Assembly: GCA_963770565.1 (NCBI GenBank) | Contig: CAVYQE010000002.1 | Coordinates: forward strand, 416,001-480,000 | Reading direction: 5' to 3' | From: an uncultured Actinomycetota bacterium | Lineage (GTDB): Bacteria > Actinomycetota > Actinomycetes > JAFAQI01 | Length of the DNA stretch: 64,000 nt | Shown: positions 1 through 64,000 of the stretch, one piece after another | How the letters are laid out: each line of letters begins with the position of its first letter | How positions within the stretch are numbered: position 1 is the stretch's first letter | The notes under the pieces: generated by a model | The model's input: only the letters and a program-made list of their open reading frames with translations | What the model was told of the DNA's origin: nothing | Databases searched by the model: none | Translations under genes and position numbers: made by a program

Positions 1-335
1 ACAATCGCGATCGCGCCGCCGAGCACCACAACCTTCCGGTCCAGCCGGATCCGGCCGGCCACCACCGCACCGAGCCCGAGCAAGGCAGCCAGGTTGAAGA
101 CATTCGAGCCGATCACCACGCCCGCTCCGATCGTGCGCTGATGGTGGGCCAGCGCCGTCACCGACGCGGTGATCTCGGGAGCATCGGCCGCGAGTGCGGC
201 CACCATGCCCAGCAGCGCCTCCGAGGCCCCGAGCCGGTCACCTACCCGCTCCAAACGGGTCACCAGCAGCCAGCTCGTGACCAGGCTCGCCACCGAGCCC
301 AGCACGAACGCAATGATCGAGGTCTCCACCGTCAT
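1..335 (-). CDS. Na+/Ca2+ (CaCA family) antiporter, N-terminal part; runs off the window start
   Basis: My translation of the minus strand from ATG 335: MTVETSIIAFVLGSVASLV...AALAADAPEITASV...GVVIGSNVFNLAALLG, matching the CaCA alpha-1 repeat (PE...GSNVFN). Confidence 0.75.
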   Translation of the reverse strand, partial: MTVETSIIAFVLGSVASLVTSWLLVTRLERVGDRLGASEALLGMVAALAADAPEITASVTALAHHQRTIGAGVVIGSNVFNLAALLGLGAVVAGRIRLDRKVVVLGGAIAI

Positions 336-415
336 CGCCGCTCAGCCCGCCCCGCGCACGATCGTGACCCTAGCCATCGGGCCCGCCAATTGCGTTTCCC
401 GGAGGGTCGGGATAA

Positions 416-437
416 CGTACAACCAAATGGTTGTACG
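416..437. promoter_or_regulatory. Palindromic operator, likely ArsR autoregulatory site
   Basis: CGTACAACCA-AA-TGGTTGTACG, perfect 10-bp arms over the start of the ArsR gene. Confidence 0.65.
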
Positions 438-774
438 AATGGAAACGGACGTCGACGTGGATCGGATCTTCCACGCCCTCGCCGATGCCACCCGACGAGA
501 CATCCTGGTGCACGCGATCCAGCGTGAACAGTCCGTTTCGACCCTCGCCCGCCGCTATCGGATGAGCTTCGCGGCCGTTCAGAAGCACGTCGCCGTGCTC
601 GAGAAGGCCGACCTGGTGACGAAGCAGCGGCACGGCCGGGAGCAGATCGTGCACGGAAATCCCACCACCCTGCGCCGGGCCACCGAGCTGCTCGAGACCT
701 TCGAGCAGCTGTGGATCCAGCGCGCCGACCGGATCGCCGACCTGCTGGCCGGCGAGGAAGGAAACCCCTCATGA
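427..774 (+). CDS. ArsR/SmtB family transcriptional regulator (start 427 or 439)
   Basis: FHALADATRRDIL...SVSTLARRYRMSFAAVQKHVAVLEKADLV wHTH; ATGA overlap with the SRPBCC gene. Confidence 0.9.
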   Translation: MVVRMETDVDVDRIFHALADATRRDILVHAIQREQSVSTLARRYRMSFAAVQKHVAVLEKADLVTKQRHGREQIVHGNPTTLRRATELLETFEQLWIQRADRIADLLAGEEGNPS

Positions 775-1265
775 CCGTGATCAGCAGCACCAAGGACCCT
801 GCCAGCCTGACCCTCACGGTGGTCGCGGAGTTCGACGCCGAGCCGGCCCGGGTGTGGCAGGTCTGGGAGGACCCGCGCCAGCTCGAACGTTGGTGGGGCC
901 CGCCGACGTACCCGGCGACGTTCACCCGGCACGACTTCCACGTGGGCGGCGAGTCCCGCTACCACATGACCGGGCCGACCGGTGACACTCCGCGCGGCTG
1001 GTGGCGGATCAACGCGATCGACAAGCCGCACCGGCTCGACTTCGCCAACGGCCTGGCCGGCGACGACGGCGAGCCAGCACCGGGAGTCGAGCCGATGGCG
1101 GGCTACGTGACCTTCGAGCCGACCGAGGCCGGCACGCGGATGACCGCGGTCACACACTTCACCGACCCGCAGCAAATGGAGAAGATGCTCGGCATGGGCA
1201 TGCAGGAAGGGATGACCGCAGCCGTCAGCCAGATCGACGAGGTCCTGGTCTCGGCACCGGTCTGA
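771..1265 (+). CDS. SRPBCC/AHA1-like ligand-binding protein
   Basis: EFDAEPARVWQVWEDPRQLERWWGPP motif; usual partner of ArsR regulators. Confidence 0.88.
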   Translation: MTVISSTKDPASLTLTVVAEFDAEPARVWQVWEDPRQLERWWGPPTYPATFTRHDFHVGGESRYHMTGPTGDTPRGWWRINAIDKPHRLDFANGLAGDDGEPAPGVEPMAGYVTFEPTEAGTRMTAVTHFTDPQQMEKMLGMGMQEGMTAAVSQIDEVLVSAPV

Positions 1266-1747
1266 CCACCGACGGACCTCACTTCACGCGCGAGCCGCCG
1301 GACAGTGTGGTGGCCCCGACCGACGCCGCGCATCCAAAGGCGACGGCCGGGGCCTACTGACCCCGCCTCACGGCGCGAGACCAGCCCACCCCCGAAGCCT
1401 CGGCAGATCGACCGACTGCCTTGACGAAGCACGTGCCCGTCGACGCCTTGGTCGTGTAGTCAGTTCTGCTGACTTTCCCTCGTGGGGTGGCTTCCTGCCG
1501 GTATCGCGTCTATGGTCCGGTACATACCCCGGGGGAAGGGGCAGAGCTCCGAGTGCCGGAGCAGGCAGGTCTCGGGACGCTCGTCGGGTCGGTCGTCGGC
1601 CCCGGCGCCCGAGCCGAAGTCCGTACTCAAATCACGGGGACCGGATCATCCCCTTGCTGGTCATCCGCGCTGCGGTCGAGTTGTGCCGTCGGCGCCCATG
1701 GGCTGCACCGGCGGTGCAAGGACGCGTGACCAAACAAAGGATCGCCC

Positions 1748-2503
1748 ATGCACGCCAGCCTTCAGAAGCCCGGTCGGATACCCGGGGTGTTGTTCATCCT
1801 TACCTTCGTCTTCTCCATCCCGACGTTGTGGTTCTACGCGCCGGTGCTCGACCACCACAGCTACATCCTGGGCGCGGGCCAGGACACCCGGGTCGCGATC
1901 GGCGCGTTGTTCGATGCGCTCACCGGGATCGCCGGAATCGCCACGGCCGTCACCTTCTACCCGGTGCTGAAGCGGCAGAGCCAGCCCTTGGCGCTCGGCT
2001 ACGTGGCCAGTCGGACCGTCGAGACAGCAACGATCGTCATCGGCCTCATCAGTTTGATGGCTGTCGTGAGACTGCGGCAGGACCTGGCCGGGGGCGGCGC
2101 CGACGCCGCGTCGGCCGTCATCGCCGGTCGGTCGCTGGTAGCGGTCTACCACGGAGCGTTCCTGCTGGGACCGTCCTTCTGCGCCGGTATCGGCAACGGC
2201 ATGCTTCTCGGCTACCTGCTGTACCGGACCGGTCTGGTGCCTCGTCGGATGGCGATGATCGGTCTCATCGGTGGCCCGCTTGCCTTCCTCGCTGCCACTC
2301 TGACCTTGCTCGGCGTGTACGACCAGAACTCGGCCGCGCAAAACCTGCTGACCATCCCTGAAATCGTCTGGGAAGCAGCGCTGGGCATCTACCTGACCGT
2401 GAATGGCTACCGACCGTCAGCACTCCTCGGCGAAACCAAGCGTGGGACCGATGCTCCCGATGAGTCGTCACCGGCTGTCGCTACACCGGCCGTGAGTGTC
2501 TGA
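1748..2503 (+). CDS. DUF4386-like membrane protein
   Basis: About 6 hydrophobic segments; 'YPVLKR...LALGYVASRTVE', 'YRTGLVPRRMA', 'WEAALGIYLTVNG'; AAGGA RBS. Confidence 0.75.
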   Translation: MHASLQKPGRIPGVLFILTFVFSIPTLWFYAPVLDHHSYILGAGQDTRVAIGALFDALTGIAGIATAVTFYPVLKRQSQPLALGYVASRTVETATIVIGLISLMAVVRLRQDLAGGGADAASAVIAGRSLVAVYHGAFLLGPSFCAGIGNGMLLGYLLYRTGLVPRRMAMIGLIGGPLAFLAATLTLLGVYDQNSAAQNLLTIPEIVWEAALGIYLTVNGYRPSALLGETKRGTDAPDESSPAVATPAVSV

Positions 2504-2663
2504 TTCGGGTACGTCGACCGACTGATCGGTTCGTGCAGAGCTAGGTACCGCGGGCGGTAGCTGATGATGCACGAACCGTTCGGTCACTACCGATTGAAAT
2601 CGCTTAGGTAACACCATGGTTGCGACTGAGCCGACCGCCGTCTCCGGGTGTCAGGATTCCAGC

Positions 2664-3176
2664 GTGAACGAGCGGACGGCCCGCCGGCTCGTCGGTGCGG
2701 TCGCCCTGAGCGCGGCGCTTGCCGGTTGTTCCTCGTCCGGCTCATCGCCAGCAGGTACAGCACCGAGCGGTACGGCGTCAGCCGCTGCGGCAGATCCTCT
2801 TCAGGCGTACCTCGACGCGGTCAACGCGCTCTGCGACGCGCTACTGCCCAAGATCGTCACAGTGACGCACGGGGGCAGCATCGACGTACCGGCGCGCGAA
2901 TACCTCGTGACCTGGCCTGCCCACAAACGCCTGCTCGACGGATTCGACACGCATGTGGCCACCATTCCCGTCCCGACCGCCGCTCAGGGCAAGGCCGCCG
3001 CGTTGACCGCCTACGTTCGCTTCGCTGATCGGCTCGATGCTGCCCGATTGGCCGCCGCAAGGAAGGGTCAGGCCGCCTACGCCAAGGAGGTGCGGTCCGA
3101 GTCCGGCGTCGACAATGATCCGACCATCGCCGCACTCGCGGCCGCCGGCTTCAACGACTCCTGCACCGCGCGGTGA
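2664..3176 (+). CDS. Secreted lipoprotein, unknown function
   Basis: Signal peptide with lipobox LAGC followed by a Ser/Ala-rich linker. Confidence 0.6.
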   Translation: MNERTARRLVGAVALSAALAGCSSSGSSPAGTAPSGTASAAAADPLQAYLDAVNALCDALLPKIVTVTHGGSIDVPAREYLVTWPAHKRLLDGFDTHVATIPVPTAAQGKAAALTAYVRFADRLDAARLAAARKGQAAYAKEVRSESGVDNDPTIAALAAAGFNDSCTAR

Positions 3177-3316
3177 ACCACGGCGGCCGCGGCCGCCGCC
3201 GGACCGAACTCCGGCTCGACGATGAGCGCCGCGCGCGCGACGAAGTGCTCGTCGGGCGGTGGGAGCTCGTGCCGGATGCCGCGACCAGGAAGGACGAGAC
3301 CCGGTTATTGTGCAGC

Positions 3317-3841
3317 GTGGCCTACACCATCGACGGTGCGCGTCAGGTGCTGAGCAGGACCCCGGACACGCTGACGTCGCTGCTCGCGACGATCAGCGAC
3401 GAGTGGCTCTACACCAGTGAGGCACCAGGCGCGTGGTCGCCGTACGAAGTCTGCGGACACCTGCTCCACATCGAGCAGACGGACTGGATGGACCGGACCC
3501 GCATCATCTTGACCCACGGCGACGACCACCCGTTCGAGCCCGTAGACCGAGAGGCTGGCTTTGCCCGCTTCGCCGGATGGTCGGTCACGGAGTTGGTGAC
3601 CGCGTTCACCGATGCCCGGCAGTCGAATCTGGATGAGCTTGACCGGCTGGTCACACCGCAGGACCTCCTACGACAAGGACAGCACCCGGAGTTCGGCGCG
3701 GTCACGCTGAGCCAGTTGCTCGCGACCTGGGTCGTACACGACCTCAACCATCTGCATCAAGCGGTGAAGACGATGGCGAAGCACTACACCGACGCGGTCG
3801 GTCCTTGGCGCGCCTACCTGGCAATCCTCGACCTGCCGTAG
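3317..3841 (+). CDS. DinB/DUF664 family metal-dependent protein
   Basis: WSPYEVCGHLLHIE ... HPEFGAVTLSQLLATWVVHDLNH (His triad). Confidence 0.85.
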   Translation: MAYTIDGARQVLSRTPDTLTSLLATISDEWLYTSEAPGAWSPYEVCGHLLHIEQTDWMDRTRIILTHGDDHPFEPVDREAGFARFAGWSVTELVTAFTDARQSNLDELDRLVTPQDLLRQGQHPEFGAVTLSQLLATWVVHDLNHLHQAVKTMAKHYTDAVGPWRAYLAILDLP

Positions 3842-3931
3842 AAGCGATCCCGCCGTGGCGTGGCGAACCAGAGCAGATCTCGCCCGACACCTCACCAAGA
3901 GTTCGAGTAAGCATCACGATGGTCCTCGGAG

Positions 3932-4004
3932 TGGAGCTGAGGGGACTCGAACCCCTGACCCCCTCGTTGCGAACGAGGTGCGCTACCAGCTGCGCTACAG
4001 CCCC
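3932..4004 (-). tRNA. tRNA-Ala (anticodon CGC), CCA not encoded
   Basis: Reverse complement GGGGCTGTAGCGCAGCTGGTAGCGCACCTCGTTCGCAACGAGGGGGTCAGGGGTTCGAGTCCCCTCAGCTCCA folds as a cloverleaf. Confidence 0.97.
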
Positions 4005-4055
4005 AGAGCGGCCGAGTTTAGCCGACCCGATCGCTGCCGAACGCGGCTGAGAACG

Positions 4056-5210
4056 TCAGTCGTTGACGGCCCAGCGCCGGTCGAGGATCTCTTCCAGGTC
4101 GTCGGCCGGGTCGAGCTCGGCCGGGGTCTCGGAGGGCGGAAGGAGCGGTTCGAAGATCGGCGGCCGGGGCCGGCGAGGCGGTGCGGTCGGCTTGGTGACG
4201 TACGTCGGAGGCGGCACCGGCACCGGCTCCCAGGGCGCGCCGCCGATCTCGAGTTGCGGCTCCTCGTCGAGCGCGGCGACGTCAGCGGCCGTGACATCGA
4301 GGAAGGCGTCGTCGTCGATCGGCGGGTACGACGCGGTCTCGTGCCGGTCGACCTCCAGCTCGGCGGTCTGGTCGAAGATCGCGTCTGCGGCCGCCCGGCG
4401 CGGCTCGCTCCGCTCGACCGGGGCGTACCCAGGAGCCATTTCCTCGGGCTCGACCCGGCCGGACTCCATCACCTCTGGGGCGGTCTGGTCGAACAGCACC
4501 TCCCGGCGGCCCATCGGCGGGGCAATCCGGACCGACTCGACCGGCTCCCGGGCCTCCGCCGCGACGACCGCGTCCAGCGTCGACTCGAGCTCACGCTCGG
4601 CCACCCGGGCCGGACGGGGCGCTGCGGCCGGCCGTTGCCTGGCTGCCGGTCGCTGCGCCTGCCGTCGCGCCGGCGCGCGGCGGGCCGGCCGCGACTGCTG
4701 CGTACGGCGGGCGGACGCGGGCCGGCTCGACCGGGCGGGGGCGGCGTGGCGAGCCTGCGTGACCAGCTGGGCGACAAACGCGACAAAAACGGCGTCAACC
4801 GCGAACTGAAGCACCCAAAGGCCCAGTCCGCCGATCTCGAACCCCGCCACGAGCGTGATCGCCACCAGCGCGAGCAGGCCGAGCAGGGTCCGGCGCCGGC
4901 GGGTGGCTCCCGAAACCGGGCGGTGGCCGGCCCTGGCCTTGGCCTTGGCCCGACGAGCGGCGAGTGCCGCGACCCGGCTTCGGCGCTCGGCCGAGGCGCC
5001 GGAGACGTGCACGTCGACTGAGCGGCTTCGATGGGGCATCACGACGTACCTCCGGTCGGCCGCGGCCTCGCGACGGGACAGCGTGTGCATGGCACTGGTG
5101 AACCGCTCGACGGAGCGCGATTCCTCGGTTTCGTCGTGCCGGCGGAGCCACATCGGGATCAACACCACAGCCCACATCACCACAAGTCCCAGCAGGATTA
5201 CGGGACTCAC
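4056..5210 (-). CDS. Actinobacterial divisome membrane protein SepX/GlpR-like (Rv0996 position)
   Basis: N-terminal TM 'WAVVLIPMWLRR', 'RRRRTL' TM pair, C-terminal 'WEPVPVPPPTYVTKP'; conserved position between rimJ and tRNA-Ala. Confidence 0.75.
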   Translation of the reverse strand: MSPVILLGLVVMWAVVLIPMWLRRHDETEESRSVERFTSAMHTLSRREAAADRRYVVMPHRSRSVDVHVSGASAERRSRVAALAARRAKAKARAGHRPVSGATRRRRTLLGLLALVAITLVAGFEIGGLGLWVLQFAVDAVFVAFVAQLVTQARHAAPARSSRPASARRTQQSRPARRAPARRQAQRPAARQRPAAAPRPARVAERELESTLDAVVAAEAREPVESVRIAPPMGRREVLFDQTAPEVMESGRVEPEEMAPGYAPVERSEPRRAAADAIFDQTAELEVDRHETASYPPIDDDAFLDVTAADVAALDEEPQLEIGGAPWEPVPVPPPTYVTKPTAPPRRPRPPIFEPLLPPSETPAELDPADDLEEILDRRWAVND

Positions 5211-5281
5211 GATCGGGCCTGCCGACGGTTGGGATCCATCGCAGAGAAACGCTAACCAGCGTTCGCCCGATGGGCACGCAC

Positions 5282-5932
5282 CTAAGCCGGTGTGTCGCGA
5301 TGTGGCCGAAGCGTCGGTTCCGTCCGTTGCTGCGCTTCATGCCAGCGATTCAGCAGCCCTTGCGGCACATCATCTTTCACCAATGCGAACGTCAGATGGT
5401 CCCGCCAGTCGCCGTCTATGTGCAGGAACCGCTCGCGGACGCCCTCGCTGCGGAAGCCGAGCTTCTCGACCACGCGCTTGCTCGCGACGTTCTCGGGCCG
5501 GATGTTGACCTCGATCCGGTGCAGCCCGACCACCCGGAAGCTGTGGTCGACGGCGAGCGCCACCGCGGTCGGCATCACGCCTCGGCCGGCAAAGTTCTGG
5601 TCGATCCAGTACCCGATGTGGGCGGACTCCATCGACCCTCGTACGACGCCGGCCACGTTGACCTGTCCGGCGAACTCTCCCCCGACCTCGATCACGAACG
5701 GCAACGCCAAACCGCGTCGAGCGTCGGTCCGCAGCCGGCGGGTCATCGTTGTGAATACGGCCGACGACGCCCCGAACCCACTCGGACCGGCCGGCGGGGT
5801 GGCCTCCCAGCGCCGCAACCACTCGACGTTGCGGCGCCGTGACTCGATCCACTCCGAGCTGTCCCGCATCCGCAACGGGCGCAAGGTGACCTCGCCGTCG
5901 CGCAGCACCGCCGGCCACCCCGGAGCGCTCAC
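5282..5932 (-). CDS. rimJ: RimJ-type ribosomal protein N-acetyltransferase (GNAT)
   Basis: IGYWID...GRGVMPTAVAL...GLHRIEVNIRPENVASKRVVEKLGF...GDWRDH. Confidence 0.9.
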   Translation of the reverse strand: MSAPGWPAVLRDGEVTLRPLRMRDSSEWIESRRRNVEWLRRWEATPPAGPSGFGASSAVFTTMTRRLRTDARRGLALPFVIEVGGEFAGQVNVAGVVRGSMESAHIGYWIDQNFAGRGVMPTAVALAVDHSFRVVGLHRIEVNIRPENVASKRVVEKLGFRSEGVRERFLHIDGDWRDHLTFALVKDDVPQGLLNRWHEAQQRTEPTLRPHRDTPA

Positions 5933-5948
5933 CGCCGACCGCGGATCA

Positions 5949-6449
5949 CTAGTGGTCGCCGCCGCGAAGCTGCGAGATCGCGTGGCCGATGACCGGTGCT
6001 AGCACGGCGACGCCGTCCTTCACCCCGCCGGGCGAGCCCGGCAGGTTGACCACCAGGGTCGAGCCGGCCAGACCCGCGACCGCGCGCGAGAGGATCGTCG
6101 TCGGCAACTCGTCGCGGCGATATTGCCGCAACGCTTCTGCCAGCCCCGGCACCTCCCGGTCGATCACCCGACGGGTCGCTTCCGGCGTGACGTCACGTGG
6201 CGACAATCCGGTCCCGCCGGTCGTCGCGACTAGGTCGACGCCGTCGCTGATCGCGGCCCGCAGCGCGATCTCGATGATCTCGATTTCGTCAGGCACGACA
6301 ACGACTTCGGCGACCGCGAGGCCGACCTCAGTGAGCAACTCGGCGAGCAACGGGCCCGACGTGTCGTGGCGGTCACCGGTGTGCGAGCGATCGGAAACCG
6401 TGATCACCCGCGCGCGAGCGTCGGCCGGCAACCGATCGGCCGTGGTCAT
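5949..6449 (-). CDS. Molybdopterin adenylyltransferase MogA/MoaB family
   Basis: TVSDR...TTGGTGLSPRDVTPEA...LSRAVAG...NLPGSP. Confidence 0.92.
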   Translation of the reverse strand: MTTADRLPADARARVITVSDRSHTGDRHDTSGPLLAELLTEVGLAVAEVVVVPDEIEIIEIALRAAISDGVDLVATTGGTGLSPRDVTPEATRRVIDREVPGLAEALRQYRRDELPTTILSRAVAGLAGSTLVVNLPGSPGGVKDGVAVLAPVIGHAISQLRGGDH

Positions 6450-6919
6450 GACGACCGATGCCAGTCGCCGTGCACACCGCCGGTCTTCTCGACGACCTCG
6501 ACGTCGGTGATGCGGGCGTTCTGATCGACGCCCTTCACCATGTCGATCACCGCGAGACCCGCGACCGTGACCGCGGTCAACGCCTCCATCTCGACCCCGG
6601 TGCGATCAGCAGTCCGCACGGTCGCGGTGATCGCAACGCCGTGATCGGTCACGTCGAGATCCACCGTCACCCCGTGCAACGCGATCGGATGACACAGCGG
6701 GATGAGGTCCGGCGTACGTTTCGCCGCCATAATGCCCGCGATCCGGGCGACGCCGAGTGCGTCGCCCTTCGGCAGGCCCTGGCTCCGCAACAGCTCGACC
6801 ACTTCCGCCGACACCTCGACCGCGCCTCGGGCGGTGGCGGTCCGAACGCTGACGTCTTTGCCGGATACGTCCACCATCCGGGCCGCCCCGGACTCGTCGA
6901 TGTGGCTGAAGCCGCTCAT
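6446..6919 (-). CDS. moaC: Cyclic pyranopterin monophosphate synthase
   Basis: ARMVDVSGK...KGD...LIPLCHP...TGVEMEALTA...DMVK. Confidence 0.96.
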   Translation of the reverse strand: MSGFSHIDESGAARMVDVSGKDVSVRTATARGAVEVSAEVVELLRSQGLPKGDALGVARIAGIMAAKRTPDLIPLCHPIALHGVTVDLDVTDHGVAITATVRTADRTGVEMEALTAVTVAGLAVIDMVKGVDQNARITDVEVVEKTGGVHGDWHRSS

Positions 6920-6926
6920 CGCGACG

Positions 6927-8159
6927 TCACTGCTGCCGCCGCTCGAGCATCATCACCGTGACGGCCGCACCGGCATCCACCTCGGTCGAAGCCTCCGGTA
7001 CCACGATCAGCGCATTCGAGGCGGCAAGTGAGGCGATCAGGTGCGACCCGCTGCCACCGACCGGACGCACCGTGTAGGCGCCCTGCTCCACCGACAACCA
7101 GGCGCGAAGGTACGAGCGGCGGCCCGGCGGCGAGCGCAGCGGCTCGCTGACCCGCGCCCGGATCATTGGCCGGGAGATCGGCTCCACCCCGAGCATCCGG
7201 CGCAGCGCCGGCCGCACGAAGACCTCGAACGACACGTACGAGCTCACCGGGTTGCCCGGCAGTCCGAAGAACGGGATCTTCTCCGGCCCGATCGTGCCGA
7301 AGCCCTGCGGCATCCCCGGCTGCATCGCGATCCGGTCGAACTGCACCGTGCCGACCCGGCTCAGCACTTCCTTCACGACGTCGTAGGCACCGACGCTGAC
7401 CCCGCCGCTGGTCACGACGACATCGGCGCGGATCAACTGATCCTCGAGCGTGTCGGCCAGCAGCCGGGGGTCGTCAGGCACGATCCCGACCCGATAGGCA
7501 ATGGCGCCCGCCTCGAGTGCGGCCGCGGTGAGCAACGCGCTGTTCGAATCGGGGATCTGGCCGCGGCTCAGCGGTTGTCCGGGTTCGACCAGCTCGCTGC
7601 CGGTCGAGAGCACCACTACCCGGGGCCGCGGCCTGACGACGACCCGGTCGCGGCCGACCGCGGCGAGCAGACCGAGCTGGGTCGCGCCGAGGTGCGTGCC
7701 GGCGGCGAGCACCAAGGTGCCCGGCTGCGCATCCTCGCCGGCCAGCCGCACGCAGCTTCCGGTCGCCGGCGCGGCCCTGATCGCGACCTGGGCGAGCCCG
7801 CCGTCGGTGTCCTCGAGCGGAACAACGGTGTCTGCACCCGGCGGCATCGGCGCGCCGGTCATGATCCGCACGCACAACCCGGGTTGCACCGTGTACGGCG
7901 AGGTGCTACCGGCCGCGACGTCACCGACGACCGGCAGGACCACCGGGTTCGACTCACTGGCCTGCGTGAGATCAACCGCGCGTACGGCGTACCCGTCCAT
8001 GGCCGAGTTGTCGAACGGCGGCAACGGAAACGTCGAGGTGACGTCTTCGACTAGCACGCAGCCGTGCGCGTCGGGCAGGGTCAGATCGAGACCGCCGAGC
8101 GGCCTGACGACCGCCATGATCTCGTCGAGGTGCTCGTCAACCGACTTCATCGTGGTCAT
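6927..8159 (-). CDS. moeA: Molybdopterin molybdotransferase
   Basis: PPFDNSAMDGYAV, RIMTGAP, STGSEL, SGGVSVGAYD, GLPGNPVS motifs. Confidence 0.95.
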   Translation of the reverse strand: MTTMKSVDEHLDEIMAVVRPLGGLDLTLPDAHGCVLVEDVTSTFPLPPFDNSAMDGYAVRAVDLTQASESNPVVLPVVGDVAAGSTSPYTVQPGLCVRIMTGAPMPPGADTVVPLEDTDGGLAQVAIRAAPATGSCVRLAGEDAQPGTLVLAAGTHLGATQLGLLAAVGRDRVVVRPRPRVVVLSTGSELVEPGQPLSRGQIPDSNSALLTAAALEAGAIAYRVGIVPDDPRLLADTLEDQLIRADVVVTSGGVSVGAYDVVKEVLSRVGTVQFDRIAMQPGMPQGFGTIGPEKIPFFGLPGNPVSSYVSFEVFVRPALRRMLGVEPISRPMIRARVSEPLRSPPGRRSYLRAWLSVEQGAYTVRPVGGSGSHLIASLAASNALIVVPEASTEVDAGAAVTVMMLERRQQ

Positions 8160-8169
8160 GCGCGACCGC

Positions 8170-9099
8170 TCATGGTTGCAGCGGCTCGACCGGATCGCCC
8201 AAGGGCAGCCGCTCGGCAACGAAATCTCCGAGCCACTTCCGGAACTCCGGACCGAGATCGGCGCGATCGCACGCGAGCTGGACGATCGCCTTGAGGTAGT
8301 CCGCCTTGTCGCCGGTGTCATAGCGTCGGCCGCGGAAGATCACGCCGTGCACCGGCCCACCGTCGCCAGGGCGATCGGTGAGTGCCTCGATGGCGTCGGT
8401 GAGCTGGATCTCGTTGCCGCGCCCCGGCTTCGTTTCACGGATGACGTCGAAGATCTCCGGCGAGAGCACATAGCGGCCGATGATCGCGAGGTTGCTCGGC
8501 GCCTCAGCCGGACTCGGCTTCTCGACCAGCCCGGTGATCCGCACCACATCGGTCTCATCCGTGGCCTCGACCGCCGCGCAGCCGTAGAGGCCGATCTGCT
8601 CGTGCGGCACTTCGAGCAGTGCAACCACGCAGCCGCCGAGCCGGCGCTGCACGTCGATCATCTGGGTGAGCAGGACGTCGCGCTCGTCGATGAGGTCGTC
8701 GCCCAGCAGCACGGCAAAAGGCTGGTTCCCAACATGCTGGGCCGCGCAGAGCACCGCGTGCCCGAGCCCGCGCGCCGAGCCTTGGCGTACGTAGTGCACG
8801 GTCGCCAGCTCGGTGACGCTGCGCACCTGGTCGAGCAGGTCGCGCTTGCCGGCGTCGCCTTCGAGCCGGTCCTCGAGCTCGTAGTGCCGATCGAAGTGGT
8901 CCTCGATCGGCGTCTTGTTGCGGCCGGTGACCATCAGCACGTCATCAAGTCCGGCCCGCACCGCCTCTTCGACGACGTACTGGATGGCGGGCTTGTCGAC
9001 GACGGGCAGCATCTCCTTCGGCGTCGCCTTGGTGGCCGGCAGGAACCGGGTCCCCAGCCCCGCCACCGTCACAACCGCCTTCGTCACGCCGGTGGTCAT
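8170..9099 (-). CDS. galU: UTP-glucose-1-phosphate uridylyltransferase
   Basis: AGLGTRFLPATKATPKEMLPVVDKP, GLGHAV, VEKP, EIQLTDA. Confidence 0.96.
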   Translation of the reverse strand: MTTGVTKAVVTVAGLGTRFLPATKATPKEMLPVVDKPAIQYVVEEAVRAGLDDVLMVTGRNKTPIEDHFDRHYELEDRLEGDAGKRDLLDQVRSVTELATVHYVRQGSARGLGHAVLCAAQHVGNQPFAVLLGDDLIDERDVLLTQMIDVQRRLGGCVVALLEVPHEQIGLYGCAAVEATDETDVVRITGLVEKPSPAEAPSNLAIIGRYVLSPEIFDVIRETKPGRGNEIQLTDAIEALTDRPGDGGPVHGVIFRGRRYDTGDKADYLKAIVQLACDRADLGPEFRKWLGDFVAERLPLGDPVEPLQP

Positions 9100-9156
9100 A
9101 GGCCAACCCTAGTGTCCGCTTGCATCCCAGGCCGCTCGTGACGGCAGACTGCTCGC

Positions 9157-9726
9157 GTGACCGGCGAGGCGAGGACCCGGAAGGACGCCCTACGGGCAAT
9201 GATCCTGGCCGCCCGCCAAGGCATGGCGCCGAGCGATCGGGCGGGGGCCGAGGAGGCCATCGCGGCGCACGGTCTCACCGCTTGGCGCGACCTGCAGACG
9301 GTCGCGGCGTACCTGTCGTTCGGCACCGAGCCGCCGACCGTCGCGTTGCTCGATCAGCTGACGTCCCACGACGTGCGAATCCTGCTCCCCGTCATCGACG
9401 GCGATCGACTCGACTGGGCGGTGTACGCCGGCACCGACTCGGTCGCGGTCGGGCCGCTCGGGATCCGCGAGCCGGCCGGCGAACGGCTCGGCGTCGGTGC
9501 ACTCGCGAGCGCCGATGTCGTGGTGGTGCCGGCACTTGCGGTCGACGCTCATGGCAACCGGCTCGGCCGAGGCCGTGGCTACTACGACCGGGCGCTGGCC
9601 GAGGTGTCCGCAACCGTGGTCGCAGTGATCTACGACGAGGAGCTGATCGACGACGTGCCGACCGAGACCCATGACCGTCGGGTCGATGCGATCCTGCGGC
9701 CGGCCGGTCTCAGCCGTTCCAGCTAG
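9157..9726 (+). CDS. 5-formyltetrahydrofolate cyclo-ligase
   Basis: K..LR N-terminus; VVPALAVDAHGNRLGRGRGYYDR; E.HD. Confidence 0.93.
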   Translation: MTGEARTRKDALRAMILAARQGMAPSDRAGAEEAIAAHGLTAWRDLQTVAAYLSFGTEPPTVALLDQLTSHDVRILLPVIDGDRLDWAVYAGTDSVAVGPLGIREPAGERLGVGALASADVVVVPALAVDAHGNRLGRGRGYYDRALAEVSATVVAVIYDEELIDDVPTETHDRRVDAILRPAGLSRSS

Positions 9727-11137
9727 ACGACGACCCGCTCTTGTTGCCGCTGTGCTTCTTCGAGTGGTGGGAGTGCTTACCCGCGTGGTGGGCGGTGTGC
9801 TTCTTCGGCCCGAACCCTGGCTCGAAGGTCCGCGGCATGCCCGGGTGCAACGCCAGCGCAGCCGCACTCGGCGCGGCACCTCCGGCCAGCCACTTCTTCC
9901 ACGTCATGTTCCAGTCCGCGGTGCCCGGGTCGGTCGCGCTCGGCGGCCGCGGGCCGGCGTACACGTCCACGACGTCGCCACGAAGTGCCCAGTTGTAGAA
10001 CCACTGCGCGTTCGTCGGGCTGAGGTTCACGCAACCATGCGAGACGTTGATGTGACCCTGATCGGCGACCGACCAGGGCGCGGCGTGGACGAACTCGCCA
10101 CCGTCGGAGATTCGGACGTCCCAGTAGACCGTCTCGTTGTAGTAGTCCGGATTGCCCTTCGGGATGCCGACCGTGGCCGAGTCCATCTGGACGACCGCGG
10201 ACTTCTCGATCGCGATGTGGACGCCGTCCATGGTCGGCAGGCTGGCGCGACCGGTGCTGACCGGGAAGGTCTTGATCAGCGTGCCGTTGTCGTAGACGCG
10301 CATCTCGTGGGTCGCGATGTCGACCTCGCTGATGTGCGACGGTCCGATCTTGAACGACGTGTGGTGCCGTCCAGCGGCGCCCCAGACCCCGTGCCCGAAG
10401 TTGACGTCCTGAAGGTCACTCGAGATCTCGACCTTGGTCCCGGTCTTCCAGTACGACGGTGGGCGCCAGTGCACCTCCTGGTCGCTCATCCAGTGCCACG
10501 CGCCGACGACGGCGGGCGTCGCCTTGACGGTCAATCCGGCCTCGACCTCCGCGCGTTTCGAGTCGGGGATCGGGCGATCGAAGGTCACCACGATCGGCGA
10601 CCCGACGCCGACGGTGTCACCGCCGCCCGGTGACAGCAGTGCGTTGACGTGCTGCTTGGCGGCCGGAGTTGAGATCCGCAGGGTCCGCTGGATGGTCTTG
10701 TGCGCCAGGTCGAGGTAGCTCACGTTTGCGCGCAGATCGAGCGACGGCGCCAACGGCTCGCTGCTCTGCCACTTCGTCCGGGTCTTGTTGAAGGTGCCGT
10801 CGATCGCACCCTCGCCCGGCTGGTGGATCGAGACCGAGCTGAGCACCCCGTTGACCACGACCAGGCGGAGCAGCTTCGCATAGTGCAGTCGGCCGTGGTG
10901 CAGGTGCTCGACATGCAGCACGGCGACCGGAAGCTCGCCCTTGCCGGCCGCCTTGATCTTCTGGTGCTGATGCGACGAACCTGAGGCGTTGAGGGTAATG
11001 ACGGCGACGCCTACTCCAGCGAGAACGACCACCGCCGCAATGGCCGCAAGGACGCCTCGCGGGACGTGACGCGAAACGTTGATCACAATGACCGCTCTCT
11101 GCAACCTGGGGGCACGTTCATTCTGCCCCGAAGTCAT
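9710..11137 (-). CDS. L,D-transpeptidase (Ig-like domains + YkuD), His/Lys-rich tail
   Basis: VGVGSPIVVTF, HWRPPSYW, catalytic HAAPWSV...NVSHGCVNLS; start may be slightly downstream. Confidence 0.93.
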   Translation of the reverse strand: MTSGQNERAPRLQRAVIVINVSRHVPRGVLAAIAAVVVLAGVGVAVITLNASGSSHQHQKIKAAGKGELPVAVLHVEHLHHGRLHYAKLLRLVVVNGVLSSVSIHQPGEGAIDGTFNKTRTKWQSSEPLAPSLDLRANVSYLDLAHKTIQRTLRISTPAAKQHVNALLSPGGGDTVGVGSPIVVTFDRPIPDSKRAEVEAGLTVKATPAVVGAWHWMSDQEVHWRPPSYWKTGTKVEISSDLQDVNFGHGVWGAAGRHHTSFKIGPSHISEVDIATHEMRVYDNGTLIKTFPVSTGRASLPTMDGVHIAIEKSAVVQMDSATVGIPKGNPDYYNETVYWDVRISDGGEFVHAAPWSVADQGHINVSHGCVNLSPTNAQWFYNWALRGDVVDVYAGPRPPSATDPGTADWNMTWKKWLAGGAAPSAAALALHPGMPRTFEPGFGPKKHTAHHAGKHSHHSKKHSGNKSGSSSSWNG

Positions 11138-11619
11138 CCCGTTGACGACCCCGAATCCGCTTTGTTCGGTACTCCATCGGGCGATATGACGTACCAGTTG
11201 AACCCTTGCCCCTGACCATTGACCTCGCCCGCCTTCCGGTCACCGACGTAGTAGTAGAGCGGCCAGTGGTCGTAGGTAACAATTCGGCCACCATCTCCCG
11301 GCATCGTTCCGACCAATGCCTTGTTGACGCCGGGGCCGGCCAAAACGTTGTGTCCGACTCCGACGAACAACGGCGGCCAGGCCTGCTCGCATTCCTCCAC
11401 CCGCGTGCAGGTCACCCGGCGCTGCTGGTCAGGCGGGTACATGTAGAGCGTCCAGCCGTCGGTGACGAGGAACCGCCCGAGGCCGGGCATTGAACGGACG
11501 CTCAGGGTGATCGTGCGGTCCGCCGAGGGGCGGTGGACCCCGGCCGACCCGCCACCGCCGCAGCCGGCGAGCAGCGCCAGCGCGGCGGCGACACCCAGCG
11601 CCACCACCAACCGCCTCAC
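11134..11619 (-). CDS. Secreted lipoprotein with Y-X4-D repeats (Lipoprotein_15-like)
   Basis: Lipobox LAGC; GWTLYMYPPD...C...C..AWPP; VTYDHWPLYYYVGD...GQG. Confidence 0.82.
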   Translation of the reverse strand: MRRLVVALGVAAALALLAGCGGGGSAGVHRPSADRTITLSVRSMPGLGRFLVTDGWTLYMYPPDQQRRVTCTRVEECEQAWPPLFVGVGHNVLAGPGVNKALVGTMPGDGGRIVTYDHWPLYYYVGDRKAGEVNGQGQGFNWYVISPDGVPNKADSGSSTG

Positions 11620-12395
11620 GCCGGGTCGGCGAGCCCGTGGTTGAGCATCCAGCTCAACACGGACAGCCCCTGGCTCACGGTCCAGTCGTCGACCGGCTTC
11701 GGCTTGTTGAGCGCGACCAGGCCTTCGGGCTCGAGGAACTTCACCAGCTCTCGCGGCGGCAGATGAGCCTGAACGTCAGGAGCAGCGTTGACGACAAACT
11801 GCTCACGGCCGTTGGCGCCGAGGAAGATCAGGTCATCGGCGTGATCGACGTCATATGTCAGCGGCTTATGCGTCAGCCAGTCGATGCTCGGCGGCTTCTC
11901 CTCCTTGACCCGCTGGTATTCCACCCGGAAGAAGTGCCAGAGCTTGGCGAGGTCGGCCGGCGATGCCGTCAGCAGGGTCCAGTTCGAGAGGGGCCCGCCG
12001 TACAGCTTCTGGTACGCCGTCAAGCGTGCCGGGGTGTCGCGCTGCGGGTCGACGGTGATCTCGAGCAGTGCGACCTTGCCGCCCTGACCATCCGCGTTGA
12101 TCGCCCGGGCCATCGCGGCGACGTTCGCGGAGATCAACGGGCAGATGTCAGTGCAAAGGGTCAGGAAGTCCGCGATCATCACCGCCTTCCCCTGGTACGC
12201 CGCGAGCGTCGTCGTCGAGCCGTCCGCCTCGGTGAGCGGGATGTCGCGGATCGCGGCCGGCACCGCGAAGTCGACGACGGTCCCGAGCGAGGGGGGCGGC
12301 GCCTTCACCGCGCCGCCGCCGCATCCGGCGAGGGCGCCGAGCGCCGCGATCGCCAGCGCCGCGACTCCCCCTCGCCGTCGGAGGATGTGCTGCAC
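11616..12395 (-). CDS. SCO1/SenC copper chaperone lipoprotein
   Basis: FLTLCTDICP (CxxxC), ITVDPQRDTP, downstream His (YDVDH). Confidence 0.92.
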   Translation of the reverse strand: MQHILRRRGGVAALAIAALGALAGCGGGAVKAPPPSLGTVVDFAVPAAIRDIPLTEADGSTTTLAAYQGKAVMIADFLTLCTDICPLISANVAAMARAINADGQGGKVALLEITVDPQRDTPARLTAYQKLYGGPLSNWTLLTASPADLAKLWHFFRVEYQRVKEEKPPSIDWLTHKPLTYDVDHADDLIFLGANGREQFVVNAAPDVQAHLPPRELVKFLEPEGLVALNKPKPVDDWTVSQGLSVLSWMLNHGLADPA

Positions 12396-12397
12396 CG

Positions 12398-13444
12398 TCA
12401 GTCCTCTCGGTCAGTTGGTTCGGAGCGGCCGCGCGAGTGGAGTCGGGACAGGTACTCGTTGTAGGCAGCCAGATGCTCGTCGTCGTCGATGGTCTGGCCG
12501 GGATGAGCGTGCGTCGCGATCGGCGCCGTGGCGCCCACCGACGCCACGTTGTCTCGAAGGGCTTGCGTCCTCGCACCTTCAAGCCAGTCGCCCATGCTGC
12601 CCGCAGCCTGCTTGTCCCGCAGGAACATGACGAATACGCAAAGAATAAGAACGAACATGATCGCGTCGCCGCCGACCCACATGATCGCGCCGCCCAGGTG
12701 CAGGTCGCTGACCAGGCCCGGCCCCCAGGTCCGCCCGGAGTCGGCATACGCCGGAAAGAGCTCGTGGTTGGCCTGAAGGAGGACGACACCGACGAACGTG
12801 TCGACCGGCATGCTCAGGGCAAGGAGGAGGAAGCGGGTCGGAAACGACATCTTCCACCGGATCGGCTCGGAGCCGAGCAACGGCAGGAAGTAGAGGTAAC
12901 CCGCCACGAGATACAGGACGTGCTCGGCGTTGTGCACGTTCTCGTGGTGGAGGGTGACGTTCATGAACCCGGTCAGATGGGTGCCGACGATCGTCGCTGC
13001 GTAGATGACGGCGGCAACGGGTGGGCAGGTCAGCGCGGTCACCACCCTGGACCGGATCACCGAAAGGGTCCAACGGTGAAGCGGGTTGCGCGATGCATGC
13101 AACAGCAGAGTCACCGGACGACCGACGACAAGCAGCGGCGGCGCCACCATGATCAGCAGCAGGTGCTGAACCATATGCACGCTGAACAGCAAGTCGTCGT
13201 ACGCGCCGACGCTGCTTTGGGTGGCGATGACGATCGCCAGCAGGCCGAGGTAGTAAGCAACCGAGCGCAGCACCGGCCACGGATTGGACGGGTGGCGGCG
13301 CCGCACCCGCCAGATGCCGATCGCGTACAGCGAAGCGAGTAGCCCGGTCGCAGCCGTCACCACGGGAGCGAACTGCCACTCGCTGAAGGCGGTATGCCCG
13401 GTCAGCGGCACACTCGGGTCGGCGAGCACCCACGCACCGTTCAC
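12398..13444 (-). CDS. ctaG: Cytochrome c oxidase assembly factor (Caa3_CtaG)
   Basis: FSVHMVQHLLLIMVAPPLLV, GGAIMWVGGD, C-terminal LAAYNEYL. Confidence 0.9.
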   Translation of the reverse strand: MNGAWVLADPSVPLTGHTAFSEWQFAPVVTAATGLLASLYAIGIWRVRRRHPSNPWPVLRSVAYYLGLLAIVIATQSSVGAYDDLLFSVHMVQHLLLIMVAPPLLVVGRPVTLLLHASRNPLHRWTLSVIRSRVVTALTCPPVAAVIYAATIVGTHLTGFMNVTLHHENVHNAEHVLYLVAGYLYFLPLLGSEPIRWKMSFPTRFLLLALSMPVDTFVGVVLLQANHELFPAYADSGRTWGPGLVSDLHLGGAIMWVGGDAIMFVLILCVFVMFLRDKQAAGSMGDWLEGARTQALRDNVASVGATAPIATHAHPGQTIDDDEHLAAYNEYLSRLHSRGRSEPTDRED

Positions 13445-13941
13445 GCGACTCGGTCCATCGAATTCGAGCCAGCCTCGGCGGAGTCAGCCACGGTGAGGAT
13501 GCCGACCGGCTCGGCGACCGACCTCGAGTGCCATAGCAGCACGAGCGCGCCGGCGAAGAAACTGGTCCCGACCACCAGCTCGAGCACAACTTGCCAGCCG
13601 AACGAACCGTGCGGGTGCGCGGACGTGACCAGCAGAGGAAGCGACACCAGCAACTGGACGACTCCCGACCCTGCGACCAAGGCAGCGGCCACGGCCCACT
13701 GACGCCGCGAACGGCGGCGCTCGATGTCCGCCACCGTCGCCCGCACGATCCGCTCGGTCAGCTCGTCAGGTGGCAGCGGGCCGCCGACCCGCGCCCGCCT
13801 GGTCACCCGTTCGCAGCGACTCGCCCAAGCCCGGCAGCCAGTGCAGCCGGCGAGATGCTCGCGGAGGTGCCCGGGCCACACCCCGGTCTCCTCGCCGTCG
13901 GCGGCAGCCGACACCGCAAGCCGTGCCTGCTCACATCTCAC
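13441..13941 (-). CDS. zf-HC2 (ZAS) membrane anti-sigma factor
   Basis: MRCEQARLAVSA...EHLAGCTGC (HxxxCxxC) plus two TM segments. Confidence 0.82.
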   Translation of the reverse strand: MRCEQARLAVSAAADGEETGVWPGHLREHLAGCTGCRAWASRCERVTRRARVGGPLPPDELTERIVRATVADIERRRSRRQWAVAAALVAGSGVVQLLVSLPLLVTSAHPHGSFGWQVVLELVVGTSFFAGALVLLWHSRSVAEPVGILTVADSAEAGSNSMDRVA

Positions 13942-13950
13942 AATTCCATT

Positions 13951-13978
13951 AGTGCTTGGACGGACCGGAATAGTTCCC
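13951..13978 (-). promoter_or_regulatory. Putative SigC-type ECF promoter for the anti-sigma-ctaG-sco-ldt operon
   Basis: Minus strand GGGAAC-N17-GCACT just upstream of GTG 13941. Confidence 0.45.
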
Positions 13979-14049
13979 GGCCGGTCAATTCCCGATCCGC
14001 CATACACCCGCCGACGGACCCCGGCCGCGATGGCCGTACGGTTGACCGG

Positions 14050-14601
14050 GTGGGTGACAGCCTGGCCGGTGTAGCGGCAGCAGCCGGCCGTGGCAACCAA
14101 CAGGCATTCGCCGAACTGGTCGCCCGCACGCAGGCTCCAGTTTGGCGACTATGCGCCTACCTGGTCGACCGAGCGGCCGCCGACGATCTCACCCAAGAGA
14201 CCTATCTCCGGGCGTTCCGCGCGCTGCCGAGCTTCCGCGGCGACGCACAGGTCTCGACCTGGCTGCTCACGATCGCCCGCCGGACCTGCGCTGCCGAGCT
14301 CGACCGCCGTACGCGGGTGCGGGACATGCATCTGCTTACCGTGCCGCAGCGGTCGCTGGTGGCCGACCCGGCGCCGGTGGTGGACCTCAACCTGCTGATC
14401 CAAGACCTCGACCCGGACCGCCGGGCCGCCTTCGTGCTCACCCAGATCGTGGGTTGCGACTACGCCGAGGCCGCCGAGGTGTGCGGGTGCCCGCTCGGGA
14501 CGATCCGCTCGCGGGTCGCCCGCGCCCGCGCCGATCTAGTCGCGGCGCTCGACGGAGAGGTAGCGCCCGCCGGAGCCGTCCGCTCCCGGTCGACGCGATA
14601 G
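14050..14601 (+). CDS. ECF sigma factor, SigC-like
   Basis: VWRLCAYL...ADDLTQETYLRA...WLLTIARRTCA...AFVLTQIVG..YAEAAEVCGCPLGTIRSRVARAR. Confidence 0.9.
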   Translation: MGDSLAGVAAAAGRGNQQAFAELVARTQAPVWRLCAYLVDRAAADDLTQETYLRAFRALPSFRGDAQVSTWLLTIARRTCAAELDRRTRVRDMHLLTVPQRSLVADPAPVVDLNLLIQDLDPDRRAAFVLTQIVGCDYAEAAEVCGCPLGTIRSRVARARADLVAALDGEVAPAGAVRSRSTR

Positions 14602-14661
14602 CGGTACGCCGCAGCAGGCTCGAGGCTCGGGGTTTGGAAACCGGACCGTTTCACGGCACAA

Positions 14662-14688
14662 TTAGCAGTCGAGGCACGCGAGTGCCAA
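14662..14688 (+). promoter_or_regulatory. CIRCE element (HrcA operator)
   Basis: TTAGCAGTC-N9-GAGTGCCAA versus consensus TTAGCACTC-N9-GAGTGCTAA, upstream of the FmdB/Rv0991c-like gene. Confidence 0.82.
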
Positions 14689-14721
14689 CCCAGGATCGGG
14701 CCAGCCGTTCGAGGAGGCGAG

Positions 14722-15138
14722 ATGCCGACCTACGAGTACGCCTGCACGGAGTGCGGCGACCGTCTCGAGGCCGTCCAGAGCTTCAGCGACGACCCGCTGA
14801 CCGTCTGCCCGTCCTGCCAGGGCCGGTTGCGCAAGGTCTTCTCACCGGTCGGGGTGGTCTTCAAGGGATCGGGCTTCTACAAGAACGACAGCCGGTCCGG
14901 GAAGTCCAACGGGGCGTCCGCCGGCTCGTCGAGCGAGCCGAGCAAGGCAAACGGCGGCGACTCGTCGTCCACCAGCTCGGACTCCGGCGGGTCGGGGTCG
15001 GGCGGCTCGGACTCCGGCGGCTCGGGGTCCAGCGGGTCCGAGTCCACGAAGGGCACGTCAACCGAATCCGGCGGCGGCGCCAAGGCCGGCGCGTCGGGCA
15101 AGTCGGACTCGAAGGGTGGCGGCAGCAAGGTCGCTTAG
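14722..15138 (+). CDS. FmdB-family zinc-ribbon protein (Rv0991c/Ruc-like) with Ser/Gly-rich tail
   Basis: MPTYEYACTECG...CPSC...VFKGSGFYKNDSR; GAGGAGG RBS. Confidence 0.92.
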   Translation: MPTYEYACTECGDRLEAVQSFSDDPLTVCPSCQGRLRKVFSPVGVVFKGSGFYKNDSRSGKSNGASAGSSSEPSKANGGDSSSTSSDSGGSGSGGSDSGGSGSSGSESTKGTSTESGGGAKAGASGKSDSKGGGSKVA

Positions 15139-15228
15139 CGCGATCCACACGTCGCCTCGCCACACCGCAGATCCACAGCCCTCCGCCCGAGCGCCGCGTT
15201 GCGCGGGCGGGCTTTCTAGCGTCGGCCG

Positions 15229-15897
15229 ATGCAGTGGAGTCGAACGGGCTCGAGCTGGGGTGCCTGGCATCGCCGGCTCGCGCTCCGGCGCCGCCTCGTG
15301 GTCGCGGTCCTGGCCGGCATTGCGGTGGTGTCCGGACTCAGCGCGGCCCGGCCCGCGCCGCCCCCGACCCGCTCGGTGTGGGTCGCGGCTCGCAACCTCC
15401 CGGGCGGCGAACCACTCGCGGGCGGCGACGTCAGGCTCGAGTCGATGCCGGCCGCCGACGTTCCGAGCGACGCGTGGCCGGCCACGACTTCGCTCACCGG
15501 CCGGCTGCTTGCCGCTCCGGTGCGGGCCGGCGAGCCGCTCACTGATGTACGAATCCTGTCGCCCGCACTTCTCGCGGCGACCGACCAAGCCGACGCCGTC
15601 GCCGTACCCGTGCGGGTGGCGGACGGCGCGGCCGCGCTCGCGCTGGTGCACGCCGGCGACCTGGTCGACGTCATCGCTGCACCCGAACCCGGCAGCGGCG
15701 AAGCGCCGCAGAGCTTCGTCGTCGTCCACGACGTTCGGGTGCTTGCGGTGCCTCCTCATGACGACGGAGCCGGCGACGCGGGATCGGGCGGCGGCGGCGG
15801 GCTGCTGATCGTCGCAGCGACCGAGCGCCAAGCCGCGGCGTTGGCCCACGCCGCTACCGGCGACGCATTGTCGATCGCGGTACGAAGGGGACCCTGA
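15229..15897 (+). CDS. SAF/RcpC-CpaB domain protein (Rv0990c-like)
   Basis: VWVAARNLPGG, GEPLTDVR, GDLVDVIA; conserved synteny with FmdB. Confidence 0.8.
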   Translation: MQWSRTGSSWGAWHRRLALRRRLVVAVLAGIAVVSGLSAARPAPPPTRSVWVAARNLPGGEPLAGGDVRLESMPAADVPSDAWPATTSLTGRLLAAPVRAGEPLTDVRILSPALLAATDQADAVAVPVRVADGAAALALVHAGDLVDVIAAPEPGSGEAPQSFVVVHDVRVLAVPPHDDGAGDAGSGGGGGLLIVAATERQAAALAHAATGDALSIAVRRGP

Positions 15898-16005
15898 CCG
15901 AGCCGCCGGCGGATCCACGCGACGTCGAGGGCACCGACCGGTCCCAGCCGAGTAGGGCAGACTGCTCCCTGCACATGACCCGATTCCCTGGACAAGGGGG
16001 CAGAA

Positions 16006-16404
16006 GTGTCCGGTTTCAAGAAGTTCCTGCTGCGCGGCAACGTCGTCGATCTGGCGATTGCGGTCGTCATCGGTGCCGCGTTCGGCACGGTCATTGCGGC
16101 CTTCACGAAGGACCTGCTCACGCCGATCATCTCGGCGATCGCGGGCAAGGCCAGCCTGACCACGCTGACCTTCACGATCCACCACTCGGTGTTCTTTTAC
16201 GGCGACTTCCTCAACGCGATTATCGCGTTCGTGATCCTCGCCGCGGTGGTCTACTTCTTCGTCGTCGTACCGGTCGGTGCCCTGCTCGACCGCTACAAGC
16301 CCGCACCGGACGAGCCGACCCCCACAACCGACTGCCCGCACTGCATGTCATCGATACCGGAGACAGCGAGCGTCTGCGCCTTCTGCACCCGCGACGTCGC
16401 CTGA
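16006..16404 (+). CDS. mscL: Large-conductance mechanosensitive channel with C-terminal CxxC...CxxC zinc ribbon
   Basis: FKKFLLRGNVVDLAIAVVIGAAF, YGDFLNA. Confidence 0.95.
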   Translation: MSGFKKFLLRGNVVDLAIAVVIGAAFGTVIAAFTKDLLTPIISAIAGKASLTTLTFTIHHSVFFYGDFLNAIIAFVILAAVVYFFVVVPVGALLDRYKPAPDEPTPTTDCPHCMSSIPETASVCAFCTRDVA

Positions 16405-16490
16405 CCGGCCGCAGCGCAGTTGATCATGGCGAAGCGAGCGAAGAATCACGCGAAAATGCCGCTCTTCGCCATGATCAACTACTCGGGGGT

Positions 16491-16673
16491 TCAAGGGGTG
16501 TCGTAGTGCGGGGGGCGGTCGTCGTCCGTGCCCCACTCGGCCGCACCGGCATCCTCGTCGATGTCGACGTCGCGATCGGCGTCGTCACCCCACCCGGTCC
16601 CGCGGTCGTCGACATCACCCCAGCCGACGTCGCTCTCCTCTGACATCGGATCCGGTGGCAGTGGTTCAGTCAT
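16491..16673 (-). CDS. Small acidic protein (GWGD repeats, RPPH C-terminus)
   Basis: 60 aa MTEPLPPDPMSEESDVGWGD...RPPHYDTP, directly after regX3. Confidence 0.5.
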   Translation of the reverse strand: MTEPLPPDPMSEESDVGWGDVDDRGTGWGDDADRDVDIDEDAGAAEWGTDDDRPPHYDTP

Positions 16674-16693
16674 CGATCCAAGCCTACGACCGA

Positions 16694-17377
16694 TCAGGGC
16701 TCGAACTTGTACCCGAGTCCGCGGACGGTCAGCAGGTGCCGCGGCGAGGACGGCGAGGGCTCGATCTTCGCGCGCAGCCGCTTGACGTGTACGTCGAGGG
16801 TCTTGGTGTCGCCGACGTAGTCGCTGCCCCAGATCCGGTCGATCAGCTGACCTCGGGTCAGCACCCGCCCGGCGTTGCGCAGCAGGAACTCGAGCAGCTC
16901 GAACTCCTTGAGCGGCATCGGCACGGTGTCGCTGTTGACGCTCACCACGTGGCGATCGACATCCATCCGCACCGGACCGGACTCCAGGACCGACGACACC
17001 ATCTCGTCGGGCTCGGTGCCACGGCGTCGCATGACCGCCCGGATCCGGGCGACCAGCTCGCGGGCCGAGAACGGCTTGGTGACGTAGTCGTCGGCGCCGA
17101 TCTCGAGCCCGACAACCTTGTCGACCTCCGCGTCCTTGGCGGTGAGCATGATGACCGGCACCTCGGAGCGCTGGCGCAGCTGCCGGCACACCTCCAGCCC
17201 GGACAGCCCCGGCAACATGAGGTCGAGCAGCACCAGATCGGCGCCGGCGCGATCGAACTCCTCGATGCCGTCCGGCCCGGTAGCCGCCATGGCGACCTCG
17301 AAGCCTTCCCGCCGAAGCATGTATCCGAGCGCGTCGGAGAACGACTCTTCGTCCTCCACGACCAGGATTCGGGTCAC
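16694..17377 (-). CDS. regX3: OmpR/PhoB-family response regulator RegX3 (PhoP)
   Basis: REC domain [16 protein letters not shown]; RIWGSDYVGDTKTLDVHVKRLR. Confidence 0.95.
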   Translation of the reverse strand: MTRILVVEDEESFSDALGYMLRREGFEVAMAATGPDGIEEFDRAGADLVLLDLMLPGLSGLEVCRQLRQRSEVPVIMLTAKDAEVDKVVGLEIGADDYVTKPFSARELVARIRAVMRRRGTEPDEMVSSVLESGPVRMDVDRHVVSVNSDTVPMPLKEFELLEFLLRNAGRVLTRGQLIDRIWGSDYVGDTKTLDVHVKRLRAKIEPSPSSPRHLLTVRGLGYKFEP

Positions 17378-18552
17378 GGGTTTGATGCCTCCTGTAGCAG
17401 TGCGGGGGTCGCAACCTGCGGTTGCGAGCCTGAGACGAGCCGGATGGTGAAGGTGCTGCCGTTACCGGGCCGGCTCCAGACGGTGACCTCACCGCCGTGG
17501 TTGCCGACCGTGTGCTTGACGATGGCGAGCCCGAGTCCGGTGCCACCGGTCGCGCGCGAGCGGGCCGGATCGATCCGGTAGAACCGCTCGAAGATCCGCT
17601 CCTGCTCGTCCTCGGGGATGCCGACGCCCTGATCGGTCACGGTGATCTCGACGACGTCGTCGCGCAAGCGGACGCCGAGCGCGACCCGGGTGCCGTCCGG
17701 GCTGTAGGCCACCGCGTTGTAGAGCAGGTTGGCCACGGCGGTGACCAGCTGGCCCTCCTCGCCGAGCACGACCAGCCCGTCGTCGCCACCGCGCACGATT
17801 GAGATCCCGCGCGCCTCGGCGGGCAGCCTGGCCCGGTCGACCGCTTCGTCGAGCACGGCATCGACCGAGACCTCGGTCGACGGCGGCAGCGGCTCGCCGC
17901 CCTGCAGCCTCGACAGGTCGAGCAGCTCCTGGACCAGCCGGGAGAGCCGCTGCGCCTCGTGCTGCATCCGACCCACGAAGCGCTGCACGGCCTCCGGGTC
18001 GTCGTGGGCATCGAGCGCGGCCTCGGCGAGCAGTTGCAGCGCGCCGACCGGTGTCTTGATCTCGTGCCCGACGTTGGCGACGAAGTCGCGTCGTACCGAC
18101 TCGACCCGCTTCGCTTCGGTGAGGTCGTCGACGACCAGAGCCACCTCGCCGCCGTCCAGGCGCTGGGCGCGAGCCCCAACCGAGACGGTACGACGGGGGA
18201 AGTCGTTGAAGTCCATCGAGAACTCGGCGGTCTGCGGCTTGCCGGTCCGCCGGGCGGCTTGGACCAGCCGGGAGAGCTCCGCCACGTCGAGCACCGAGTC
18301 GCGCACCACTCCGAGCTGAACCGCGGCGGGGTTTGCGAGCCGGACCGCGTCGTCGGCGTCCAGCAGGACTGCGGCCGTGGGAAGCAGCTCGAGCATGGTC
18401 TCGGCCGGCCCCCGGGCGGAGCGTGGGAGCGGCGGGCGCGGCGCGGGCAGCGGGGACTCCCCCGACACCGACCGGCGACGAGCCAGCGGCCGGATCATCA
18501 GAGCCAGGCCGACCCCCACCAGCAGTCCAACGATTGCTGCGACCACCGTCAC
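17374..18552 (-). CDS. senX3: Sensor histidine kinase SenX3 (PhoR)
   Basis: RRDFVANVGHEIKTPVGA; FERFYRIDPARSRATGGTGLGLAIVKH. Confidence 0.93.
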   Translation of the reverse strand: MTVVAAIVGLLVGVGLALMIRPLARRRSVSGESPLPAPRPPLPRSARGPAETMLELLPTAAVLLDADDAVRLANPAAVQLGVVRDSVLDVAELSRLVQAARRTGKPQTAEFSMDFNDFPRRTVSVGARAQRLDGGEVALVVDDLTEAKRVESVRRDFVANVGHEIKTPVGALQLLAEAALDAHDDPEAVQRFVGRMQHEAQRLSRLVQELLDLSRLQGGEPLPPSTEVSVDAVLDEAVDRARLPAEARGISIVRGGDDGLVVLGEEGQLVTAVANLLYNAVAYSPDGTRVALGVRLRDDVVEITVTDQGVGIPEDEQERIFERFYRIDPARSRATGGTGLGLAIVKHTVGNHGGEVTVWSRPGNGSTFTIRLVSGSQPQVATPALLQEASNP

Positions 18553-18624
18553 ATCTCGATGATAAGGAGCCTGAATGCCCGGTTCTTGCTCCCGAGCGAT
18601 CGCGGTAGGCCTGACCGAGTCAGC

Positions 18625-18674
18625 TTTCACAACCCCGCCCCCACCCGTTCATCCGCCCGTTGCTCGCCGTTCAC
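18625..18674 (+). promoter_or_regulatory. PHO box repeats between senX3 and phoU
   Basis: TTTCAC 18625, GTTCAT 18647, GTTCAC 18669 in 11-bp phase. Confidence 0.6.
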
Positions 18675-18735
18675 CGCCGAGGCAGGACGGTGGGTAACCC
18701 GCACTAAGGTGGGTACGGCGAGGGCAGGAGGCACG

Positions 18736-19395
18736 GTGCGCGATCAGTATCACGAGGATCTCGAGGCCATCACGAGCTCGCTCGTCGACATCACCAGGTT
18801 GACCGGCAGCGCGATCAACCACGCCACCCAGGCGCTGCTCGACGCCGACCTGCAGGCGGCCGAGTCCGTGATCACCGGCGACCTCGCCATCGACGAGCTC
18901 TACGAGCGGATCGAGTCCAACGCGCTCGACCTGCTCGCCCGCCAGCAGCCGGTCGCGAGTGACCTCCGGGTGATCATCACCGGCCTCCGGATGGTGGCCG
19001 ACATCGAGCGGATGGGTGACTTGGCGCTGCACATCGCCAAGGTCGCCCGGCGGCGCTACCCGTCGAGCGCGATCCCGGCCGAGTTGCAGGCCACCGTGCT
19101 GGAGATGGGCCAGGTCGCCCAGCGGATCTGCGCGAAGTGCTCGAGCGTGATCGCCGGCCGCGACCTCACGATGGCCGCCGAGCTCGAACGCGACGACGAC
19201 GTCATGGACAACCTGCATCGGCGGCTGCTGGCCACCATCCTGGACGAGTCCTGGCAGGGCGGGATCGAGACCGCTATCGACGTGACATTGTGCGGGCGCT
19301 ACTACGAGCGGTTCTGTGATCACGCCGTGTCGGTGGCCCGCCGGGTCATCTTCCTGGTGACCGGCGAGCGGGCTCCGATGCCGGCCGAGGCCTAG
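18736..19395 (+). CDS. phoU: Phosphate transport regulator
   Basis: LARQQPVASDLR...ERMGDLALH; GRYYERFCDHAV. Confidence 0.95.
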   Translation: MRDQYHEDLEAITSSLVDITRLTGSAINHATQALLDADLQAAESVITGDLAIDELYERIESNALDLLARQQPVASDLRVIITGLRMVADIERMGDLALHIAKVARRRYPSSAIPAELQATVLEMGQVAQRICAKCSSVIAGRDLTMAAELERDDDVMDNLHRRLLATILDESWQGGIETAIDVTLCGRYYERFCDHAVSVARRVIFLVTGERAPMPAEA

Positions 19396-19440
19396 CCGGC
19401 GACACCCGCCGCACCGCGCGATCGGCCGCGTTGGGCCAAG

Positions 19441-19461
19441 TTATCCACAGGTTTATCCATA
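19441..19461 (+). promoter_or_regulatory. Two DnaA-box-like sites
   Basis: TTATCCACA (perfect) at 19441 and TTATCCATA at 19453. Confidence 0.5.
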
Positions 19462-19497
19462 GGGAACGAGCGCCAGTTTCCGATTCGGCCTGCGGGC

Positions 19498-19514
19498 GTT
19501 CACTCGTGGTTCAT
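19498..19514 (+). promoter_or_regulatory. PHO box upstream of pstS
   Basis: GTTCAC-N5-GTTCAT, 11-bp direct repeat. Confidence 0.75.
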
Positions 19515-19636
19515 GTGAAGTCGGTCAAAGGGTTGAATCCCCTCCATAGCGTCGGCAGGGTCGGCGCGGGTAGTCCCGCCGGCCGCGGCACCGGCTCGGG
19601 CCCATCGAGCCAGATCGCATCGGAGGTTTTGTCGTC

Positions 19637-20701
19637 GTGAAGGTTTCACTTGTCATGCGTACCGCGGGCGTCGCCACGGTCGCCGCACTCGGGCTTGCCG
19701 CCTGCGGTGGGGGCAGTGGGGGCAGCAGTGGGAGCAGCACGAGCCTGAGCCCTCAAGGATCGACCTTCCAGCAGTCGCTCGAGCAGCAGTGGGCCACGAA
19801 GTACCACGCCGCCCACTCGAGCGCACAGATCACCTACAGCGGCACCGGATCGAGCGCTGGCATCCAGCAGTTCACCTCGGGCAAGATCCCGTTCGCCGGC
19901 TCGGACGTGACCATGACCTCGCAGGAGCAGTCGCAGGCGAACTCCGCATGCGGCAGCACGGCGCTGACCATCCCGATCACCTCGGGCGGCGTCGCGATCA
20001 TGTACAACCTGCCCAGCGTGACCTCGCCACTGAACCTGTCCGCCGCAACCGTGGCCGGCATCTTCATGGGCAAGATCACCGCCTGGAACGACCCCCAGAT
20101 CGCTGCCGACAACCCCGGCGCGACGCTCCCCAGCACGCCGATCTCGGTCTACCACCGAGCCGACGGCTCCGGCACGACGGACGTGCTCTCCGGATTCCTG
20201 ACCGCGATCGCGCCGTCGGTGTGGACGCTCGGTGTTAACAAGGAGTTCAGCAGCTGGCCGACCGGCACCGGCGCGACCGGTTCCTCCGGCGTGGCCCAGG
20301 GCGTGAAGAGCACGGTGGGCGGCATCACCTACGCCGAGATCACCTACGCGCAGCAGGACAACCTGCAGACCGCGGCGATCAAGGGCGGGAGTGGCAGCTT
20401 CGTCAACATCTCGCCGGCGACCGTGGCGAAGTCGATCAACAGCGGCTTCTCGATCACCGGCACCGGCAACGACCTGGCCGGAAGCCTGTCGTTCACCAGC
20501 ATGACCGGCTATCCGATCTCGACGGTCTCCTACGTCCTGGTCTGCTCGAAGTACAAGAACAGCGGCGAGGGCACCTTGGTGAAGAACTACCTGACCTACG
20601 CCATCGGCGCCGGCCAGGGTGAGGCAGCAGCGCTCGGTTTCGCGCCACTGCCCGCGTCGCTCGACACCAAGGCAAAGGCCTCGGTGGCCTCGATCAGCTA
20701 G
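19637..20701 (+). CDS. pstS: Phosphate ABC transporter substrate-binding lipoprotein
   Basis: Lipobox LAAC; GSTF, GSSAG, FAGSD, RADGSGTT. Confidence 0.95.
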   Translation: MKVSLVMRTAGVATVAALGLAACGGGSGGSSGSSTSLSPQGSTFQQSLEQQWATKYHAAHSSAQITYSGTGSSAGIQQFTSGKIPFAGSDVTMTSQEQSQANSACGSTALTIPITSGGVAIMYNLPSVTSPLNLSAATVAGIFMGKITAWNDPQIAADNPGATLPSTPISVYHRADGSGTTDVLSGFLTAIAPSVWTLGVNKEFSSWPTGTGATGSSGVAQGVKSTVGGITYAEITYAQQDNLQTAAIKGGSGSFVNISPATVAKSINSGFSITGTGNDLAGSLSFTSMTGYPISTVSYVLVCSKYKNSGEGTLVKNYLTYAIGAGQGEAAALGFAPLPASLDTKAKASVASIS

Positions 20702-20720
20702 CGGGAGCCAATACGGCACC

Positions 20721-21710
20721 ATGAGCACCGTGGAAACGACGCTCGACACCACGTCGCTGCGCGCGAGCCAATCCGGCCGCCGCGGCGACGTGGTGTTCCG
20801 CGGTCTCACCCTGGCGGCCGGCTCGCTGGTTTTCGTCGTACTCGGAGCCATTGCGGTCTTCCTGGTGGTGAAGGCGGTGCCCTCACTTCGGGCCGACACC
20901 ACCAGCTTCTGGGCCACCAAGACCTGGTCGGCGTCGGTCGGCTCGGCGAGCTTCGGGATCGCCGCGCTGGTCTTCGGCACCGTGCTGACCAGCGTTCTCG
21001 CGCTGGTGATGGCGGTGCCGGTCGCACTCGGCGTCGCGATCTACACGACCGAGTACGCACCACGGCGGCTGTCGACGCTGCTCGGCTACGTCACGGACAT
21101 GCTGGCCGCAGTACCCAGCATCGTCTATGGCTTGTGGGGGCTCTACCTGCTGTTGCCACACCTGACCGGAGTGCAGAGCTTCCTGGCCAAGTACTTCGGC
21201 TGGATCCCGCTTTTCAACGACCCCGGCGGCCGGGCCGCGTTGTTCAGCAAGTCGATCTTCGGCGCCGCGGTCGTGCTGGCGATCATGATCCTGCCGATCG
21301 TCGCGGCGGTGAGCCGCGAGGTGCTCCGCCAGGTGGATCCGGCCCAGAAGGAGGCCGCGCTCGCACTCGGCGCCACCCGTTGGGAGATGGTCCGGCTCTC
21401 GGTCCTGCCCCCGAGCCGGCCCGGGATCATCAGCGCGACGATGCTCGGTCTCGGCCGCGCTCTCGGCGAGACGATCGCGGTCGCACTCGTCATCGGTGAC
21501 GCCTTCTCGATCAGCTGGAAGGTGCTGCCGTCCGGCGGCAACACGATCGCAGCCAATATCGCCAACCTGTTTGGCGACGCGGACTCGATCGGTCGCTCTG
21601 CGCTGATCGCGAGCGGGCTCGTGTTGTTCGTGCTCACCCTCGCGGTCAACCTGGCCGCCCGCTACATCATCCTTCGGTCCGGCACTGAAGAGCGGAGCTC
21701 GGCGGTATGA
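20721..21710 (+). CDS. pstC: Phosphate ABC transporter permease
   Basis: LAAVPSIVYGLWG, EAALALGATRWE, GLGRALGETIAV. Confidence 0.95.
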   Translation: MSTVETTLDTTSLRASQSGRRGDVVFRGLTLAAGSLVFVVLGAIAVFLVVKAVPSLRADTTSFWATKTWSASVGSASFGIAALVFGTVLTSVLALVMAVPVALGVAIYTTEYAPRRLSTLLGYVTDMLAAVPSIVYGLWGLYLLLPHLTGVQSFLAKYFGWIPLFNDPGGRAALFSKSIFGAAVVLAIMILPIVAAVSREVLRQVDPAQKEAALALGATRWEMVRLSVLPPSRPGIISATMLGLGRALGETIAVALVIGDAFSISWKVLPSGGNTIAANIANLFGDADSIGRSALIASGLVLFVLTLAVNLAARYIILRSGTEERSSAV

Positions 21711-22759
21711 GCGCGGCGACAGCCAGCGACCTCGGCGCCAGCGGGCTGCGCCAGGCCTCGCTGCCGCCGTGGGCCGTGGCGGCGACCACGATCGGCGCCA
21801 TCCTGGTGACGCTCCTGCTCTTCGCGGTGACCGGATTCCAGGGCGACGCGGACTTCCTGGTCGTGGCCACGCTGCTCGTGGTCGTCGCGGTCACCGTGAC
21901 CAGTTGGATCGTCGAAGGACGGCGGCGGGCGATCGACCGGATCGCCACCAACCTCGCCCTGGTTAGCTTGATCCTCACGGTGCTGCCGCTCTGCTACGTG
22001 ATCGGCTACGTGATCAAGCGCGGGCACGTCCGCTTCGGCTGGAGCTTCCTGACCGGCGATGCGAGCCTCGGCCCGTCGTCCCTGGGCGGTGGCATCGGGC
22101 ACGCGATCCTCGGCACCCTGGAGCAGGTGCTGATCGCCACGGCGTTCGCGCTGCCACTCGGTGTGCTGGTCGCGATCTTCATCACCGAGTACGGCGACAA
22201 CCGGATGGCCACCGCCGTACGGTTCCTCGTCGACGTCATGACCGGCATCCCGTCGATCGTCGCCGGGTTGTTCGTCCTCGCCTTCTGGATCATCGCGCTC
22301 AACCAGGGGTTCTCGGGCTTCGCGGCGTCGATCGCGCTCACGATCATCGAGCTGCCGATCGTGGTCCGGACATCCGAGGAGATGATCCGGCTGGTGCCGA
22401 TGGCGTTGCGCGAGGCGTCGTACGCCCTTGGCATCCCGAAGTGGAAGACCATCATGCGGGTCGTGCTGCCGGCCGCGTCGACCGGCATCACCACCGGCGT
22501 CATGCTCGCCGTCGCCCGGGTGATCGGCGAGACCGCGCCGGTCTTGCTAGTGGCCGGCAACAATTTCTTCTTCAATCGCAACCCGTTCAGCGGAGACCAG
22601 GCATCGTTGCCGGTCTACATCTTCCAGAACGCCCAGTCGCCGTCGGCCTTCAACGTCCAGCGGGCCTGGGCGGCGGCACTGACCCTCATACTTATCGTCG
22701 TGGTGCTCTACGTGGCGGCCCGGCTGCTGACCCGGCGCAACCAGCTGGCCGGGAGGTAA
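21707..22759 (+). CDS. pstA: Phosphate ABC transporter permease
   Basis: GIPSIVAGLF, LREASYALG, ARVIGETAP. Confidence 0.95.
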   Translation: MSAATASDLGASGLRQASLPPWAVAATTIGAILVTLLLFAVTGFQGDADFLVVATLLVVVAVTVTSWIVEGRRRAIDRIATNLALVSLILTVLPLCYVIGYVIKRGHVRFGWSFLTGDASLGPSSLGGGIGHAILGTLEQVLIATAFALPLGVLVAIFITEYGDNRMATAVRFLVDVMTGIPSIVAGLFVLAFWIIALNQGFSGFAASIALTIIELPIVVRTSEEMIRLVPMALREASYALGIPKWKTIMRVVLPAASTGITTGVMLAVARVIGETAPVLLVAGNNFFFNRNPFSGDQASLPVYIFQNAQSPSAFNVQRAWAAALTLILIVVVLYVAARLLTRRNQLAGR

Positions 22760-22765
22760 CCGCAG

Positions 22766-23542
22766 GTGTCCAAACGGATCGAGACCATCGACCTGTCCTG
22801 CCTCTACAACGGGGTCAAGGCGGTCGAGGGCGTCAGCATCACGATCGAACCTAAGAGCGTCACGGCGTTCATCGGGCCGAGCGGTTGCGGCAAGTCCACG
22901 TTCCTGCGCGCCCTCAACCGGATGCACGAGGTGGTCCCCCGGGCCACCATCGAAGGCCACGTGTTGCTTGACGACGAGGACATCTACGCGGCAGGGATCG
23001 ACGCCGCCGCGGTCCGCCGAACGATCGGCATGGTCTTCCAGAAGCCCAACCCGTTCCCGACCATGTCGATCTACGACAACGTCGCCGCCGGGCTCAAGCT
23101 CAACGGGCTGCGCAAGAAGGGCGACCTCGACGTCGCGGTCGAACGCTCGCTGCGCGGCGCGAACCTTTGGGAAGAGGTTCGCAACCGGCTCAACAAGCCG
23201 GGCATGAGCCTGTCCGGCGGCCAGCAGCAGCGACTGTGCATTGCTCGCGCGATCGCGGTCGAGCCGAAGGTGCTGCTGATGGACGAGCCGTGCAGCGCCC
23301 TCGACCCGATCTCCACCCTTGCGATCGAGGACCTGGTCACCGAGCTCAAGGACCGCTACACGATCGTGATCGTGACCCACAACATGCAGCAGGCCGCCCG
23401 GGTCTCGGATGTCACCGCGTTCTTCACCCTCAAGGGCCCCGGCGAGCCGGGCGTCCTGATTGAGGTCGACGCCACCCAGAAGATCTTCACCAATCCGACC
23501 GAGAAGCGCACCGAGGACTACATCACCGGCCGTTTCGGCTAG
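22766..23542 (+). CDS. pstB: Phosphate ABC transporter ATPase
   Basis: [41 protein letters not shown]. Confidence 0.97.
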
Positions 23543-23570
23543 CCGGCACGGTAGGCGCACACTGGTGGAC

Positions 23571-23855
23571 ATGGCGAGTGCGGGAGACGACCCGATCCTC
23601 GTCACTACCGCGCCCATGAGCCCGGCCGAGGAGCGCGACCGCCGCCAGCGTCGTTACCTGATCACTATGGGCGTCCGCGTCGTCGCGTTCGTCCTGGCGA
23701 TCTTCCTGACCTCCGGCTGGGTGCGGGTGGTCCTGATCGCGCTGGCGCTGGTATTGCCGTGGGTCGCGGTGATCCTGGCCAACGCCGGGCCGACGCGGCG
23801 GCCGCCCGAGACGCCCTCCCTGTACGCCGGCGAGAAACCCCGCGAGTTGACCTGA
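23571..23855 (+). CDS. DUF3099-like small membrane protein
   Basis: ITTA...R.RRYLITMGVRV...LPWVAVILAN. Confidence 0.8.
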   Translation: MASAGDDPILVTTAPMSPAEERDRRQRRYLITMGVRVVAFVLAIFLTSGWVRVVLIALALVLPWVAVILANAGPTRRPPETPSLYAGEKPRELT

Positions 23856-23874
23856 TCCTCGACCGGGCCGATGG

Positions 23875-24867
23875 CTATCGCAGCGCAAGCTGGGTCAGTC
23901 CGAACACTCCGGCCGCCATCAGCCCGGCCGCCGGTAGCGTCAGCACCCAGGCCAACAGGATGTTTCCAGCAACTCCCCACCTCACCGCGGACAGCTTGCG
24001 GGTGGCCCCGACTCCCATGACCGACGACGTGATGACGTGTGTGGTCGAGATCGGTGCGGCGTAGACATACGCGGTGGTGAGCAGGACGGCGGACGCGACC
24101 GACTGCGCGACGAAGCCCGAGGTGTTGTCGAGCTTGAACACCCGCCGACCGAGCGTGCGCATGATCCGCCAGCCACCCGACGCCGTACCGGCACTGATTG
24201 CGATCGCGCACGCGAACTTCACCCAGAGCGGCACCATGAACACCGACAGGTGGTGAGTGACAACAAGGGCAAGGGCGATCACGCCCATCGTCTTCTGCGC
24301 GTCCTGCAGCCCGTGGCCGAACGCCATCGCCGCAGACGAGCCCCACTGGCCGATCCGAAAGCCGACGTTGGCATCGCGCGGGTTAGCGCGGCGCATCAGC
24401 CACAGCACCGCGATCATCACCACGAAGGCGAGGGCGAAGCCGACCACCGGCGACAGCACCATCGGGATGATGACCTTCTGGATCACCGCGTGCCACTTCA
24501 CGTGACCGCTCGACGCGATCGCGGCCCCGCACAACCCGCCGATCAAGGCGTGCGACGACGACGACGGCAGGCCGAAGTACCAGGTGATGAGATTCCAGAT
24601 CGTCGCGCCGACCACGGCGGCGAAGACCACGGTGAGACCTTCGGTGGTGTCCGGCGCCGAGATGATGCCGCCGACTGTGTTGGCGACCTTGGTCGACACC
24701 AGCGAGCCGAGGAGGTTGAAGACTGCGGCCAGGGTGAGCGCGGCCCGCGGGCTCAGTGCTCGAGTCGACACCGAGGTTGCGATGGCGTTCGCCGCGTCGT
24801 GGAAACCGTTCGTGTAGTCGAATCCGAGGGCGACAATGATCAACACGACCAACCCGAGGGTCTCCAC
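23875..24867 (-). CDS. Inorganic phosphate transporter, PiT family
   Basis: NGFHDAANAIAT, GLPSSSSHALIGG, PISTTH. Confidence 0.93.
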   Translation of the reverse strand: METLGLVVLIIVALGFDYTNGFHDAANAIATSVSTRALSPRAALTLAAVFNLLGSLVSTKVANTVGGIISAPDTTEGLTVVFAAVVGATIWNLITWYFGLPSSSSHALIGGLCGAAIASSGHVKWHAVIQKVIIPMVLSPVVGFALAFVVMIAVLWLMRRANPRDANVGFRIGQWGSSAAMAFGHGLQDAQKTMGVIALALVVTHHLSVFMVPLWVKFACAIAISAGTASGGWRIMRTLGRRVFKLDNTSGFVAQSVASAVLLTTAYVYAAPISTTHVITSSVMGVGATRKLSAVRWGVAGNILLAWVLTLPAAGLMAAGVFGLTQLALR

Positions 24868-24875
24868 GGTTGGTC

Positions 24876-25496
24876 TCAGGACTCCTTGACGGCGATGGTC
24901 TCGACGGTGTTGGCGACGTTCTCCAGTGCGTCGGCTGCACCTTCGAGCTGCTCAGCGACCTCCTTCATCTTCATCACGGTCAGTGCGTCGTACTCGCCGC
25001 CGAACAGCCGGGCGAGAAACCGGCGGTAGAGCTTGTCGGCATCGTCCTCGAGCCGGTTGATGTCGATCCAGTAGTCGCTGAGGTTGGTCAGCGACCGCAG
25101 GCGCGGCATCGCCCCCGCGGTCAGCTCGGCGCCGCGCACCAGGATCTCGGCCATCCGATGCATCTCAGGAGGCAGGATGTCGAGGTCGTAGAGGACCACC
25201 AGGTCGCCGGCGGCCTCGATGAAGTCCAGGACGTCGTCGAGGCGGCCTGCCAGCCGGTAGATGTCCTCCCGGTCGAACGGGGTGACGAAGGTCGAGTTGA
25301 CCTCGCGCAGGATGGCGTGAGTTCGGTCGTCTCCGACGTGCTCGAGGTCGCGCAGCTCCTTTGCCAGCACCGGCCGGGCACCCGGCGTCGCACTGACCAG
25401 CGACTCGAGCGTGTGAGCACCCTCGAGCAGGTTGTTCGCCGCGGCGGTGAAGAGCTCATAGAAGACGTTCGAGCGGGGCGTCAGCCGAAGGCGCAC
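24876..25496 (-). CDS. DUF47 Pit accessory protein (PhoU-like)
   Basis: EHVGD...TFVTPFDREDI...LDDVLD. Confidence 0.92.
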   Translation of the reverse strand: MRLRLTPRSNVFYELFTAAANNLLEGAHTLESLVSATPGARPVLAKELRDLEHVGDDRTHAILREVNSTFVTPFDREDIYRLAGRLDDVLDFIEAAGDLVVLYDLDILPPEMHRMAEILVRGAELTAGAMPRLRSLTNLSDYWIDINRLEDDADKLYRRFLARLFGGEYDALTVMKMKEVAEQLEGAADALENVANTVETIAVKES

Positions 25497-25503
25497 GGCC
25501 AAC

Positions 25504-25544
25504 ACCCTAGAGGTAGGTGAAGGCCGGGTGAACGCCAGATGAAC
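25504..25544 (-). promoter_or_regulatory. Triple PHO box plus -10 element for DUF47-pit
   Basis: Minus strand GTTCAT, GTTCAC, CTTCAC at exact 11-bp spacing, then TAGGGT (-10) just before the GTG start. Confidence 0.75.
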
Positions 25545-25546
25545 CG

Positions 25547-26314
25547 CTAGGCCCTATCGGGCTTCGCGGTTGCCAGGCCCAAGCGGGTGGCGAGCTCGGC
25601 CCACAACCCCCGGTACGCCGCTGCGCCTGCGCTCTCCGGGGAGGTCGCGACGATCGGCCGACGGCGCTGTGCCATTCGCTCGATCAGCGCGCTGTTCGGG
25701 ACGACGGTCCTGGCCACGTCGGCGTACCGGCCGTGCAACAGGTCGACCACATCGCGATGCAGCGCCCGGCGGCGCTCGACCATCGACAGGAACGCCATCA
25801 CGTCGACGTCGCTGCCGGTGTGGGTCGCCAGGTCGACGACCTGGTCGAGGGTCCGCAACGACAACGGCGACGGCACAATCGGCACCAGGACGACGTCCGC
25901 GGCGTGCACGATGTTGGCGGACAGCAGTGACAACCCGGCCGGGCAGTCGAGGATCACCAGGTCGTAGTCCGCGGCGAACCCGGCCAGCACCTTGGCGACC
26001 CGGTGCTCGCTGCGCTTCATGGCGTTGAGATCGACATCGGTCGACGCGTACGACGTATCCGCAGGAAGCAGATCGAGGCCGGGATCCGCCGTCTCGCGGA
26101 TCGCGCGGGCGGCATCGCTCTTGCCTTGCAGCAGCCGCCGGCTGCCGCCCTTTACCTTGGTCCGGCCACGCAGCAGGAAGGTCGCACCGGCCTGCGAGTC
26201 GAGGTCCCACAACAGGGTCCGGTGACCGTCGCGGGCGGCCAACCAGGCGAGGTTGACGGCGGCAGCGGTCTTGCCCACGCCGCCCTTGACGGCGTAGCAC
26301 GCGACAACCTTCAT
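25547..26314 (-). CDS. ParA/MinD (Soj-like) ATPase
   Basis: KGGVGKT deviant Walker A, WDLDSQ, LDCPAG. Confidence 0.9.
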   Translation of the reverse strand: MKVVACYAVKGGVGKTAAAVNLAWLAARDGHRTLLWDLDSQAGATFLLRGRTKVKGGSRRLLQGKSDAARAIRETADPGLDLLPADTSYASTDVDLNAMKRSEHRVAKVLAGFAADYDLVILDCPAGLSLLSANIVHAADVVLVPIVPSPLSLRTLDQVVDLATHTGSDVDVMAFLSMVERRRALHRDVVDLLHGRYADVARTVVPNSALIERMAQRRRPIVATSPESAGAAAYRGLWAELATRLGLATAKPDRA

Positions 26315-26415
26315 GTGCTGCATCGTCTCAGTAGCGGCCGTACACCCCAAACACCAGCGGTGAGTAACACTGGTGGCATCGAAGCGGTTCGTCGATTTCG
26401 CCTGAGGAGTCAGCC

Positions 26416-27630
26416 TTGACCGACTTTTCGCTGGATCTCACCGAGGACCAGATCACGCTGCGCAAGTGGCTGCACGACTTCGCCGCCGACGTGATCCGGC
26501 CGGCTGCGCACGAGTGGGACGAGCGCGAGGAGACGCCCTGGCCGGTGATCAAGGAGGCGGCGAAGGTCGGCATCTACTCGCTCGACTTCATGGCCCAGCA
26601 GTGGTTCGACGCGACCGGGCTCGGCATGGTCATCGCCCAGGAGGAGCTGTTCTGGGGCGATGCCGGCATCGGGCTCTCGCTGATGGGCACCGGGCTCGCG
26701 GCGGCGGCGGTCAGCGCCAACGGCACCCAGGAGCAGATCGGCGAGTTCGTCACAGCGATGTACGGAACCCCGGACGACCCTAAGCTCGGCGCCTTCTGCT
26801 CCTCCGAGCCCGACGCCGGCAGCGACGTCGGCGCGATGAAGACCCGCGCGGTCTACCTCGAGGCCAGCGACGAATGGGTCATCAACGGCACCAAGACCTG
26901 GGCGACCAACGGCGGCATCGCGGACTGGCACGTCGTGGTCGCGAGCGTCGACCCCTCGCTCGGCACCCGCGGCCAGGCCTCCTTCGCGATCCCGCCCGGC
27001 ACGAAGGGTCTGAGCCAGGGACAGAAGTTCAAGAAGCACGGCATCCGCGCCTCGCATACCGCCGAAGTGGTACTCGATGACATTCACCTTCCGGGCAGGT
27101 TTCTGTTGGGTGGCAAGGAGAAGCTCGATGATCGGTTGCATCGGGCCCGCGACGGGATCAGGGGCCACTCGCAACCATCGATGGCGACGTTCGAACGCAC
27201 CCGGCCGACCGTCGGCGCACAAGCGGTCGGCATCGCGCGAGCCGCGTACGAGGTTGCACTGGACTACGCGAAGGAACGCGAGCAGTTCGGGCGGCCGATC
27301 ATCGAGAACCAGGGCATCGCCTTCAAGCTCGCGGACATGAAAGTCCGGATCGATGCGTCCCGCTTGCTGGTCTGGCGCGCCGCCTGGATGGCCAGGCAGG
27401 GCAAGGAGTTCGTCGCGGCCGAGGGCTCGCAGTGCAAGCTGTTCGCCGGTGAGACTGCGGTGTGGGTGACCGAGCAGGCGATCCAGATCCTCGGCGGCAA
27501 CGGCTACACCCGCGAATACCCCGTCGAGCGGATGCACCGCGACGCCAAGATCTACACGATCTTCGAGGGCACCTCGGAGATCCAGCGCCTGGTCATCGCC
27601 CGAGCAATCAGCGGTGTCCACATCAACTAG
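26416..27630 (+). CDS. Acyl-CoA dehydrogenase
   Basis: [32 protein letters not shown]...YPVER..RDAKI..IFEGT. Confidence 0.95.
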
Positions 27631-27840
27631 CTGTGCGCAGGCCGCAGACGAGGCGCCCGTGACGATCGAGGTCGGGCAAAGGCCGGGCGTGTGTCGGCCC
27701 GGGTCCTGGCCGGATTCGTTGGGCTGGAACGAAAACACCTTGCTGATTCCCGGCTGACCCTCAGCGTTCTCGGAGCCTTGCTCGGCACCTTGGGTGGCAA
27801 GCCCGGGACAGCCCTGGGCGCACCCGAAAGGAAGCCAGCA

Positions 27841-28353
27841 ATGCCCAAATACCCTTCCCTCGCCCGCAAGTCCCTGGTGGTCGGCGCCCTCGTGGTCGGC
27901 ACCACCGCGGGAGCTGCCGGCATCGCGGCGGCCGCCACCGGCGGCTCACCATCAAGCTCGTCGCACTCGACCGCCCCGTCCAGCGGCTATGGCACCCAAC
28001 CCCAGGGCGGCTCGGGCGCCCCGGGCAACCCCGCAACCATGACGCACGGACCCAACGAGACCCTTCTCAGCGGGACGAGCCTGCAGAAGGCCGATGCGGC
28101 CGCCACCGCGGCCGAACCGGGCGCCACCGTGGTCCGGGCTGAGACCGACTCGTCGGGCAAGGGCACCTATGAGGTGCACATGAAGAAGACCGATGGCAGC
28201 TACGTCACTGTGTACCTCGACTCCAACGACAAGGTGACCAGCACGGCCAGCGGTTTCGGTGGTGGCCCGGCCGGCCAGCGTGCTCCGAGTGGCAGCCAGC
28301 CGCCGGCCAATGGCCAGGCACCTGGCAGCAACCCATCCTCGGCAACTGCCTGA
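27841..28353 (+). CDS. Secreted PepSY-like protein
   Basis: Signal peptide; AAEPGATVVRAETD...YEVHMKKTDGS.VTV.LD; GAAAGGAAG RBS. Confidence 0.7.
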   Translation: MPKYPSLARKSLVVGALVVGTTAGAAGIAAAATGGSPSSSSHSTAPSSGYGTQPQGGSGAPGNPATMTHGPNETLLSGTSLQKADAAATAAEPGATVVRAETDSSGKGTYEVHMKKTDGSYVTVYLDSNDKVTSTASGFGGGPAGQRAPSGSQPPANGQAPGSNPSSATA

Positions 28354-28362
28354 CCTGAGCCG

Positions 28363-28395
28363 TCGGGTGCTTCCACCTCTTTGGGAGCACCCGAC
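28363..28395. terminator. Hairpin between convergent genes
   Basis: GTCGGGTGCTTCC...GGGAGCACCCGAC stem. Confidence 0.55.
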
Positions 28396-28429
28396 ACCGG
28401 CCCGATCCGCCTCTAGGCCGACCGGGGCA

Positions 28430-29068
28430 CTAGCCCTTGTGCGAGCGCTGCCCGAACCACGCGACCGCGATGTCGACCCGGCCGACGATCTTGTAGACCC
28501 CGTGCATGCGCTTGCCTTTGCGGATCGTCCACGGCGAACTCGACTTGTCCACCGGGCCGACCAGGACGACCGAGAAGCCCTGGACCTCGTAGTTGATCCG
28601 CATGCCGTTGACCGTGCTGGTGGCGCCTTGAAGCAGGACCATGCGCTTGCCGCCGACCTGCACACCCCAGGGCAGCGTGGCCGGCGAACCGAACCCACCC
28701 GTGTTGTCATAGCCCTTGGTGACGTGCAGGCGGGTCACCTTGTGCGAGTACGGCGCCGGGAGGCAGTCGACGAACGCCTTGTTGCTCGTCACCCAGCACG
28801 GGTCGATCACGGCGTTGCCGGCGAAGCAGCGATAGGCGTTGCCGGTCGCCTCCGAGCCGGACAAGCAGTGCGCCCCGGTAAGCCGGTGCGTGACGGTGTA
28901 GCCGGATCGCAAGGCGCCGGTCGCGGTCACCGGCCGGACCCGGCTCACAACCGTGGGCGCGGTCGCGCGGGCAATCGGCCGATGCGCGGCCGCGCCGGCC
29001 GGCGAAGCGGCGAGCGCGAGCCCACCGACGGCGAGCAGGACGGTCACAAGGGCAGCTAGACGTCGCAT
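28430..29068 (-). CDS. Secreted Cys-containing hypothetical protein
   Basis: Signal peptide; C...AYRCF...DPCW...C pattern. Confidence 0.6.
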   Translation of the reverse strand: MRRLAALVTVLLAVGGLALAASPAGAAAHRPIARATAPTVVSRVRPVTATGALRSGYTVTHRLTGAHCLSGSEATGNAYRCFAGNAVIDPCWVTSNKAFVDCLPAPYSHKVTRLHVTKGYDNTGGFGSPATLPWGVQVGGKRMVLLQGATSTVNGMRINYEVQGFSVVLVGPVDKSSSPWTIRKGKRMHGVYKIVGRVDIAVAWFGQRSHKG

Positions 29069-29092
29069 CCGCTCACGATATGACCTGGAGCA

Positions 29093-30592
29093 CTAGCCGG
29101 CCTCCGCCAGGACCTCGTCGACGTACGGCGCGGCGGCGGCTCGCCAGGCCGGGACGAGGTCGAGCCGCAACCGGCGGTCAAGGACATCGTCCGCAGTGAC
29201 CGCGCCCTCGGCTTCCATCGCCCAGGCCACCTCGCACCGCAACGCGGGCACGTCCGCCGCAATCGGGTCGGCCGGGCCGGCCGCGGCCACCTGCGCGGCC
29301 TCGGCACCGAACCGGCGGGTCAACCGATCCGCACCGGTCGCGGCTCGCGGCATCGCGCCGACGAGCGGCAACGTGGTCGTCCGGCAACCCACCCCGTGGT
29401 CGAGCGTCGCCGCGACTCGGTCGACCGCGTCCTGCGCCATCCGTCGGTAGGTGGTCAACTTGCCACCGACGATCACCAGCACGCCGTCCCGGTCGAGCAA
29501 CGCGTGTCGGCGGGACAGGTCCGCGGAGGTCGAGTCGTCGCCGCCGCCGAGCAACGGGCGCAACCCGGCGTACCGGCCGATCACGTCGTCCGACGTGGCC
29601 GGGCGCCGCAGCCGGGTCGAGAGCATGTCGAGCAGGAACCGCTCGTCGGCATCGCTCACCGACGGCACGTCCTCGATCTCGTCGACCGAGTCGTCGGTGA
29701 GACCTACCAACACGGTGCCGTCCGGGCGGGGGGCGGCGAACACGAACCGGTTGAGGGTGCCGGGAAGCAGCAGGTTGATCGCGACCTTCTGGTGGTCGAC
29801 CGCCTCGGCCCGGATTACGAGGTGCGCGCCCTTGCTCGGCTTGAGCGGTACGTCGGCGACCAGGCCGCCCGACCAGACTCCGGCCGCGACGATGACCGAC
29901 CGCGCCCGGACCGCACCGATCTCGCCGGTCAACTCGTCGCGGATCTGCGCGCCATCGCGCGCCACGTCGAGCGCCGTGCAGTGCGTGACGATCCGCGCGC
30001 CCTGGGCCGCCGCGGTGCGAGCCAGCGCCACAACGAGCCGGGCGTCGTCCTCCAACGCGCCGTCAACGTGGATGTAGGAGCCGTGGCAAGGCCGGAGCGA
30101 GGGCGCGAGCGCTTTCGTCTCGTCGGCGTCGGCCCAATGCGTGCGGGGCAACCACTGCGGGGTCCTCGCCGCGGCCCGCAGGCCATCTGCGACGACGAAC
30201 AACATCCGCGATCCGGCCCGACCGCCCCGAGGGCCGCCGGGGAAGTAGGGCAGCAGGAACGGCATCGGCTGCACCAAGTGCGGCGCAATCTTCGTCACCA
30301 GGCGATTGCGCTCGACCGCGGACTCCCACGCGACCCCGACCTGGCCGGCCGCGATGTAACGAACCCCGCCGTGCGCGAGCTTGCTCGACCACCGACTCGT
30401 ACCCGCGGCAAGATCGTTGCGCTCCAGCAACGCCACCGACAGACCACGGCTGGCCGCGTCGAGCGCGACACCCGAGCCGGTGACGCCACCGCCGATCACA
30501 AGGACATCCACCACCTCGCCGGCCAGGAGTGCGGCCAGGTCGGCCCGGCGCCGGGCCGCAGTCAGCCGCGAGCCGGTCACGGCCGCAACCAT
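29093..30592 (-). CDS. glpD: FAD-dependent glycerol-3-phosphate dehydrogenase
   Basis: IGGGVTG...GTSRWSSKLAHGG.RY, GLRPLL, GGKLTTYRRMA. Confidence 0.92.
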   Translation of the reverse strand: MVAAVTGSRLTAARRRADLAALLAGEVVDVLVIGGGVTGSGVALDAASRGLSVALLERNDLAAGTSRWSSKLAHGGVRYIAAGQVGVAWESAVERNRLVTKIAPHLVQPMPFLLPYFPGGPRGGRAGSRMLFVVADGLRAAARTPQWLPRTHWADADETKALAPSLRPCHGSYIHVDGALEDDARLVVALARTAAAQGARIVTHCTALDVARDGAQIRDELTGEIGAVRARSVIVAAGVWSGGLVADVPLKPSKGAHLVIRAEAVDHQKVAINLLLPGTLNRFVFAAPRPDGTVLVGLTDDSVDEIEDVPSVSDADERFLLDMLSTRLRRPATSDDVIGRYAGLRPLLGGGDDSTSADLSRRHALLDRDGVLVIVGGKLTTYRRMAQDAVDRVAATLDHGVGCRTTTLPLVGAMPRAATGADRLTRRFGAEAAQVAAAGPADPIAADVPALRCEVAWAMEAEGAVTADDVLDRRLRLDLVPAWRAAAAPYVDEVLAEAG

Positions 30593-31230
30593 CCGTCGAG
30601 ACCCCGCTCCAGCTCGGCGAGCGCACGGTCCGCACCGATCTCGTCGAACAGCCGCGCGGACACGATCCATGGCAGTGCGGCCATCAACACGCCAGTGGCC
30701 ATCGCCGCAGGAGCGCCGGCGCGGATCGATCCGTCCGCGTGCCCTTCGCTGATCGCACGGCGGACCCGCGCCAGCGCGAGCCGCTGGGTCGAGCCGAGCC
30801 GGATCGTCAGATATGGAAGCAGCAGCTCGGGGTCGACGTCGAGCACCCGGCGGAACAGTGGCTCGGCCGGGAGCCTCCGCGCGGTCTGCACGGTCAGCGC
30901 GACCAACCGCGCCCGCGCCGTGGCCCGGCCTGCGACGCTCGCCTCGATCTCGCTCAGCAACGCACCGAAATCGTGAGTCATGACGTTCAGCAGCAAGGTT
31001 TCGACATCGGGGACGAGGCGGTAGAGAGTCATCCGGCTGACCCCGGCCCGCCGGGCAACGTCGGTCAACGTCGTACGACGAACACCGACCGCGAGCACGG
31101 ACTCGCGGACCGCGGCCGCAATCTCGTCCGGCACTGGTCGACTCAGTGCCGGACGTTCAGCGCCGGTCCGTGGCAGGGCGGCAGGCGGCCCGGAGTCGGA
31201 GTGGGCCCGCTTGTGACGTTGAGACGCCAT
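30577..31230 (-). CDS. TetR family regulator (Rv2250c-like)
   Basis: VGVRRTTLTDVARRAGVSRMTLYR HTH. Confidence 0.9.
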   Translation of the reverse strand: MASQRHKRAHSDSGPPAALPRTGAERPALSRPVPDEIAAAVRESVLAVGVRRTTLTDVARRAGVSRMTLYRLVPDVETLLLNVMTHDFGALLSEIEASVAGRATARARLVALTVQTARRLPAEPLFRRVLDVDPELLLPYLTIRLGSTQRLALARVRRAISEGHADGSIRAGAPAAMATGVLMAALPWIVSARLFDEIGADRALAELERGLDGWLRP

Positions 31231-31248
31231 GTGTCACACTGTAGCGCG

Positions 31249-32883
31249 ATGGACAACGGCTCGTCATGGACCTCGTGGGGCGCCTCACAACCGGACCTGA
31301 CGCGATCCGGGCGCTCGCTGCTGAAGGCCGCCCTGGGGCCGCTATCCCCGCAGGAACCGCTGCCGATCGAACGCGCGGTCGTGCCGGCCTCCGCGCTGCC
31401 GGCTGCGGTCAAGGCGGAACTGGTCGAGGCGCTCGGCCCGGACGGTGTCGCCGATGACGATGCCGCTCGGGCGCGGCATGCCGGCGGTCAGGCCTATGCC
31501 GACCTCGTCCGGCGCCGCCGCGGCGACGCCTCCGACGCACCGGACGCCGTGCTGCTGCCGCCGCATACAGCGGCCATCGCCGACGTACTCCGGATCTGCT
31601 CCGCTCACCGGGTCGCGATCGTGCCGTGGGGCGGCGGCACCAGCGTCGTCGGCGGGCTGTCGGCACACCGCGGCGAGTTCGAGTCGGTCGTCGCACTCGA
31701 CCTGGCTCGCCTCGACCGGCTGATCAGCGTCGACACGGTGTCGCACACCGCAACCTTCGAGCCGGGTATCCGGACCCCCGACGCCGAAGCCGCGCTGGCC
31801 GAATACGGCTTGACCCTCGGCCATGTGCCGCAGAGCTTCGAACGCGCCTCTCTCGGCGGGTACGTCGTCACCCGCTCGGCCGGCCAGGCCTCGAGCGGCC
31901 GTGGCCGGATCGACGACATGCTCGTCGGTTGCCGGTTGCTCACCCCGCGGGGCGAGCTCGACCTGCCGGCGATGCCGGGCAGCGCCGCCGGGCCGGACCT
32001 GCGCCGGCTGGTGCTCGGATCCGAAGGCACCCTCGGCATCGTGACCGAGGTGACCCTGCGCGTGCAGGCGATCCCTGAGACCAAGCGGTACGAAGGCTGG
32101 AGCGCGCGAAGCTGGGAGGACGGCGTGCGGATCATGCGCCGGATCGCGCAGGAAGGACCCAAGCCGGACATCGTGCGTTTGTCCGACCCGGAGGAGACCA
32201 AGATCTCCCTCGCCTTGTCCGCGACGGCGGGATGGAAGCGACGTGGGCTCGACCAGTGGCTCCGCATGCACCACGTACGCGAGGGCTGCCTGATCATCGT
32301 CGGCTTCGAGGGCTCCGCTCGCGACGTGCGCTACCGCCGGAGCGAGGTACGCCGACTGCTCCGCGCGGAGCGCGCCGTACCGCTCGGTGCGAGTGCGGGC
32401 AACTCGTGGGCCCACCACCGGTTCACCGCGCCGTACCTCCGGGACACGATGCTCGACGCCGGCGTGCTCGCCGAAACCCTCGAGACCGCAACGGTCTGGT
32501 CGCGCCTGCCGGAGCTGTACGAGGCGGTCCGCACCGCACTCACGAATTCGTTGCGGCACAAGGACAAACTGCCGCTGGTGGGCTGCCACATCTCGCACCT
32601 GTATCCGACCGGGGCGTCGCTGTATTTCACCGTGCTCGCGCATGCCGACCCCGGTCGCGAGGTGGAGCAGTGGACGGCAGCCAAACGCGCCACGAACGAC
32701 GCGATCGTCGGTGCGGGCGGCACGGTCAGTCACCACCACGCGGTCGGCACGGTTCACCGGGAGTACGTCACGACCGACCTCGGCGGCGCGGACGGCGTCG
32801 GCGTGGAGGCACTGCGGGCGCTGAAGGCCTACCTCGACCCGGCCGGGATCCTCAACCCCGGAAAGCTCCTGCCGGAGCCGTGA
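31249..32883 (+). CDS. FAD-binding oxidoreductase, alkyl-DHAP synthase-like (Rv2251-like)
   Basis: PWGGGTSVVGG, GH.PQSFE...LGG...RSAGQ, GSEGTLG, SHHHAVG, DPAGILNPGK. Confidence 0.88.
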   Translation: MDNGSSWTSWGASQPDLTRSGRSLLKAALGPLSPQEPLPIERAVVPASALPAAVKAELVEALGPDGVADDDAARARHAGGQAYADLVRRRRGDASDAPDAVLLPPHTAAIADVLRICSAHRVAIVPWGGGTSVVGGLSAHRGEFESVVALDLARLDRLISVDTVSHTATFEPGIRTPDAEAALAEYGLTLGHVPQSFERASLGGYVVTRSAGQASSGRGRIDDMLVGCRLLTPRGELDLPAMPGSAAGPDLRRLVLGSEGTLGIVTEVTLRVQAIPETKRYEGWSARSWEDGVRIMRRIAQEGPKPDIVRLSDPEETKISLALSATAGWKRRGLDQWLRMHHVREGCLIIVGFEGSARDVRYRRSEVRRLLRAERAVPLGASAGNSWAHHRFTAPYLRDTMLDAGVLAETLETATVWSRLPELYEAVRTALTNSLRHKDKLPLVGCHISHLYPTGASLYFTVLAHADPGREVEQWTAAKRATNDAIVGAGGTVSHHHAVGTVHREYVTTDLGGADGVGVEALRALKAYLDPAGILNPGKLLPEP

Positions 32884-32898
32884 TGTCGCGACGACCCG

Positions 32899-33336
32899 CT
32901 ATGGCGTCGCGGTCGCCGTCGTACCGGTCGTGGTCGGAGTCGACGTCGGCGTCGAGGTGACGGTGACAGTCACCGTCGGCGTCGGGCTGACCGGGGGCGA
33001 GCTCACGCTCGGCGTCGGTGAGGTGGATGACGCCGACGGGGTCGGCTTGGGCCCCTTGAAGTCAGACAGGAGCGCATCCGCGGCATCGTCGATCTTCTGC
33101 GCGCGGGTCGGGGTGAGCTCACCTTTGGTCTGGAGCGAGGCGACCTCATTGCGCAGGTCGTTGACTGCCTTCGCGAGTTGACCCTTGCTCTTGCCGGTCG
33201 CTGCGGTCCGAACCGCTGCGACGTACGACGACAACGCGCTCGCCGCCTTAGCCGAGATCGGGCTGGTGGTCGTCGGCGCGCAGCCGGCCGCAGCAACGCA
33301 CGTCGCCGCCACGAGTCCGATCACGAATCGCTTCAT
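32899..33336 (-). CDS. Lipoprotein with Pro/Thr-rich tail
   Basis: MKRFVIG...AAGC lipobox; ATGA overlap with the kinase gene. Confidence 0.6.
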   Translation of the reverse strand: MKRFVIGLVAATCVAAAGCAPTTTSPISAKAASALSSYVAAVRTAATGKSKGQLAKAVNDLRNEVASLQTKGELTPTRAQKIDDAADALLSDFKGPKPTPSASSTSPTPSVSSPPVSPTPTVTVTVTSTPTSTPTTTGTTATATP

Positions 33337-34463
33337 CGGCAGGTCAACCGCTCGAGTCGCTGCATGTCGGCTTGCAGTTTCGCCGACAGCCCGGGCGTCG
33401 TGGTCACACAACTGCTGCCGGTGTTGGTGTTGTTGTTGCGGTTGACCAGCACGACACCGACAACCGCCGCGGCCACGATCACGAGCACGACCGCGCAGAC
33501 GGCGAGCCAACGTCCACGGCGACTCGGCGGGGCGGCGGCGAGCGGAGCCTGGACCGGCGCCGGCTGACGGGGCATCACGGTGGTCGCCATCGGGATCGCC
33601 ATGGTCGGGGCGTCACTCGGCGGGAGCGGCATCGCGCCGGTCCGCACGTCGCCCGAGGAAATTCGCACCAGGCGGTCGACCACCTGCGCCGCGGACAGCC
33701 GTGCCGCGGGCGATCGAGCGGTCATCCCCACCAGGAGGTCGCGCCAGCCGGGGCCAAGATCGGCCGGCAGGTCCGGCGGGCGAGTCAGCCGAGCCATCGC
33801 CGCCTCGAGCGGCGGGCCGTCGTACTCACGCCGGCCGGTCAGGCACTCGAGCAGCATCAGGCCGAGAGCGTAGACGTCAGCGGGCGGCCCGACCGGCTCG
33901 CCGGAGACCTGCTCGGGCGCGAAGTAGGCCGGGGTGCCGAGCACGTCACCGGCCTGGGTGAGGTGCGCCGAGTCGACCAGCCGGGCGATCCCGAAGTCCG
34001 CGAGATGGACCCGCCCACCGCTCGAGATCAGCACGTTGGCGGGCTTCACGTCGCGGTGGACGAGGCCCTGGCCGTGGACGTAGGCAAGGGCGTCGGCGAC
34101 CGCGGTTCCGACCTCCGCGGTACGCGCCGGGGTAAGCGGGCCGAGGCGCAGCCGCTCGGACAGCGTGGAGCCCTCGACGAGCTCCATGACAAGGTACGGA
34201 TGACCGGTCTCCGGATCCGTCCCGGCGTCGAAGACCGTGACCAGGGAGGGATGGTTGAGCCGCGCCAGGGTGCGCATCTCGTCCTCGTGGCGCTGCAGCT
34301 CCTCGGCCACGTCGCCGCGGAACAGCTTGACCGCGACACCGCGTTCGAGCCGCTCGTCAACGGCCCGGTAGACCTCGGCGACGCCACCGGAACCCAGCAG
34401 CTCACCGAGCCGATACCGGCCGTCGAGAAGGCGGCCGGAGGCGTCGGTCGGGCCGTTGGTCAT
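33333..34463 (-). CDS. Membrane Ser/Thr protein kinase (Hanks type)
   Basis: GSGGVAEV, VAVK, HRDVKPAN, DFG, GTPAYFAPE; C-terminal TM. Confidence 0.95.
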   Translation of the reverse strand: MTNGPTDASGRLLDGRYRLGELLGSGGVAEVYRAVDERLERGVAVKLFRGDVAEELQRHEDEMRTLARLNHPSLVTVFDAGTDPETGHPYLVMELVEGSTLSERLRLGPLTPARTAEVGTAVADALAYVHGQGLVHRDVKPANVLISSGGRVHLADFGIARLVDSAHLTQAGDVLGTPAYFAPEQVSGEPVGPPADVYALGLMLLECLTGRREYDGPPLEAAMARLTRPPDLPADLGPGWRDLLVGMTARSPAARLSAAQVVDRLVRISSGDVRTGAMPLPPSDAPTMAIPMATTVMPRQPAPVQAPLAAAPPSRRGRWLAVCAVVLVIVAAAVVGVVLVNRNNNTNTGSSCVTTTPGLSAKLQADMQRLERLTCR

Positions 34464-34518
34464 GGCCCCAGCATTGCGGGCGGCCAAGGCCTGAGCCAAA
34501 TCGGGGCGGGCGATCGCC

Positions 34519-34857
34519 CTAACAGGCCGGTGGAATCACGATGTACGGGAGCGGCGAGGGCGGCTCGAGGATGTCCTCTGCGTTGAGCAGCGCGCACACC
34601 CGGCGTACCGAGTTGTTGGCGCCCTCGACGACGAGGAGGCGGCCTTCCTCGCGCAGCGCATCGGCGGCGCCGAGGATGACGGCGAGCGACAGCACGTCCA
34701 TGAACGTCACGTCATCGAAGTTGAGGACGATGGTCGACGTCGGCCTGGTGCAGGCCTCGTCCAGCAGGTCGCGAAGCGCGTCAACACTTACCAAGTCGAG
34801 GTCGCCGTGCAGCATCGCCACCGTGGTGTCGCGCCGCACGTCCACCTCGCCGAGCAC
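34519..34857 (-). CDS. STAS-domain anti-sigma factor antagonist (start uncertain)
   Basis: LHGDLD...IVLNFDDVTFMD...VRRV. Confidence 0.75.
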   Translation of the reverse strand: MLGEVDVRRDTTVAMLHGDLDLVSVDALRDLLDEACTRPTSTIVLNFDDVTFMDVLSLAVILGAADALREEGRLLVVEGANNSVRRVCALLNAEDILEPPSPLPYIVIPPAC

Positions 34858-35024
34858 GGCTCGCCCTCTCGTCAGCAGTCCTGCCAACCTTGACCGTAAC
34901 GACCTGCGAGGCAATTCGTCAGCCAATTCAGGCGACTGATCGCGGCATGTCGGACGACGAACCTGGCAAACTGGCCGGGCGGCCACAAGCGAGCGCGAAT
35001 TGGACAGCGCGACGGCCGAGATCC

Positions 35025-35097
35025 GCCCTCGTAGCTCAGGGGATAGAGCAACCGCCTCCTAAGCGGTAGGTCACAGGTTCAAATCCTGTCGGGGGCA
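35025..35097 (+). tRNA. tRNA-Arg (anticodon CCT), CCA not encoded; casposon target
   Basis: GCCCTCGTAGCTCAGGGGATAGAGCAACCGCCTCCTAAGCGGTAGGTCACAGGTTCAAATCCTGTCGGGGGCA cloverleaf. Confidence 0.96.
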
Positions 35098-35109
35098 CTT
35101 CGTGCCGGT
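35095..35109 (+). repeat. Left 15-bp target-site duplication
   Basis: GCACTTCGTGCCGGT, identical to 54936-54950; includes the last 3 nt of the tRNA. Confidence 0.95.
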
Positions 35110-35167
35110 GGGAAGGGATGGGAAGGGCCAAAAGAAGGGCCACCCAAACGAACAACAGCCCCCGAAC
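35110..35167 (+). repeat. Left terminal inverted repeat (58 bp)
   Basis: GGGAAGGGATGGGAAGGGCCAAAAGAAGGGCCACCCAAACGAACAACAGCCCCCGAAC, exact reverse complement of 54878-54935. Confidence 0.96.
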
Positions 35168-35354
35168 ACCAGCGCCGGCAAAGGAAAAGCCAGCCACCGC
35201 CACAGCAACGACGCCACAACAGCAGCTCAGCCCACGCGTCCGAACGCGTACGACGTGCAGGCACTCGCGTTCGGGTTCTCGGCAACGGATTCGGCAGCGA
35301 GATCAGGACCGAGCGGGAGGTGCGATGACCTGCGCGAGCACGACCCGCTCATTG

Positions 35355-36530
35355 CTACATGAATTCGACAGCCGCGATTACGTCTCGGGCGGCGAACCTC
35401 CGCCCATACGCCCGGCCGGTCATCTCGGTAAGAACACCTATTTCTACGAGCCGGTCGATCACGCTCTTCGCGGTTGGTGCAGACACCCCGTATTGAGTTG
35501 AGATGAACGAGGCAGTGAGCACCGGCCAGTCGATCAGATCGGCGGCAACTCGGACGATCACACCGCTCCAGTGCCGCTCGTTCAATTGGTCTCGCACGCC
35601 TGCAAGCCATTCGATAAGGGACTGCGCGGACCGAACAAGACTCTCAGACTGTTCGCAGAGAGCTTGGCAGAAGAAGGTGACCCAAGGGTTCCAGTCCCCG
35701 GACTGACTAACCGCGAGAAGGTGCCCTTGGTACTCGTCACGACGCTTCAATAGCCAAGGCGAGATGGTGATCGCTGGCTCTGTCAGTACACCGTGCATGA
35801 GTAGCTCAAGAACAACAAGCAGCCGGCCGATACGCCCGTTGCCGTCCCCAAAGGGGTGCAGCGCCTCGAATTGGTAGTGCGCCATCGCACATCGAAGAGG
35901 AGGGGGTAGGGGGAGGTCTCGGTACAGCCAGTGCTGCCACTGGTCGAGACCGGACCGCAGACGGTCGTCTGGCGGAGGGGGGATGTAGCGCGCGTCATAG
36001 ACCGTGCAACCGCGCGGACCTATCAGCACCTGGTGCTCTCGCACCTTGCCAGGATCTCGGGGCGCCGTTCGTGACTCCCTTGCGAGAATCGCTTGCAGGT
36101 CCTCCAGGAGCCCGATTGTGATCGGTCGCCCCTCACGCATCCACGCGAAGGCTTGGTAGGCCATGCGCTCATACGCCCGAATCTCTGCAACTTCCGGCGA
36201 GGATGGCCGCGCTTGCGGAAGTCGCGCTTCGAGGACGTCGGCCAGTGCGCCATAGGTACCCTCAAGGGCCGAAGTGTCGACAGCTTCGCGCGCCAACGCG
36301 GGCGCTATGAGGATCTGAGGATTGGGTAGTGGCGTGCATGCCTGACGCAGGCCGCTGATCGCGCCCGCGGCCTGCGATACGGCGTTCCAGGTCTCGTTGC
36401 TGAGATCGACCTCGGTCGGAAGGGGATCTGGCAGGAAGGCGAAGTACGAGTATTCACGCAGGTACTCGTCGGTGCCCTGAATTGGTACCAGTTGTCCGAT
36501 TGGACTCTTCCCAAGAGCGTCGAGGTCCAT
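35355..36530 (-). CDS. Fic/DOC family protein with C-terminal wHTH
   Basis: HYQFEALHPFGDGNGRIGR canonical Fic motif; SALEG (inhibitory-like); C-terminal 'YGVSAPTAKSVIDRLVEIGVL'. Confidence 0.92.
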   Translation of the reverse strand: MDLDALGKSPIGQLVPIQGTDEYLREYSYFAFLPDPLPTEVDLSNETWNAVSQAAGAISGLRQACTPLPNPQILIAPALAREAVDTSALEGTYGALADVLEARLPQARPSSPEVAEIRAYERMAYQAFAWMREGRPITIGLLEDLQAILARESRTAPRDPGKVREHQVLIGPRGCTVYDARYIPPPPDDRLRSGLDQWQHWLYRDLPLPPPLRCAMAHYQFEALHPFGDGNGRIGRLLVVLELLMHGVLTEPAITISPWLLKRRDEYQGHLLAVSQSGDWNPWVTFFCQALCEQSESLVRSAQSLIEWLAGVRDQLNERHWSGVIVRVAADLIDWPVLTASFISTQYGVSAPTAKSVIDRLVEIGVLTEMTGRAYGRRFAARDVIAAVEFM

Positions 36531-36554
36531 GATCGAAAGAGTAACGCCCAAAGT

Positions 36555-36639
36555 CCTAACATCTCTGCACAAGATGTTAGGGACCCCCTTCCAATTCCAC
36601 CGGTGGAATTTAGGGGGAGCGGCCTAACCCTTAACATCT
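36555..36639. promoter_or_regulatory. Palindrome cluster upstream of fic
   Basis: CCTAACATCT-N7-AGATGTTAGG, perfect AATTCCACCGGTGGAATT, third TAACATCT copy. Confidence 0.5.
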
Positions 36640-36915
36640 GCCCCTTGCCTGTGCCCCGAATACGCCTTACGGCAGGGTGGCGCCGCGTGGCTACGCCTGC
36701 GGTCGGCGCGGCTCGTCCCGCTTGCCGTAGCCCGCTCAGCCGAGCGCACCGTCGTTGTCGAAGTACGCTGAGCAGCGCACCGCGGCCCCCTGTTTCAGCT
36801 GATCCAGACGACCACGCCAACAGCAACGAAACAGGCGACGAACACGCTGCTCCATCCGAGTGATCGAACGCGTGTGTGATTGCCAAGGGGTCAACCCCCG
36901 CTATACCTTGTAATC

Positions 36916-36965
36916 ACTGCTCCCCGCCGTCCGGACTTCGGTCCGCACTGGCGGGGCTTTATTTT
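36916..36965 (+). ncRNA. Candidate small structured RNA convergent with the NYN gene
   Basis: TTGCCA-N18-TACCTT promoter-like sequence, then CCCCGCC/GGCGGGG stem with CGGAC-TTCG-GTCCG hairpin and TTTATTTT tract. Confidence 0.35.
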
Positions 36966-37561
36966 GCGTAGCGAGTGCTGTCTTTCACCTTCATGTACGT
37001 GGGCATTGTGATCCAGATGCATGGGGCGCGCCGATTGCCCGTCGCTGCGATACACCGCTTGTAGTGGTTCGGGCCGTCCCAGCCGGCTGTCATCGGCCAG
37101 GGAAACGCGCGGCCGTGCAGGTCGAAGGCTGCATCGAGTGGCGGTTTCAGGTCTGTGTCGGTAGTGAAGATCACTCCAATGTCGTACTCGTCGTTGATCG
37201 CCATCATCACGAAATCGACCGCGAGCTGTACGTCTACGCTCTTCTCGCGTGGCGCGCCACCGTCGTCGTAGTGCAGCGGCTTGAGGATGACCTCGGTGCG
37301 GGTCGGATCTGCCCTTCGCAGCGCGGCCGTGTGCTTGCGCACCGCACCGTAGCCCTTGGGGTCCTGTTCGTTGCTTGGGAGTCCGCGGTAGATACGGACC
37401 TGCTTCAACTTCGCGTCGGGGATGCGGCTCACGATGTGTTCGGCCAGCGGGATGGGTCGTATCTGACCGCATTGGGACGGTGAGTCTTCAACATGAAACG
37501 ACTCGCGAGCGCCCTTATAGACGTTCTGCCAGTCAAGGAATACGACTACGCGCTTTGACAC
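36959..37561 (-). CDS. NYN-domain (PIN-like, LabA/DUF88) putative ribonuclease
   Basis: VFLDWQNV, EKSVDVQLAVD, FTTDTDLKP acidic motifs. Confidence 0.88.
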   Translation of the reverse strand: MSKRVVVFLDWQNVYKGARESFHVEDSPSQCGQIRPIPLAEHIVSRIPDAKLKQVRIYRGLPSNEQDPKGYGAVRKHTAALRRADPTRTEVILKPLHYDDGGAPREKSVDVQLAVDFVMMAINDEYDIGVIFTTDTDLKPPLDAAFDLHGRAFPWPMTAGWDGPNHYKRCIAATGNRRAPCIWITMPTYMKVKDSTRYAK

Positions 37562-37790
37562 ACCAAGATCATCGCACTAACCGATTGGGGTGTGTGGTCA
37601 TCCACTGCGCCTCCGGCGGCAAGGTCCAGACCACCGGCGGCGCCCCGCCAGACGTTATGGCATCGGATCGCCAATTGCGCTGACAGACATAGTCATGGGC
37701 GGTAAACAGGCACCGTCACGCACCGCTACCGAAAGGACGCGCCATAGCAAAGGTCGCCCCGTTTTGTCACGTCACACATCACCGGTTTGT

Positions 37791-39383
37791 TTATGGTTGT
37801 CGCAGTTTGACAGCGGTGAGCTTGGCAAGTGCCGCCCAGTGCGATGGGTGTGGCCGGGAGTGACCGGCTCGTATGCGGCTCGCGGAGCCCTTGCTGAGAC
37901 CGGTAGCGGCGACTATTTCAGCGAGTTTCACGCTCGCGAGTCCTGCATGGATTTCCGGCCATGTTGCGGGGTCGAACGCTCCGTCGCCGCCACCGTGCTC
38001 CCACGCCTTCTGCGCTCGTTTGCTTGCCGCGATCGCTCGCCCTCGCACGCTCCGCACGTGCTCGGAGTGGGCTGGATCGTCGGCCCGGCAGGACGGGCAC
38101 CGCACGTGGCGGGGGTTGGACACAGGCGCTCCGCATCCCGGGCAGGCGTAGAGCTGGGCTGCAGGCGACGGCCGCGAACGACGCACATGAACCTGAGCTC
38201 CTTTCCTTGCTCGGCCGGCCTTGTGGGCGGACCGGCTCAACACCGTAGGCACCTGAAGCGGGTCGGGAGCGTCGGCGCCGAGGCGACGCGCGATCTCCTC
38301 GGCGATGGGACTGCACACAGCACGTAGGGCGGGGAGAAGCGCCTTGGCGTAGTCGTGTGTCAGGGGTGCCAGAAGACGTATCTCACCGTCGGGTTGTTCG
38401 GCGAAGTCGGCCTTCCGGAACCGTCGGTCGGTACTGAGCGTCCAGACGGTTTCTTCGACGATCGCGCGGAGCGGCTCCATCAGGTCGAGCGCGAACGCGG
38501 GCCGGTTCGTCCGGTCGGCGTGGGCGAGGCCCATGGCTGGGTCGAGCCCGAGCGCGAGGGAGGCGATGGTGGCTTCGATCTCGGCGAGCCGGTATCCGTA
38601 GTTGAGCAGGGAGCAGGCGGGGGTGGCAGCATGCCGGTTGCTAGGTGCCTCATTGAGCGGGCTGGTGCGGGCGCCAAAGGCGGTCCAGTGCCCCGGGATG
38701 CGGGCCTTGTCCTTGGGGAGGAAGCCGAGGCGTAGCTCGTCGGCCCAGGCGGTCCAGTAATGCTCGGCAGCGTGCATCTCGATCACCATGAGCGCGGCTT
38801 GATCGGTCGCTGTGTCGAGGCTTGCGCCGAGTTCGTCGATGGCGGCGGCGCGGTCCTCGCGGTTGATCAAGTCACGGGTGATCCGTGCCTGGTCGCCAAG
38901 CCGCCGGTGGAGAAGTGTCCGGGTGATTTGTAGCCCGGTGTCGGTGTATGCGGCGAGGGCTTGGGCGCGTCGAAGTGCGCCGTGCCCGTAAAGCTGGGGC
39001 GCGCCAATCAGCAGGGGGTTGGCGGTCGGTCCGGCGACGATGAGTGCGGTGCCGAGATTGGCGCACCAGCCAGCCGCGTCGGTGGTCACAGTCCCGTGGC
39101 CGAGGATCAGGACCCGACGCACACCCCCGGCGGCGGCTTGGGCGCGGGTGATCCAACGGGTGCGTCGGTATTCGCCGATCCCGTCGATGACCTCCAGTGC
39201 GCCTTGTTGGACGCGAACCATGACGCCGTATCCGTCTCCGATCATGACCTCGCCGATCGTGTCGTCGGTGAAAGTGCGATGGGTGTTCTCGCGTCCGTCC
39301 TCGACGTCGTCGGCGGTGATGGCCCGCGGGTCAGGCGATCTCGGCGCTGTTGGTTGTTGGTGGGTAGCGTTTCGGGTTGCCAT
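37791..39383 (-). CDS. cas1: Casposase: stand-alone Cas1 with C-terminal Zn finger and XRE-like HTH
   Basis: IEMHAAEHYW (E), LLNYGY, LGLDPAMGLAH (H), FALDLMEPLR (D/E); CPGC...CPSC; LAEIVAATGLSKGSASRIRAG; no cas2 or CRISPR array nearby. Confidence 0.93.
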   Translation of the reverse strand: MATRNATHQQPTAPRSPDPRAITADDVEDGRENTHRTFTDDTIGEVMIGDGYGVMVRVQQGALEVIDGIGEYRRTRWITRAQAAAGGVRRVLILGHGTVTTDAAGWCANLGTALIVAGPTANPLLIGAPQLYGHGALRRAQALAAYTDTGLQITRTLLHRRLGDQARITRDLINREDRAAAIDELGASLDTATDQAALMVIEMHAAEHYWTAWADELRLGFLPKDKARIPGHWTAFGARTSPLNEAPSNRHAATPACSLLNYGYRLAEIEATIASLALGLDPAMGLAHADRTNRPAFALDLMEPLRAIVEETVWTLSTDRRFRKADFAEQPDGEIRLLAPLTHDYAKALLPALRAVCSPIAEEIARRLGADAPDPLQVPTVLSRSAHKAGRARKGAQVHVRRSRPSPAAQLYACPGCGAPVSNPRHVRCPSCRADDPAHSEHVRSVRGRAIAASKRAQKAWEHGGGDGAFDPATWPEIHAGLASVKLAEIVAATGLSKGSASRIRAGHSRPHPSHWAALAKLTAVKLRQP

Positions 39384-39448
39384 GGGAGGTCCTTTCTCCT
39401 GTGGTCAGCCCCGGCGGTGTTAGCCCACCGTCGGGGCGCTTGTCGTTG

Positions 39449-40324
39449 CTAGTGGGTGCGAGCTCCGTTCTCGCGGTGCCGTTGGTTTGTCTTGGTGGCT
39501 TCGATGGCTGCCTGCATGGTGAGAGCTCCGACGATCGCGCCGACCATCGCCGTGATGTCCGAGGGTTCAATGGCGAGGGCGTTCACGGCTGCGGCTGTCA
39601 GGTCCCGAGCCTCGTCGAGTTCGGTGCGCGACGCTTTTCGCACCCAAGCAGCCGAGACGGCGGTACCGGTCTCCATAGGTCCGGCGGTCCCGTCGATCGG
39701 CGTCGCTGTGAGTGCCGCGAGGAATGACTCCGCGAGTTCCGCTTCGGTGGCATTCAGCTCTTCGTCGTCACCGGTGAGCGTTAGATGCACCTGCGCCAGA
39801 AGCGGCTTGAGCATGGGGGCAAGCTTTTCCGCTGCAGCCCGCAACGCGAAGTCGTCAGGGACGACCTCGCCCCGGACTTGTTTGAGGGCCGCTGCTGCAA
39901 GCACAGCGACGGTGTCGGGGTCGTCATCGAGGCCAAAGGGGAGTGGTTGCTCGTCGCGGCGACGGTGTGCCCGGTCCGGACCCCGGCCGGTGGATCCGGT
40001 TGCGGCGTAGTCCGTCTCGTTGATAACCGCTTCGAGCGCCGACCGCAGTCCCTCCTCACGCACCGCTGCGCCTCGCAGCCACGCGAGCACAGCGACCCGG
40101 TGGAGCTGGCGGACTTCAGTCGCTGCACGGCGGAGCGCGACCACGAGCTCGAACGTCCCCTTCGGGTACGCCGACGTCGTGACCCCGCGTCCCCGACGGG
40201 TGACCACCGAGGAGGGAATGAGCTTCTGCTCGCGCAGGTGCTGGACCTGACTGGCGGTCGCCGGCCAGCCAGCGGCGGTCGTCTGGGCGGCAAGGTCGAG
40301 GTCCGCGCGGCTGGGAAGTCCCAC
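39449..40324 (-). CDS. Hypothetical protein, possible N-terminal HTH
   Basis: 291-aa ORF co-directional with cas1; 'ASQVQHLREQKLIP...RGRGV.SAYP' resembles a MerR-like HTH-wing. Confidence 0.55.
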   Translation of the reverse strand: MGLPSRADLDLAAQTTAAGWPATASQVQHLREQKLIPSSVVTRRGRGVTTSAYPKGTFELVVALRRAATEVRQLHRVAVLAWLRGAAVREEGLRSALEAVINETDYAATGSTGRGPDRAHRRRDEQPLPFGLDDDPDTVAVLAAAALKQVRGEVVPDDFALRAAAEKLAPMLKPLLAQVHLTLTGDDEELNATEAELAESFLAALTATPIDGTAGPMETGTAVSAAWVRKASRTELDEARDLTAAAVNALAIEPSDITAMVGAIVGALTMQAAIEATKTNQRHRENGARTH

Positions 40325-40337
40325 GCCACCACTTTAC

Positions 40338-40423
40338 GCGGCACCACGATGCGACCTACTAGCGGCACCACGAAAAGGGCGGCTGCATCGGCGCTGATCG
40401 GAAGCGGCACCATGAAAGGGGCG
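40338..40423 (+). repeat. Three direct repeats in the divergent control region
   Basis: GCGGCACCA(C/T)GA at 40338, 40362, 40404; copies 2 and 3 share 19 of 21 bp. Confidence 0.7.
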
Positions 40424-40448
40424 CCGAAGGCTTTCGCGCTGTATCCCG

Positions 40449-40673
40449 ATGGGCCATCGTGGGTTGGTGACGACGAGCACTGTGGTGGTGGCACTGCCGC
40501 CCGATTTGGTGGCCGCGGTGGACGCGGAGGCCCGTCGTCGGTTGCTGCGTCGTGGTGAGGTCTTGGCCGCCTTCCTCCGGGACGCCTGGCCGAGTTGGGT
40601 GCAGACCCAGCTTGAACGCGACCTCGCCAGAACACCGAACGCCAATCCAGCCGTCGACGAGACGGCGGACTGA
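40449..40673 (+). CDS. Ribbon-helix-helix (CopG-like) DNA-binding protein
   Basis: TVVVALPPDLVAAVDAEARRRLLRRGEVL beta-alpha-alpha pattern; first gene of the polB operon. Confidence 0.6.
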   Translation: MGHRGLVTTSTVVVALPPDLVAAVDAEARRRLLRRGEVLAAFLRDAWPSWVQTQLERDLARTPNANPAVDETAD

Positions 40674-40674
40674 G

Positions 40675-41193
40675 ATGCCGCGCCGAAAAACCCCCGGACC
40701 GTCGCCGCTGCGTGGTCGTACCACCTCGGCCGAGCGGGCAGCCAGGACGGCGCGGGAGCAAGCGAAGGCGCAGGCGGCAGGCTTCGGCTCAGCGTATGAG
40801 CAACGACTGGCCCGGGGTCGTGAGCGCGGATTGTCGCGATCGGTGGCGGGTGGGAAGCCGACGCCGCGTGAGGTGCCGCTGTCGAGTCAGCACCTGACCT
40901 TCTACTCAGTCCCGGTGCGCATCGGGTCGGGCACGGTGCTGGTGGATATCGAGACCCGGAACTTGCGTGGGGGGAGTGTGCTCGGCGCCTACCTGGCCGA
41001 CATCGGAGCGTTGCTGCGCGGGCGGCTGACCGCAGCGGAGTTCGAGGCACGGTGGCAGCGGCGGACGGTGGCCGGGCATCGGTTGGAGTCGCGGGCGGCG
41101 TTCGTGGTCGAGGCGATGCGCTCACGTGGCCCGCAGCCGGGTGAGCCGCGGTACCGCCGGGTGGCGGCCGGCGCCGGGGGTGGTTCCCGGTGA
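40675..41193 (+). CDS. Basic hypothetical protein of the polB operon
   Basis: Starts 1 nt after the RHH stop, GTGA overlap with the next gene; 'SAYEQRLARGRERGLSRS'. Confidence 0.6.
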   Translation: MPRRKTPGPSPLRGRTTSAERAARTAREQAKAQAAGFGSAYEQRLARGRERGLSRSVAGGKPTPREVPLSSQHLTFYSVPVRIGSGTVLVDIETRNLRGGSVLGAYLADIGALLRGRLTAAEFEARWQRRTVAGHRLESRAAFVVEAMRSRGPQPGEPRYRRVAAGAGGGSR

Positions 41194-41522
41194 TCGGCCG
41201 GTGCTCGCGTTGCGGCGTAATCGGTCCGATCGATCGGGATCACCCGTCGGGCCGGGACCACGACATTCCGTTGCACCCGGACTGGACGCTCCCGTTGTGC
41301 CGGGCGTGCTGTCACAAGCTGACGGGCCGGCTAGACCGCGGCGCGGGTGTGGAGGGCGGCGCACCGACAGTGCGACTGGTCGCGAGCCGGGTCGCTTCCC
41401 GGCTTGGCTGCTACGCGCTGACCGATGAACCGCTGGTGCTGGACCCGCAAGTGATCGCGACGTTCGCTCGTCTGGTCGCGGACGTGGCCCGGCGGGTGCC
41501 TGCGGACCTGGCGTGGGACTAG
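41190..41522 (+). CDS. HNH-like zinc-binding endonuclease
   Basis: CSRCG...DRDHPSG...TLPLCRACCHK (CxxC...DH...LCxxC-H). Confidence 0.65.
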   Translation: MIGRCSRCGVIGPIDRDHPSGRDHDIPLHPDWTLPLCRACCHKLTGRLDRGAGVEGGAPTVRLVASRVASRLGCYALTDEPLVLDPQVIATFARLVADVARRVPADLAWD

Positions 41523-41524
41523 CG

Positions 41525-44443
41525 GTGAGCGAGCTGTACCGGTTGCGGGTGCGCGGGCATGTCGATGCGTGCCCGAGACCGGCCGTCCGCGGGGAGCCGT
41601 GGGGGTGGGTGCGGGACACGCCGTGGCTGTTGCTGCATGTCCTCGCCGACGGGCGGGACCGTCCGCTGCTCGCGACCGCGCGCGACCTGCACGCGATCGT
41701 GTCTGAGAGCGGGGCGGGACGCGGGGTCGTTTGGTGTGCACGGCCGAGGACATCTACGCCACTGCGGACCGTCTCGACGGGCTGCGCGAGGCACTGCGGG
41801 GTGTGCTCCCGGATGTGCCTGCGGGCTTCGACGTCGAGGATCTGCGGGTCGAACCGTTGGCCCGGGTCGGGAAGCTGATCCGTGACTGTTCCTACCGGAA
41901 CCGGTGGCCGGTGATCGGCTGGGATCTGCCCTGGTTGTTCGGTCGGTGGGCTGAGCACGCCGGAAACGCCCAGGCCCGCGGCCGGGGTGGGTTCAGCCTG
42001 GTCCTGGCCGGGCTCGGCCGGTTCACTGACGGGACGTTCGTGGACGGCGTGGGAGGACAGCCCGGCGCTGCAGGTCATCCCCCGTCCGGGCGGGGACACC
42101 GGCGGGTTCTATCGGTGGGCGAACCCGAAGACCGACCGTTACCGCGGCAAGCACCCGGCCCGGTTCGTTGACCTGCGGGTCCTCGCGGGTGCGCTCGGCG
42201 GCGGGCAGGTTGAGACCCCGGCCGACGCCGCCCGCCTGTTCGACCTGACCTGGCCGGAGCCGTCCGACGACCCGGTGGCGCGGCTCCGCGCGGAAGCGGC
42301 CGCCTTAGGTGAGTTGGCGACCGCGTTGTTCCGTGCGATCGTCGCGGCGGCGCCTGGGTTGGACCCGGCCGCAGTCCAAAGCTTCGGCACCGATCGCCAC
42401 CCACCTGCTCGCAGAAGCGGGTGTCAGGCCACCGTTGGGCAAGACCCGCCGGCTGCCCCCGAATGATCTGGGCGATGCGGCGTCGGCGACGTTCGGTGGC
42501 CGGTTCGACGCTGCACTGGTTGGTGTCGCGCTCCCCGCGGTCCTGGTCGATATCAGCAAGACTTACGCGTCGCTGTTCGCGCTGCTCGGTCTGGACGGCG
42601 TGTACGGGTGTCGGGAGTTCCGCAGCGAACCCCGCGACCCGACCCTGATCGCGTCGCTGCTCACCGACCCGGCCGCGATCTGGCAAGCGGAGACCTGGGC
42701 CGAGCTGGGGTTGACGTTCGTCACGTTGCATCCGACCGGCCAACCATTGCCGTGCTCGGTGGAGCTTGCTCCGGGCCGGTGGCGGAGCATGGTCGCGCCG
42801 CTCGACCTGTCCGGCGGGAGTGCGACCTACCACTGGGCTGAGGTGCTCGCCGCGGTCGTGGCGGGCGCGGATCCCGCGAGCATTCAGATCGACCGGGTGT
42901 TCTCGATCCGGCCGGTCGGCACCCAACCCGACCTGACCCCGGTCCGGCTGGTCACCGGCCGCACCGTCGACCTCACCAGTGGCGAGCTCGGTGCGGCGCT
43001 GGTCACCGAAGCCACCCGCAGCGACCTCCCGCGGTGGCAGCGCAACCTGGCGCGGGCCACCGCGCAAGCCATCAGCTACGGGGTGCTGCTGCGGCACGAC
43101 CCGATCCCACGATCCGGCGAGACCAGCGCGGTCGGACCGGGCGGGCATCGGGTCACCGTCCGAGCCGCCAGGCCGGAGCGACCGGGACCGTTCACGTTCC
43201 TTCCCGCCGGTGCCGCGGTGTGCGCCGCCACCCGGCTGATCATCGCCTTGCTCACCGCCGAGCTACGAGCAGCCGGCAGCGCGGCGATGGCGATCCACGC
43301 CGACAGCGTCACGATCCCCTGCACCCCGACCGGCGAGAGTTTCCCGGTCGACGGCGCATCCGACGGACGCCTCCGCACCCTCACCCCCGGCCAGCTCGAC
43401 CAGCTGCTCGACGGGTTCGCGCCGCTCGGGATCACCTTCCGCACCGAGGTCGCCAACCCCGACGGTCGCACCCACGGGCTCGTGGTCGGGGTCAACAAGA
43501 CCGTCTTCGCCCAGCACCGCGCCGACCGGTCATGGCAGGTCGTGCGCAGCAGCGACACCGGGCTCGGGGGGAGCCTCGCCGACCCGTCCGACACCCCGGG
43601 CACCCGGACCCCGGACGGTCGGTGGCAATGGAGCGCCACCCTCGAAACCACGATGTTCCCCCGGGACGAGCCGGCTCCGCTGCCCGGATGGGTGGACCGG
43701 CCGGTGGTGCGCCGCTACACCGCCAACACCCCCGCCGTGCTGGCGCAGCTGAGGGACGAGCTCGCCGACCCGACCGTGATGCCGTTCGCCCGGTACCTGC
43801 GCGCCGAACCGCTGGTCGGCACCGGCGGGCCGGTCGCGCTCGGCCCCTGGCCCGACCCGGCCCGCTGGGCCGAGGCCGGCTGGCGGTTGCACGGCAAACC
43901 GGTCACCGACCCAGCCGGGTCCTGCCGGGCCCACCCGGCAGGGCTCGCCTACACCCTGACTCGGACGGTCAGCGACTACTTCACGGCGTGGGCCACACCG
44001 AACGATCCGAGCACCACCGGACCGGAGCGCGGCCTTCGCGACCCGGTCCCGATCCGATCCGCTCTTGGGCTGACCGTGGTCGTCGGCCGGGACTCCGCCG
44101 ACCTGCCGGACACCGAGCCCGACCCGGCGATGCCCAACCCCACCAGCCGCCTGGTGTACGGGCACACCGCCCAAGCCGAACTCCGGAACCGCATCCGCGA
44201 CATCGGGCCGCGCCGATTCAGTCAACAGTCCGGGATCGCGTGGTCGACCGTGTCGCAGTACGTCAACGACCGGCCCGGCAGCCCGCAGCTCACTCAACGG
44301 ATCGCGATCGCGCTCGCCCGTTACACCCCCACGCCACGCGCGACCCGCCTCGTGCCGTGCGGGCACTGCAACAAGCCACCAGCCGCCGAAGGTGGTGCTC
44401 GGACCGGTGCCGGATGGCCGCGACCCGAGCCGGTGCCGCGTGA
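41525..44443 (+). pseudogene. Divergent family B DNA polymerase with C-terminal HTH and Zn finger; about 4 frameshifts as assembled
   Basis: Stitching ORFs 41513/41731/41987/42309/43034 gives IGWDLPWLFGRW (ExoII-like), FVDLRVLA, ATFGGRFD, VDISKTYAS (motif A), RATAQAISYG (motif B), IHADS (motif C), VNKTVF, then HTH and CGHC...WCSDRC. Confidence 0.78.
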
Positions 44444-44892
44444 CCCGATCCCCCCGATCCCCGGCGCCACGGGTGTACGTGGCGCACCCGCTCAGCAGCT
44501 ACTCGACCCCGCACGCCACCACGACCCTGGCCGCGCTCCGCGTTGTGTTGCCGGGCGCAGAGATGGTCGACCCGGAGCACTGCGGTTGGGACGGCAACGA
44601 CGACTGGCGGCACGGCTGGCCAGACCTGCTCGGCACATTGACCGGGCTGGTCGTGTTCGCCGCGACCGACGGCACGATCGGGACCGGATGCCTCAACGAG
44701 ATCACCGACGCGATCACCGTCGGCCTTCCGGTCGCCGCCTACGACAAGCAGCTCGGGCTCGTCGAGCTCGCCGGATCCGCGCTCGTCCCCGCCGGTCAGC
44801 GCGACCCAGCCCGGGTGGCGTGGCTGGCATACGGGCCCCCGTTCGACCCGACAGCCTTCACGCGACGGGCCTGTTTGCGGGTGGCGCGGTGA
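44440..44892 (+). CDS. Nucleoside 2-deoxyribosyltransferase/N-hydrolase-like (NDT/DUF4406-type fold) protein
   Basis: RVYVAHPL ... IGTGCLNEITDAITVGLPV; GTGA overlap with the polB stop. Confidence 0.6.
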   Translation: MTRSPRSPAPRVYVAHPLSSYSTPHATTTLAALRVVLPGAEMVDPEHCGWDGNDDWRHGWPDLLGTLTGLVVFAATDGTIGTGCLNEITDAITVGLPVAAYDKQLGLVELAGSALVPAGQRDPARVAWLAYGPPFDPTAFTRRACLRVAR

Positions 44893-45455
44893 AGCGACCG
44901 GGGCGGCGGCTGCCCGCCACGGCGGCTCGCGACCCTGGCCGGACGGTGACGCCCCCCGGAATACTCGCCGCATTCGCCCCCCTCGCGGAGGCGGCACCGG
45001 GGCGGGTTCTCGACCGGGGCGCAAGAACGGCTAAGGGGCGACACCCCCAAAGGTGCCACAGAACTACGGGCACCGAATAGGAGCGGCATCGGGGGCAGAA
45101 CTGCGGCCCCGGGGCCTGCCCGAACGCCCGCGGAGAAGCCCCCGGAAACAATCCGTTGATCCGGTGTTGCGCCCCGTATGAGGCGGAAGGGACCCCGAAT
45201 TCGGCCCCCGCCCACTTATGCGCCCCGGGGCGTGAAACGGGGCGCCCCCTAATCCATACGGGGCAGAACACACCGCACCCCATCGACGAAGCACGAGTGC
45301 ACGAAGGAAGCGCCCCGGCGGCGGGGGTCGAGGCACGAGGGGGACGCAACCGGTCACCGCACGCCGCACCCTCTATAAATCCGCGGTAAACCCGCTGGCC
45401 ATCCAGGGCACCTGATTTGGCTGCAGGGTCGCGGTGGCCCCGTTAACCTCCGGCC

Positions 45456-45911
45456 ATGCGACGCGCCACGCTAAACCTCCCGGTCCTGCTGGTAATGGCG
45501 TTCGCTCTCACCGCTGCCGGCTGTAGCGCCGGCACCCCAAAGCCCGCGCCCACCGTAACGCGAACCGTGACTACAAAACCGGTGACAACCAGCGGGGACG
45601 CCGGGACTCTCCAACCAGAGTCCTGCCAACGCGTCTCCAGCGGCGCAGACGGCAACGTTTCCCCGGTGTTATGCCCGGACGGGCACCCCAACGCCTACGC
45701 CATGCCCACCCTGGAATCCACCGCATCAGCGATGTTCTCCCTCGGGGAGTTCGCTACCACTGGCCAGATCGAAAACGCGGCCTGCCGCGACCTCCCCCAC
45801 TCCACCAACCCGATCGAGCAAAGCGCATACCAGTTCATGCAAGCCCTCAACGGATGGCAGTTCGGAATCGACCCCACCGACAACGGACTGTTCTCATACT
45901 GCCAACCATGA
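45456..45911 (+). CDS. Secreted lipoprotein (cargo)
   Basis: Signal peptide, AAGC lipobox, Thr-rich linker, Cys-containing domain. Confidence 0.6.
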   Translation: MRRATLNLPVLLVMAFALTAAGCSAGTPKPAPTVTRTVTTKPVTTSGDAGTLQPESCQRVSSGADGNVSPVLCPDGHPNAYAMPTLESTASAMFSLGEFATTGQIENAACRDLPHSTNPIEQSAYQFMQALNGWQFGIDPTDNGLFSYCQP

Positions 45912-46677
45912 AGCGTGCTGCCCCATCGCTGTCAGCGTGCTGGAACGGCACGTATGGATCACCTACACCACGCGAGGGCGTGCCCACGACGAAACGCTCG
46001 TGCTCCTACGGCGGCGGGGCCACATTTAGGCGCGCAGTCGCGAGCTGTCGCCATAGCCGCCAACGCAGGGCACGTTCTTCGGGCGCGCGTTGTCGCACAG
46101 TTCGACGTAGTTCATGAGGATCATTCGGACAGACGGCGGCGATACAGGCAGCCAGCCATTGGACTGGAGTCACTCACGTAGAGCACATTAAGCGGCCTTG
46201 ACGGCCAGCGTGAAGTATGTAGAGGACAGCTCGACCAAGTGAGCGACGCGCACGACGAGGACAACTTGCGCGTGGAGTTGCACTGTCGCCGGTAACCGGC
46301 ATTGCGACGCGATGGACTGAGAAGTCGCTGCGGTCGCAGTCTCGGCACGGCCCAGGATCCGAGTTCGACGGCAAGCAGGCAATGCAGGGCGTCGCGGCAC
46401 CTAAGGGAACTTCACAGAAGTCGAGTGACGACTGGGCGACGACGCTGCACCACTACAGCGCGGCGACGAGAAGCGTGAGCGAAAGGACCGGCCAAGACGC
46501 GCACTCAGATGCCCGTCAGACGGCGCGCGCAGTTCAGCATCGCGTTCCACAGGGACTTGATGATGACCAGGTGCCTCCGGGCCAACACAAGTAGAAGGTA
46601 ACGCCGGCTAGGTCCGGGTTGGGTGGGGATCTTCAGGGTGCCGGGAGACAGGCTTCCGGCCTGATCTGGAAGGGTCC

Positions 46678-47590
46678 GTGATGACCATGACCGAGCTGTC
46701 TTTGACGACGAGCGACGCGACGCGATTGGCGATGGCGGCGTTCCTGGCCCGCTACCGCGAACCGACCCTCACCGCTTACACGCAAGACCTCGGTCCTACT
46801 CGGCCTGGTGCACCAGCAGTACAACCGGCGAGGTGCTCCATGTCACCCGCGGCCGAGCTTGAGATGTACGTCCGGCAGATGGAGAGCCCGCGGGTACGCC
46901 GCCGCGACGATCGCTCGCCGCTTCGGCACCGTCGCCACCTTCTATAAGTACGCGGTCATCGACGGGCTCATCACGGCCAACCCGGCGGACGCCGTCACGC
47001 GCCCGAAGGATGGCATGGGAGGGGCAGAGGCGCACCGTGCTGCACCCGCTGGAGTTCGCGGCACTGCTGTCCGCTGCCCGCACGTCCAGCCCGAACGACC
47101 ACGCGCTTGTCTGTCTGCTCGGCATGCTTGGTCTGCGCGTCTCCGAAGCGTGCAACGCCGACATCACCGACATCCGGTACGAGTCCGGCTACGAGCTGCT
47201 GCACGTCATCGGCAAGGGCGCCAAGCCGGCCGACATCCCGCTGCCGATCCCGGTTCTGAGAGCGGTGCGGGAGGCGATCGATGGACGCGACGAGCGGACC
47301 GATCCTGCAGCACCCGGACCGGGCGGCGGATGGACCGGCCGGCGCCAGCAGGGCGCTCGTCCGGGTGGCCCGCGCCGCAGGCGATCAGCCACCAGATAAG
47401 CCCGCACGGCCTGCGGCGGACCTTCTGCACCACTGGCCTTGTCGCTGGCATCGCGATCAGAGACATGCAGTACGCGATGCGGCACGCGGACCCGCGTACG
47501 ACCCTGCGGTACGACATGGCCAAGGCCAACCTCGACCGCCACGCGGCGCATGCCGTCGCCGCCTACCTGGCCGGCATGAGCACCGGCTGA
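46678..47590 (+). pseudogene. Tyrosine recombinase/integrase (XerC/D-like), multiple frameshifts
   Basis: GLRVSEA (R), GKG (K), HGLRRT (H-x-x-R), HADPRTTLRY (H...Y) spread over several frames. Confidence 0.88.
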
Positions 47591-47660
47591 GCCCGGACCT
47601 AGCCGGCGTTCTGTCCGCGCCGCTGGGGAACGATTGACCGGCACGGGGCGTCGTATCACC

Positions 47661-48080
47661 ATGAAGACCATGCGAGTGAGGGTTGGATGGGCCGCGTCCG
47701 CCACAGCGGCGGCCGCGCTGGTCGCTGGTTGCACTCACGCAGCCGCGCCCGCTTCGAGCCCTGTCGCCGAACCAACCAGCCCTGCGCTCGGCACTGTCGT
47801 TGGTAGTTTCAGAGCGGGAGCCGGGCCGGATGGTGGCTCGGGCGGCCCGCTACCGGGCGTGGTTACGGTCAGGCTGCACACGATTGGCGGGCGCGTCGTC
47901 GCCTCCGCACACGCCGACACGACCGGCAGGTTCCACTTCGCGCTCCGACCCGGTCGCTACGCATCGAGCGCGATCGCGCTCAAGAAGTTGCCGTGTCATG
48001 TTGGGCCCACGCCTCCCCAGCGTGTCAACGTGGTGGCGGGTCACGTCGCGCGAGTCGTCCTGATCTGCCCCGTTGGGTAG
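47661..48080 (+). CDS. Secreted lipoprotein with carboxypeptidase-regulatory/prealbumin-like domain
   Basis: VAGC lipobox; ADTTGRFHFALRPGRY. Confidence 0.6.
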   Translation: MKTMRVRVGWAASATAAAALVAGCTHAAAPASSPVAEPTSPALGTVVGSFRAGAGPDGGSGGPLPGVVTVRLHTIGGRVVASAHADTTGRFHFALRPGRYASSAIALKKLPCHVGPTPPQRVNVVAGHVARVVLICPVG

Positions 48081-48129
48081 GCACGCCGAAGCGCCGATAC
48101 ATAGCACTCGAACTCGCGGTATGGATCGC

Positions 48130-48735
48130 TCAGCCGCGGAGTTCGGTGTAGGGCGATAGATCGATCAGGTCGCCACGGCAGACGCCGACATTCCTCCTTG
48201 CGATCAGGGATGCCGAGGCCCGCGAAGTTTCGACGCGCAGATCGGCCGAGAGGCTAGCGCCACACTCCGCTCCCCGGTCAACGATGAGATAGGCGTAGGC
48301 GGTGCCGCCCGCCGCGACGGCCACGCTTTCGGAATGGAGTGCGCTCGTGGCGCCAGCGACGATCGGCGGGTATGGCCACCTTGTGGATGGGTGAACGCGA
48401 GTCCATGAACGTGGTGCGGAGGTACGTGTCAGGCGCAGGTACGGGTAGCCCTGGAGTGCACAGGCGCGTCGCGAACGGTTGCGGAATCCGAGGACGTACG
48501 CCGATTCGTGATTGTCGACAACGTGCCCAGTGGCATCCATGGTGATCGCGACCACCGCCGGAGCACACCTCGACAGAGGCGTATCGACGAGGCCAACGGG
48601 TGCCGTTGTCCGGGCCGTCGTGGCCCGTGGCGTCGACGTTGGCGGCGTCTGGGTCGGTCCCGACGCCGATCCCGAGCACCCGGTGAGGAGCCACACCGCG
48701 ACGCATGCGGCCGCCACCGACGTGATGCGCATCAT
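48130..48735 (-). CDS. DUF4232-like lipoprotein
   Basis: LTGC lipobox; FRNRSRRACALQGYP. Confidence 0.7.
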   Translation of the reverse strand: MMRITSVAAACVAVWLLTGCSGSASGPTQTPPTSTPRATTARTTAPVGLVDTPLSRCAPAVVAITMDATGHVVDNHESAYVLGFRNRSRRACALQGYPYLRLTRTSAPRSWTRVHPSTRWPYPPIVAGATSALHSESVAVAAGGTAYAYLIVDRGAECGASLSADLRVETSRASASLIARRNVGVCRGDLIDLSPYTELRG

Positions 48736-48798
48736 GACAGTGTGACGTAGTCAAGCCTCTGAAGGTTGGCTCTCACCAATCGGCTTCTGTACCGCGCG

Positions 48799-50151
48799 AT
48801 AGGTGATGCCATAACGGAGCGGGGCCTCCCGCTCCTGTGAGTACCGCAGGAGACTGCGGTTGCTCATAAACCCACATGGTGAGGGAGGCCACCAATGAGT
48901 GACGGTATCGCTAGGAAGAAGCAGTTCGTCGGCGTCGACCTGCATCTGCACCGGTCGGTGATCGTGCGGATCGACAACCGCGGTCGCGAGCTCGAGTGCG
49001 TGCGGATCGACAACTCTGTGTCCGGCCTTGTCGCTGAAGTGGCGAAGGCTGGGCAGGGTGCGCCGGTCGCGATCGAGGCGACATATGGCTGGTACTGGGC
49101 GGTCGACGCGTTGCAGGCGAAGGGTTTCGAGGTGCATCTCGCGCACCCGTACGGGATGAAGCAGATGCGGAAGCGGCGCCGGGTGAAGACTGACCATGCG
49201 GATGCGCTGGAGTTGGCGCGGCTGATGCGGCTTGGTTCACTGCCGGAGGCCTACATCGCCCCGGTCGAGCTTCGGGAGCTGCGGGAGCTGGTCCGCCACC
49301 GCCAGCAGCTGACGAAGGTCGCGACCTGCAACCAAGGGCGGGATCCGCGCCGGGTTGGCGAAGCACGGGATCCGTCTGCCGGTCAGCAAGCTGAACACGG
49401 TTGCTGGGTCGGATCTGCTCGATGAGCTACGGCTTCCGGGCTACTACGGGCAGCGGCTCGCCGCGCAACGCCGGATGATGATGCTCGTCGAAGACGAGCT
49501 GGCTCGGGTGGAGCGCGAGCTGGACCGTCGGTTGAAGACCGACCCGGACTACCGGCGGCTGCAGAGGATCAAAGGGATCGGTCCGATCCTCGCGGCGGTG
49601 TTCGTCGTCGAGATCGGTGATGTGAGCCGGTTCCGCAACGCGGCCGCGATCACCTGCTGGGCCGGGCTGACTCCACGGGTGCATGAGTCCGACCGGCGCC
49701 GACACGACGGCTCGATCAGCAAGGAAGGCTGCGCCCTGGTCCGGTGGGCCGCAGTCGAATCGGTGCAACGCCAATGCGAACCAGTCATCCGAGCCGTCCG
49801 GGACGACATCCTCGCCCGCCGCGGGAAGAGAGCGAAGAACACCGCGAAAGTCGCCGCCGCCAGGCGGATGCTCGAGGTCGTCTACTACACGCTGCGTGAC
49901 GGTGAGGCCCGTTGCCTGACCAAGCCGGTCGCCGCCGCGTGAACACCGTCAAGACTTCGTGCGGGTCGAAGTAGCGGCATGACCCACCCTCGGGTGCGGT
50001 CGACGAAGTGAATGACCCCACGACCCTGGAACCCAGGGACGCTCGCACGGCTTCATGCTGACCACCACGTCGCGAAGGGATGCCTGACAGCAAACTGGCT
50101 GTCGCCGAGCTCTGCCATTTCAAACTGAAGCCGAACCTGACAACCACATAG
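48799..50151 (+). mobile_element. IS110-family element (DEDD recombinase 48895-49942, frameshift near 49330)
   Basis: GVDLH, IEAT, KTDHADA (RuvC DEDD); GIGPI, WAGLTPRVHES; ends inferred from ATAG at 48799-48802 and 50148-50151. Confidence 0.85.
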
Positions 50152-50372
50152 CGACGCCGGCAACACAGTCTGCGTCAACCACGAGACGGCCTCAACACCG
50201 TTCGTCCTCGCGCTCCGCGCTCCGGGCGCTGCGTGTTGACCCCGCCCCGCGATCGACGCCGCCCTTGATCTGCCGACCATCGCCGAAGAACGCTCAAAAC
50301 AAACAGTTGACGGCCCCACTCCGTTCAGGGATGCCGTTCTCGATCGTTCCCGGCCGGCGGACCTGTCGGTGG

Positions 50373-51636
50373 TTACGAGGCGGGTCGCAGGATGGCGAGG
50401 CCGACGGGGCTGGCGTCGCAGTGGCAGCTGGGCGCGAAGGTGCCGATGATAATGAGTCCCTGTCGTGTCCATACGTCGTCGTACAGTCGAGTGAGGTGGC
50501 GGAGTCGCGGTGCGGGGTACCACGTGCGGCTTGCCGGGTCGTAGGCGGCGACGGCGCCTTCGGCGTCAGGGCCGAAGTCTTGACCACCGAAGCCTTCGCC
50601 GCCCTGGATGCCACTGATCACGCGTCCAGTGACGAGGGCGCTGGCCATGTCGCGACGAACGGTGTCATGTGCAGCGTGGTGGTCCTCGTGGTGCCGAGCC
50701 GGATGAGCTGTGGGTCCGGGTCGATGCCAATCCCGCAGAAGGAGCCGAGCGGGCAGTCCTGGCCAGCGATGAGCTGCTGAGGCCCGAAGCTCTGAGCCGT
50801 GTCGACGGTGACCGGGAGTGTCGGCTGGGGCTGTCTTTCCCAGCGGTCGCCGTCGAGGCGGTAGAGGTGCGCGGTCTCATGCCCGCTGGGATCGTTCGCG
50901 GTCAGGAACGCCCAGATGGAGGTGCCCTGCACGTAAGCGGCGGCGGAGCCAGATACGGAAGGCTGGGCAGCCGGGTCCAGGTCGAGCCGTCGACCCGCAT
51001 CGCCTGGCTGTCGTTCATGACAACCGCAAGCTGCGAGTCGGCGACCACGAGTGCGCCTTTGAGAATCTCGGGCGGGTCGAGCATGGTCCACCGGTTCGTG
51101 GCGGGGTTCAGCTCCGCGTCGTGTCCCCAGTCGTCGATGATGATTGCTCGCGAGCCGGTCCACGCTGCCTGCCAGCCGCCGTCGAGACGCAGCTGGGACG
51201 GCGGTGCCGCGAGCCGCCGCCACTGGCCGGTCTGCAGGTCGTAGAGCGCGACGCCGTCCTGACAGGTCTTCGGCCCGTCGGACAGGACGGCCAGAACGCC
51301 GAAGCTGGTCGACAGCACCTGTGAGATGCACTGCGCGATCGACGTCGGAACCGGGGTGACCTTCGACCAACTCCCGTCAGCGATCTGCTGCGCTGACGGT
51401 CCGGTCAGCCGGGCGGCTGGCACGGTCGGCTTCGCTGCGCTGAACGAGCCTGCGATGTCGACCGCGGCGAGCAAGACGAGTGCAACCAAGGCCGCTGACA
51501 GCACGACCGTGACGGACCGACGAGTCCGGCGCTGGCTGGCAGCGCGGTCGAGCATCTCCCGAACCGGCGCCGGCCCAACCGGGAAGCTCGCGCGCCGCTG
51601 GAGCGCATCGCGCAGCACGGCGAGGGAGTCACTCAT
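50373..51636 (-). pseudogene. Membrane-anchored Kelch/beta-propeller-like protein (probable partner of the adjacent ECF sigma), 2 frameshifts
   Basis: MSDSLAV...TM...YDLQTGQWRRLA, AAWTGSRAII, LNPATNRW, AYDPASRTW across three ORFs. Confidence 0.6.
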
Positions 51637-52123
51637 CGCCGACCTCCATCTCATCGCGTGCCTGATCGACCCGAAGCGCGACAAGCGCACGGTGCGCCCG
51701 CGACTTCACCGTCCCAACCGAACACCGCAGCATTCTCGCGATCTCCGCCTCGCTGCAGTCGCAGTAATAACGAAGCACCACCACCGCCCGCTGCTCCGGC
51801 GGAAGCGCGGACAACGCCCGCTCGAGCACCATCGCCGACTCGACCCCGAGCGCTGCATCCGGCGTTGAACGCTCCGGCATCGATAGCGTCGGCACCTCAC
51901 CACGCCACCTGCGCTGCCCGGCCCGCAGCGCGAGCCTGCTCATCACCGTGCGGGTATAGGCGAGCGGGTCGTCCACCGAGGACCACCGGCGGTAGGTCTT
52001 CAACAGCGCAACCTGCGCGAGGTCCTCACCCGCCGCAGGGTCGGGCGCGAGCAGCCGCCCGGTCCGCACCAGCGCGGCCCACGACGACTCCACAAACCGC
52101 GTGAAGTCCTCGTCGTGGCCCAC
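51629..52123 (-). CDS. ECF sigma factor (SigE-like)
   Basis: EDLAQVALLKTYRRW...LPPEQRAVVVLRYY.D.SEAEIA...SVGTVKSR. Confidence 0.9.
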   Translation of the reverse strand: MGHDEDFTRFVESSWAALVRTGRLLAPDPAAGEDLAQVALLKTYRRWSSVDDPLAYTRTVMSRLALRAGQRRWRGEVPTLSMPERSTPDAALGVESAMVLERALSALPPEQRAVVVLRYYCDCSEAEIARMLRCSVGTVKSRAHRALVALRVDQARDEMEVGDE

Positions 52124-52653
52124 ACCTAATAAGAGCACCGATGGCCCGAAGAAGGTTCCCCAAGACACAGTCCTTCTGCAACGGACTGCGGTCACGACCG
52201 ACCGCCGAGTAAGTGCCGCTACCGTCGGGCACCATCCCTGCCGTTCGGATCGGGGCCGCTAGGTGGAAATGAGGTCAGTAGCGCGTTCCAAACCCCGCCG
52301 CAACCTAATCGGCTCGGCCACCGGCATGGACCATACTGCGTCGAACTGTCGGCAAGTCGCGCAATGGGGATCCGCGCCGCCGTCATGTTCACCGCGGTGA
52401 GCTCGTCCACCGGCCATTGCGAGGTCGAACAGCGCGTCGATGGCTTGCCAGGTCACTCCGTCGCCCTGCACCACAAGGCCGTCTCTCGACCCGAAGTCGT
52501 CGTCCGCCTCGAGAATCCGAGCGGCGTTTTAACGCGCGGCATGCGTGGGTCTCGCGCCCGGTCCGTCCACCAAGAGCATCACGCGCGGCAAGCAACGCGT
52601 CCGATGCGTTGCCTTTGCGGAGGTTCTGCAGTCTGAGATAGCGGGACGGCATG

Positions 52654-53346
52654 TCAGCGCCAGTCCGAGCCTGACAGGTTCACACTCGCTGCGCCGTATA
52701 TGTCATCGAAGGTGATCCCACCGAAGTTGATCGCGTTGAGACGCCTCGTGGTGTAGTCGACCGTCACGACCTGTTGCAGTTTCGTATCTCCGAGGTTGTT
52801 CGTCTCAGGGAAATATCCGAAGATCCCGACCTCGCGCAACATTGGATAGTCGCTTTCGTAGGTCTTGATGATCTGGAGCATGTTGTAGACATCTTCCTTC
52901 GCCCCGCCGGTCCGAAGACCCTGCGTCAGGTTGTCCTGGATCAAGAAGGGCACCGACAGGAACCGACCGCTGTACTTCAGGCGGACGATCCGTGGCGAAC
53001 CGGCGTAGATTCGACTTCCCTAGCTTGTTCAAAGGGTGGCTTTGAGCGATGTTGGCGCACTCGGCGATGAGGCTCCAGGTGGCGAAGTCGAGGGCCCGGG
53101 CGATGACGAGGACTTTCCATTAGGGCTGACCGCGTTGCCGATAATGCCGACGACCGCTAGCACTGCCACAACGGTGAGAACAACGGACCATGCGGGATGG
53201 CGCTTTACCCAGGACCGCGAGTCCCCTGGCCAGAAGTTCCAACCTTCCAGTGGCGGGCCCCATGACGGATCGGGGGTCCAGCCGGCCGGTGGCGACCAAC
53301 CAGGCGACGGCGAAGCCGGCCAGTTCGGCGGAGGCGTCCAAGCCAT
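52654..53346 (-). pseudogene. Membrane protein with N-terminal PPPNWP/PW-rich motif, frameshift near 53030
   Basis: MAWTPPPNWPASPSPGWSPPAGWTPDPSWG, TM, continuing in ORF 52654-52953. Confidence 0.55.
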
Positions 53347-53536
53347 GGGGCGGACCATAGACCCTGGCGGGGACGATAGACCCAGGGGAATGATCCGATG
53401 CCGACCACACCCAACTCAGTTGCGCCCGCACACGCACTCCACCGTTTTGGACGCGTGGGGCTAGCGCCTGCCGTAGCTATTCCATGCTGGGTCCCTGCCG
53501 CCGCTGGGGCTCGTCTGCTCGTCGGTGCCAGCTGTT

Positions 53537-54877
53537 TGAATCGCCCTGGGTTGCTTGGAGGCTCCAGACCTTGGAAACGAGGATGGAGTCATGGGGAACG
53601 AAGGCACACCGGGAAGCCGACTACGCGTCGGTACTCACCGGAGGAGAAGGCGCAGGCGGTCCGGTTGGTGCGTCAGCTGCGCAAGGAGCTCGGGCACCGA
53701 GCACGGGACGGTCCAGCGGGTCGCCGAGCAGCTCGGCTCGGGGTGGAGTCGTTGCGGTCTGGGTGAAGCAGGCCGAGATCGATGACGGTCGAGCCGGGCA
53801 CGACGACCGTCGGAGGCGAAGCGGATCAAGGAGCTCGAGCAGGAGAACCGGAGCTGCGGCGGGCGAACGCGATCTCTGAAGTCGGCGTCGGCTTTTTTCG
53901 CGGCGGAGCTCGACCGCCCACAGAGGTGATGGTCGCGTTACATCGACGAGCACCGCGACGAGTTCGGAGTCGAGCCCATCTGCCGCACGTTGCAGGTGGC
54001 TCCGAGCACGTACTACGCGGCGAAGTCCCGGCCGCGTCGTCGGCGCGGGCGGTGCGCGACGCGGTGATGATGCAGGTCCTGATGGTGTTGTGGGTCGCGA
54101 ACCGCAAGGTCTACGGGGCACACAAGCTCTGGAAAGCGGCCCGCGGGCCGGCCATGACATCGGCCGGGATCAGGTCGCCCGACTGATGCGTGAACTGGCC
54201 ATCGAGGGCGTCTCCCGACGCCGCAAGAAGGTGTTCACCACCCGGGCCGATCCCGACGCGATCCGAGCGCCGGATCTCGTCAACCGGAACTTCACCGCCG
54301 ACCGGCCCGACGCGTTGTGGGTCACCGACCTGACCTATGTGCCGACCCGGTCGGGGATGGCGTACGTGTGTTTCATCGTCGACGCGTTCACCCGCCGCAT
54401 CGTTGGCTGGCGGGTCGCGTCGAACATGCGCACCGCGATGGTCCTGGACGCGCTCGAGATGGCCCGCGACGATCCCGCGGCGGGAAACGATTCGTCGGGC
54501 TCGTGACCCATTCCGATGCCGGCGTCGCAATTCACGTCGGTGCGGTTCACGGAGCGACTCGACGAGATCGGCGCACGCCCATCGATCGGCACCGTCGCCG
54601 ATTCGTACGACAACGCGCTGGCTGAGACGACCAACGGGCTCTACAAGACCGAGTGCGTCTACGGACCCGACACCAACGGCTGGGACGACGTCGACGAACT
54701 CGAACTCGCGACGCTGTCATGGGTGCACTGGTTCAACGACGACCGCCTCCACAGCCACTGCAACGACATGCCACCCGCAGAGTTCGAAGACAGCGTTCTA
54801 CGCTGCGCTCGACAGACCGACCAGCGAGGCGGTTGGAATCCAATAACCCGAGCCTCCATCAGACCCAGGGCGATTCA
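53537..54877 (+). mobile_element. IS3-family insertion sequence (orfA/orfB, many indels), 1341 bp
   Basis: TG...CA ends; IRs TGAATCGCCCTGGGT...GGAGGCTC; 3-bp TSD GTT (53534-36, 54878-80); DDE motifs WVTDLTY, HSDAG, DNALAET. Confidence 0.93.
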
Positions 54878-54935
54878 GTTCGGGGGCTGTTGTTCGTTTG
54901 GGTGGCCCTTCTTTTGGCCCTTCCCATCCCTTCCC
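54878..54935 (-). repeat. Right terminal inverted repeat (58 bp)
   Basis: Exact reverse complement of 35110-35167. Confidence 0.96.
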
Positions 54936-54950
54936 GCACTTCGTGCCGGT
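54936..54950 (+). repeat. Right 15-bp target-site duplication
   Basis: GCACTTCGTGCCGGT. Confidence 0.95.
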
Positions 54951-55072
54951 GGGAAGGGATGGGAAGACAGAAACCCCAACACCAGCCACCGACGGAGCAA
55001 GGCCCGGAGCCGGCCTCCCAACCCCTGGCATAGGCACCCCTACAACGGAGCCCCACGCGTCCAGAACGGTGG
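54951..55072 (+). mobile_element. End of a second, related casposon-like element (other end not in window)
   Basis: Starts with the same 16-bp terminus GGGAAGGGATGGGAAG; 55049-55072 matches the reverse complement of 53439-53462 at 23/24 nt. Confidence 0.72.
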
Positions 55073-55092
55073 CGAACAGAGGGGTGAACCCT

Positions 55093-56697
55093 TCAGGGCC
55101 TGGCCGCCGCTTCGGCTGAGAGGTTCAGCGGCGCCGCGCTGGCCACGGCCGACGGGTCGACTCGCCACTCCTCTGGGTGCGTGTCGACGTACAGCTCAAC
55201 GGCGTTGCCGTCGGGATCCGAGACGATGAGCGCCTTGCTCACCCGAAAGTCGAACGCCGCGTGCACAACAACACCCTTGGCATCTAGTGTCGCGCGTCAT
55301 TAGTTCCTTTACATTGGGGTGAGTTCGCGTCATGCTGTGGCATGGCGCTGTTGACTGCAGGTGTGCAGATCCCTGAGGCGGACCGGGCGACGCTTCAGAG
55401 CTGGTCTCGGTCGACGTCGATCAAGGCCGGGCTGGTGACTCGGGCCAGGATCGTCCTTGCTGCCGGTGACGGCTTGGGCACGACCTCGATCGCTTCGAAG
55501 CTTGGGGTGTCCAGGCCGACGGTGATCCAGTGGCGTGAGCGGTATGCCGCCGAAGGCTTGGCCGGGCTGCAGGACGATCCGCGGTCGGGTCGGCCGAAGA
55601 CGGTCGACGACGCGGCGATCCTGGCGATGACGCTCGACCCGCCGCCGGAGCGCCTTGGGGTGACGCACTGGTCCACCCGCCTGCTGGCGGCGGAGCTGAA
55701 GGTCGGCGATGCGACCGTGGCGCGGACGTGGCGCAAGTACTGCGTGCAGCCGTGGCGGCGCGGGACGTTCAAGTTCAGCACCGACCCTGAGTTGGTGGCG
55801 AAGGTCCACGACGTCGTCGGCCTCTACCTGAACCCGCCGGAGAAGGCAGTCGTGCTCTGCGTCGATGAGAAGAGCCAGATCCAGGCACTCGATCGGACCG
55901 CCCCGATCCTGCCGATGCGCCCAGGGCTGCCGGAGAAGGCCACCCACGACTACAAGCGCAACGGCACCGCGACCTTGTTCGCCGCTCTAGAAGTCGCGAC
56001 CGGCAAGGTCACCGACGCCGTCTATGAACGGCACGGAAAAGCCGAGTTCCTCGCGTTCATGAAGCAGGTCGCGAAGGCCTACCCGCGACGTGAGCTCCAC
56101 GTCGTGCTGGACAACTACCACACCCACAAGCACACCGAAGTCCAAGCCTGGCTAGCGAAGAACCCTCGCGTCACCTTGCACTTCACACCCACATCGGGGT
56201 CGTGGATGAACATGGTCGAGATCTTTTTCGGGATCATCACCCGCCAAGCGATCCGGCGCGGCAGCTTCGCCAACGTCAAAGAACTCATGGTCGCGATCAG
56301 CCGCTTCATCGACGGCTGGAACAACCGCTGCCACCCATTCACCTGGACAAAAACGGCGGACGAGATCCTGCCTCACGCCACCCGTCAAGCAACTTCAGAC
56401 GCGCGACACTAGGTCGGCTTTGGCCGCAACGAGCTCGTCCACGGTGTCGCCGATCTTGAACGCGAAGTGGTGCAGCCCGATCGGCCCTCCAGGCCCGTCC
56501 GCATCGCCCTGGACCAAGGCGAGGTCGTGGTGGTTGTCGCCCGTCGACAGGAAGACCATCAGACCTTCGCCGAACTCGCCTCGGCCCACTTCCCGCAGCC
56601 CAAGCACGTCGCCGTAAAACGCCAGCGAGTCCTCGACGTCGCGCACCCGCAGCACGACGTGCCCGACCTTCGAGATGCGGAAACTTGCGCTCGTCAT
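55093..56697 (-). pseudogene. VOC/glyoxalase (catechol dioxygenase-like) gene interrupted by IS630
   Basis: VGHVVLRV...HHDLAL...GLHHFAF | AKGVVV...DPDGNAVELY; removing the IS restores one reading frame. Confidence 0.88.
55284..56412 (+). mobile_element. IS630-family insertion sequence, intact transposase 55342-56412
   Basis: CTAG at both ends; IR CTAGTGTCGCGCGTC / GACGCGCGACACTAG; CVDEK, VLDNY.TH, SWMNMVE (DDE). Confidence 0.95.
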
Positions 56698-56848
56698 CGG
56701 TCTCCGTTCGCACCCGGACGGAACGGCCTGACATTACCGCAGGTTCGTGCCCGTTCCCATATCGCAAGTACCGCTCTTAGGCGGCGAAGCTCTGGCGCCT
56801 CGAGGTGGCGTCCCTTGTCGGTCTGAACGTCAGGAGACCGTCGGCTCG

Positions 56849-57928
56849 TCATGTGAGATCAAGCGCCCGGCTCCGACCTTCGTCGCTACTCAGGGCCGCC
56901 TCGTCGGATGGTGGGTTCAACTTTGGGACGGTCGCCAGGGTGATCGCGAATCGGCAGCCATTGTCGGTGTTGGTGGCGTCGATCGTGCCACCGTGCGCTT
57001 GAACGATCGCGCGGGCAATCGCCAGCCCCAGGCCGGCGCCTCGGTCGGGTACCGGCGTACGCGCGGCACCGCCTCGGAACGCGATGTCGAATACTCGGGC
57101 AAGGTGCTCGTCAGGGATCCCGCCGCACTCGTCCTGCACGGCAATCACCGTCTGGCCGGCGGCAACGCGATTGGTGATCAGGATCGTGCCGCCGGGCGGT
57201 GTGTGTTGGATGCCGTTGGATAGCAGGTTGCGCAGCACCCGGTCGAACTCGTCGGCATCGACCTCGACGGTGGCCTCGACGACTTCGTCGGCGATCCGGA
57301 TCTGCCTCGCAGCGGCGAGAGCGGACGCGGTCGGCAGTGCCTGCGCGACGAGGTCGGTGACGGCGATCTGCTCACGCTGCAAAGTCAGAGTGCCGCTGTG
57401 CAGGCGCGCGAGCTCGAACAATCCGTCGACCATCGCGGTGAGCCGGACCGACTCGTCGCGGATCCCGCGGTGGTAGCACCCGACCGTTTCCTCGTCGGTG
57501 ACGACGCCGTCCTCGAGGGCCTCCGCCATCGCACGGATACCCGCGATTGGTGTGCGCAGGTCATGTGACATCCACGCGACCAGCTCGCGACGGTTGGCTT
57601 CGGCGGTGCGATCGGACTCGTACCGTGCGACCGCTTGTGCACTCGCCTTGATCGTCGAGGTCACCCCGCGGCCGACGCCGTACGCGCATGTGCCTGCGAC
57701 CAGCGCCGAGACGATCACGACGACGACCAGCACCGCGCTGTCATGGGCGGTGATAGTCATCGTCTCGGCGGCGGCGATGACCCCGGCAATGGTGGACAGG
57801 GTGGCGACCGCGACCGTGGCGACGATCAAGGCAGAGCTGACCCGGCGGCGCAACAGCCAGACCGCTGCCGCGCACGCGAGGCCGGTGACCAAAGCAGCGG
57901 TAGCGGAGATCACGATCATGTGCGTCAT
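56849..57928 (-). CDS. Sensor histidine kinase
   Basis: Two TMs; [27 protein letters not shown]. Confidence 0.92.
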
Positions 57929-58617
57929 GGCGGATCGGCCGGCTCGTATCGATAGCCGACACCCCAGACCGTGAGCAGCCGGGCTGGCCGGCCCGGATCG
58001 GCTTCGATCTTCTCCCGCAACCGGCGGACGTGAACGGTGACGGTGGACACGTCACCGAAGCTCCATCCCCACACTCGCTCGAACAACTGCTCCCGGCTGA
58101 ACGCGGTCTGGGGATGACGTACGAGGTAGGAGAGCAGGTCGTACTCGCGTGCGGTGAGCCAGACCACCTCGCCGTCCTTGGTGACCTGGTGCGCCGCGTC
58201 GTCAATGACCAGGTCGCCGTCGACCAGGCGAGTGTCGCTCCTCGCGACCAGCGGACCGGACGCGCGCCGCAGTACGGCCTCGACACGGAGCGCGAGCTCC
58301 CGCGGGCTGAACGGTTTCGTCACGTAGTCGTCGGCACCGAGCTCGAGGCCTGCGACCCGGTCGGTCTCGTCGCTGCGGGCCGTCAGCATGATGACCGGAA
58401 CCGGCCCGGCCTCGCGGAGCCGGCGGCAGACGTCGAGGCCGGACATCGAGGGAAGCATCAGGTCGAGCACGACCAGATCAGGTGCGTGTGCAAAGGCCCA
58501 CTGCAGGGCGCGCAGGCCATCGCCGATTACTTCGACGTCGTGACCGTCACGAATGAGGTAGCGCGCGACGACGTCGCTCACGGTCGGATCGTCATCGACG
58601 ACAAGGACATGCCCCAC
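57925..58617 (-). CDS. OmpR-family response regulator
   Basis: [39 protein letters not shown]. Confidence 0.94.
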
Positions 58618-58736
58618 AGGTCGAGGTTAGGCGCCCAGGCGGGATCCCCAAAGCCCGTTAAGGATTCCGTAAGCGGTGACGGACAACGGAGGGGACGGCA
58701 GCTGTCCGCTGCCGCCCCCTCCGTCAGGTTGGATCG

Positions 58737-59927
58737 TCAGTTCACCACGATGCCGGCCGGAGCGACCGAGCCGGGCACGGTCACCGGTGCGCCGGCAAGC
58801 GGGGTGAGGTTGCCGCCATCCACTCGGAAGCCGCTGATCGTCGCGGCACCACCATCGACGACGTACAACTTGTGGCCGCCTGGCGAGAGTCGCAGGTCGA
58901 TCGGACCCTTCTGCGTGGTCGGGTCGAGTGCGGTGCTGCCGATCAGGGTCATCGACCCGTTGGGCGCGATCGAGTAGCGCGAGATGCTCGGTACGGCGGT
59001 GTTGGTCGTGAACAAGAACCTGCCGTCGTGGCTGATCTCGACCCAGCACGGCGCGGTCTGGTTATCAGCGAAGGGGCCGGCGCCGATCGAGGTCAAACTG
59101 CCGTTGCGCGAGACAGCGAAGGCCGAGATCGTGCCGTTGTTCGGTCCGCCGTGCGCGTTCGAGACGAACAGCTGGCTGGGATTGGTGGGTCGGAACTCCG
59201 ATCCGAGCGGGCCGGGGCCCTGCGCGGCGTACGGCGAGCCTGGCGCGGCATAAAGCAGGCCGTTGCGGCCCACGTTGAAGCTGTCGACCAGCGAGGTGGC
59301 GACCCGGGTACCGACCACGGACGTGCCGGTCGAGTTGAACAGCACATCACCGAGCTGCGAGCCGTCGGGCACCGCGACCGTCGACTCGGCGAGGTGACGC
59401 AACATACCCGCGCGGTCGAGCACGAAACCGGTGTAGTTGCCCCCGGAGTAGCCGTTGTTGGGATCGCCGGCGTTGGCGACATAGACCAGCTCGTCACGAC
59501 CCCAAGGGGTGATCGCGATGCTGACCGGCGAGCTGCCGTGCGAGGAGACGGTTCCGCCGACAACGCGATGTGGAACGCCCGACCCACTGAAACGGAGCAC
59601 CGAGATTTGGTCGCTGCCCGCATCGACTGCGAGCAGGAACCGGCCGTCAGGGGTTTCTTGGAGGGCGCCTTGCGATGCCGTCCCCGCGCCAGAGCCGTTG
59701 CCGCCCGTGCTGTACGGCGATCCCGCTTCTGGCGTCAAGGACCCGTCGGCATGCCGGTCGAAACCGCCGATCGTGTTGCCTACCGCGGTGTTGTCGTTCA
59801 CGTAGACATGCCCGACGACCGGTGAGGCGTGAGGTGCGACGGCCTGCGCCGCCACGGCCGGACCAGCCAGACCCAGCGTGACGACACCGCCCAGGATGGC
59901 TGCAAACTTGAAGGATTTCACGGGCAA
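58737..59927 (-). CDS. Secreted lactonase-family 7-bladed beta-propeller protein
   Basis: Signal peptide; repeats TPDGRFLLAVDAGS, SHDGRFLFTTN, SPGGHKLYVVD; AAGGAG RBS. Confidence 0.8.
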   Translation of the reverse strand: MPVKSFKFAAILGGVVTLGLAGPAVAAQAVAPHASPVVGHVYVNDNTAVGNTIGGFDRHADGSLTPEAGSPYSTGGNGSGAGTASQGALQETPDGRFLLAVDAGSDQISVLRFSGSGVPHRVVGGTVSSHGSSPVSIAITPWGRDELVYVANAGDPNNGYSGGNYTGFVLDRAGMLRHLAESTVAVPDGSQLGDVLFNSTGTSVVGTRVATSLVDSFNVGRNGLLYAAPGSPYAAQGPGPLGSEFRPTNPSQLFVSNAHGGPNNGTISAFAVSRNGSLTSIGAGPFADNQTAPCWVEISHDGRFLFTTNTAVPSISRYSIAPNGSMTLIGSTALDPTTQKGPIDLRLSPGGHKLYVVDGGAATISGFRVDGGNLTPLAGAPVTVPGSVAPAGIVVN

Positions 59928-60156
59928 TCTCCTTAGGTTCAGGGGCCGGCCAATCCGCCGGCACTAACCCAGGAGGTACACCCGTGCGAGGCCCCGGACA
60001 GCGACCGTGATCGTCTGTTCAGAACCTCGTAAGAAGCCTTACGAACCGTGGCAGCGGGCTACTCGCCCGGGTTGGTTGTGACGACGACCGAGCCGTGCAA
60101 GGGTTCGCTACGCCCGACAGGCAGGAAACCTGCAACGACCAGGGAGGGAGTCGGCA

Positions 60157-60426
60157 GTGATTGCGATCTACATCACCACCGAGAACATGACGGCGGCGCA
60201 ACATGCCGAAGGACGCAAACGCCTTAAGGGGGCCGGCGCTTCGGAAGATGCCATGAAGCTGCACTCGGTGTTCGGCGAGGAAGGCAAGCTGCAGGTATTC
60301 GACATCTGGGAGAGCCAAGAAGCGTTCGACGCGTTTCTCGGATACCTGGTGCCCATCCTCGAAGACTTGGGCATCAGCTTGAGCTCGCCGCCGACCGTGA
60401 TGCCTGTCGTCGATCTCGTTCAGTAG
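60157..60426 (+). CDS. Small hypothetical protein (dimeric alpha/beta barrel-like)
   Basis: GGGAG RBS; LH...G...VFDIWESQEAFDAF. Confidence 0.65.
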   Translation: MIAIYITTENMTAAQHAEGRKRLKGAGASEDAMKLHSVFGEEGKLQVFDIWESQEAFDAFLGYLVPILEDLGISLSSPPTVMPVVDLVQ

Positions 60427-60567
60427 GCACGGCTCGCGCAACAAAGGCAGGCTCCACGGAGGGGATCGCGCCCGCCACGCTGGCGCCGACGCTCAACGCC
60501 CCCACGGCATGGGCACATCTGCCACCGAACCCACGCGTCAAGGACAGAGGCGGCTTGCGCTGACTTT

Positions 60568-62364
60568 CTACGCTTGCGCGGGAACGCTGTACTTCTTGCT
60601 GTCCTGGAACGGGTCCTTGCTGAATAGGCCTTCGGCGTTGGTGCCCGCGCCCCAGTAGTCGACCCCGCCGGAGGCCGTGACCGCGTAGTAGCCGAGGCCG
60701 CCGACCTTGTCCACTGCATCGGCGACCAGGCTGGCCACCCCGCGCAGGGATCCCTTCCCGTTCGTGCTCACGACGGCGGCTGGCGTCTTGCTGCACGCGG
60801 TGTTGTCGCAGCTGTCTGGCCCGGTGATCTCTCCGTCGCCAAGTTGGGCGCCGGTGTTCTCACCCCAGCAGTCCACTCGGCCGGAGGTGAGCACTGCACA
60901 AAACCCCAGGCCAGTGGTGGCGAGATGGGTCACGCCGCTGAGGTTTCCGGTCCCGCCAGCGCCGGCGACCGGCTCCGGATAATTCTCCGCAGTCACGGGT
61001 AGCGTCTTCAAGCCGAGCTGCCCGACCTGGCCGTCTCCCCAGCAGTCCACCTGACGAGACTTGAGGAGGGCGCAGGCCGTGCCGCTGTCGCCCACGACGT
61101 CCGCGACGCCGCTCAGAAATCCAGTCCCTCCGACACCTTCCACTTGCACGGGAGCGTCGCTCGCCGATGTGCTGGCGCCCGCGCCGAGCGGGCCGAACCC
61201 CCAGCAGTCAACCCCGTCAGAGGTGAGCACCGCGCAGATCACGCCGCCTTCGGCGCTCAACTTGGCGACCCCGCTGAGCGTGCCGGTACCGCCGACACCC
61301 TCGACCTTGACCGGTGTGTCGCTGGAGTCGTCGCTCGTGCCGAGCGGATTCCTGCCCCAGCAGTCCACGGCGGACGAGGTCAGGAGCGCGCACATCCCGT
61401 TGCCGTTGCCGACGACGCTCGCGACTCCGCTGAGCGTGCCGCTTCCGCCGACCCGCTTGACCGCCTCGACCTTGTTACTGAAGGTTGCAGTTGAGCCAGT
61501 GCCGAGTTGGCCATACGAGTTGTTTCCCCAGCAGTCCACCCCACCGGCCTTGAGAACTGCGCAATAGCTGAAGGCGCCGCCGACCACGCTTGCTACTCCG
61601 GTCAGCTTCCCGCTGCCGCCGATGCCTTTGGCCGCCACCGGGTAGGCGGGCTGGATTGGGCTGGCGTTACCGAGATCCCCGTCGCTGTTGTCGCCCCAAC
61701 AGTCGACCGCGTTGGACTTGAGCACGCCACAGAAGCCACCGCCGTCGGTGGCAATGCTCTTCACGCCGGTCAGTACGCCGTGCCCGCCGATAGCTTTGAC
61801 CGGCACCGGCTTGTAGAGGAACTCGCTGGCGACTCCACTGCCGAGGTTGTCAGAGACGTTGTAGCCCCAGCAGTCCACCTTGCCGGAGTTGAACAGTGCA
61901 CATGAATCATTGGAGTTGGTGACAACGGTCTTCACGCCGGTCAAGAAGCCGGAGGTCGTTGTGGCGGTGATCTTCGCCACCCTGCCGTATTTGCCGGTCG
62001 TGGTGTAAGCGAATACCGCGAAGGAGTATTTCGTCGAGCGCGCGAGACCCTTAGCCGTCACGGTGTGCGCAGGCTTGTGAACCTTCGCGACAAGGTGGCC
62101 CTTCTTCGGAGTGGCTGGCGCCTTGGATCCCTTGGCGTAGCGCACGATCGTTCCCGCGAACTTGGCAGACGAAGGATTCTTCCAGGACAGCGACACCGAC
62201 GATGCGGTTCGCTTGGTCACCTTCAGCGACTGCACCGACTCGAGCGATCTCGCGCCCCGGCCGACCAGATGTGTGCTACCCGGCAGCGCGACGGCTGGCG
62301 CGCCAACACCGAGGCAACAGATAACAGCTGTGCCGATCGTGGTGAGCATGCGGCGCCGCGACAT
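60568..62364 (-). CDS. Secreted FN3 + RCC1-repeat beta-propeller protein
   Basis: Signal peptide; VSLSW...GLARSTKYSFAVFA (FN3); about 7 repeats of C(A/G)VL..G.VDCWG.N..GQLG. Confidence 0.85.
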   Translation of the reverse strand: MSRRRMLTTIGTAVICCLGVGAPAVALPGSTHLVGRGARSLESVQSLKVTKRTASSVSLSWKNPSSAKFAGTIVRYAKGSKAPATPKKGHLVAKVHKPAHTVTAKGLARSTKYSFAVFAYTTTGKYGRVAKITATTTSGFLTGVKTVVTNSNDSCALFNSGKVDCWGYNVSDNLGSGVASEFLYKPVPVKAIGGHGVLTGVKSIATDGGGFCGVLKSNAVDCWGDNSDGDLGNASPIQPAYPVAAKGIGGSGKLTGVASVVGGAFSYCAVLKAGGVDCWGNNSYGQLGTGSTATFSNKVEAVKRVGGSGTLSGVASVVGNGNGMCALLTSSAVDCWGRNPLGTSDDSSDTPVKVEGVGGTGTLSGVAKLSAEGGVICAVLTSDGVDCWGFGPLGAGASTSASDAPVQVEGVGGTGFLSGVADVVGDSGTACALLKSRQVDCWGDGQVGQLGLKTLPVTAENYPEPVAGAGGTGNLSGVTHLATTGLGFCAVLTSGRVDCWGENTGAQLGDGEITGPDSCDNTACSKTPAAVVSTNGKGSLRGVASLVADAVDKVGGLGYYAVTASGGVDYWGAGTNAEGLFSKDPFQDSKKYSVPAQA

Positions 62365-62534
62365 CAGGAGTCTCCTCTGGCCAAGGTGATGAGCACCCGA
62401 GTTAAACACCGCCCAGCGGGCGACCGCAGCCGAACGTTGACACATATGGGCTAGAGAGACCCGCAAAGCTATGAATGTCCGGCTCGAACCGCATCGGGTT
62501 GGGCCAAGCCTCCCGGGGACGCACCGTCTCGGAC

Positions 62535-62560
62535 GTCCACGTCCACGTCCACGTCCACGT
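62535..62560 (+). repeat. Short tandem repeat (GTCCAC)x4
   Basis: cgtccacgtccacgtccacgtccacgt in the intergenic region. Confidence 0.7.
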
Positions 62561-62650
62561 CGAACTCGGCTCGTCACGATTCGCGCTCGGCCTGCGCGCT
62601 CATCGTCGATCTGTTGCTTGGCAACGGCGAGTGCCTGGCTAGCAGGACGC

Positions 62651-64000
62651 TCAAGCGCCTCGCACCAGTGGGGCTACCACGGCGTCCTGGCCAGGATCGG
62701 GTACGGCTCGCGGGCCGGGGAGCGGTGGCTGGGGGATGCTCGGTCGCCTGCGAGCGAGTTTGGACGGCCACCAGATCGCATCGCCGATGTCGAGGTTGAT
62801 CGCGGTGACCAGGACCGAGCGGACGACAAGTGTGTCGAGGAGGACGCCGAGCGCGACCGCGAAGCCGATCTCGGTGAAGGTGGTCAACGGAAGCGTTGCC
62901 AGTACGGCGAACGTCCCCGCAAGCACCAGGCCGGCTGAGGTAATCACTCCACCCGTTACGGCCAAGGCGGTCCGTGCCCCGGTCCGGGTTCCGGCCCGAG
63001 CCGATTCCTCGCGTACCCGGGTCATCAGGAAGATGTTGTAGTCGATGCCGAGGGCCACCAAGAAGACGAACACGTAGAGCGGTAACGCGCTCTCGGCTCC
63101 GCCGTACCCGAAGAAATGTTTGAAGATCACGGCGCTGATGCCCAGCGATGCAGCGAACGACAGCACCACGGTGGCAACGAGGATCAGCGGCGCGAGGAGC
63201 GCGCGTAGGAGGACGGCCAGGATGCCGAACACGACGAGCAGGATGATCGGGATTACCAGGTTCCGGTCGTGGTGCGCGGCCCGCTCGATATCGAGGGTGA
63301 TCGCGCTGTTGCCGCCGACTTGTGCATCTGCCGCCGGCACCGCATGGACCGCCGCGCGCACGCGGTCGACGGCTGCATACCCGGCTGAGCTGTCCGGTGC
63401 GGACGTCGTCGTCGCCTGGATGAATGCCTGTCCGGAGCGAACGACTGGCCGAGAGATCATGGTCAGGCCCGGCACCGAAGCGACCGCCGCTCGCACTTGT
63501 GCGCGCTCGGCAGCGTTCGAGATGACGATGATCGGGCTGCCCGCTCCGGCCGGGAAGTGCTGGGCGAGCAATTGCTCACCGATGACCGCAGCGGGCCGGC
63601 TGGTGTAGGACTCGGCGTTGGTCAGCCCGTTCGCGTCGAGGTCCACGAGGCCGATGGCCATGACCGCGAGCGCGAGCGCGGTGAACACCCAGACCCGTCG
63701 CGGACGTCGAGCGATCCGGGCGCCCATCCGCGCCCATCCGCCGGTGGGGGTCGGATCGACCGAGCCGAACGAGGGCCGCTTGGGCCAGAAGATCCAGCGC
63801 CCGAGGATCACGAGAAGTGCGGGCAGCAACGTCACCATCGCCATCAGTGAAACGACAACGCCGATCGCGGCGACCGGCCCGAGATCCTTGGTCGAGTTCG
63901 TTTCGGCGGCGAGCAAGCAGAGCATGCCGATGCTCACCGTGCTCGCACTTGCGACCAGGGCCGGCCCGGCGCGACGCAATGCGATCGCCATGGCGTCATG
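62651..64000 (-). CDS. MMPL/RND family transporter, C-terminal part (start beyond window)
   Basis: ALGIDYNIFLMTRVREE, TGGVITSAG.VLAGTF, GVLLDT.VVRS. Confidence 0.92.
   Translation of the reverse strand, partial: HDAMAIALRRAGPALVASASTVSIGMLCLLAAETNSTKDLGPVAAIGVVVSLMAMVTLLPALLVILGRWIFWPKRPSFGSVDPTPTGGWARMGARIARRPRRVWVFTALALAVMAIGLVDLDANGLTNAESYTSRPAAVIGEQLLAQHFPAGAGSPIIVISNAAERAQVRAAVASVPGLTMISRPVVRSGQAFIQATTTSAPDSSAGYAAVDRVRAAVHAVPAADAQVGGNSAITLDIERAAHHDRNLVIPIILLVVFGILAVLLRALLAPLILVATVVLSFAASLGISAVIFKHFFGYGGAESALPLYVFVFLVALGIDYNIFLMTRVREESARAGTRTGARTALAVTGGVITSAGLVLAGTFAVLATLPLTTFTEIGFAVALGVLLDTLVVRSVLVTAINLDIGDAIWWPSKLARRRPSIPQPPLPGPRAVPDPGQDAVVAPLVRGA

Follow-up and report, generated by a model that had tools for sequence, protein, structure and literature searches.

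The block at positions 35110-54935 of the 64-kb window (the whole stretch of DNA that was analysed) is very probably a 19.8-kb casposon from a high-GC bacterial genome, in which it closely follows a tRNA-Arg gene. As the original prediction of a bacterial casposon had proposed, a solo Cas1, a family-B polymerase gene, terminal inverted repeats (TIRs) and a 15-bp target site duplication (TSD) are all present (Table 1). This is a known kind of element, and bacterial casposons have already been described.

Ends, target site and a tandem stump

ARAGORN placed the tRNA-Arg(CCT) gene at 35025-35098 (+), and the Rfam tRNA model RF00005 matched 35025-35097 at 70.6 bits. The last 3-4 bases of the gene are the start of a 15-mer, GCACTTCGTGCCGGT, that has only two exact copies in the window, at 35095-35109 and 54936-54950. 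Between these copies, the full inverted-repeat arms (35110-35176 / 54869-54935) are 67 nt long with 94% identity, their perfect part spans 58 nt at 100%, and the element ends read 5'-GGG...CCC-3'. The perfect repeats, the exact 15-bp flanking repeat and the insertion at the 3' end of the tRNA gene were thus borne out as predicted, with TIRs as expected of a casposon and a TSD of the typical length (~14-15 bp).

The predicted repeat length holds for the 15-bp flank, but the full direct repeat extends to 31 nt (35095-35125 = 54936-54966, 100%) because the right duplication is followed by another copy of the left repeat's first 16 nt. Allowing up to 3 mismatches, this 16-mer, GGGAAGGGATGGGAAG, has three occurrences in the window where 0.42 would be expected, a count that none of 100 shuffles reached, and those three sites are its only occurrences in the whole 4.43-Mb genome. 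The 16 nt after the right duplication begin the left-end stump of a related, older element lying in tandem, which had been overlooked.

Related Cas1 and PolB elements in another Acidimicrobiia-class genome and in one of the Acidobacteriota share the GGG...CCC ends, 14-bp duplications and tandem arrays. One of them, in genome G234 of the same class (Acidimicrobiia) and another family, is 12,002 bp long with a 43-nt perfect TIR beginning GGGATAGG and a 14-bp duplication, and its cas1 (-) and polB (+) are divergent, as in the window element. Another, from a sample of the phylum Acidobacteriota (G872), has a 127-nt TIR, a Cas1 of the same family (4.4e-138) and an intact 1009-aa frame for a PolB that likewise belongs to the family of the window's, together with a second 5.3-kb element in tandem and the same 14-mer three times (TSD 14 bp). 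A further locus, L112, encodes Cas1, PolB, SSB and an AAA_25 helicase.

The sister species G003, whose flank is 91% identical, has a related element end here: GGGAAGGGATGGGAAGGGCCAAAAGA... stands exactly 15 nt past the same tRNA position, and the content behind it differs. No empty site with a single 15-mer copy was found in three same-genus genomes that lack the element (G001, G002 and G004); the sequence after their tRNA is unrelated, so a single copy is not expected there. A gene ~39 kb after the tRNA here is 3.6 kb after it in G004 and 2.1 kb in G002, which by synteny amounts to ~38 kb extra.

The tRNA 3' end is a classic integrase target, and the block could accordingly be read as a tyrosine-integrase genomic island in which the 31-bp repeat is attL/attR and Cas1 and PolB are passengers. 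The integrase remnant inside the block (46808-47590), a direct repeat of 31 rather than 15 bp and the ~38 kb of lower-GC DNA after the tRNA would all fit. We nevertheless regard this as very unlikely, since the 16 nt by which the direct repeat exceeds 15 bp coincide exactly with the beginning of the 58-nt inverted repeat, the 15-mer borders directly on an inverted repeat at both sides, and the direct repeat takes in only 3-4 nt of the tRNA. The integrase itself is split and lies well inside the block (~11.7 kb from its left and 7.3 kb from its right end), rather than being an intact gene adjoining an att repeat that covers much of the tRNA 3' half, and the G234 and G872 relatives have TIRs and a 14-bp duplication with no tRNA beside them in the stretches examined.

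Table 1. Features of the casposon and its flanks, in window positions
Feature	Position	Strand	Remarks
tRNA-Arg(CCT), insertion target	35025..35098	+	ARAGORN, Rfam
Left 15-bp target site duplication GCACTTCGTGCCGGT	35095..35109	.	
Left terminal inverted repeat	35110..35167	+	58 nt perfect, begins GGGAAGGG
Left subterminal motif CCCACGCGTCC	35232..35242	.	inverted near right end; recurs in downstream stump
Fic-domain cargo protein, 405 aa	35355..36572	-	Pfam Fic_N 1.3e-13, Fic 1.8e-13; NCBIfam Fic 1.7e-36, below cut-off
NYN-domain cargo protein, 200 aa	36959..37561	-	Pfam NYN 1.5e-08
cas1 (casposase), 530 aa	37791..39383	-	intact ORF; Cas1 domain residues 79-338, zinc ribbon C414/C417/C429/C432, C-terminal HTH
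291-aa ORF, directly upstream of cas1	39449..40324	-	without family
213-aa ORF	40552..41193	+	without family; first of coupled run (overlapping stop/start) into polB
110-aa Cys-rich ORF	41190..41522	+	HNH-like motif CxxCG..DH..RDH..LC..C, by eye
polB N-terminal (exonuclease-side) part	41731..42466	+	two frames; profile positions 73-167, 159-309; local HMM (from alignment A4) E 1.8e-11, 1.4e-08
polB polymerase part and C-terminal HTH	42309..44441	+	profile positions 295-953
166-aa ORF	44392..44892	+	GC3 0.88; without family
Probable lipoprotein, cargo	45456..45911	+	signal peptide with Cys, by eye
Tyrosine integrase remnant	46808..47590	+	Pfam Phage_integrase; halves in two overlapping frames
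IS110-family transposase	48895..49942	+	split in two ORFs; Pfam DEDD_Tnp_IS110 1.3e-19, Transposase_20 3.1e-21
Kelch-motif ORF, cargo	50902..51690	-	downstream of ECF sigma factor; Pfam Kelch_4 1.6e-06
ECF sigma factor, cargo	51629..52195	-	Pfam Sigma70_r4_2 1.6e-19
Right subterminal motif, 24 nt	53439..53462	.	96% inverted match to 55049-55072 in downstream stump
IS3-family insertion sequence	53537..54877	+	directly inside right repeat; 39-nt IRs, 3-bp duplication GTT
Right terminal inverted repeat	54878..54935	-	58 nt perfect
Right 15-bp target site duplication GCACTTCGTGCCGGT	54936..54950	.	
Stump of older related element in tandem	54951..55072	+	first 16 nt = left repeat; then diverged, subterminal motif kept

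Solo Cas1 and a decaying polymerase gene

The Cas1 ORF scored 3.7e-35 against Pfam Cas_Cas1 and 1.4e-26 against TIGR00287. The E/H/D-E motifs of the original prediction correspond to E202, H288, D300 and E303, the catalytic residues expected of a casposon Cas1, which are invariant across 31 family members; the protein keeps 37/37 of the columns invariant among those members and aligns to Cas1 7cr6 over the H...D..E block in a PDB comparison. Its tail contains four invariant Cys followed by an HTH stretch, and another HTH stretch is at the C-terminus of PolB, in line with the HTH part of the predicted HTH/RHH genes. The family is small: its clade comprises 35 clusters, each of them metagenomic or from Acidimicrobiales MAGs, and the closest named homologues come from Acidimicrobiales MAGs. 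In a tree of 34 family rows and 98 other Cas1, with reference casposases not among the rows, the family fell on one side with 100% local support and a stem of 1.6 substitutions/site, in keeping with the divergent lineage that had been suggested.

The cas1 gene is unlinked to cas2 or a CRISPR array, again as predicted, and does not adjoin both as it would in a CRISPR adaptation module. A search of the genome for Cas2 matches gave none on the casposon contig and only one elsewhere (C1:243420-243575), next to the second Cas1 of the genome and an array. A k-mer test detected no CRISPR-like array in the window or the following 20 kb, nor a CRISPR array in L112, L032 or 40 kb of G234.

That Cas1 might be the leftover of a decayed CRISPR-Cas locus, lying between the repeats by chance, is suggested by its score above the cut-off of the NCBIfam general cas1 model (93.4 vs 71.7 bits; the next-best models, type I-G and I-C, are far below theirs). 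Its best PDB matches are likewise CRISPR Cas1 proteins (7cr6, 5.3e-11; 7mi4, 2e-10), with 6opm, which we take to be the Methanosarcina mazei casposase, weaker at 5.9e-06. Such an origin is extremely improbable, however, given the lack of a cas2 on this contig and of an array in the window, the real CRISPR locus on another contig, the separate, fully supported clade and the co-occurrence of this Cas1 with PolB at 5 loci. In addition, the zinc ribbon and HTH tail occurs in 0/96 comparison Cas1 proteins, whose tails are ~60-165 aa with at most one CxxC and 64 of whose 96 loci have an array.

The PolB-like gene (ORF 42309-45080) is, judged by profile comparison of sequences, a divergent family-B DNA polymerase, which supplies the internal polymerase gene expected of a casposon. 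Its divergence, also part of the suggested divergent lineage, is such that no polymerase family in Pfam matched any of the 91 window ORFs of at least 100 aa, and Pfam was blind even to the full-length relative in L112. This relative, a 1021-aa ORF adjoining the L112 Cas1 homologue, is 29% identical to the window PolB (E 8e-35), and the window protein matched an HMM of the family at E 2.2e-98, though frameshifted. The profile of the 1335-member family gave 55 PDB matches at E<=10. The 38 best-ranking ones are family-B polymerases without exception (best 2.9e-4), with alignment at motif A and the DTD motif (motif C), and 7/40 family members matched Pfam DNA_pol_B_2 (best 1.1e-06).

The family-B assignment of the predicted gene stands, but its frame is not intact. 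The gene is scattered over three or more reading frames; its terminal zinc ribbon has the second half in a different frame, which ends near 44441, and the nominal frame continues as Arg-rich junk to 45080. Several near-invariant motif residues have been lost (DTD to HAD, motif B Asn to Gln, KRY to NKT), and the two key carboxylates (Asp of motif A, second Asp of DTD) are retained. These frameshifts are read from one assembly only; no indels were seen in 41.7-44.4 kb among the listed contigs of run X1, at a depth of ~3-4 and in a run that may be the assembly's own source. As the gene reads in this assembly, polB is decaying; since it lies in at least three frames with motif residues changed, self-synthesis by this copy is doubtful, and the copy is probably no longer self-replicating. 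The casposase and the ends, on the other hand, look functional from their sequence.

Whether the element, though a true casposon, is by now a dead relic with nothing in it still mobile, its perfect ends only reflecting the recent insertion of an already defective copy, is evenly balanced. The frameshifts and changed residues of polB point that way, as do the splits in the IS3 OrfB, the IS110 transposase and the integrase, and no second copy of the ends, Cas1 or PolB was found in the genome. Broken PolB genes occur in G140 (3 in-frame stops) and G746 (frame change and 2 TGA) too, and tandem copies whose polymerase gene is riddled with stops are on record in the 2016 survey (PMC4779613). Against this, the casposase ORF is whole with every invariant residue kept, the TIRs match at 58/58 and the duplication at 15/15, and the two polB carboxylates persist.

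Nested elements and a proposed course of events

The predicted HNH-like gene was recognized by its motif, by eye; the ORF at 41190-41522 had no Pfam match even at E<=10 and no homologues in the protein collection. A regex search found a similar motif immediately upstream of polB in the G872 element. The integrase remnant covers Phage_integrase profile positions 3-87 in ORF 47010-47396 and 101-166 in ORF 46808-47587. The IS3 element contains an ALIL frameshift pseudoknot at 53890-54004 (RF01497, 87.5 bits) and has split rve ORFs. The ends had been called intact, which is true of the perfect TIRs but not of the element as a whole, with its frameshifted polB and an IS3 copy inside the right end, both of which had been missed.

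The anatomy, the homologies and relatives of the same design were observed directly; on the reaction chemistry, the succession of events and whether the element is still active we infer the following. By analogy with studied casposases, the Cas1-type integrase with its zinc ribbon and HTH tail would bind the GGG...CCC ends and join their 3'-OH groups to the two target strands at the boundary of the tRNA-Arg(CCT) gene, with a stagger of 15 bp. Repair of the gaps would then produce the 15-bp duplication and leave the tRNA whole. Landing at the site of an older relative would yield the array TSD-E1-TSD-E0, with the old left stump after the right duplication. The element would formerly have encoded a family-B polymerase of its own that included an exonuclease part, with the small HNH-like ORF in front of it. 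In this copy polB is decaying, and IS3 and IS110 elements and an integrase remnant have built up.

Comparison with known casposons

Bacterial casposons have been in the literature since 2014 (PMC4046053), and those assigned to family 3 include AceAut-C1, NitAL212-C1, StrAlb-C1 and HenMar-C1 (Krupovic et al. 2014, PMC4046053; 2016, PMC4779613). Family 3 is the best candidate for the affiliation of the Cas1 family found here. As that family is described in these papers, the window element shares with it a bacterial host, a solo Cas1 and family-B polymerase between TIRs, and a TSD of ~14-15 bp; the small HNH-like ORF near polB is a candidate counterpart of the HNH gene of that family. It resembles AceAut-C1 in having a Cas1 zinc-binding domain and then an HTH, both C-terminal and in the same order (PMC4046053), and NitAL212-C1 in carrying IS elements and assorted cargo. 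Unlike family 3, its Cas1 clade is without a close named relative and its PolB is unseen by Pfam. It also lies at the 3' end of a tRNA gene, whereas the bacterial casposons of the 2016 survey are all given as intergenic (PMC4779613), a habit of the members rather than part of the definition.

Family 2 of Euryarchaeota (AciBoo-C1 of Aciduliprofundum boonei; Methanosarcina) differs in that the window element is in a bacterium, has an added zinc ribbon on its Cas1 and is only weakly similar in this protein to the solved 6opm Cas1. According to the 2014 description, the overlap of archaeal casposons with tRNA genes is 4-7 nt and their TSD has a median length of 15 (PMC4046053). The family 2 elements described there share with the window element insertion at a tRNA 3' end with few bases overlapped and the tRNA whole, a TSD of 14-15 bp and a C-terminal HTH in both Cas1 and PolB, and they have an HNH gene, to which the HNH-like ORF of the window may correspond (PMC4046053). 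They also resemble it in forming tandem arrays at one site, in which some copies have decayed polymerase genes (PMC4046053, PMC4779613).

Boundaries and target site

The element in the window is a well-bounded, partly decayed casposon that has every structural feature by which casposons are defined. Both copies of the 15-mer GCACTTCGTGCCGGT are exact, the first overlapping the end of tRNA-Arg(CCT), and inverted repeats of 67 nt (94%) lie directly inside them. The 58-nt perfect repeats with GGG outer ends and the exact 15-bp direct repeat on both sides were thus predicted correctly. The right repeat is perfect for 58 nt only because an IS3-family element has inserted at its inner edge; the rve ORF of this IS3 element is itself split again near 54503-54516.

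Features of the casposon, its surroundings and its relatives
Feature	Position	Strand	Details
tRNA-Arg(CCT)	35025-35098	+	ARAGORN; also Rfam
15-mer, two copies	35095-35109; 54936-54950
Perfect inverted repeats	35110-35167; 54878-54935		58 nt
Fic-domain and NYN-domain genes	35355-37561	-	Pfam
cas1 (Cas_Cas1)	37791-39383	-	Pfam 3.7e-35; 530 aa
ORF	40552-41193	+
ORF, HNH-like pattern	41190-41522	+	110 aa
polB frame 1	41737-42030		local HMM, profile positions 73-167
polB frame 2	42005-42427		local HMM, profile positions 159-309
polB frame 3	42384-44396		local HMM, profile positions 295-953
polB ORF	42309-45080		923 aa
Tyrosine integrase			Pfam; two halves in two frames
DUF4232			Pfam
IS110 transposase			Pfam; two ORFs
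ECF sigma factor with Kelch-motif neighbour			Pfam
rve fragments			Pfam
IS3-family element	53537-54877		39-nt inverted repeats; GTT duplication on both sides
ALIL frameshift pseudoknot in IS3	53890-54004		87.5 bits
IS630-type DDE_3 transposase	55342-56412		in downstream lower-GC DNA
Repeat-containing ORF	60568-62577	-	669 aa
G234 element	G234:C1:281133-293134		12,002 bp; 43-nt perfect repeats starting GGGATAGG
G872 tandem pair	G872:C27:204001-232000 (L212, L213), local 1646-23442
G872 block 1			16.4 kb; 127-nt repeats; window-family Cas1 (4.4e-138); intact 1009-aa PolB frame
G872 block 2			5.3 kb; 41-nt repeats; after block 1

What the original prediction had missed is a third copy of the repeat start: the right duplication continues into the opening 16 nt of a left end, so that the direct repeat measures 31 nt. 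A true target site duplication of 31 bp was ruled out, as the same repeat start lies exactly 15 nt past the same tRNA base in the sister species G003. Allowing up to 3 mismatches, the repeat-start 16-mer has 3 copies in the window against 0.42 expected (a count reached in 0 of 100 shuffles), and no copy beyond these three sites was found in the 4.43-Mb genome. An exact 15-mer at G000:C1:1427965-1427979, on another contig of the same genome, falls within a coding region with no tRNA nearby and was taken as chance.

Beyond the first 16 nt of the third copy the sequence has diverged, leaving a stump. Over 24 nt (55049-55072) it is a 96% inverted match to 53439-53462, close to the element's right end, and it keeps a subterminal motif, CCCACGCGTCC being found also at 35232-35242. 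Such a stump after the right duplication is expected if the element inserted at a site that an older relative had regenerated. The pattern matches both the tandem array in an Acidobacteriota genome (G872, described below) and the tandem arrays reported for Methanosarcina casposons in the available part of PMC4779613. No Cas1, PolB or right end of an older element was found between 54951 and 76000.

The tRNA and its upstream flank are present in all four same-genus genomes. G003, with a flank 91% identical, has GCACTTCGCGCGAGC and then GGGAAGGGATGGGAAGGGCCAAAAGAC: a related left end begins at precisely the spacing from the tRNA seen in the window, and the content past it is unrelated; neither Cas1 nor PolB was found in this assembly (550 contigs, 92% complete). 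The flanks in G001, G002 and G004 are 70-73% identical. Because the sequence after the tRNA is unrelated in these three, no matching empty site with a single 15-mer copy was found among the same-genus genomes searched. A gene lying 3.6 kb past the tRNA in G004 and 2.1 kb past it in G002 lies ~39 kb past it here, 10 kb beyond the end of the window, and synteny with both genomes resumes near extended coordinate 74190.

The casposon is followed by ~19 kb of lower-GC DNA, from window position 54951, past the end of the window, to extended coordinate ~73000 (G000:C2:470951-489000), with GC of 0.63-0.69 as against mostly 0.68-0.72 beyond. This stretch also carries a glyoxalase-family ORF and a histidine kinase, and the 669-aa ORF in the table contains 5-6 diverged repeats of ~160-170 nt that are 63-73% alike.

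The casposase and its family

The 530-aa Cas1 scores above the cut-off of the general NCBIfam cas1 model. In keeping with the catalytic motifs claimed for it, E202, H288, D300 and E303 are kept and are invariant in an alignment of 31 relatives. A C-terminal zinc ribbon, with three of its four cysteines invariant in that alignment and all four in a smaller one of 10 sequences, is followed by an HTH-like stretch. The available part of PMC4046053 gives the same order, Cas1, zinc-binding domain and HTH, for the Cas1 of AceAut-C1.

That the gene is a solo cas1, lacking both cas2 and a CRISPR array, also held. The genome has two Cas1 genes, and the second, on contig C1 (313.7 bits, Pfam), adjoins Cas2 and a CRISPR-like array of 11 repeats (G000:C1:243420-244695, L209); this is the only Cas2 match in the genome. 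A Pfam scan of the 91 ORFs of at least 100 aa overlapping 35000-57000 gave no match to Cas2, HNH or a polymerase. A k-mer test that detects an array at 64 of 96 comparison Cas1 loci found none in the window, in the next 20 kb, in the metagenome contigs L112 and L032, or in 40 kb around the element in G234, a genome of the same class and another family.

The Cas1 family is small, with 35 clusters besides the query at 32-62% identity, all of 405-575 aa, and its named members come from Acidimicrobiales metagenome-assembled genomes (MAGs). Whether the protein collection was searched with the single sequence or with a profile, the same 35 proteins came back. In genome contigs, searching with the single Cas1 found no related locus; the 10-sequence alignment brought up chiefly ordinary Cas1 loci, often with CRISPR arrays beside them, and one family locus among the 80 listed in genome contigs, ~4 among the 80 listed in metagenome contigs, and none in viral contigs. 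When 301 genomes of one archaeal phylum were searched with the Pfam Cas1 model, the matches listed were the strongest ones, all of CRISPR type.

A FastTree phylogeny was built from 132 Cas1 rows, comprising 34 family members, 96 comparison loci, the CRISPR Cas1 of the genome and a solo Cas1 from G411, a Methanomicrobiales MAG. Three family proteins below 450 aa, the fragments L032, L113, L114 and L133, and comparison rows whose match covered under 200 profile positions were omitted. The family falls on one side of a branch of length 1.6 with 100% local support. L117, a long comparison row with an array, joins it weakly (support 70), possibly as a long-branch artefact. For the rows sampled, the clade of the window Cas1 lies outside the comparison Cas1 groups, which have an array beside them at 64 of 96 loci. 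This answers half of the refutation test in the original prediction; a link of the clade to known casposases is presumptive. Among the comparison proteins, the closest are for the most part frames of 550-650 residues whose C-terminal half holds Cas1, an arrangement that fits the second-best NCBIfam model, a type I-G Cas4-Cas1 fusion.

G411 has a second, weaker-scoring Cas1 at C43:77188-77991 (L211 10167-11081), directly after RNA polymerase subunit genes. It was rejected as a casposase, since these neighbours match 'Cas1-solo group 1' as described in the available part of PMC4046053.

A decayed polymerase and the remaining genes

The PolB-like gene was confirmed through its family, though Pfam misses the window ORF. 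The 923-aa ORF has a GC3 near 0.9 up to ~44300 and Arg-rich junk thereafter, and it matches residues 338-997 of a 1021-aa ORF on L112 (29% identity, E 8e-35), an ORF with a Cas1 homologue (39% identity) nearby. A search of 1.84 billion representatives gave 1335 relatives of the L112 protein at E <=0.001. The L112 protein has no Pfam match of its own; 7 of 40 full-length members match DNA_pol_B_2 (best 1.1e-06). A profile of these 40 gave 55 PDB matches at E <=10; family-B DNA polymerases fill the first 38 places (best 2.9e-4), in an alignment covering motif A (D..S.YP) and the DTD motif. Among solved relatives, the top scores go to DNA polymerase alpha and to entries of ~773-793 residues, which include a B-family enzyme named as that of Pyrococcus abyssi; the 575-residue polymerase 1xhx, which we take to be that of phi29, scored only E 0.57.

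A local HMM of this family locates the window gene in three frames. One break, near profile position 290, could be a natural feature, since polB in G234 consists of two ORFs (413 and 729 aa, with a 4-nt overlap) split near the same position and many database members are one part alone; to judge from these sequences, the family may regularly encode its polymerase in two genes. Two further breaks lie near 42005-42031 and, in the terminal zinc ribbon, near 44381-44387. Several near-invariant positions have changed (DTD to HAD, motif B Asn to Gln, KRY to NKT, GG to GS), while motif A retains its Asp and DTD its second Asp. Contigs of read run X1 agree with the window over 41.7-44.4 kb at a depth of ~3-4, with no indel among the pieces listed. 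The frameshifts are therefore probably real, short of proof because X1 could itself be the source of the assembly and the comparison covers the pieces listed. Overall, X1 contigs match the window at low depth and those of run X2 match small parts only; uncovered parts and many short read joints (sides of 20-31 letters) were taken as noise from other organisms.

The two plus-strand ORFs in front of polB and the polB start overlap stop-to-start. The second carries the pattern CSRCG...DRDH...RDH...LCRAC, and a similar one (CALCG...NH..GRNH...FCGEC) lies directly upstream of polB in the G872 element. The motif behind the predicted HNH-like gene is thus present, but the ORF has no Pfam match even at E <=10 and no homologue except itself in the protein collection, and for this reason our label HNH-like refers to the motif only. 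Directly upstream of cas1 lies a 291-aa ORF without a family. At the left end of the casposon, Fic-domain and NYN-domain genes stand side by side, a cargo pair that could be a toxin-like or defence module.

Relatives and comparison with known casposons

The PolB family occurs in 5 of 401 genomes of the window's class, its own included, and in 2 of 301 sampled genomes of the Acidobacteriota phylum. In G234, cas1 (-) and polB (+) have the same divergent layout as in the window. The 14-bp duplication there, CCGTCGCGAATCAT, is situated where a 275-aa ORF ends, with no tRNA at the site. In G872, two blocks form a tandem array, with a copy of the 14-mer GTCAAACGGATCAC on each outer side and one between them; the 5.3-kb block has no Cas1 or PolB match. 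L112 (1-16886) encodes Cas1 with a replication set of AAA_25 helicase, SSB and PolB, and defence-type cargo around Cas1 (TIR domain, AIPR, N6/N4 methylase, type III restriction subunit); no element ends were found within its 16.9 kb. Cas1 and PolB are both present in the window, L112, G234 and contigs 27 and 10 of G872 (Cas1 truncated in the last). PolB stands without a window-family Cas1 in the genomes G140 and G746 (within 20 and 16 kb), and Cas1 without PolB on L032, an 8.4-kb contig. Three PolB copies are clearly broken, those of the window, of G140 (with 3 in-frame stops) and of G746.

Sites are of several types: a tRNA 3' end (window, G003), the 3' end of the 275-aa ORF (G234) and a reused 14-mer (G872). 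We offer only tentatively, as a rather unlikely reading, that this Cas1-PolB lineage is a separate, unnamed casposon family of Acidimicrobiia and Acidobacteriota in which the casposase tail (zinc ribbon and HTH) is retargeted between site types. If true, an intact casposase and perfect ends beside a decayed polymerase would show casposition independent of the element's own PolB.

The CRISPR adaptation machinery is presumed to descend from casposons. The element described here is no surprise and leaves the picture of what casposons are unchanged, adding another case of tandem pile-up and polymerase decay as in the Methanosarcina arrays. It provides a bacterial casposase with exactly defined ends and a 15-bp target by a tRNA gene, and its natural relatives have other targets, which together make a set suited to testing site choice by the zinc-ribbon/HTH tail. 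This would be a bacterial test case, and biochemical data exist for three archaeal casposases only, according to the available part of a 2023 review (PMC9939771). Our literature search found no work pairing 'casposon' with 'tRNA-Arg' or 'Acidimicrobi'. In host and Cas1 architecture the element is most like bacterial family 3, and in its tRNA target and the HTH on PolB it is like archaeal family 2. Whereas a 2016 survey (PMC4779613) describes all bacterial casposons as intergenic, this one lies at a tRNA 3' end.

What the first reader, a model, noticed from the sequence alone, without database searches (positions are those of the whole stretch)
37791..39383. Casposase with a C-terminal C4 zinc finger and an XRE-like HTH
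Seen: an intact 530-aa ORF whose Cas1 core is followed by a basic linker, CPGC-x12-CPSC and a terminal HTH (LAEIVAATGLSKGSASRIRAG). There is also a ~40-aa N-terminal extension. Established: archaeal casposases carry a C-terminal HTH; CRISPR Cas1 instead uses Cas2 and host factors. Inference: the extra domains may read the GAAGGG sub-repeats of the TIR or the tRNA target. That makes this a candidate single-protein, site-specific integrase for large cargo in high-GC hosts.
Basis: partly seen in the sequence, partly recalled or inferred. Interest (0 to 1): 0.75.

Follow-up and report, generated by a model that had tools for sequence, protein, structure and literature searches.

The report
Bacterial casposon integrase with zinc-ribbon/HTH tail
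The gene encodes the Cas1-type integrase of a 19.8-kb transposon (a casposon) inserted beside a tRNA-Arg gene; its zinc-ribbon plus helix-turn-helix tail is real and conserved, but this architecture was already described for bacterial casposons in 2014.

Summary
Window 37791-39383 (minus strand) is an intact 530-aa Cas1 homologue (Pfam Cas_Cas1, E 3.7e-35). Its catalytic residues E202, H288, D300 and E303 are invariant in the family.

It is the casposase of a TIR-bounded element, 35110-54935. The TIRs are 67 nt, and a perfect 15-bp target duplication starts 4 nt inside the 3' end of tRNA-Arg(CCT). A further TIR terminus abuts the right duplication.

Relatives in Acidimicrobiaceae, Acidobacteriota and other soil bacteria carry the same core: Cas1, a roughly 1000-aa PolB, an HNH-like gene and an HTH-like gene. 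Most have 14-bp duplications. PolB ends in an HTH homologous to the casposase HTH.

In this copy PolB is split over three frames with altered motifs, and IS elements have invaded, so the element looks partly decayed.

Cas1 with a C-terminal zinc-binding domain and HTH was published for the family 3 casposon AceAut-C1 in 2014. Earlier notes of this scan describe the same family on other genomes. What the tail binds is untested. The tRNA-end targeting with a 15-bp duplication in this Acidimicrobiia-like clade is the modestly new point.

Verdict: new member of a known kind, interest 0.35.

The parts
35025..35098 (+). tRNA-Arg (anticodon CCT), the integration target; left intact by the insertion
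   Evidence: ARAGORN; sequence
35095..35109 (.). Left copy of the 15-bp target-site duplication; overlaps the last 4 nt of the tRNA
   Evidence: Direct repeat D11; exact 15-mer found only at 35095 and 54936 with 0 mismatches
35110..35176 (+). Left terminal inverted repeat (67 nt, 94% complementary to the right one; first 58 nt identical); starts GGGAAGGGATGGGAAGGG
   Evidence: Inverted repeat I1
35355..36572 (-). Cargo: Fic/DOC-family protein
   Evidence: Pfam Fic_N E 1.3e-13, Fic E 1.8e-13
36959..37561 (-). Cargo: NYN-domain protein
   Evidence: Pfam NYN E 1.5e-8
37791..39383 (-). Casposase (P0001, 530 aa)
39249..39383 (-). Casposase residues 1-45: N-terminal extension, disordered 1-22 plus helix 24-39
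   Evidence: AF2 model; alignment A1
38370..39149 (-). Casposase residues 79-338: Cas1 domain with E202, H288, D300, E303
38145..38273 (-). Casposase residues 371-413: basic, mostly low-confidence linker (8 K/R, 2 D/E)
38088..38144 (-). Casposase residues 414-432: CxxC-x11-CxxC zinc ribbon
37815..37970 (-). Casposase residues 472-523: XRE-like helix-turn-helix domain
40552..41193 (+). Probable equivalent of the conserved ~170-aa HTH-like core gene (weak match)
   Evidence: cluster HMM against frame 40471-41190, E 0.001; cluster present in 22 of 24 elements
41190..41522 (+). HNH-like small protein, conserved core gene
   Evidence: cluster HMM E 5.3e-8; a relative hits Pfam HNH at E 0.012, below cut-off
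41707..45080 (+). Family B DNA polymerase, divergent and split over three reading frames (41707-42168, 41915-42463, 42309-45077); C-terminal HTH kept; the last ~250 codons of the long frame are not homologous to PolB
   Evidence: profile search of the frames; motif table
44392..44892 (+). 166-aa ORF of unknown function, with relatives in 5 other loci
   Evidence: tblastn; no Pfam family
46808..47590 (+). Tyrosine recombinase remnant split over two frames (also 47010-47399)
   Evidence: Pfam Phage_integrase on both ORFs
48895..49942 (+). IS110-family transposase split into two overlapping ORFs
   Evidence: Pfam DEDD_Tnp_IS110 and Transposase_20
50902..52195 (-). Cargo: ECF sigma factor (51629-52195) and a Kelch-motif protein (50902-51690)
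53537..54877 (.). IS3-family insertion (39-nt imperfect inverted ends, rve-domain ORFs) lying just inside the right TIR
   Evidence: inverted repeat I3; Pfam rve, rve_3
54869..54935 (-). Right terminal inverted repeat
54936..54950 (.). Right copy of the 15-bp target-site duplication
54951..54966 (+). Third copy of the first 16 nt of the TIR, abutting the duplication: remnant of a tandem neighbour
   Evidence: (3 matches; 0 of 100 shuffles reach 3)

Best explanation
P0001 is the casposase, a Cas1-family integrase, of a bacterial casposon of the AceAut-C1-like (family 3-like) kind.

Inferred mechanism, by analogy with characterised casposases: casposase oligomers hold the 3'-OH ends of the two TIRs and attack the two target strands 15 bp apart, immediately at the 3' end of tRNA-Arg(CCT). 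Gap repair then gives the 15-bp duplication. Repeated use of the tRNA-proximal copy of the site builds tandem arrays, and the 16-nt TIR stub after the right duplication is the trace of such an array.

The C-terminal zinc ribbon plus XRE-like HTH is a built-in double-stranded-DNA-binding module. Because a homologous HTH also ends the element's PolB, my preferred reading is that it binds the element's own (sub)terminal DNA. I put about 0.55 of the weight on that, about 0.3 on recognition of the leader or tRNA side of the target, and the rest on regulation.

Shown here: identity, domain architecture, catalytic residues, element boundaries, the family-wide gene set and the duplications. Inferred: oligomeric state, chemistry, the role of the tail, and whether this copy is still mobile. 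This copy looks partly decayed, with a split PolB carrying altered motifs and with nested IS elements.
For: Cas1 identity and active site.

Fold: the AF2 model (pLDDT 83) has as its best Foldseek hit the M. mazei casposase 6opm (E 8.5e-14), followed by CRISPR Cas1 chains.

Element boundaries: 67-nt TIRs, a perfect 15-bp TSD, and tRNA-Arg. The TIR occurs nowhere else in the 4.43-Mb assembly.

No CRISPR context: the genome's only Cas2 match is on another contig, beside a second Cas1 that is 35% identical. There are no tandem repeats in 30-60 kb.

Family:
- 127 tblastn-confirmed loci among 328 pattern matches in the species-representative genomes.
- Of 29 TIR pairs examined, window included, 24 have a TSD. 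In the 23 relatives, 16 are exactly 14 bp.
- Core genes in 24 bounded elements: PolB 24, Cas1 24, HTH-like 22, HNH-like 15. The window has equivalents.
- The PolB consensus shows ExoI-III and motifs A, B, C and KxY. Pfam PF03175 matches 5 of 8 below cut-off.

Tail:
- Four Cys invariant in 27 of 27.
- HTH_31 matched by 14 of 27 and HTH_3 by 9 of 27.
- The C4 motif is in 65 of 80 loci with 8-16 spacing. It has 17-18 spacing in 8 of 9 of the rest that were re-examined.
- The casposase HTH is homologous to the PolB C-terminal HTH (hhalign probability 95.3%, E 2.2e-8).

Independent replicate of the anatomy: in an Acidimicrobiaceae MAG, two elements lie in tandem at tRNA-Ile with an identical 15-nt TSD.

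Literature: deleting the HTH of the M. mazei casposase abolishes integration, and its TSD is 14 bp (PMC6977970, passages).
Against: No experiment or DNA-binding prediction was possible, so the role of the tail is inference.

The fold matches of the C-terminal model are all above E 0.001. The best is MqsA 3gn5 at E 0.08, and the XRE HTHs fall at E 0.1-0.8.

A test for co-evolution of the casposase HTH and the PolB HTH within elements was weak. The mean within-element score was 37.9 against 33.7, permutation p about 0.02, and the partner ranked first in only 1 of 18 rows.

TIR sub-repeats are marginal in the window and absent in most relatives.

Family 3 membership could not be tested by phylogeny, because no reference casposase sequences were available.

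The PolB family's only Pfam likeness is to the protein-primed/organellar type PF03175. Family 3 PolBs are described as RNA-primed type.

Family 3 elements were reported as intergenic, not tRNA-linked (PMC4779613).

The PolB of this copy is split over three frames and has motif C DTD changed to HAD, motif B K changed to R and N to Q, and the ExoII Asp lost. The element may therefore be immobile.

Public read data gave only depth-2 contigs and no information on excision.
Confidence: 0.85

Rival explanations
1. The element is a dead relic. The casposase ORF is still open, but the casposon can no longer move or copy itself, so the protein has no current function.
For: PolB is split over three frames with altered catalytic motifs. 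An IS3-family element lies just inside the right TIR. An IS110 transposase and a tyrosine recombinase are each split over two frames. There is only one copy in the genome.
Against: The casposase has all catalytic and zinc-binding residues. The TSD is perfect and the outer 58 nt of the TIRs are identical. Relatives of the same clade, including Illumina-based MAGs, also show a divergent PolB split in a similar place, so the split may be a clade feature rather than decay. Integration needs only the casposase and the ends.
Confidence: 0.35
2. The zinc-ribbon/HTH tail is mainly a transcriptional autoregulator (an MqsA-like repressor module), not part of the integration machinery.
For: The best fold match of the tail model is MqsA, a zinc-ribbon plus XRE-HTH repressor/antitoxin (E 0.08, probability 0.80). 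XRE HTHs are typical repressor domains.
Against: The fold match is not significant. In the M. mazei casposase the HTH is required for integration in vitro (PMC6977970). A homologous HTH is also fused to PolB, which points to a shared DNA site on the element rather than a promoter of one gene.
Confidence: 0.1
3. The island was integrated at the tRNA gene by the tyrosine recombinase it carries, and Cas1 is only cargo.
For: A tyrosine recombinase remnant lies at 46808-47590. tRNA genes are classic targets of such integrases.
Against: The flanking repeat is 15 bp and overlaps the tRNA by only 4 nt. It is directly bounded by 67-nt TIRs, which tyrosine-recombinase islands lack. Of the 23 relatives with a TSD, 16 have exactly 14 bp, and none of the four gene clusters shared by 15 or more of the 24 elements is a recombinase. 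A relative repeats the TIR/15-nt TSD/tRNA anatomy. The recombinase gene is itself broken.
Confidence: 0.04
4. It is a CRISPR adaptation Cas1 or an inactive 'Cas1-solo group 1' protein.
For: Sources name relatives 'CRISPR-associated endonuclease Cas1'. By sequence, the best solved hits are CRISPR Cas1 chains.
Against: There is no Cas2 or array in the window. The genome's Cas2 sits beside a different Cas1 on another contig. The four catalytic residues are invariant, whereas group 1 proteins lack the full set (PMC4046053, passage). The TIR/TSD/PolB context also argues against it.
Confidence: 0.02

Closest known systems
[quoted passage not shown] 2014, PMC4046053; passages read)
   Same: It is a bacterial casposon. 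The Cas1 domain is followed by a zinc-binding domain and an HTH, both C-terminal. The element also carries PolB, an HNH endonuclease and an HTH protein.
   Different: It was not compared by sequence here, because no reference sequence was available. Family 3 PolBs are described as RNA-primed type, whereas this family's PolB only resembles PF03175, below cut-off. Published family 3 elements are intergenic (PMC4779613), whereas this one sits at a tRNA 3' end. The window protein also has a ~42-aa N-terminal extension.
Family 2 casposases (Methanosarcina mazei, PDB 6opm; Aciduliprofundum boonei)
   Same: 6opm is the best structural match. These casposases have a C-terminal HTH that is essential in vitro, with a similar HTH on PolB. 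They insert at tRNA 3' ends with a 14-bp TSD, and tandem arrays share a TSD (PMC6977970, PMC4779613, PMC9939771).
   Different: They are archaeal and have no zinc ribbon. Identity in the structural alignment is only 17-19%. By sequence the match covers only residues 258-337 (E 5.9e-6).
CRISPR-associated Cas1 (e.g. 7cr6, 7mi4, 4n06)
   Same: Same fold and same E/H/D/E active site.
   Different: Here there is no Cas2 partner and no array. There is an extra tail and an N-terminal extension, and the substrate is a 19.8-kb element bounded by TIRs.
MqsA antitoxin (PDB 3gn5)
   Same: Same order of domains: a CxxC...CxxC zinc ribbon followed by an XRE-type HTH. It is the best fold match of the tail model.
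   Different: The match is not significant (E 0.08). In MqsA the zinc domain binds a toxin. There is no sequence relationship, so the resemblance is a lead only.

Membership tests
Casposons (superfamily) | Cas1-family integrase with the full catalytic set | tested here: met
   PF01867 E 3.7e-35. E202, H288, D300 and E303 are invariant and align to the Cas1 motif.
Casposons (superfamily) | Terminal inverted repeats flanked by a target-site duplication of about 14-15 bp | tested here: met
   67-nt TIRs and a 15-bp TSD in the window. TSDs found in 23 of 28 relatives' TIR pairs.
Casposons (superfamily) | Family B DNA polymerase gene inside the element | tested here: inconclusive
   Relatives carry a ~1000-aa PolB with all motifs. 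The window copy is homologous (E 3e-55) but split over three frames with altered motifs.
Casposons (superfamily) | Not linked to a CRISPR array or cas2 | tested here: met
Family 3 (bacterial) casposons | Casposase falls in the family 3 clade of the Cas1 tree | not testable with these tools
   No reference family 1-4 casposase sequences could be fetched, and the supplements of PMC4046053 are closed.
Family 3 (bacterial) casposons | HNH endonuclease and conserved HTH protein beside PolB | tested here: met
   Clusters are present in 15 and 22 of 24 elements. Pfam HNH E 0.012 and HTH_7 E 0.0046, both below cut-off. Window equivalents at E 5.3e-8 and 0.001.
Family 3 (bacterial) casposons | RNA-primed-type PolB (PF00136-like), nested in family 2 PolBs | tested here: inconclusive
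   The only match is PF03175 below cut-off, in 5 of 8. Atlas clusters carry PF03175 on 12-36% of members. There is no sequence hit to any solved polymerase.
Family 3 (bacterial) casposons | Insertion in intergenic regions (PMC4779613) | tested here: not met
   The window TSD overlaps the 3' end of tRNA-Arg. A relative sits at tRNA-Ile. The Acidobacteriota relatives do use non-tRNA sites.
Family 2 casposons | Archaeal (Euryarchaeota) hosts; casposase with C-terminal HTH only | tested here: not met
   Relatives are bacterial MAGs, and a zinc ribbon precedes the HTH.
Cas1-solo group 1 | Incomplete catalytic residue set (PMC4046053) | tested here: not met
   All four residues are present and invariant.
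XRE-type HTH domain | Sequence or fold match to lambda-repressor-like HTH | tested here: inconclusive
   HTH_31 matched by 14 of 27 and HTH_3 by 9 of 27 members, with best E values 1.1e-5 and 5.4e-5. Fold hits are all XRE proteins, but at E 0.1-0.8.

The most novel reading that the evidence does not exclude
The Acidimicrobiia-like clade to which this protein belongs is a distinct lineage of bacterial casposons. It has switched to tRNA 3' ends as targets, with a 15-bp rather than 14-bp duplication, and it builds tandem arrays there. Its PolB would be degenerating (exonuclease motifs lost, gene split), so the element would be moving toward casposase-only transposition of large cargo.
Probability: 0.15. 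Interest if true: 0.6.

Novelty: new member of a known kind. Interest (0 to 1): 0.35.

Why it matters
Casposases are the transposases from which CRISPR spacer integrases are thought to derive, and only three archaeal ones have been studied biochemically (PMC9939771, passage).

This protein belongs to a large bacterial family. Its tail profile finds 4518 cluster representatives at E up to 1e-3 and 205 at E up to 1e-30. The relatives that carry a source name are annotated simply as CRISPR Cas1.

A bacterial, high-GC, tRNA-targeting member with defined ends and a defined target gives a concrete substrate set for asking what the HTH and the zinc ribbon recognise. That question was left open for the M. 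mazei enzyme.

As an observation it is not surprising to a specialist, because the domain architecture and the shared PolB/Cas1 HTH are in print.

Tried and rejected
1. Public reads. One run held 0.40 of the sampled words. Only depth-2 contigs covered the casposase region, with 0-1 differences. No contig bridged an empty site, and the listed joints have 19-31 letters on the shorter side. This gives nothing on excision or on the PolB frameshifts. A single contig from another run shows one extra C behind 42214 at depth 2.8, which may be an error or a relative. No RNA holder was listed.

2. Co-evolution of the casposase HTH and the PolB HTH within elements. The result was weak: p about 0.02, with the diagonal ranked first in 1 of 18 rows. 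It is not used as support.

3. TIR sub-repeat test. For the window, 6.4% of shuffles reach the observed repeat. Only 1 of the 19 relatives (L026) is clearly repetitive. Two rows (L038, L042) used imperfectly copied strings and are disregarded.

4. PolB profile against solved structures. No polymerase hit was found, only weak HTH hits to its C-terminus.

5. Second homology search with a broader alignment. It returned the same 35 proteins, so no named reference casposase was reached.

6. The 2017 casposon review (PMC5665730) is not held. Its family definitions are taken second-hand from PMC6614799 and PMC9939771.

7. Extending the TIR across the IS3 insertion. Beyond about 60 nt, only 10-14 of 20 columns match, so there is no longer TIR.

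8. Toil-like, Cas1-encoding prophage reading (PMC5894146). It is not supported: none of the four gene clusters shared by 15 or more of the 24 elements is a capsid or packaging gene.

9. Pfam found nothing for ORFs 39785-40558, 40552-41193, 41190-41522, 44392-44892, 45456-45911 and several others.

10. Literature searches. 'casposon' plus 'Acidobacteria' gave 2 papers, neither describing such elements. 'casposons' plus 'Acidimicrobiia' gave 0. Supplementary tables of the casposon papers could not be seen and may list related elements.
Full report
OBSERVATION

The ORF at 37791-39383 lies on the minus strand, starts at ATG and encodes 530 aa. Only seven sense codons lie upstream in the stop-to-stop frame.

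Pfam Cas_Cas1 matches residues 79-338 at E 3.7e-35. NCBIfam TIGR00287 scores 93.4 bits against a cut-off of 71.7.

phmmer against solved structures aligns GLAHADRTNRPAFALDLMEPLR to the H...D..E motif of the Cas1 chains 7cr6 and 7mi4. In a 20-sequence alignment (20 of the 35 database hits), E202, H288, D300 and E303 are invariant. The same holds in a broader 26-sequence alignment.

The linker, residues 371-413, has 8 K/R and 2 D/E. The zinc motif is C414xxC417-x11-C429xxC432, not x12.

An AlphaFold2 model built on the family alignment has mean pLDDT 83. It shows a disordered 1-22, a helix 24-39, the Cas1 fold, a low-confidence linker (387-403) and a helical C-terminal domain. Its best Foldseek match in the PDB is the Methanosarcina mazei casposase 6opm (E 8.5e-14), followed by CRISPR Cas1 chains.

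THE TAIL

A 27-sequence alignment of the last ~125-150 residues keeps all four Cys invariant, together with G507, P511 and W516.

Scanned one by one against Pfam, 14 of 27 members match HTH_31, 9 match HTH_3, 13 match DZR_2 and 12 match DZR. All window matches are below the curated cut-offs.

A separate model of residues 405-530 has pLDDT 88.8: a two-strand zinc knuckle, a long helix and a four-helix HTH bundle. Its fold matches are MqsA (zinc ribbon plus XRE HTH, E 0.08) and then only XRE-family HTH proteins at E 0.1-0.8. None reaches E 0.001.

'XRE-like HTH after a C4 zinc ribbon' is therefore a fair description, supported by consistency rather than by any single significant match.

The C4 motif with 8-16 residues between the pairs is present in 65 of 80 related loci. 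Of the 15 others, I re-examined nine. Eight have CxxC-x17/18-CxxC, and one (L040) has a broken ORF. Six were not re-examined.

A profile of the tail finds 4518 cluster representatives at E up to 1e-3, 2327 at 1e-10 and 205 at 1e-30 among 1.84 billion. Many are short and match at their C-terminus, probably fragments from short contigs.

THE ELEMENT

A tRNA-Arg(CCT) gene lies at 35025-35098. From 35095, a 15-nt sequence is repeated exactly at 54936.

Between the two copies lie 67-nt inverted repeats, 35110-35176 and 54869-54935. They are 94% complementary and their outer 58 nt are identical. The element is 19,826 bp.

Directly after the right duplication, the first 16 nt of the TIR occur a third time. 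There are 3 matches in the window, and 0 of 100 shuffles reach 3.

The TIR occurs nowhere else in the 4.43-Mb, 11-contig assembly.

The only other Cas1 in the genome is 35% identical and sits on another contig, next to the genome's only Cas2 match. No tandem repeat array lies within 30-60 kb.

Genes inside the element:
- Fic and NYN proteins.
- The casposase.
- A weak equivalent of a conserved HTH-like gene (40552-41193).
- An HNH-like gene (41190-41522, E 5.3e-8 to the relatives' cluster).
- A PolB homologue.
- A 166-aa ORF conserved in 5 loci.
- A tyrosine recombinase and an IS110 transposase, each split over two frames.
- An ECF sigma factor with a Kelch-motif neighbour.
- An IS3-family insertion (53537-54877) just inside the right TIR.

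THE POLYMERASE

The 923-codon frame 42309-45080 has no Pfam match. It does have relatives in 23 of 81 loci at E up to 1e-6, always near the Cas1 gene.

In most relatives the protein is about 1000 aa. An alignment of 20 gives a consensus with ExoI (DTET), ExoII (NLPFD), ExoIII (YxxxD), motif A (DFxSMYP), motif B (KxLANxxSYG), motif C (CDTDS) and KRY.

Pfam DNA_pol_B_2 matches 5 of 8 below its cut-off. PHROG DNA-polymerase families match weakly. Atlas clusters of about 1000-aa bacterial proteins carry PF03175 on 12-36% of members.

In the window:
- The polymerase half is in one frame (E 3e-55).
- The ExoII region and the following stretch lie in two other frames. ExoI was not found.
- Motif C reads HAD in place of DTD, motif B has R for K and Q for N, and the ExoII Asp is lost.

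Other members of the same clade also show degenerate exonuclease motifs, NTD/HTD/STD variants of motif C, and a split at a similar place. An Illumina-based MAG (L016) is among them. I therefore cannot tell decay from a clade-specific divergent polymerase.

The PolB C-terminus carries an HTH homologous to the casposase HTH (hhalign probability 95.3%, E 2.2e-8, 55 columns).

RELATIVES

Word-indexed search of 5.8 billion proteins gave 35 hits at 30-61% identity. The named ones are 'CRISPR-associated endonuclease Cas1' of Acidimicrobiales MAGs.

In the species-representative genomes, 127 of 328 pattern matches were confirmed, and the best 80 were kept. They are Acidimicrobiaceae, many Acidobacteriota, Solirubrobacterales, Nocardioidaceae, Propionibacteriales and Thermomicrobiales, with several copies in some genomes.

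Self-comparison of the loci gave TIR candidates. Of 29 pairs examined, window included, 24 have a flanking duplication. Among the 23 relatives, 16 are exactly 14 bp, and the other 7 are 14-20 bp depending on where the G-rich TIR boundary is set.

In 20 of these 23, the duplication begins GTCAA or ends TTGAC. The window's does not.

Several relatives have another TIR terminus directly abutting the duplication, as the window does.

Clustering the ORFs of 24 bounded elements gives four shared genes: PolB in 24, Cas1 in 24, a ~170-aa HTH-like protein in 22 and a ~117-aa HNH-like protein in 15. No capsid, packaging or recombinase gene is among these four shared clusters.

tRNA TARGETING

tRNA genes lie in 7 of the 60 loci scanned.

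In the window and four relatives (L040 tRNA-Arg CCT, L025 tRNA-Gln, L021 tRNA-Ile, L005 tRNA-Val), a GGG(A/G)-initiated purine-rich terminus starts 10-16 nt after the tRNA 3' end.

For L005, L025 and L040 only this end lies within the fetched DNA.

For L021, the second TIR (25 of 25 identical) was found in the overlapping locus L072. The same 15-nt duplication occurs at both ends, and the TIR of a second, tandem element abuts it.

This repeats the window's anatomy in an independent genome.

COMPARISON WITH WHAT IS KNOWN

Krupovic et al. 2014 (PMC4046053, passages read) describe family 3 bacterial casposons. [quoted passage not shown] Three of the four elements carry HNH and a conserved HTH protein.

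Family 2 casposases have a C-terminal HTH, and a highly similar HTH is fused to PolB (PMC9939771, passage).

Bacterial casposons were reported as intergenic, and tandem arrays sharing a TSD were reported in Methanosarcina (PMC4779613, passages).

The M. mazei casposase makes 14-bp duplications and is inactive without its HTH. Its authors suggest the HTH reads sequence upstream of the target but could not show DNA binding (PMC6977970, passages).

The window protein therefore fits a published architecture. Earlier notes of this scan reached the same reading on other genomes. I treat those as leads. The points I rechecked myself are the conserved tail, the shared HTH and the TTGAC-type duplications.

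What I did not find in print is this family in Acidimicrobiia or Acidobacteriota, or tRNA-end targeting by bacterial casposons. Supplements were closed and the 2017 review is not held.

MECHANISM AND ODDS

I hold at 0.85 that this is a casposase acting as described under Best explanation.

For the tail, I favour binding of the element's own subterminal DNA, at about 0.55. The reasons are that PolB carries the same HTH and that the TIR termini keep a common GGGR start across clades whose targets differ.

Leader/target reading gets about 0.3, and regulation gets the rest.

The co-evolution and sub-repeat tests that might have strengthened this were weak.

Whether this copy is still mobile is open, and I put about 0.35 on it being a relic.

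VERDICT

The feature is real and correctly recognised. It is a new member of a known kind. Interest is 0.35.

Noticed in passing
L026, L033, L035, L037-L039, L042, L044, L048, L050, L052, L055, L056, L060, L061, L066, L073-L075, L077 (element ends listed): In 20 of 23 related elements with a duplication, the ~14-bp target duplication begins GTCAA or ends TTGAC. This suggests a short sequence-specific target motif that resembles a promoter -35 hexamer. Many of these sites also carry a further TIR terminus, indicating tandem arrays.
   Followed up: partly
L072:17238-17302 with L021:20780-20895: Two casposons lie in tandem at tRNA-Ile in one Acidimicrobiaceae MAG, separated only by a shared 15-nt duplication.
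   Followed up: yes
L003, L004, L005, L016 (PolB regions) and window 41707-45080: In this clade the PolB is repeatedly encoded in two or more overlapping frames, with exonuclease motifs lost and motif C varying (DTDG, STDA, HTDS, NTDS, HADS). This could be a split or exonuclease-less polymerase lineage, or repeated decay.
   Followed up: partly
window 53537-54877: An IS3-family insertion sequence with 39-nt imperfect inverted ends (TG...CA) is inserted immediately inside the right TIR of the casposon.
   Followed up: partly
window 46808-47590 and 48895-49942: A tyrosine recombinase and an IS110-family transposase are each split over two overlapping frames inside the element.
   Followed up: no
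window 35355-37561: Fic/DOC and NYN-domain genes lie next to the casposase at the left end. They may be a defence or toxin-antitoxin-type cargo.
   Followed up: no
window 44392-44892: A 166-aa ORF with high third-position GC and no Pfam family. It is conserved (42-48% identity) near PolB in 5 related loci.
   Followed up: partly
window 60856-61951: Five to six diverged copies of a ~94-108-nt unit at 156-174-nt spacing (one 336-nt step spans two units), 61-73% identical. This is probably a repeat-domain protein gene outside the element.
   Followed up: no
window 55049-55072 vs 53439-53462 and 35213-35244: A 24-32-nt subterminal motif of the casposon left end recurs about 100 nt after the stub TIR at 54951. 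This is consistent with a ~125-nt remnant of a second element's left end.
   Followed up: partly

Follow-up and report, generated by a model that had tools for sequence, protein, structure and literature searches.

A probable solo end of an earlier casposon-like element behind a resident Cas1-encoding element at a bacterial tRNA-Arg gene

A short stretch of DNA (54951-55078) behind a casposon-like element of an uncultured Actinomycetota bacterium is probably the solo end of an earlier casposon-like element, related to but distinct from its neighbour and inserted at the same tRNA-Arg(CCT) target. The finding is a bacterial example of an already described arrangement, that of tandems sharing one target-site duplication (TSD) and of solo terminal inverted repeats (solo-TIRs). 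We analysed a window of 64,000 nt (assembly GCA_963770565.1, contig CAVYQE010000002.1, positions 416,001-480,000 of the forward strand), to which all coordinates refer; "window-equivalent" positions run past 64 kb on the same contig, and genome-wide searches covered the whole assembly (4.43 Mb). Our reading draws on the architecture of the locus, on three homologous ends of which the third has no partner, and on downstream DNA that also occurs in a sister species. The order along the DNA is tRNA, TSD, element 1 (E1), TSD and a second, related end, with the following features:

35025-35098, + strand: tRNA-Arg gene (anticodon CCT), found with ARAGORN; identical tRNA in relatives
35095-35109, + strand: TSD, tRNA-proximal copy, 15 nt, from exact repeat search
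35110-54935, no strand assigned: E1, casposon-like, Cas1-encoding, 19.8 kb, with 67-nt TIRs at both edges
37791-39383, - strand: Cas1-family casposase candidate, 530 aa, intact frame (PF01867, E 3.7e-35, 121.9 bits)
41519-44431, + strand: conserved partner gene of the casposase, ~1040 aa in homologues, from conservation and frame analysis
53537-54877, + strand: IS3-family insertion within the right subterminal region of E1 (I3; rve domains; 3-bp GTT duplication)
54869-54935, - strand: right TIR of E1 (inverted repeat I1)
54936-54950, + strand: TSD, distal copy, common to E1 and the orphan end, from exact repeat search
54951-55078, + strand: solo (orphan) end of another, related element ("E2L", hereafter the stub), with its 16-nt terminus at 54951-54966 and a subterminal motif at 55049-55072
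55125-55285, - strand: 3' part of a glyoxalase/VOC-family gene, host DNA shared with genome G003; stop codon placed by eye
55286-56410, + strand: IS630-family insertion with TA duplication (I17; DDE_3 transposase)
56411-64000, - strand: chromosomal genes identified with Pfam, without mobile-element core genes

Three positions carry the 16-mer GGGAAGGGATGGGAAG, namely 35110 (+), 54920 (-) and 54951 (+). With up to two mismatches allowed, these three matches compare with 0.03 expected per window, and none of 100 shuffled sequences reached three. The TIRs of E1 are 94% complementary over 67 nt (35110-35176 and 54869-54935), and their outer edges lie flush with a 15-nt duplication, the 15-mer GCACTTCGTGCCGGT at 35095 and 54936, which overlaps the final 4 nt of the tRNA-Arg(CCT) gene. 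TIRs and a TSD of about 14-15 bp are characteristic of casposons, and E1 has both, its TSD being perfect. Together, the 15-mer and the 16-mer make up a perfect 31-nt direct repeat (35095-35125 and 54936-54966; family D11). In genome G014, from another genus, the tRNA-Arg is followed by a 14/15 match to the TSD with no TIR after it, which shows that the TSD is of host origin. The 3' portion of the tRNA gene presumably serves as the region by which the integration site is recognised, much like a leader.

A third copy of the terminus directly behind the right TSD had been noted earlier and is confirmed there, at 54951, identical to that of E1 at 16 of 16 positions. The original prediction also placed the right subterminal region of E1 after a gap of about 30 nt, with which two comparisons agree. 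Positions 55049-55072 are complementary to 53439-53462 at 23 of 24 nt (96%; I20), and this motif, with at most one mismatch, occurs in these two places only in the entire genome. Once the IS3 copy is removed from the right end of E1, the stub and this end agree in 102 of 122 aligned positions (20 mismatches plus indels); the alignment scores 77, and 300 shuffles that kept the 16-mer averaged 40.9 (sd 6.7, maximum 69.5). Beyond the 16-mer, the stub reaches a local score of 43 against the right end of E1 (shuffle mean 19.2, sd 2.5) and of 27 against the left one, which makes it an end of the right type. A profile of the ends recovers it over 54951-55078 (E 1.1e-14). Positions 54936-55077 found no match in the 40 relatives searched. 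The stub has the composition of a casposon-derived solo-TIR, with one end at a casposon target, no casposon genes and no partner end. Of the predicted layout (tRNA, TSD, E1, TSD and element 2), what holds is a single TSD flanked on both sides by an element end, the second end being related and of the right type; the second member is a stub of ~128 nt and not a whole element.

A partner for this end is lacking in the whole assembly. The 16-mer occurs only three times at up to two mismatches in the 4.43 Mb, without a fourth end; at up to four mismatches, two extra matches appear in C2:470900-495000, neither of them adjoining a TSD-like site. An nhmmer search with a four-end profile returned only the three known ends (the right end of E1 in two pieces) and one match at E 3.4. 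The inverted 16-mer followed by a third TSD that had been expected beyond 64 kb is present neither there nor elsewhere in the assembly: the sole exact third 15-mer lies on contig C1 in an unrelated context, and a partial TSD match at window-equivalent 72879 lies in a palindromic repeat that is dispersed (133 BLAST hits). Nor did the search for a second cas1 or polB yield a casposase. [quoted passage not shown] Within 54951-74200 there is no Cas1 or PolB, and comparison of this segment with E1 and 12 related loci gave no blastn hit and only weak, scattered tblastx hits, with no casposon gene remnants in 55-74 kb. The supposed element 2 thus has neither genes of its own nor two inverted ends each with a TSD.

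The genes at 55-64 kb had been proposed as the cargo of this second casposon, which the data do not support. In our reading they belong, together with those that follow up to ~74.1 kb, to the chromosome itself, in a region behind the tRNA that varies between genomes (~55.1-74.1 kb). Those at 56411-64000 encode the 5' part of the glyoxalase, a histidine kinase, a response regulator, a lactonase-like protein, an fn3/RCC1-repeat protein and an MMPL transporter, and ordinary chromosomal gene types continue to window-equivalent 74.1 kb. The genes of the 55-74 kb block are present in the sister species G003 with 86-92% nucleotide identity, compared with 91% in the core flank. Homology with G003 begins at 55093 according to BLAST, ~15 nt past the end of the stub, and at about 55080 in a global alignment; the IS630 insertion, which splits the glyoxalase gene, is absent from the G003 orthologue. 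The assembly of G003, the closest relative, is too fragmented to link the tRNA with the glyoxalase gene, as the contigs carrying them end too early, and the first 62 nt of the glyoxalase contig, beside that gene, have no likeness to the stub (as high a score is reached by 321 of 1000 shuffles). In G004 and G002, which are devoid of the E1 interior, 2-3.6 kb of other DNA separate the tRNA from the gene found here at window-equivalent 74.2 kb. The outcome that the original prediction had named as contrary to it, 55-64 kb directly behind the tRNA in element-free relatives, is therefore not what G004 and G002 exhibit. As the block is missing at their tRNA, it represents an insertion or a deletion relative to them, and it may have been brought by an element.

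It is nevertheless unlikely that the entire block is an old or non-autonomous casposon with cargo from 54951 to ~74.1 kb (~19 kb) and with its right end and distal TSD eroded. Such an element would account for a 19-kb block that is extra relative to G004 and G002, starts exactly at a casposon end and has a slightly low GC content (0.665 versus a genome mean of 0.684, the 13th percentile of 19-kb windows). However, no right end, even degenerate, exists in the 156-nt intergenic stretch that closes the block or elsewhere, the block contains no cas1, no polB and no remnants of E1-family genes, and G003 holds it at core-like identity with a glyoxalase-side flank unlike the stub. In addition, its matching genes in G001, G002 and G004 are scattered on different contigs and do not form one unit.

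The divergence of the stub bears on whether it might instead descend from the E1 lineage, an earlier copy of the same element having been lost imprecisely before the element or a sibling re-entered at the tRNA-proximal TSD copy. Terminus, subterminal motif and target are all the same, and MetMaz-C1 tandems form in vivo by re-integration into the original target, as reported in PMC10359463. However, about 30 nt that follow the 16-mer in both ends of E1 and in the element end of G003 are missing from the stub, and the stub differs from E1 at 20 of 122 aligned positions while its first 16 nt are untouched, which suits a distinct relative better; moreover, in the excision events described in PMC10359463, MetMaz-C1 left clean empty sites with no TIR remains. 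We regard this descent as quite unlikely. The end in G003 also has the same 16-mer and then diverges. An intact terminus next to a divergent remainder fits a distinct family member with a constrained terminus and not a decayed copy of E1.

E1 itself carries, as predicted, a Cas1 gene, so that the Cas1-family integrase expected inside a casposon is present. Besides its Pfam match, the protein scores 93.4 bits with TIGR00287 (cut-off 71.7), its frame aligns to homologues with 99% coverage, and its best PDB sequence matches are the Cas1 chains 4n06 and 6opm. The catalytic-type E/H/E columns are invariant across the family (alignment A1), and a C-terminal CxxC...CxxC block (zinc-finger-like) accompanies a conserved C-terminal region. 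PolB is a defining casposon gene, and this second hallmark was not found inside E1: no Pfam family match to PolB or HNH was obtained among the E1 ORFs scanned and no PolB match in an NCBIfam scan of eight E1 ORFs. The ~1040-aa partner protein has no family match and no PDB sequence match, polymerases included. Its AlphaFold model has a mean pLDDT of 44.9, too low to use, and Atlas gave leads only (0.88 and 0.86), to clusters in which 31% and 15% of the members carry PolB. In E1 this large gene is read in at least four frame segments and is thus likely a pseudogene. E1 is decayed (frameshifts affect the large gene as well as an integrase, an IS110 and an IS3), so that the "newest" insertion of the original prediction is merely newer than the stub. 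Its interior was not found in G001-G004 or G014, where only IS-like pieces and the end match. E1 belongs to a real transposon family: a homologous element in G245 carries the same pair of genes, cas1 and the large protein, between perfect 43-nt TIRs that start with GGGA, with a 14-bp TSD, and a metagenomic relative with a G/A-rich terminus adjoins a tRNA-Lys.

[quoted passage not shown] Phage_integrase domain pieces do occur within E1 (47010-47399 and 46808-47590), and other relatives bear integrase-type scars at the same tRNA, as in G005, where its 3' end is partly duplicated. An island of this kind would have an intact integrase near the att repeat and no flush inverted ends; here, the integrase is broken across two frames and sits mid-element, at distances of 12 kb and 7 kb from the two ends of E1. 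An island would explain neither why a 67-nt, 94% inverted repeat lies flush with the 15-nt duplication nor why the homology of the stub continues into the subterminal region past the repeat, and the homologous cas1 element in G245 has TIRs and a 14-bp TSD, making an island highly improbable. Equally remote is that the 16-mer and the following sequence are native host DNA resembling, or mimicked by, an element terminus: just 16 nt are identical and the stub has no partner end, but so rare a 16-mer lies exactly behind the TSD, the motif after it recurs otherwise only at the right end of E1, the TSD-like site of G014 leads into unrelated sequence, and the stub region is unmatched in the relatives searched.

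If the stub is the solo end of an earlier, distinct element, we infer the following order of events, on the model of casposases already studied. The Cas1-family integrase would recognise the 3' part of the tRNA gene and the adjacent 15 bp, nick both strands 15 bp apart and join the 3' ends of the element to the target, and gap repair would then duplicate the 15 bp. With the recognition determinant on the tRNA side, E1 could later enter the tRNA-proximal TSD copy, and its entry would produce the order of tRNA, TSD, E1, TSD and older end, the latter pushed away from the tRNA. The older element and its distal TSD would since have been lost, except for the first ~128 nt. The expected intermediate (tRNA, TSD and the full older element, or tRNA, TSD and the stub without E1) was seen in no genome. 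For A. boonei, the minimal target described by Beguin et al. [quoted passage not shown]

Tandem casposons with one shared TSD, as well as solo-TIRs, have been described in Methanosarcina (Krupovic et al. 2016, PMC4779613), the tandems as the original prediction had stated. The solo-TIRs of Methanosarcina mazei, read there as the degradation of a full element, resemble the stub in that one TIR matches at a casposon target beside target-type sequence, with no casposon genes in the description given (PMC4779613). Here, in contrast, a high-GC bacterium is the host, the stub lies directly behind a resident full-length element whose TSD it shares, and the family combines a 530-aa Cas1 bearing a zinc-finger-like block with the ~1040-aa partner protein. 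The tandems at tRNA-Leu of Methanosarcina sp. 2.H.T.1A.3 and relatives, in which one of the two copies is inactivated according to PMC4779613, share with our locus the tRNA 3' end target and the single TSD unit between elements. The TSD has 15 bp, as for A. boonei, and the newer element would occupy the tRNA side, as expected in the stacking model (PMC5137440). Unlike in the Methanosarcina tandems, the second member is a ~128-nt stub without genes, second TIR or distal TSD, and right-type ends face each other, so that the elements appear oppositely oriented. Methanolobus psychrophilus R15 also has a deteriorating second element, a remnant adjacent to the resident casposon (Krupovic et al. 2014, PMC4046053); as described, its genes remain and its TIRs are not identifiable, whereas here one end remains and no genes. 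The same 2014 article lists Streptomyces albulus CCRC 11814 with Nitrosomonas sp. AL212 among the family 3 (bacterial) casposons, which corrects the earlier belief that no actinobacterial case had been described, and reports the Cas1 of NitAL212-C1 as fused to zinc-binding and HTH domains (PMC4046053). E1 is akin to this family, whose bacterial hosts include an actinobacterium, by host and Cas1 domain content only, and it differs in having no PolB or HNH match. Tn7-type elements use one specific site repeatedly, their older copies decaying into an island, although they have another transposase family and another target logic. Both PMC4046053 and PMC4779613 draw a parallel to their accumulation at one attachment site.

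If our reading is true, Cas1 transposons have repeatedly used one tRNA-side target and decayed to solo ends outside Methanosarcina as well, in a high-GC soil bacterium, which would broaden the base for the idea of CRISPR arrays having grown from such sites. More tentatively, the tRNA-Arg locus might document, in a natural bacterial setting, how a Cas1 integrase stacks insertions in a polarised, leader-proximal manner, giving the repeat-insert-repeat intermediate proposed on the way from casposons to CRISPR arrays, in a rare and apparently undescribed Cas1 family that has a ~1040-aa protein instead of a recognisable PolB; we consider this possible rather than probable. For annotation, the genes at 55-74 kb should not be counted as mobile-element cargo. 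The family of E1, with Cas1, a large protein and no detectable PolB, is the more unusual object, and, for tests of its uncharacterised bacterial candidate casposase, the locus supplies both a defined target (15 bp and the adjoining 3' end of tRNA-Arg) and defined element ends.

An orphan end of about 128 nt (the stub, 54951-55078), belonging to a relative of the Cas1-encoding casposon-like element of the window (element 1, 35110-54935), lies directly behind the distal copy of the target-site duplication (TSD) of element 1. The stub is a solo casposon-type end and has its TSD in common with a Cas1 element resident next to a tRNA gene. The TSD is a 15-mer, GCACTTCGTGCCGGT, found at 35095 and 54936, and the element ends begin with a 16-mer, GGGAAGGGATGGGAAG, found in the window at 35110 (+), 54920 (-) and 54951 (+); only 0.03 copies of the latter were expected and no shuffle reached three. 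The repeat finder recovered a perfect direct repeat of 31 nt (35095-35125 and 54936-54966), an inverted repeat of 67 nt (94%; 35110-35176 and 54869-54935) that directly abuts the 15-mer on both outer sides, and an inverted match of 24 nt (96%) between 53439-53462 and 55049-55072. Motif and repeat searches confirmed all the coordinates that the original prediction had assigned to the 15-mer, the 16-mer and the 24-nt match. The window corresponds to positions 416001-480000 of contig C2.

Features of the tRNA-Arg locus and element 1
35025-35098, tRNA-Arg(CCT) gene
tRNA side of element 1, Fic-domain gene and NYN-domain gene (Pfam)
37791-39383, minus strand, intact Cas1-family gene of 530 aa (PF01867, E 3.7e-35; TIGR00287 above cut-off)
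40552-44892, plus strand, ORF block without family match, divergent from cas1
46808-47590, tyrosine-recombinase domain in two frames (Pfam)
48895-49942, IS110 transposase in two frames (Pfam)
53537-54877, IS3-family copy flanked by a 3-bp GTT duplication, within the right subterminal region of element 1
within element 1, sigma-70/ECF gene, DUF4232 gene and Kelch-motif ORF (Pfam)

Once the IS3 insertion had been taken out together with one of the two GTT copies, the right end of element 1 aligned with the sequence starting at 54951 at 102 of 122 aligned positions, with a gap of ~30 nt directly after the 16-mer and a score of 77, compared with 40.9 ± 6.7 for shuffles retaining the 16-mer. Past the 16-mer, the local score was 43 for the right end and 27 for the left end (shuffle mean ~19, s.d. 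2.5-2.9), which supports, on the basis of a few dozen nucleotides, the opposite orientation predicted for the second end. The 24-nt motif occurred at up to one mismatch only in the right end of element 1 and in the new end, and its 11-nt core was also present in the left end, lying ~100-130 nt from the terminus in all three ends after correction for the IS3 copy. A profile built from four ends (left and right of element 1, the new end, and one from the sister species G003) recovered 54951-55078 with an E value of 1.1e-14. Because the first 16 nt of the stub are perfect and the rest has diverged, as in the G003 end, we assign it, from its sequence, to a separate member of the family and do not regard it as a decayed copy of element 1. 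Descent from element 1's own lineage is possible and would leave the main picture unchanged. The idea of a MITE-like element, whose second, degenerate end would lie in 55060-55115, was discarded since inspection by eye yielded a match of 6 nt only.

According to the original prediction, the tRNA would be followed by a TSD, element 1, a second TSD and an inverted element 2, an older or non-autonomous casposon carrying the genes at 55-64 kb as cargo. The part of this layout that stands is the second end sharing its TSD with element 1 at the tRNA; the whole second element with its cargo is not supported. Neither an inverted 16-mer followed by a third TSD beyond 64 kb nor a second casposase-type cas1 or any polB, all of which had been proposed as checks, was found genome-wide. 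At up to two mismatches, the genome contained no 16-mer other than these three, and allowing up to four in C2:470900-495000 produced two chance-level matches, neither adjoining a 15-mer-like sequence; the only third exact copy of the 15-mer was on contig C1, in an unrelated context. With all filters off, nhmmer searches of the genome with the four-end profile, and with the stub and the right end of element 1 as single queries, returned the three known ends and one match at E 3.4. A 12/15 match to the TSD at window-equivalent 72879, 1.3 kb before synteny resumes, was rejected: it lies inside a nested palindromic intergenic repeat of ~90 nt (C2:488850-488946 of the genome under study, window-equivalent 72850-72946) that has 133 BLAST matches in the genome and dozens in G003 and resembles the REP or MITE type of repeat family. 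Cas1-family matches in the genome were confined to element 1 and, with a high score, contig C1, and the PolB families PF03175 and PF00136 had none. Comparison of 54951-74200 with element 1 and 12 related loci gave no blastn match, and the tblastx matches were weak and scattered.

Features downstream of the stub (55-74 kb)
55-74 kb, glyoxalase-fold gene, disrupted by the IS630-family element of the next entry (Pfam, repeats)
55286-56410, IS630-family element with a 356-aa DDE_3 transposase, inverted repeats of 29 nt and a duplicated TA
60568-62577, minus strand, fn3/RCC1-repeat protein (Pfam)
55-74 kb, histidine kinase, response regulator and lactonase-like protein (Pfam)
55-74 kb, MMPL transporter, ArsR-type regulator, S41 peptidase and PQQ-repeat protein (Pfam)
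55-74 kb, GGDEF protein, ammonium transporter and LPG-synthase TM family membrane protein (Pfam)

These genes are of ordinary chromosomal types. The fn3/RCC1-repeat gene contains a diverged tandem repeat of five to six units, each of ~165 nt (60856-61951). Most of the 55-74 kb block occurs, at 86-92% identity and on three contigs, in G003, the closest genome (91% identity in the upstream flank of the tRNA), where the glyoxalase gene is uninterrupted. Together with the gene types and the missing second end, this speaks against the predicted cargo. Homology with G003 starts at 55093 (BLAST) or ~55080 (global alignment), that is, within ~15 nt of the end of the stub. A weak resemblance of the first 62 nt of the G003 glyoxalase contig to the stub in a global alignment was dismissed, as 321 of 1000 shuffles scored equally high. 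Behind the tRNA-Arg of G003 (C362), there is a different 15-mer (11/15), then the same 16-mer, at an offset equal to that in the window, and ~50 nt resembling the ends of element 1; the ORFs after these are unrelated and matched no family. The G003 assembly, which is 92% complete and fragmented (~550 contigs), has one 16-mer copy only and no casposase, and its tRNA contig showed no overlap with the glyoxalase contig.

A whole element 2 with an eroded distal end would have a single positive point in its favour, an indel relative to G004 and G002: in these two relatives, 3.6 and 2.2 kb of other DNA, respectively, separate the tRNA from the gene at window-equivalent 74.2 kb. Matches to the genes of the block are spread over several different contigs in G001, G002 and G004, and searches of G001-G004 and G014 did not recover the interior of element 1. 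Window positions 54936-55077 (query 1-142, including the stub) had no match in the 40 relatives searched; the 41 genomes tallied include the unpublished G032 and G040, on which no specific claim rests. Elements of several kinds have used the tRNA-Arg flank, which is variable, and the 19-kb block is part of this variable region, without sign of casposon cargo. In G005, from another genus, a partial duplicate of the tRNA-Arg 3' end lies directly behind the tRNA-Arg (contig C92) and looks like the scar of integrase-type islands at this gene.

If the 31-nt direct repeat of the window were the attachment site of an integrase island, the flush 67-nt inverted repeat and the homology extending past the repeat would be left unexplained. 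The duplicated 15-mer itself is host sequence, because a 14/15 copy of it stands behind the tRNA of G014, from another genus, before unrelated sequence. That same site and the end-specific motif contradict the idea that the 16-mer and the sequence after it are native host DNA.

Tandem casposons and solo ends have precedents. The minimal target reported for the A. boonei casposase combines 18 bp from the tRNA-Pro 3' end with the 15-bp segment of the TSD, the downstream sequence being dispensable and, according to the authors, new casposons can enter upstream of older ones with one TSD unit between them (PMC5137440). Such tandem arrays have been reported at tRNA-Leu in Methanosarcina, together with solo-TIRs (terminal inverted repeats) (PMC4779613), as have a decaying second casposon adjoining a resident one (PMC4046053) and tandems formed by re-integration in vivo (PMC10359463). 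In our case, an older related element would have been the first resident at the tRNA; element 1 would have inserted at the 15-mer nearer the tRNA, duplicating it, and the older element would later have been cut down to its first ~128 nt. The observed layout fits this upstream-stacking model exactly, and we infer from it the order of events and the role of the enzyme. Among four public runs compared with 35023-55022, one (X1) had contigs that match parts of element 1 exactly or almost exactly; they are short and of low depth, none was reported to link the stub with the tRNA side across element 1, and they are uninformative on an element-free allele. The locus represents a bacterial example of an arrangement already described in archaea, and the CRISPR analogy has also been published. 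We found no printed bacterial tandem or solo casposon end in the literature searched, which included PMC9939771 besides the four papers cited above and of which the supplementary tables of Krupovic 2014 and 2016 (bacterial casposons, TIRs, TSDs) may contain some. The original prediction named no described actinobacterial case; a casposon from Streptomyces albulus was already listed in 2014 (PMC4046053). The GC content of the genome and Pfam families such as MMPL and DUF4232 agree with an actinobacterial host.

Of the four features that define a casposon, element 1 has three; the fourth (PolB) was undetected with these tools. Frameshifts seem to be concentrated in element 1, with intact-looking host genes alongside, and the transposase of its IS3 copy occupies more frames than the usual two. 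The ORF block divergent from cas1 is kept beside cas1 in related metagenomic loci (tblastx), with homologues in L068, L070, L071, L072 and G245:C1 (about 288668-290032). Homologues of its largest gene encode proteins of 1011-1118 aa (~1040 aa) with a C-terminal end made of an HTH and a Cys-rich tail. They align with the element 1 copy in at least four different frame segments (41519-44431), so that this copy is probably a pseudogene, barring assembly indel errors. The ~1040-aa protein may be a putative replication protein of the family. Searched singly and as a profile, it had no polymerase match among PDB sequences; an AlphaFold model from seven sequences was unusable (mean pLDDT 44.9), and a protein atlas gave sub-threshold leads (0.88 and 0.86), with a PolB family in a minority of the cluster members.

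The casposase of element 1 had 35 relatives at E ≤ 1e-5 among the scored candidates from a collection of 5.8 billion proteins, nearly all metagenomic and some labelled as Acidimicrobiales MAGs. Homologues were absent from 35 other genomes of the same family and present in two of 400 other genomes of the class, and scans of the genome-contig collection, using either the single casposase sequence or alignment A2 as query, retrieved no relative. G245, whose host belongs to another family of the same class, carries a 12-kb element (C1, about 281133-293134; loci L080 and L081, joined 16133-28134) with homologues of cas1 and of the ~1040-aa protein, perfect 43-nt TIRs starting with GGGA, and a 14-bp direct duplication outside them, without an adjoining tRNA. 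In the metagenomic locus L070, a tRNA-Lys(TTT) gene lies ~3.6 kb from the casposase gene, a distance similar to that of cas1 in element 1, and a G/A-rich sequence (7380-7404) begins a few bases beyond the tRNA 3' end, suggesting that members of the family commonly target tRNA genes. This family is real and mobile, with the signature of transposition with 14-15 bp staggered cuts, as in casposases. It is also the more unusual object, combining Cas1 with a conserved large protein, with PolB undetected, and rare in genomes.
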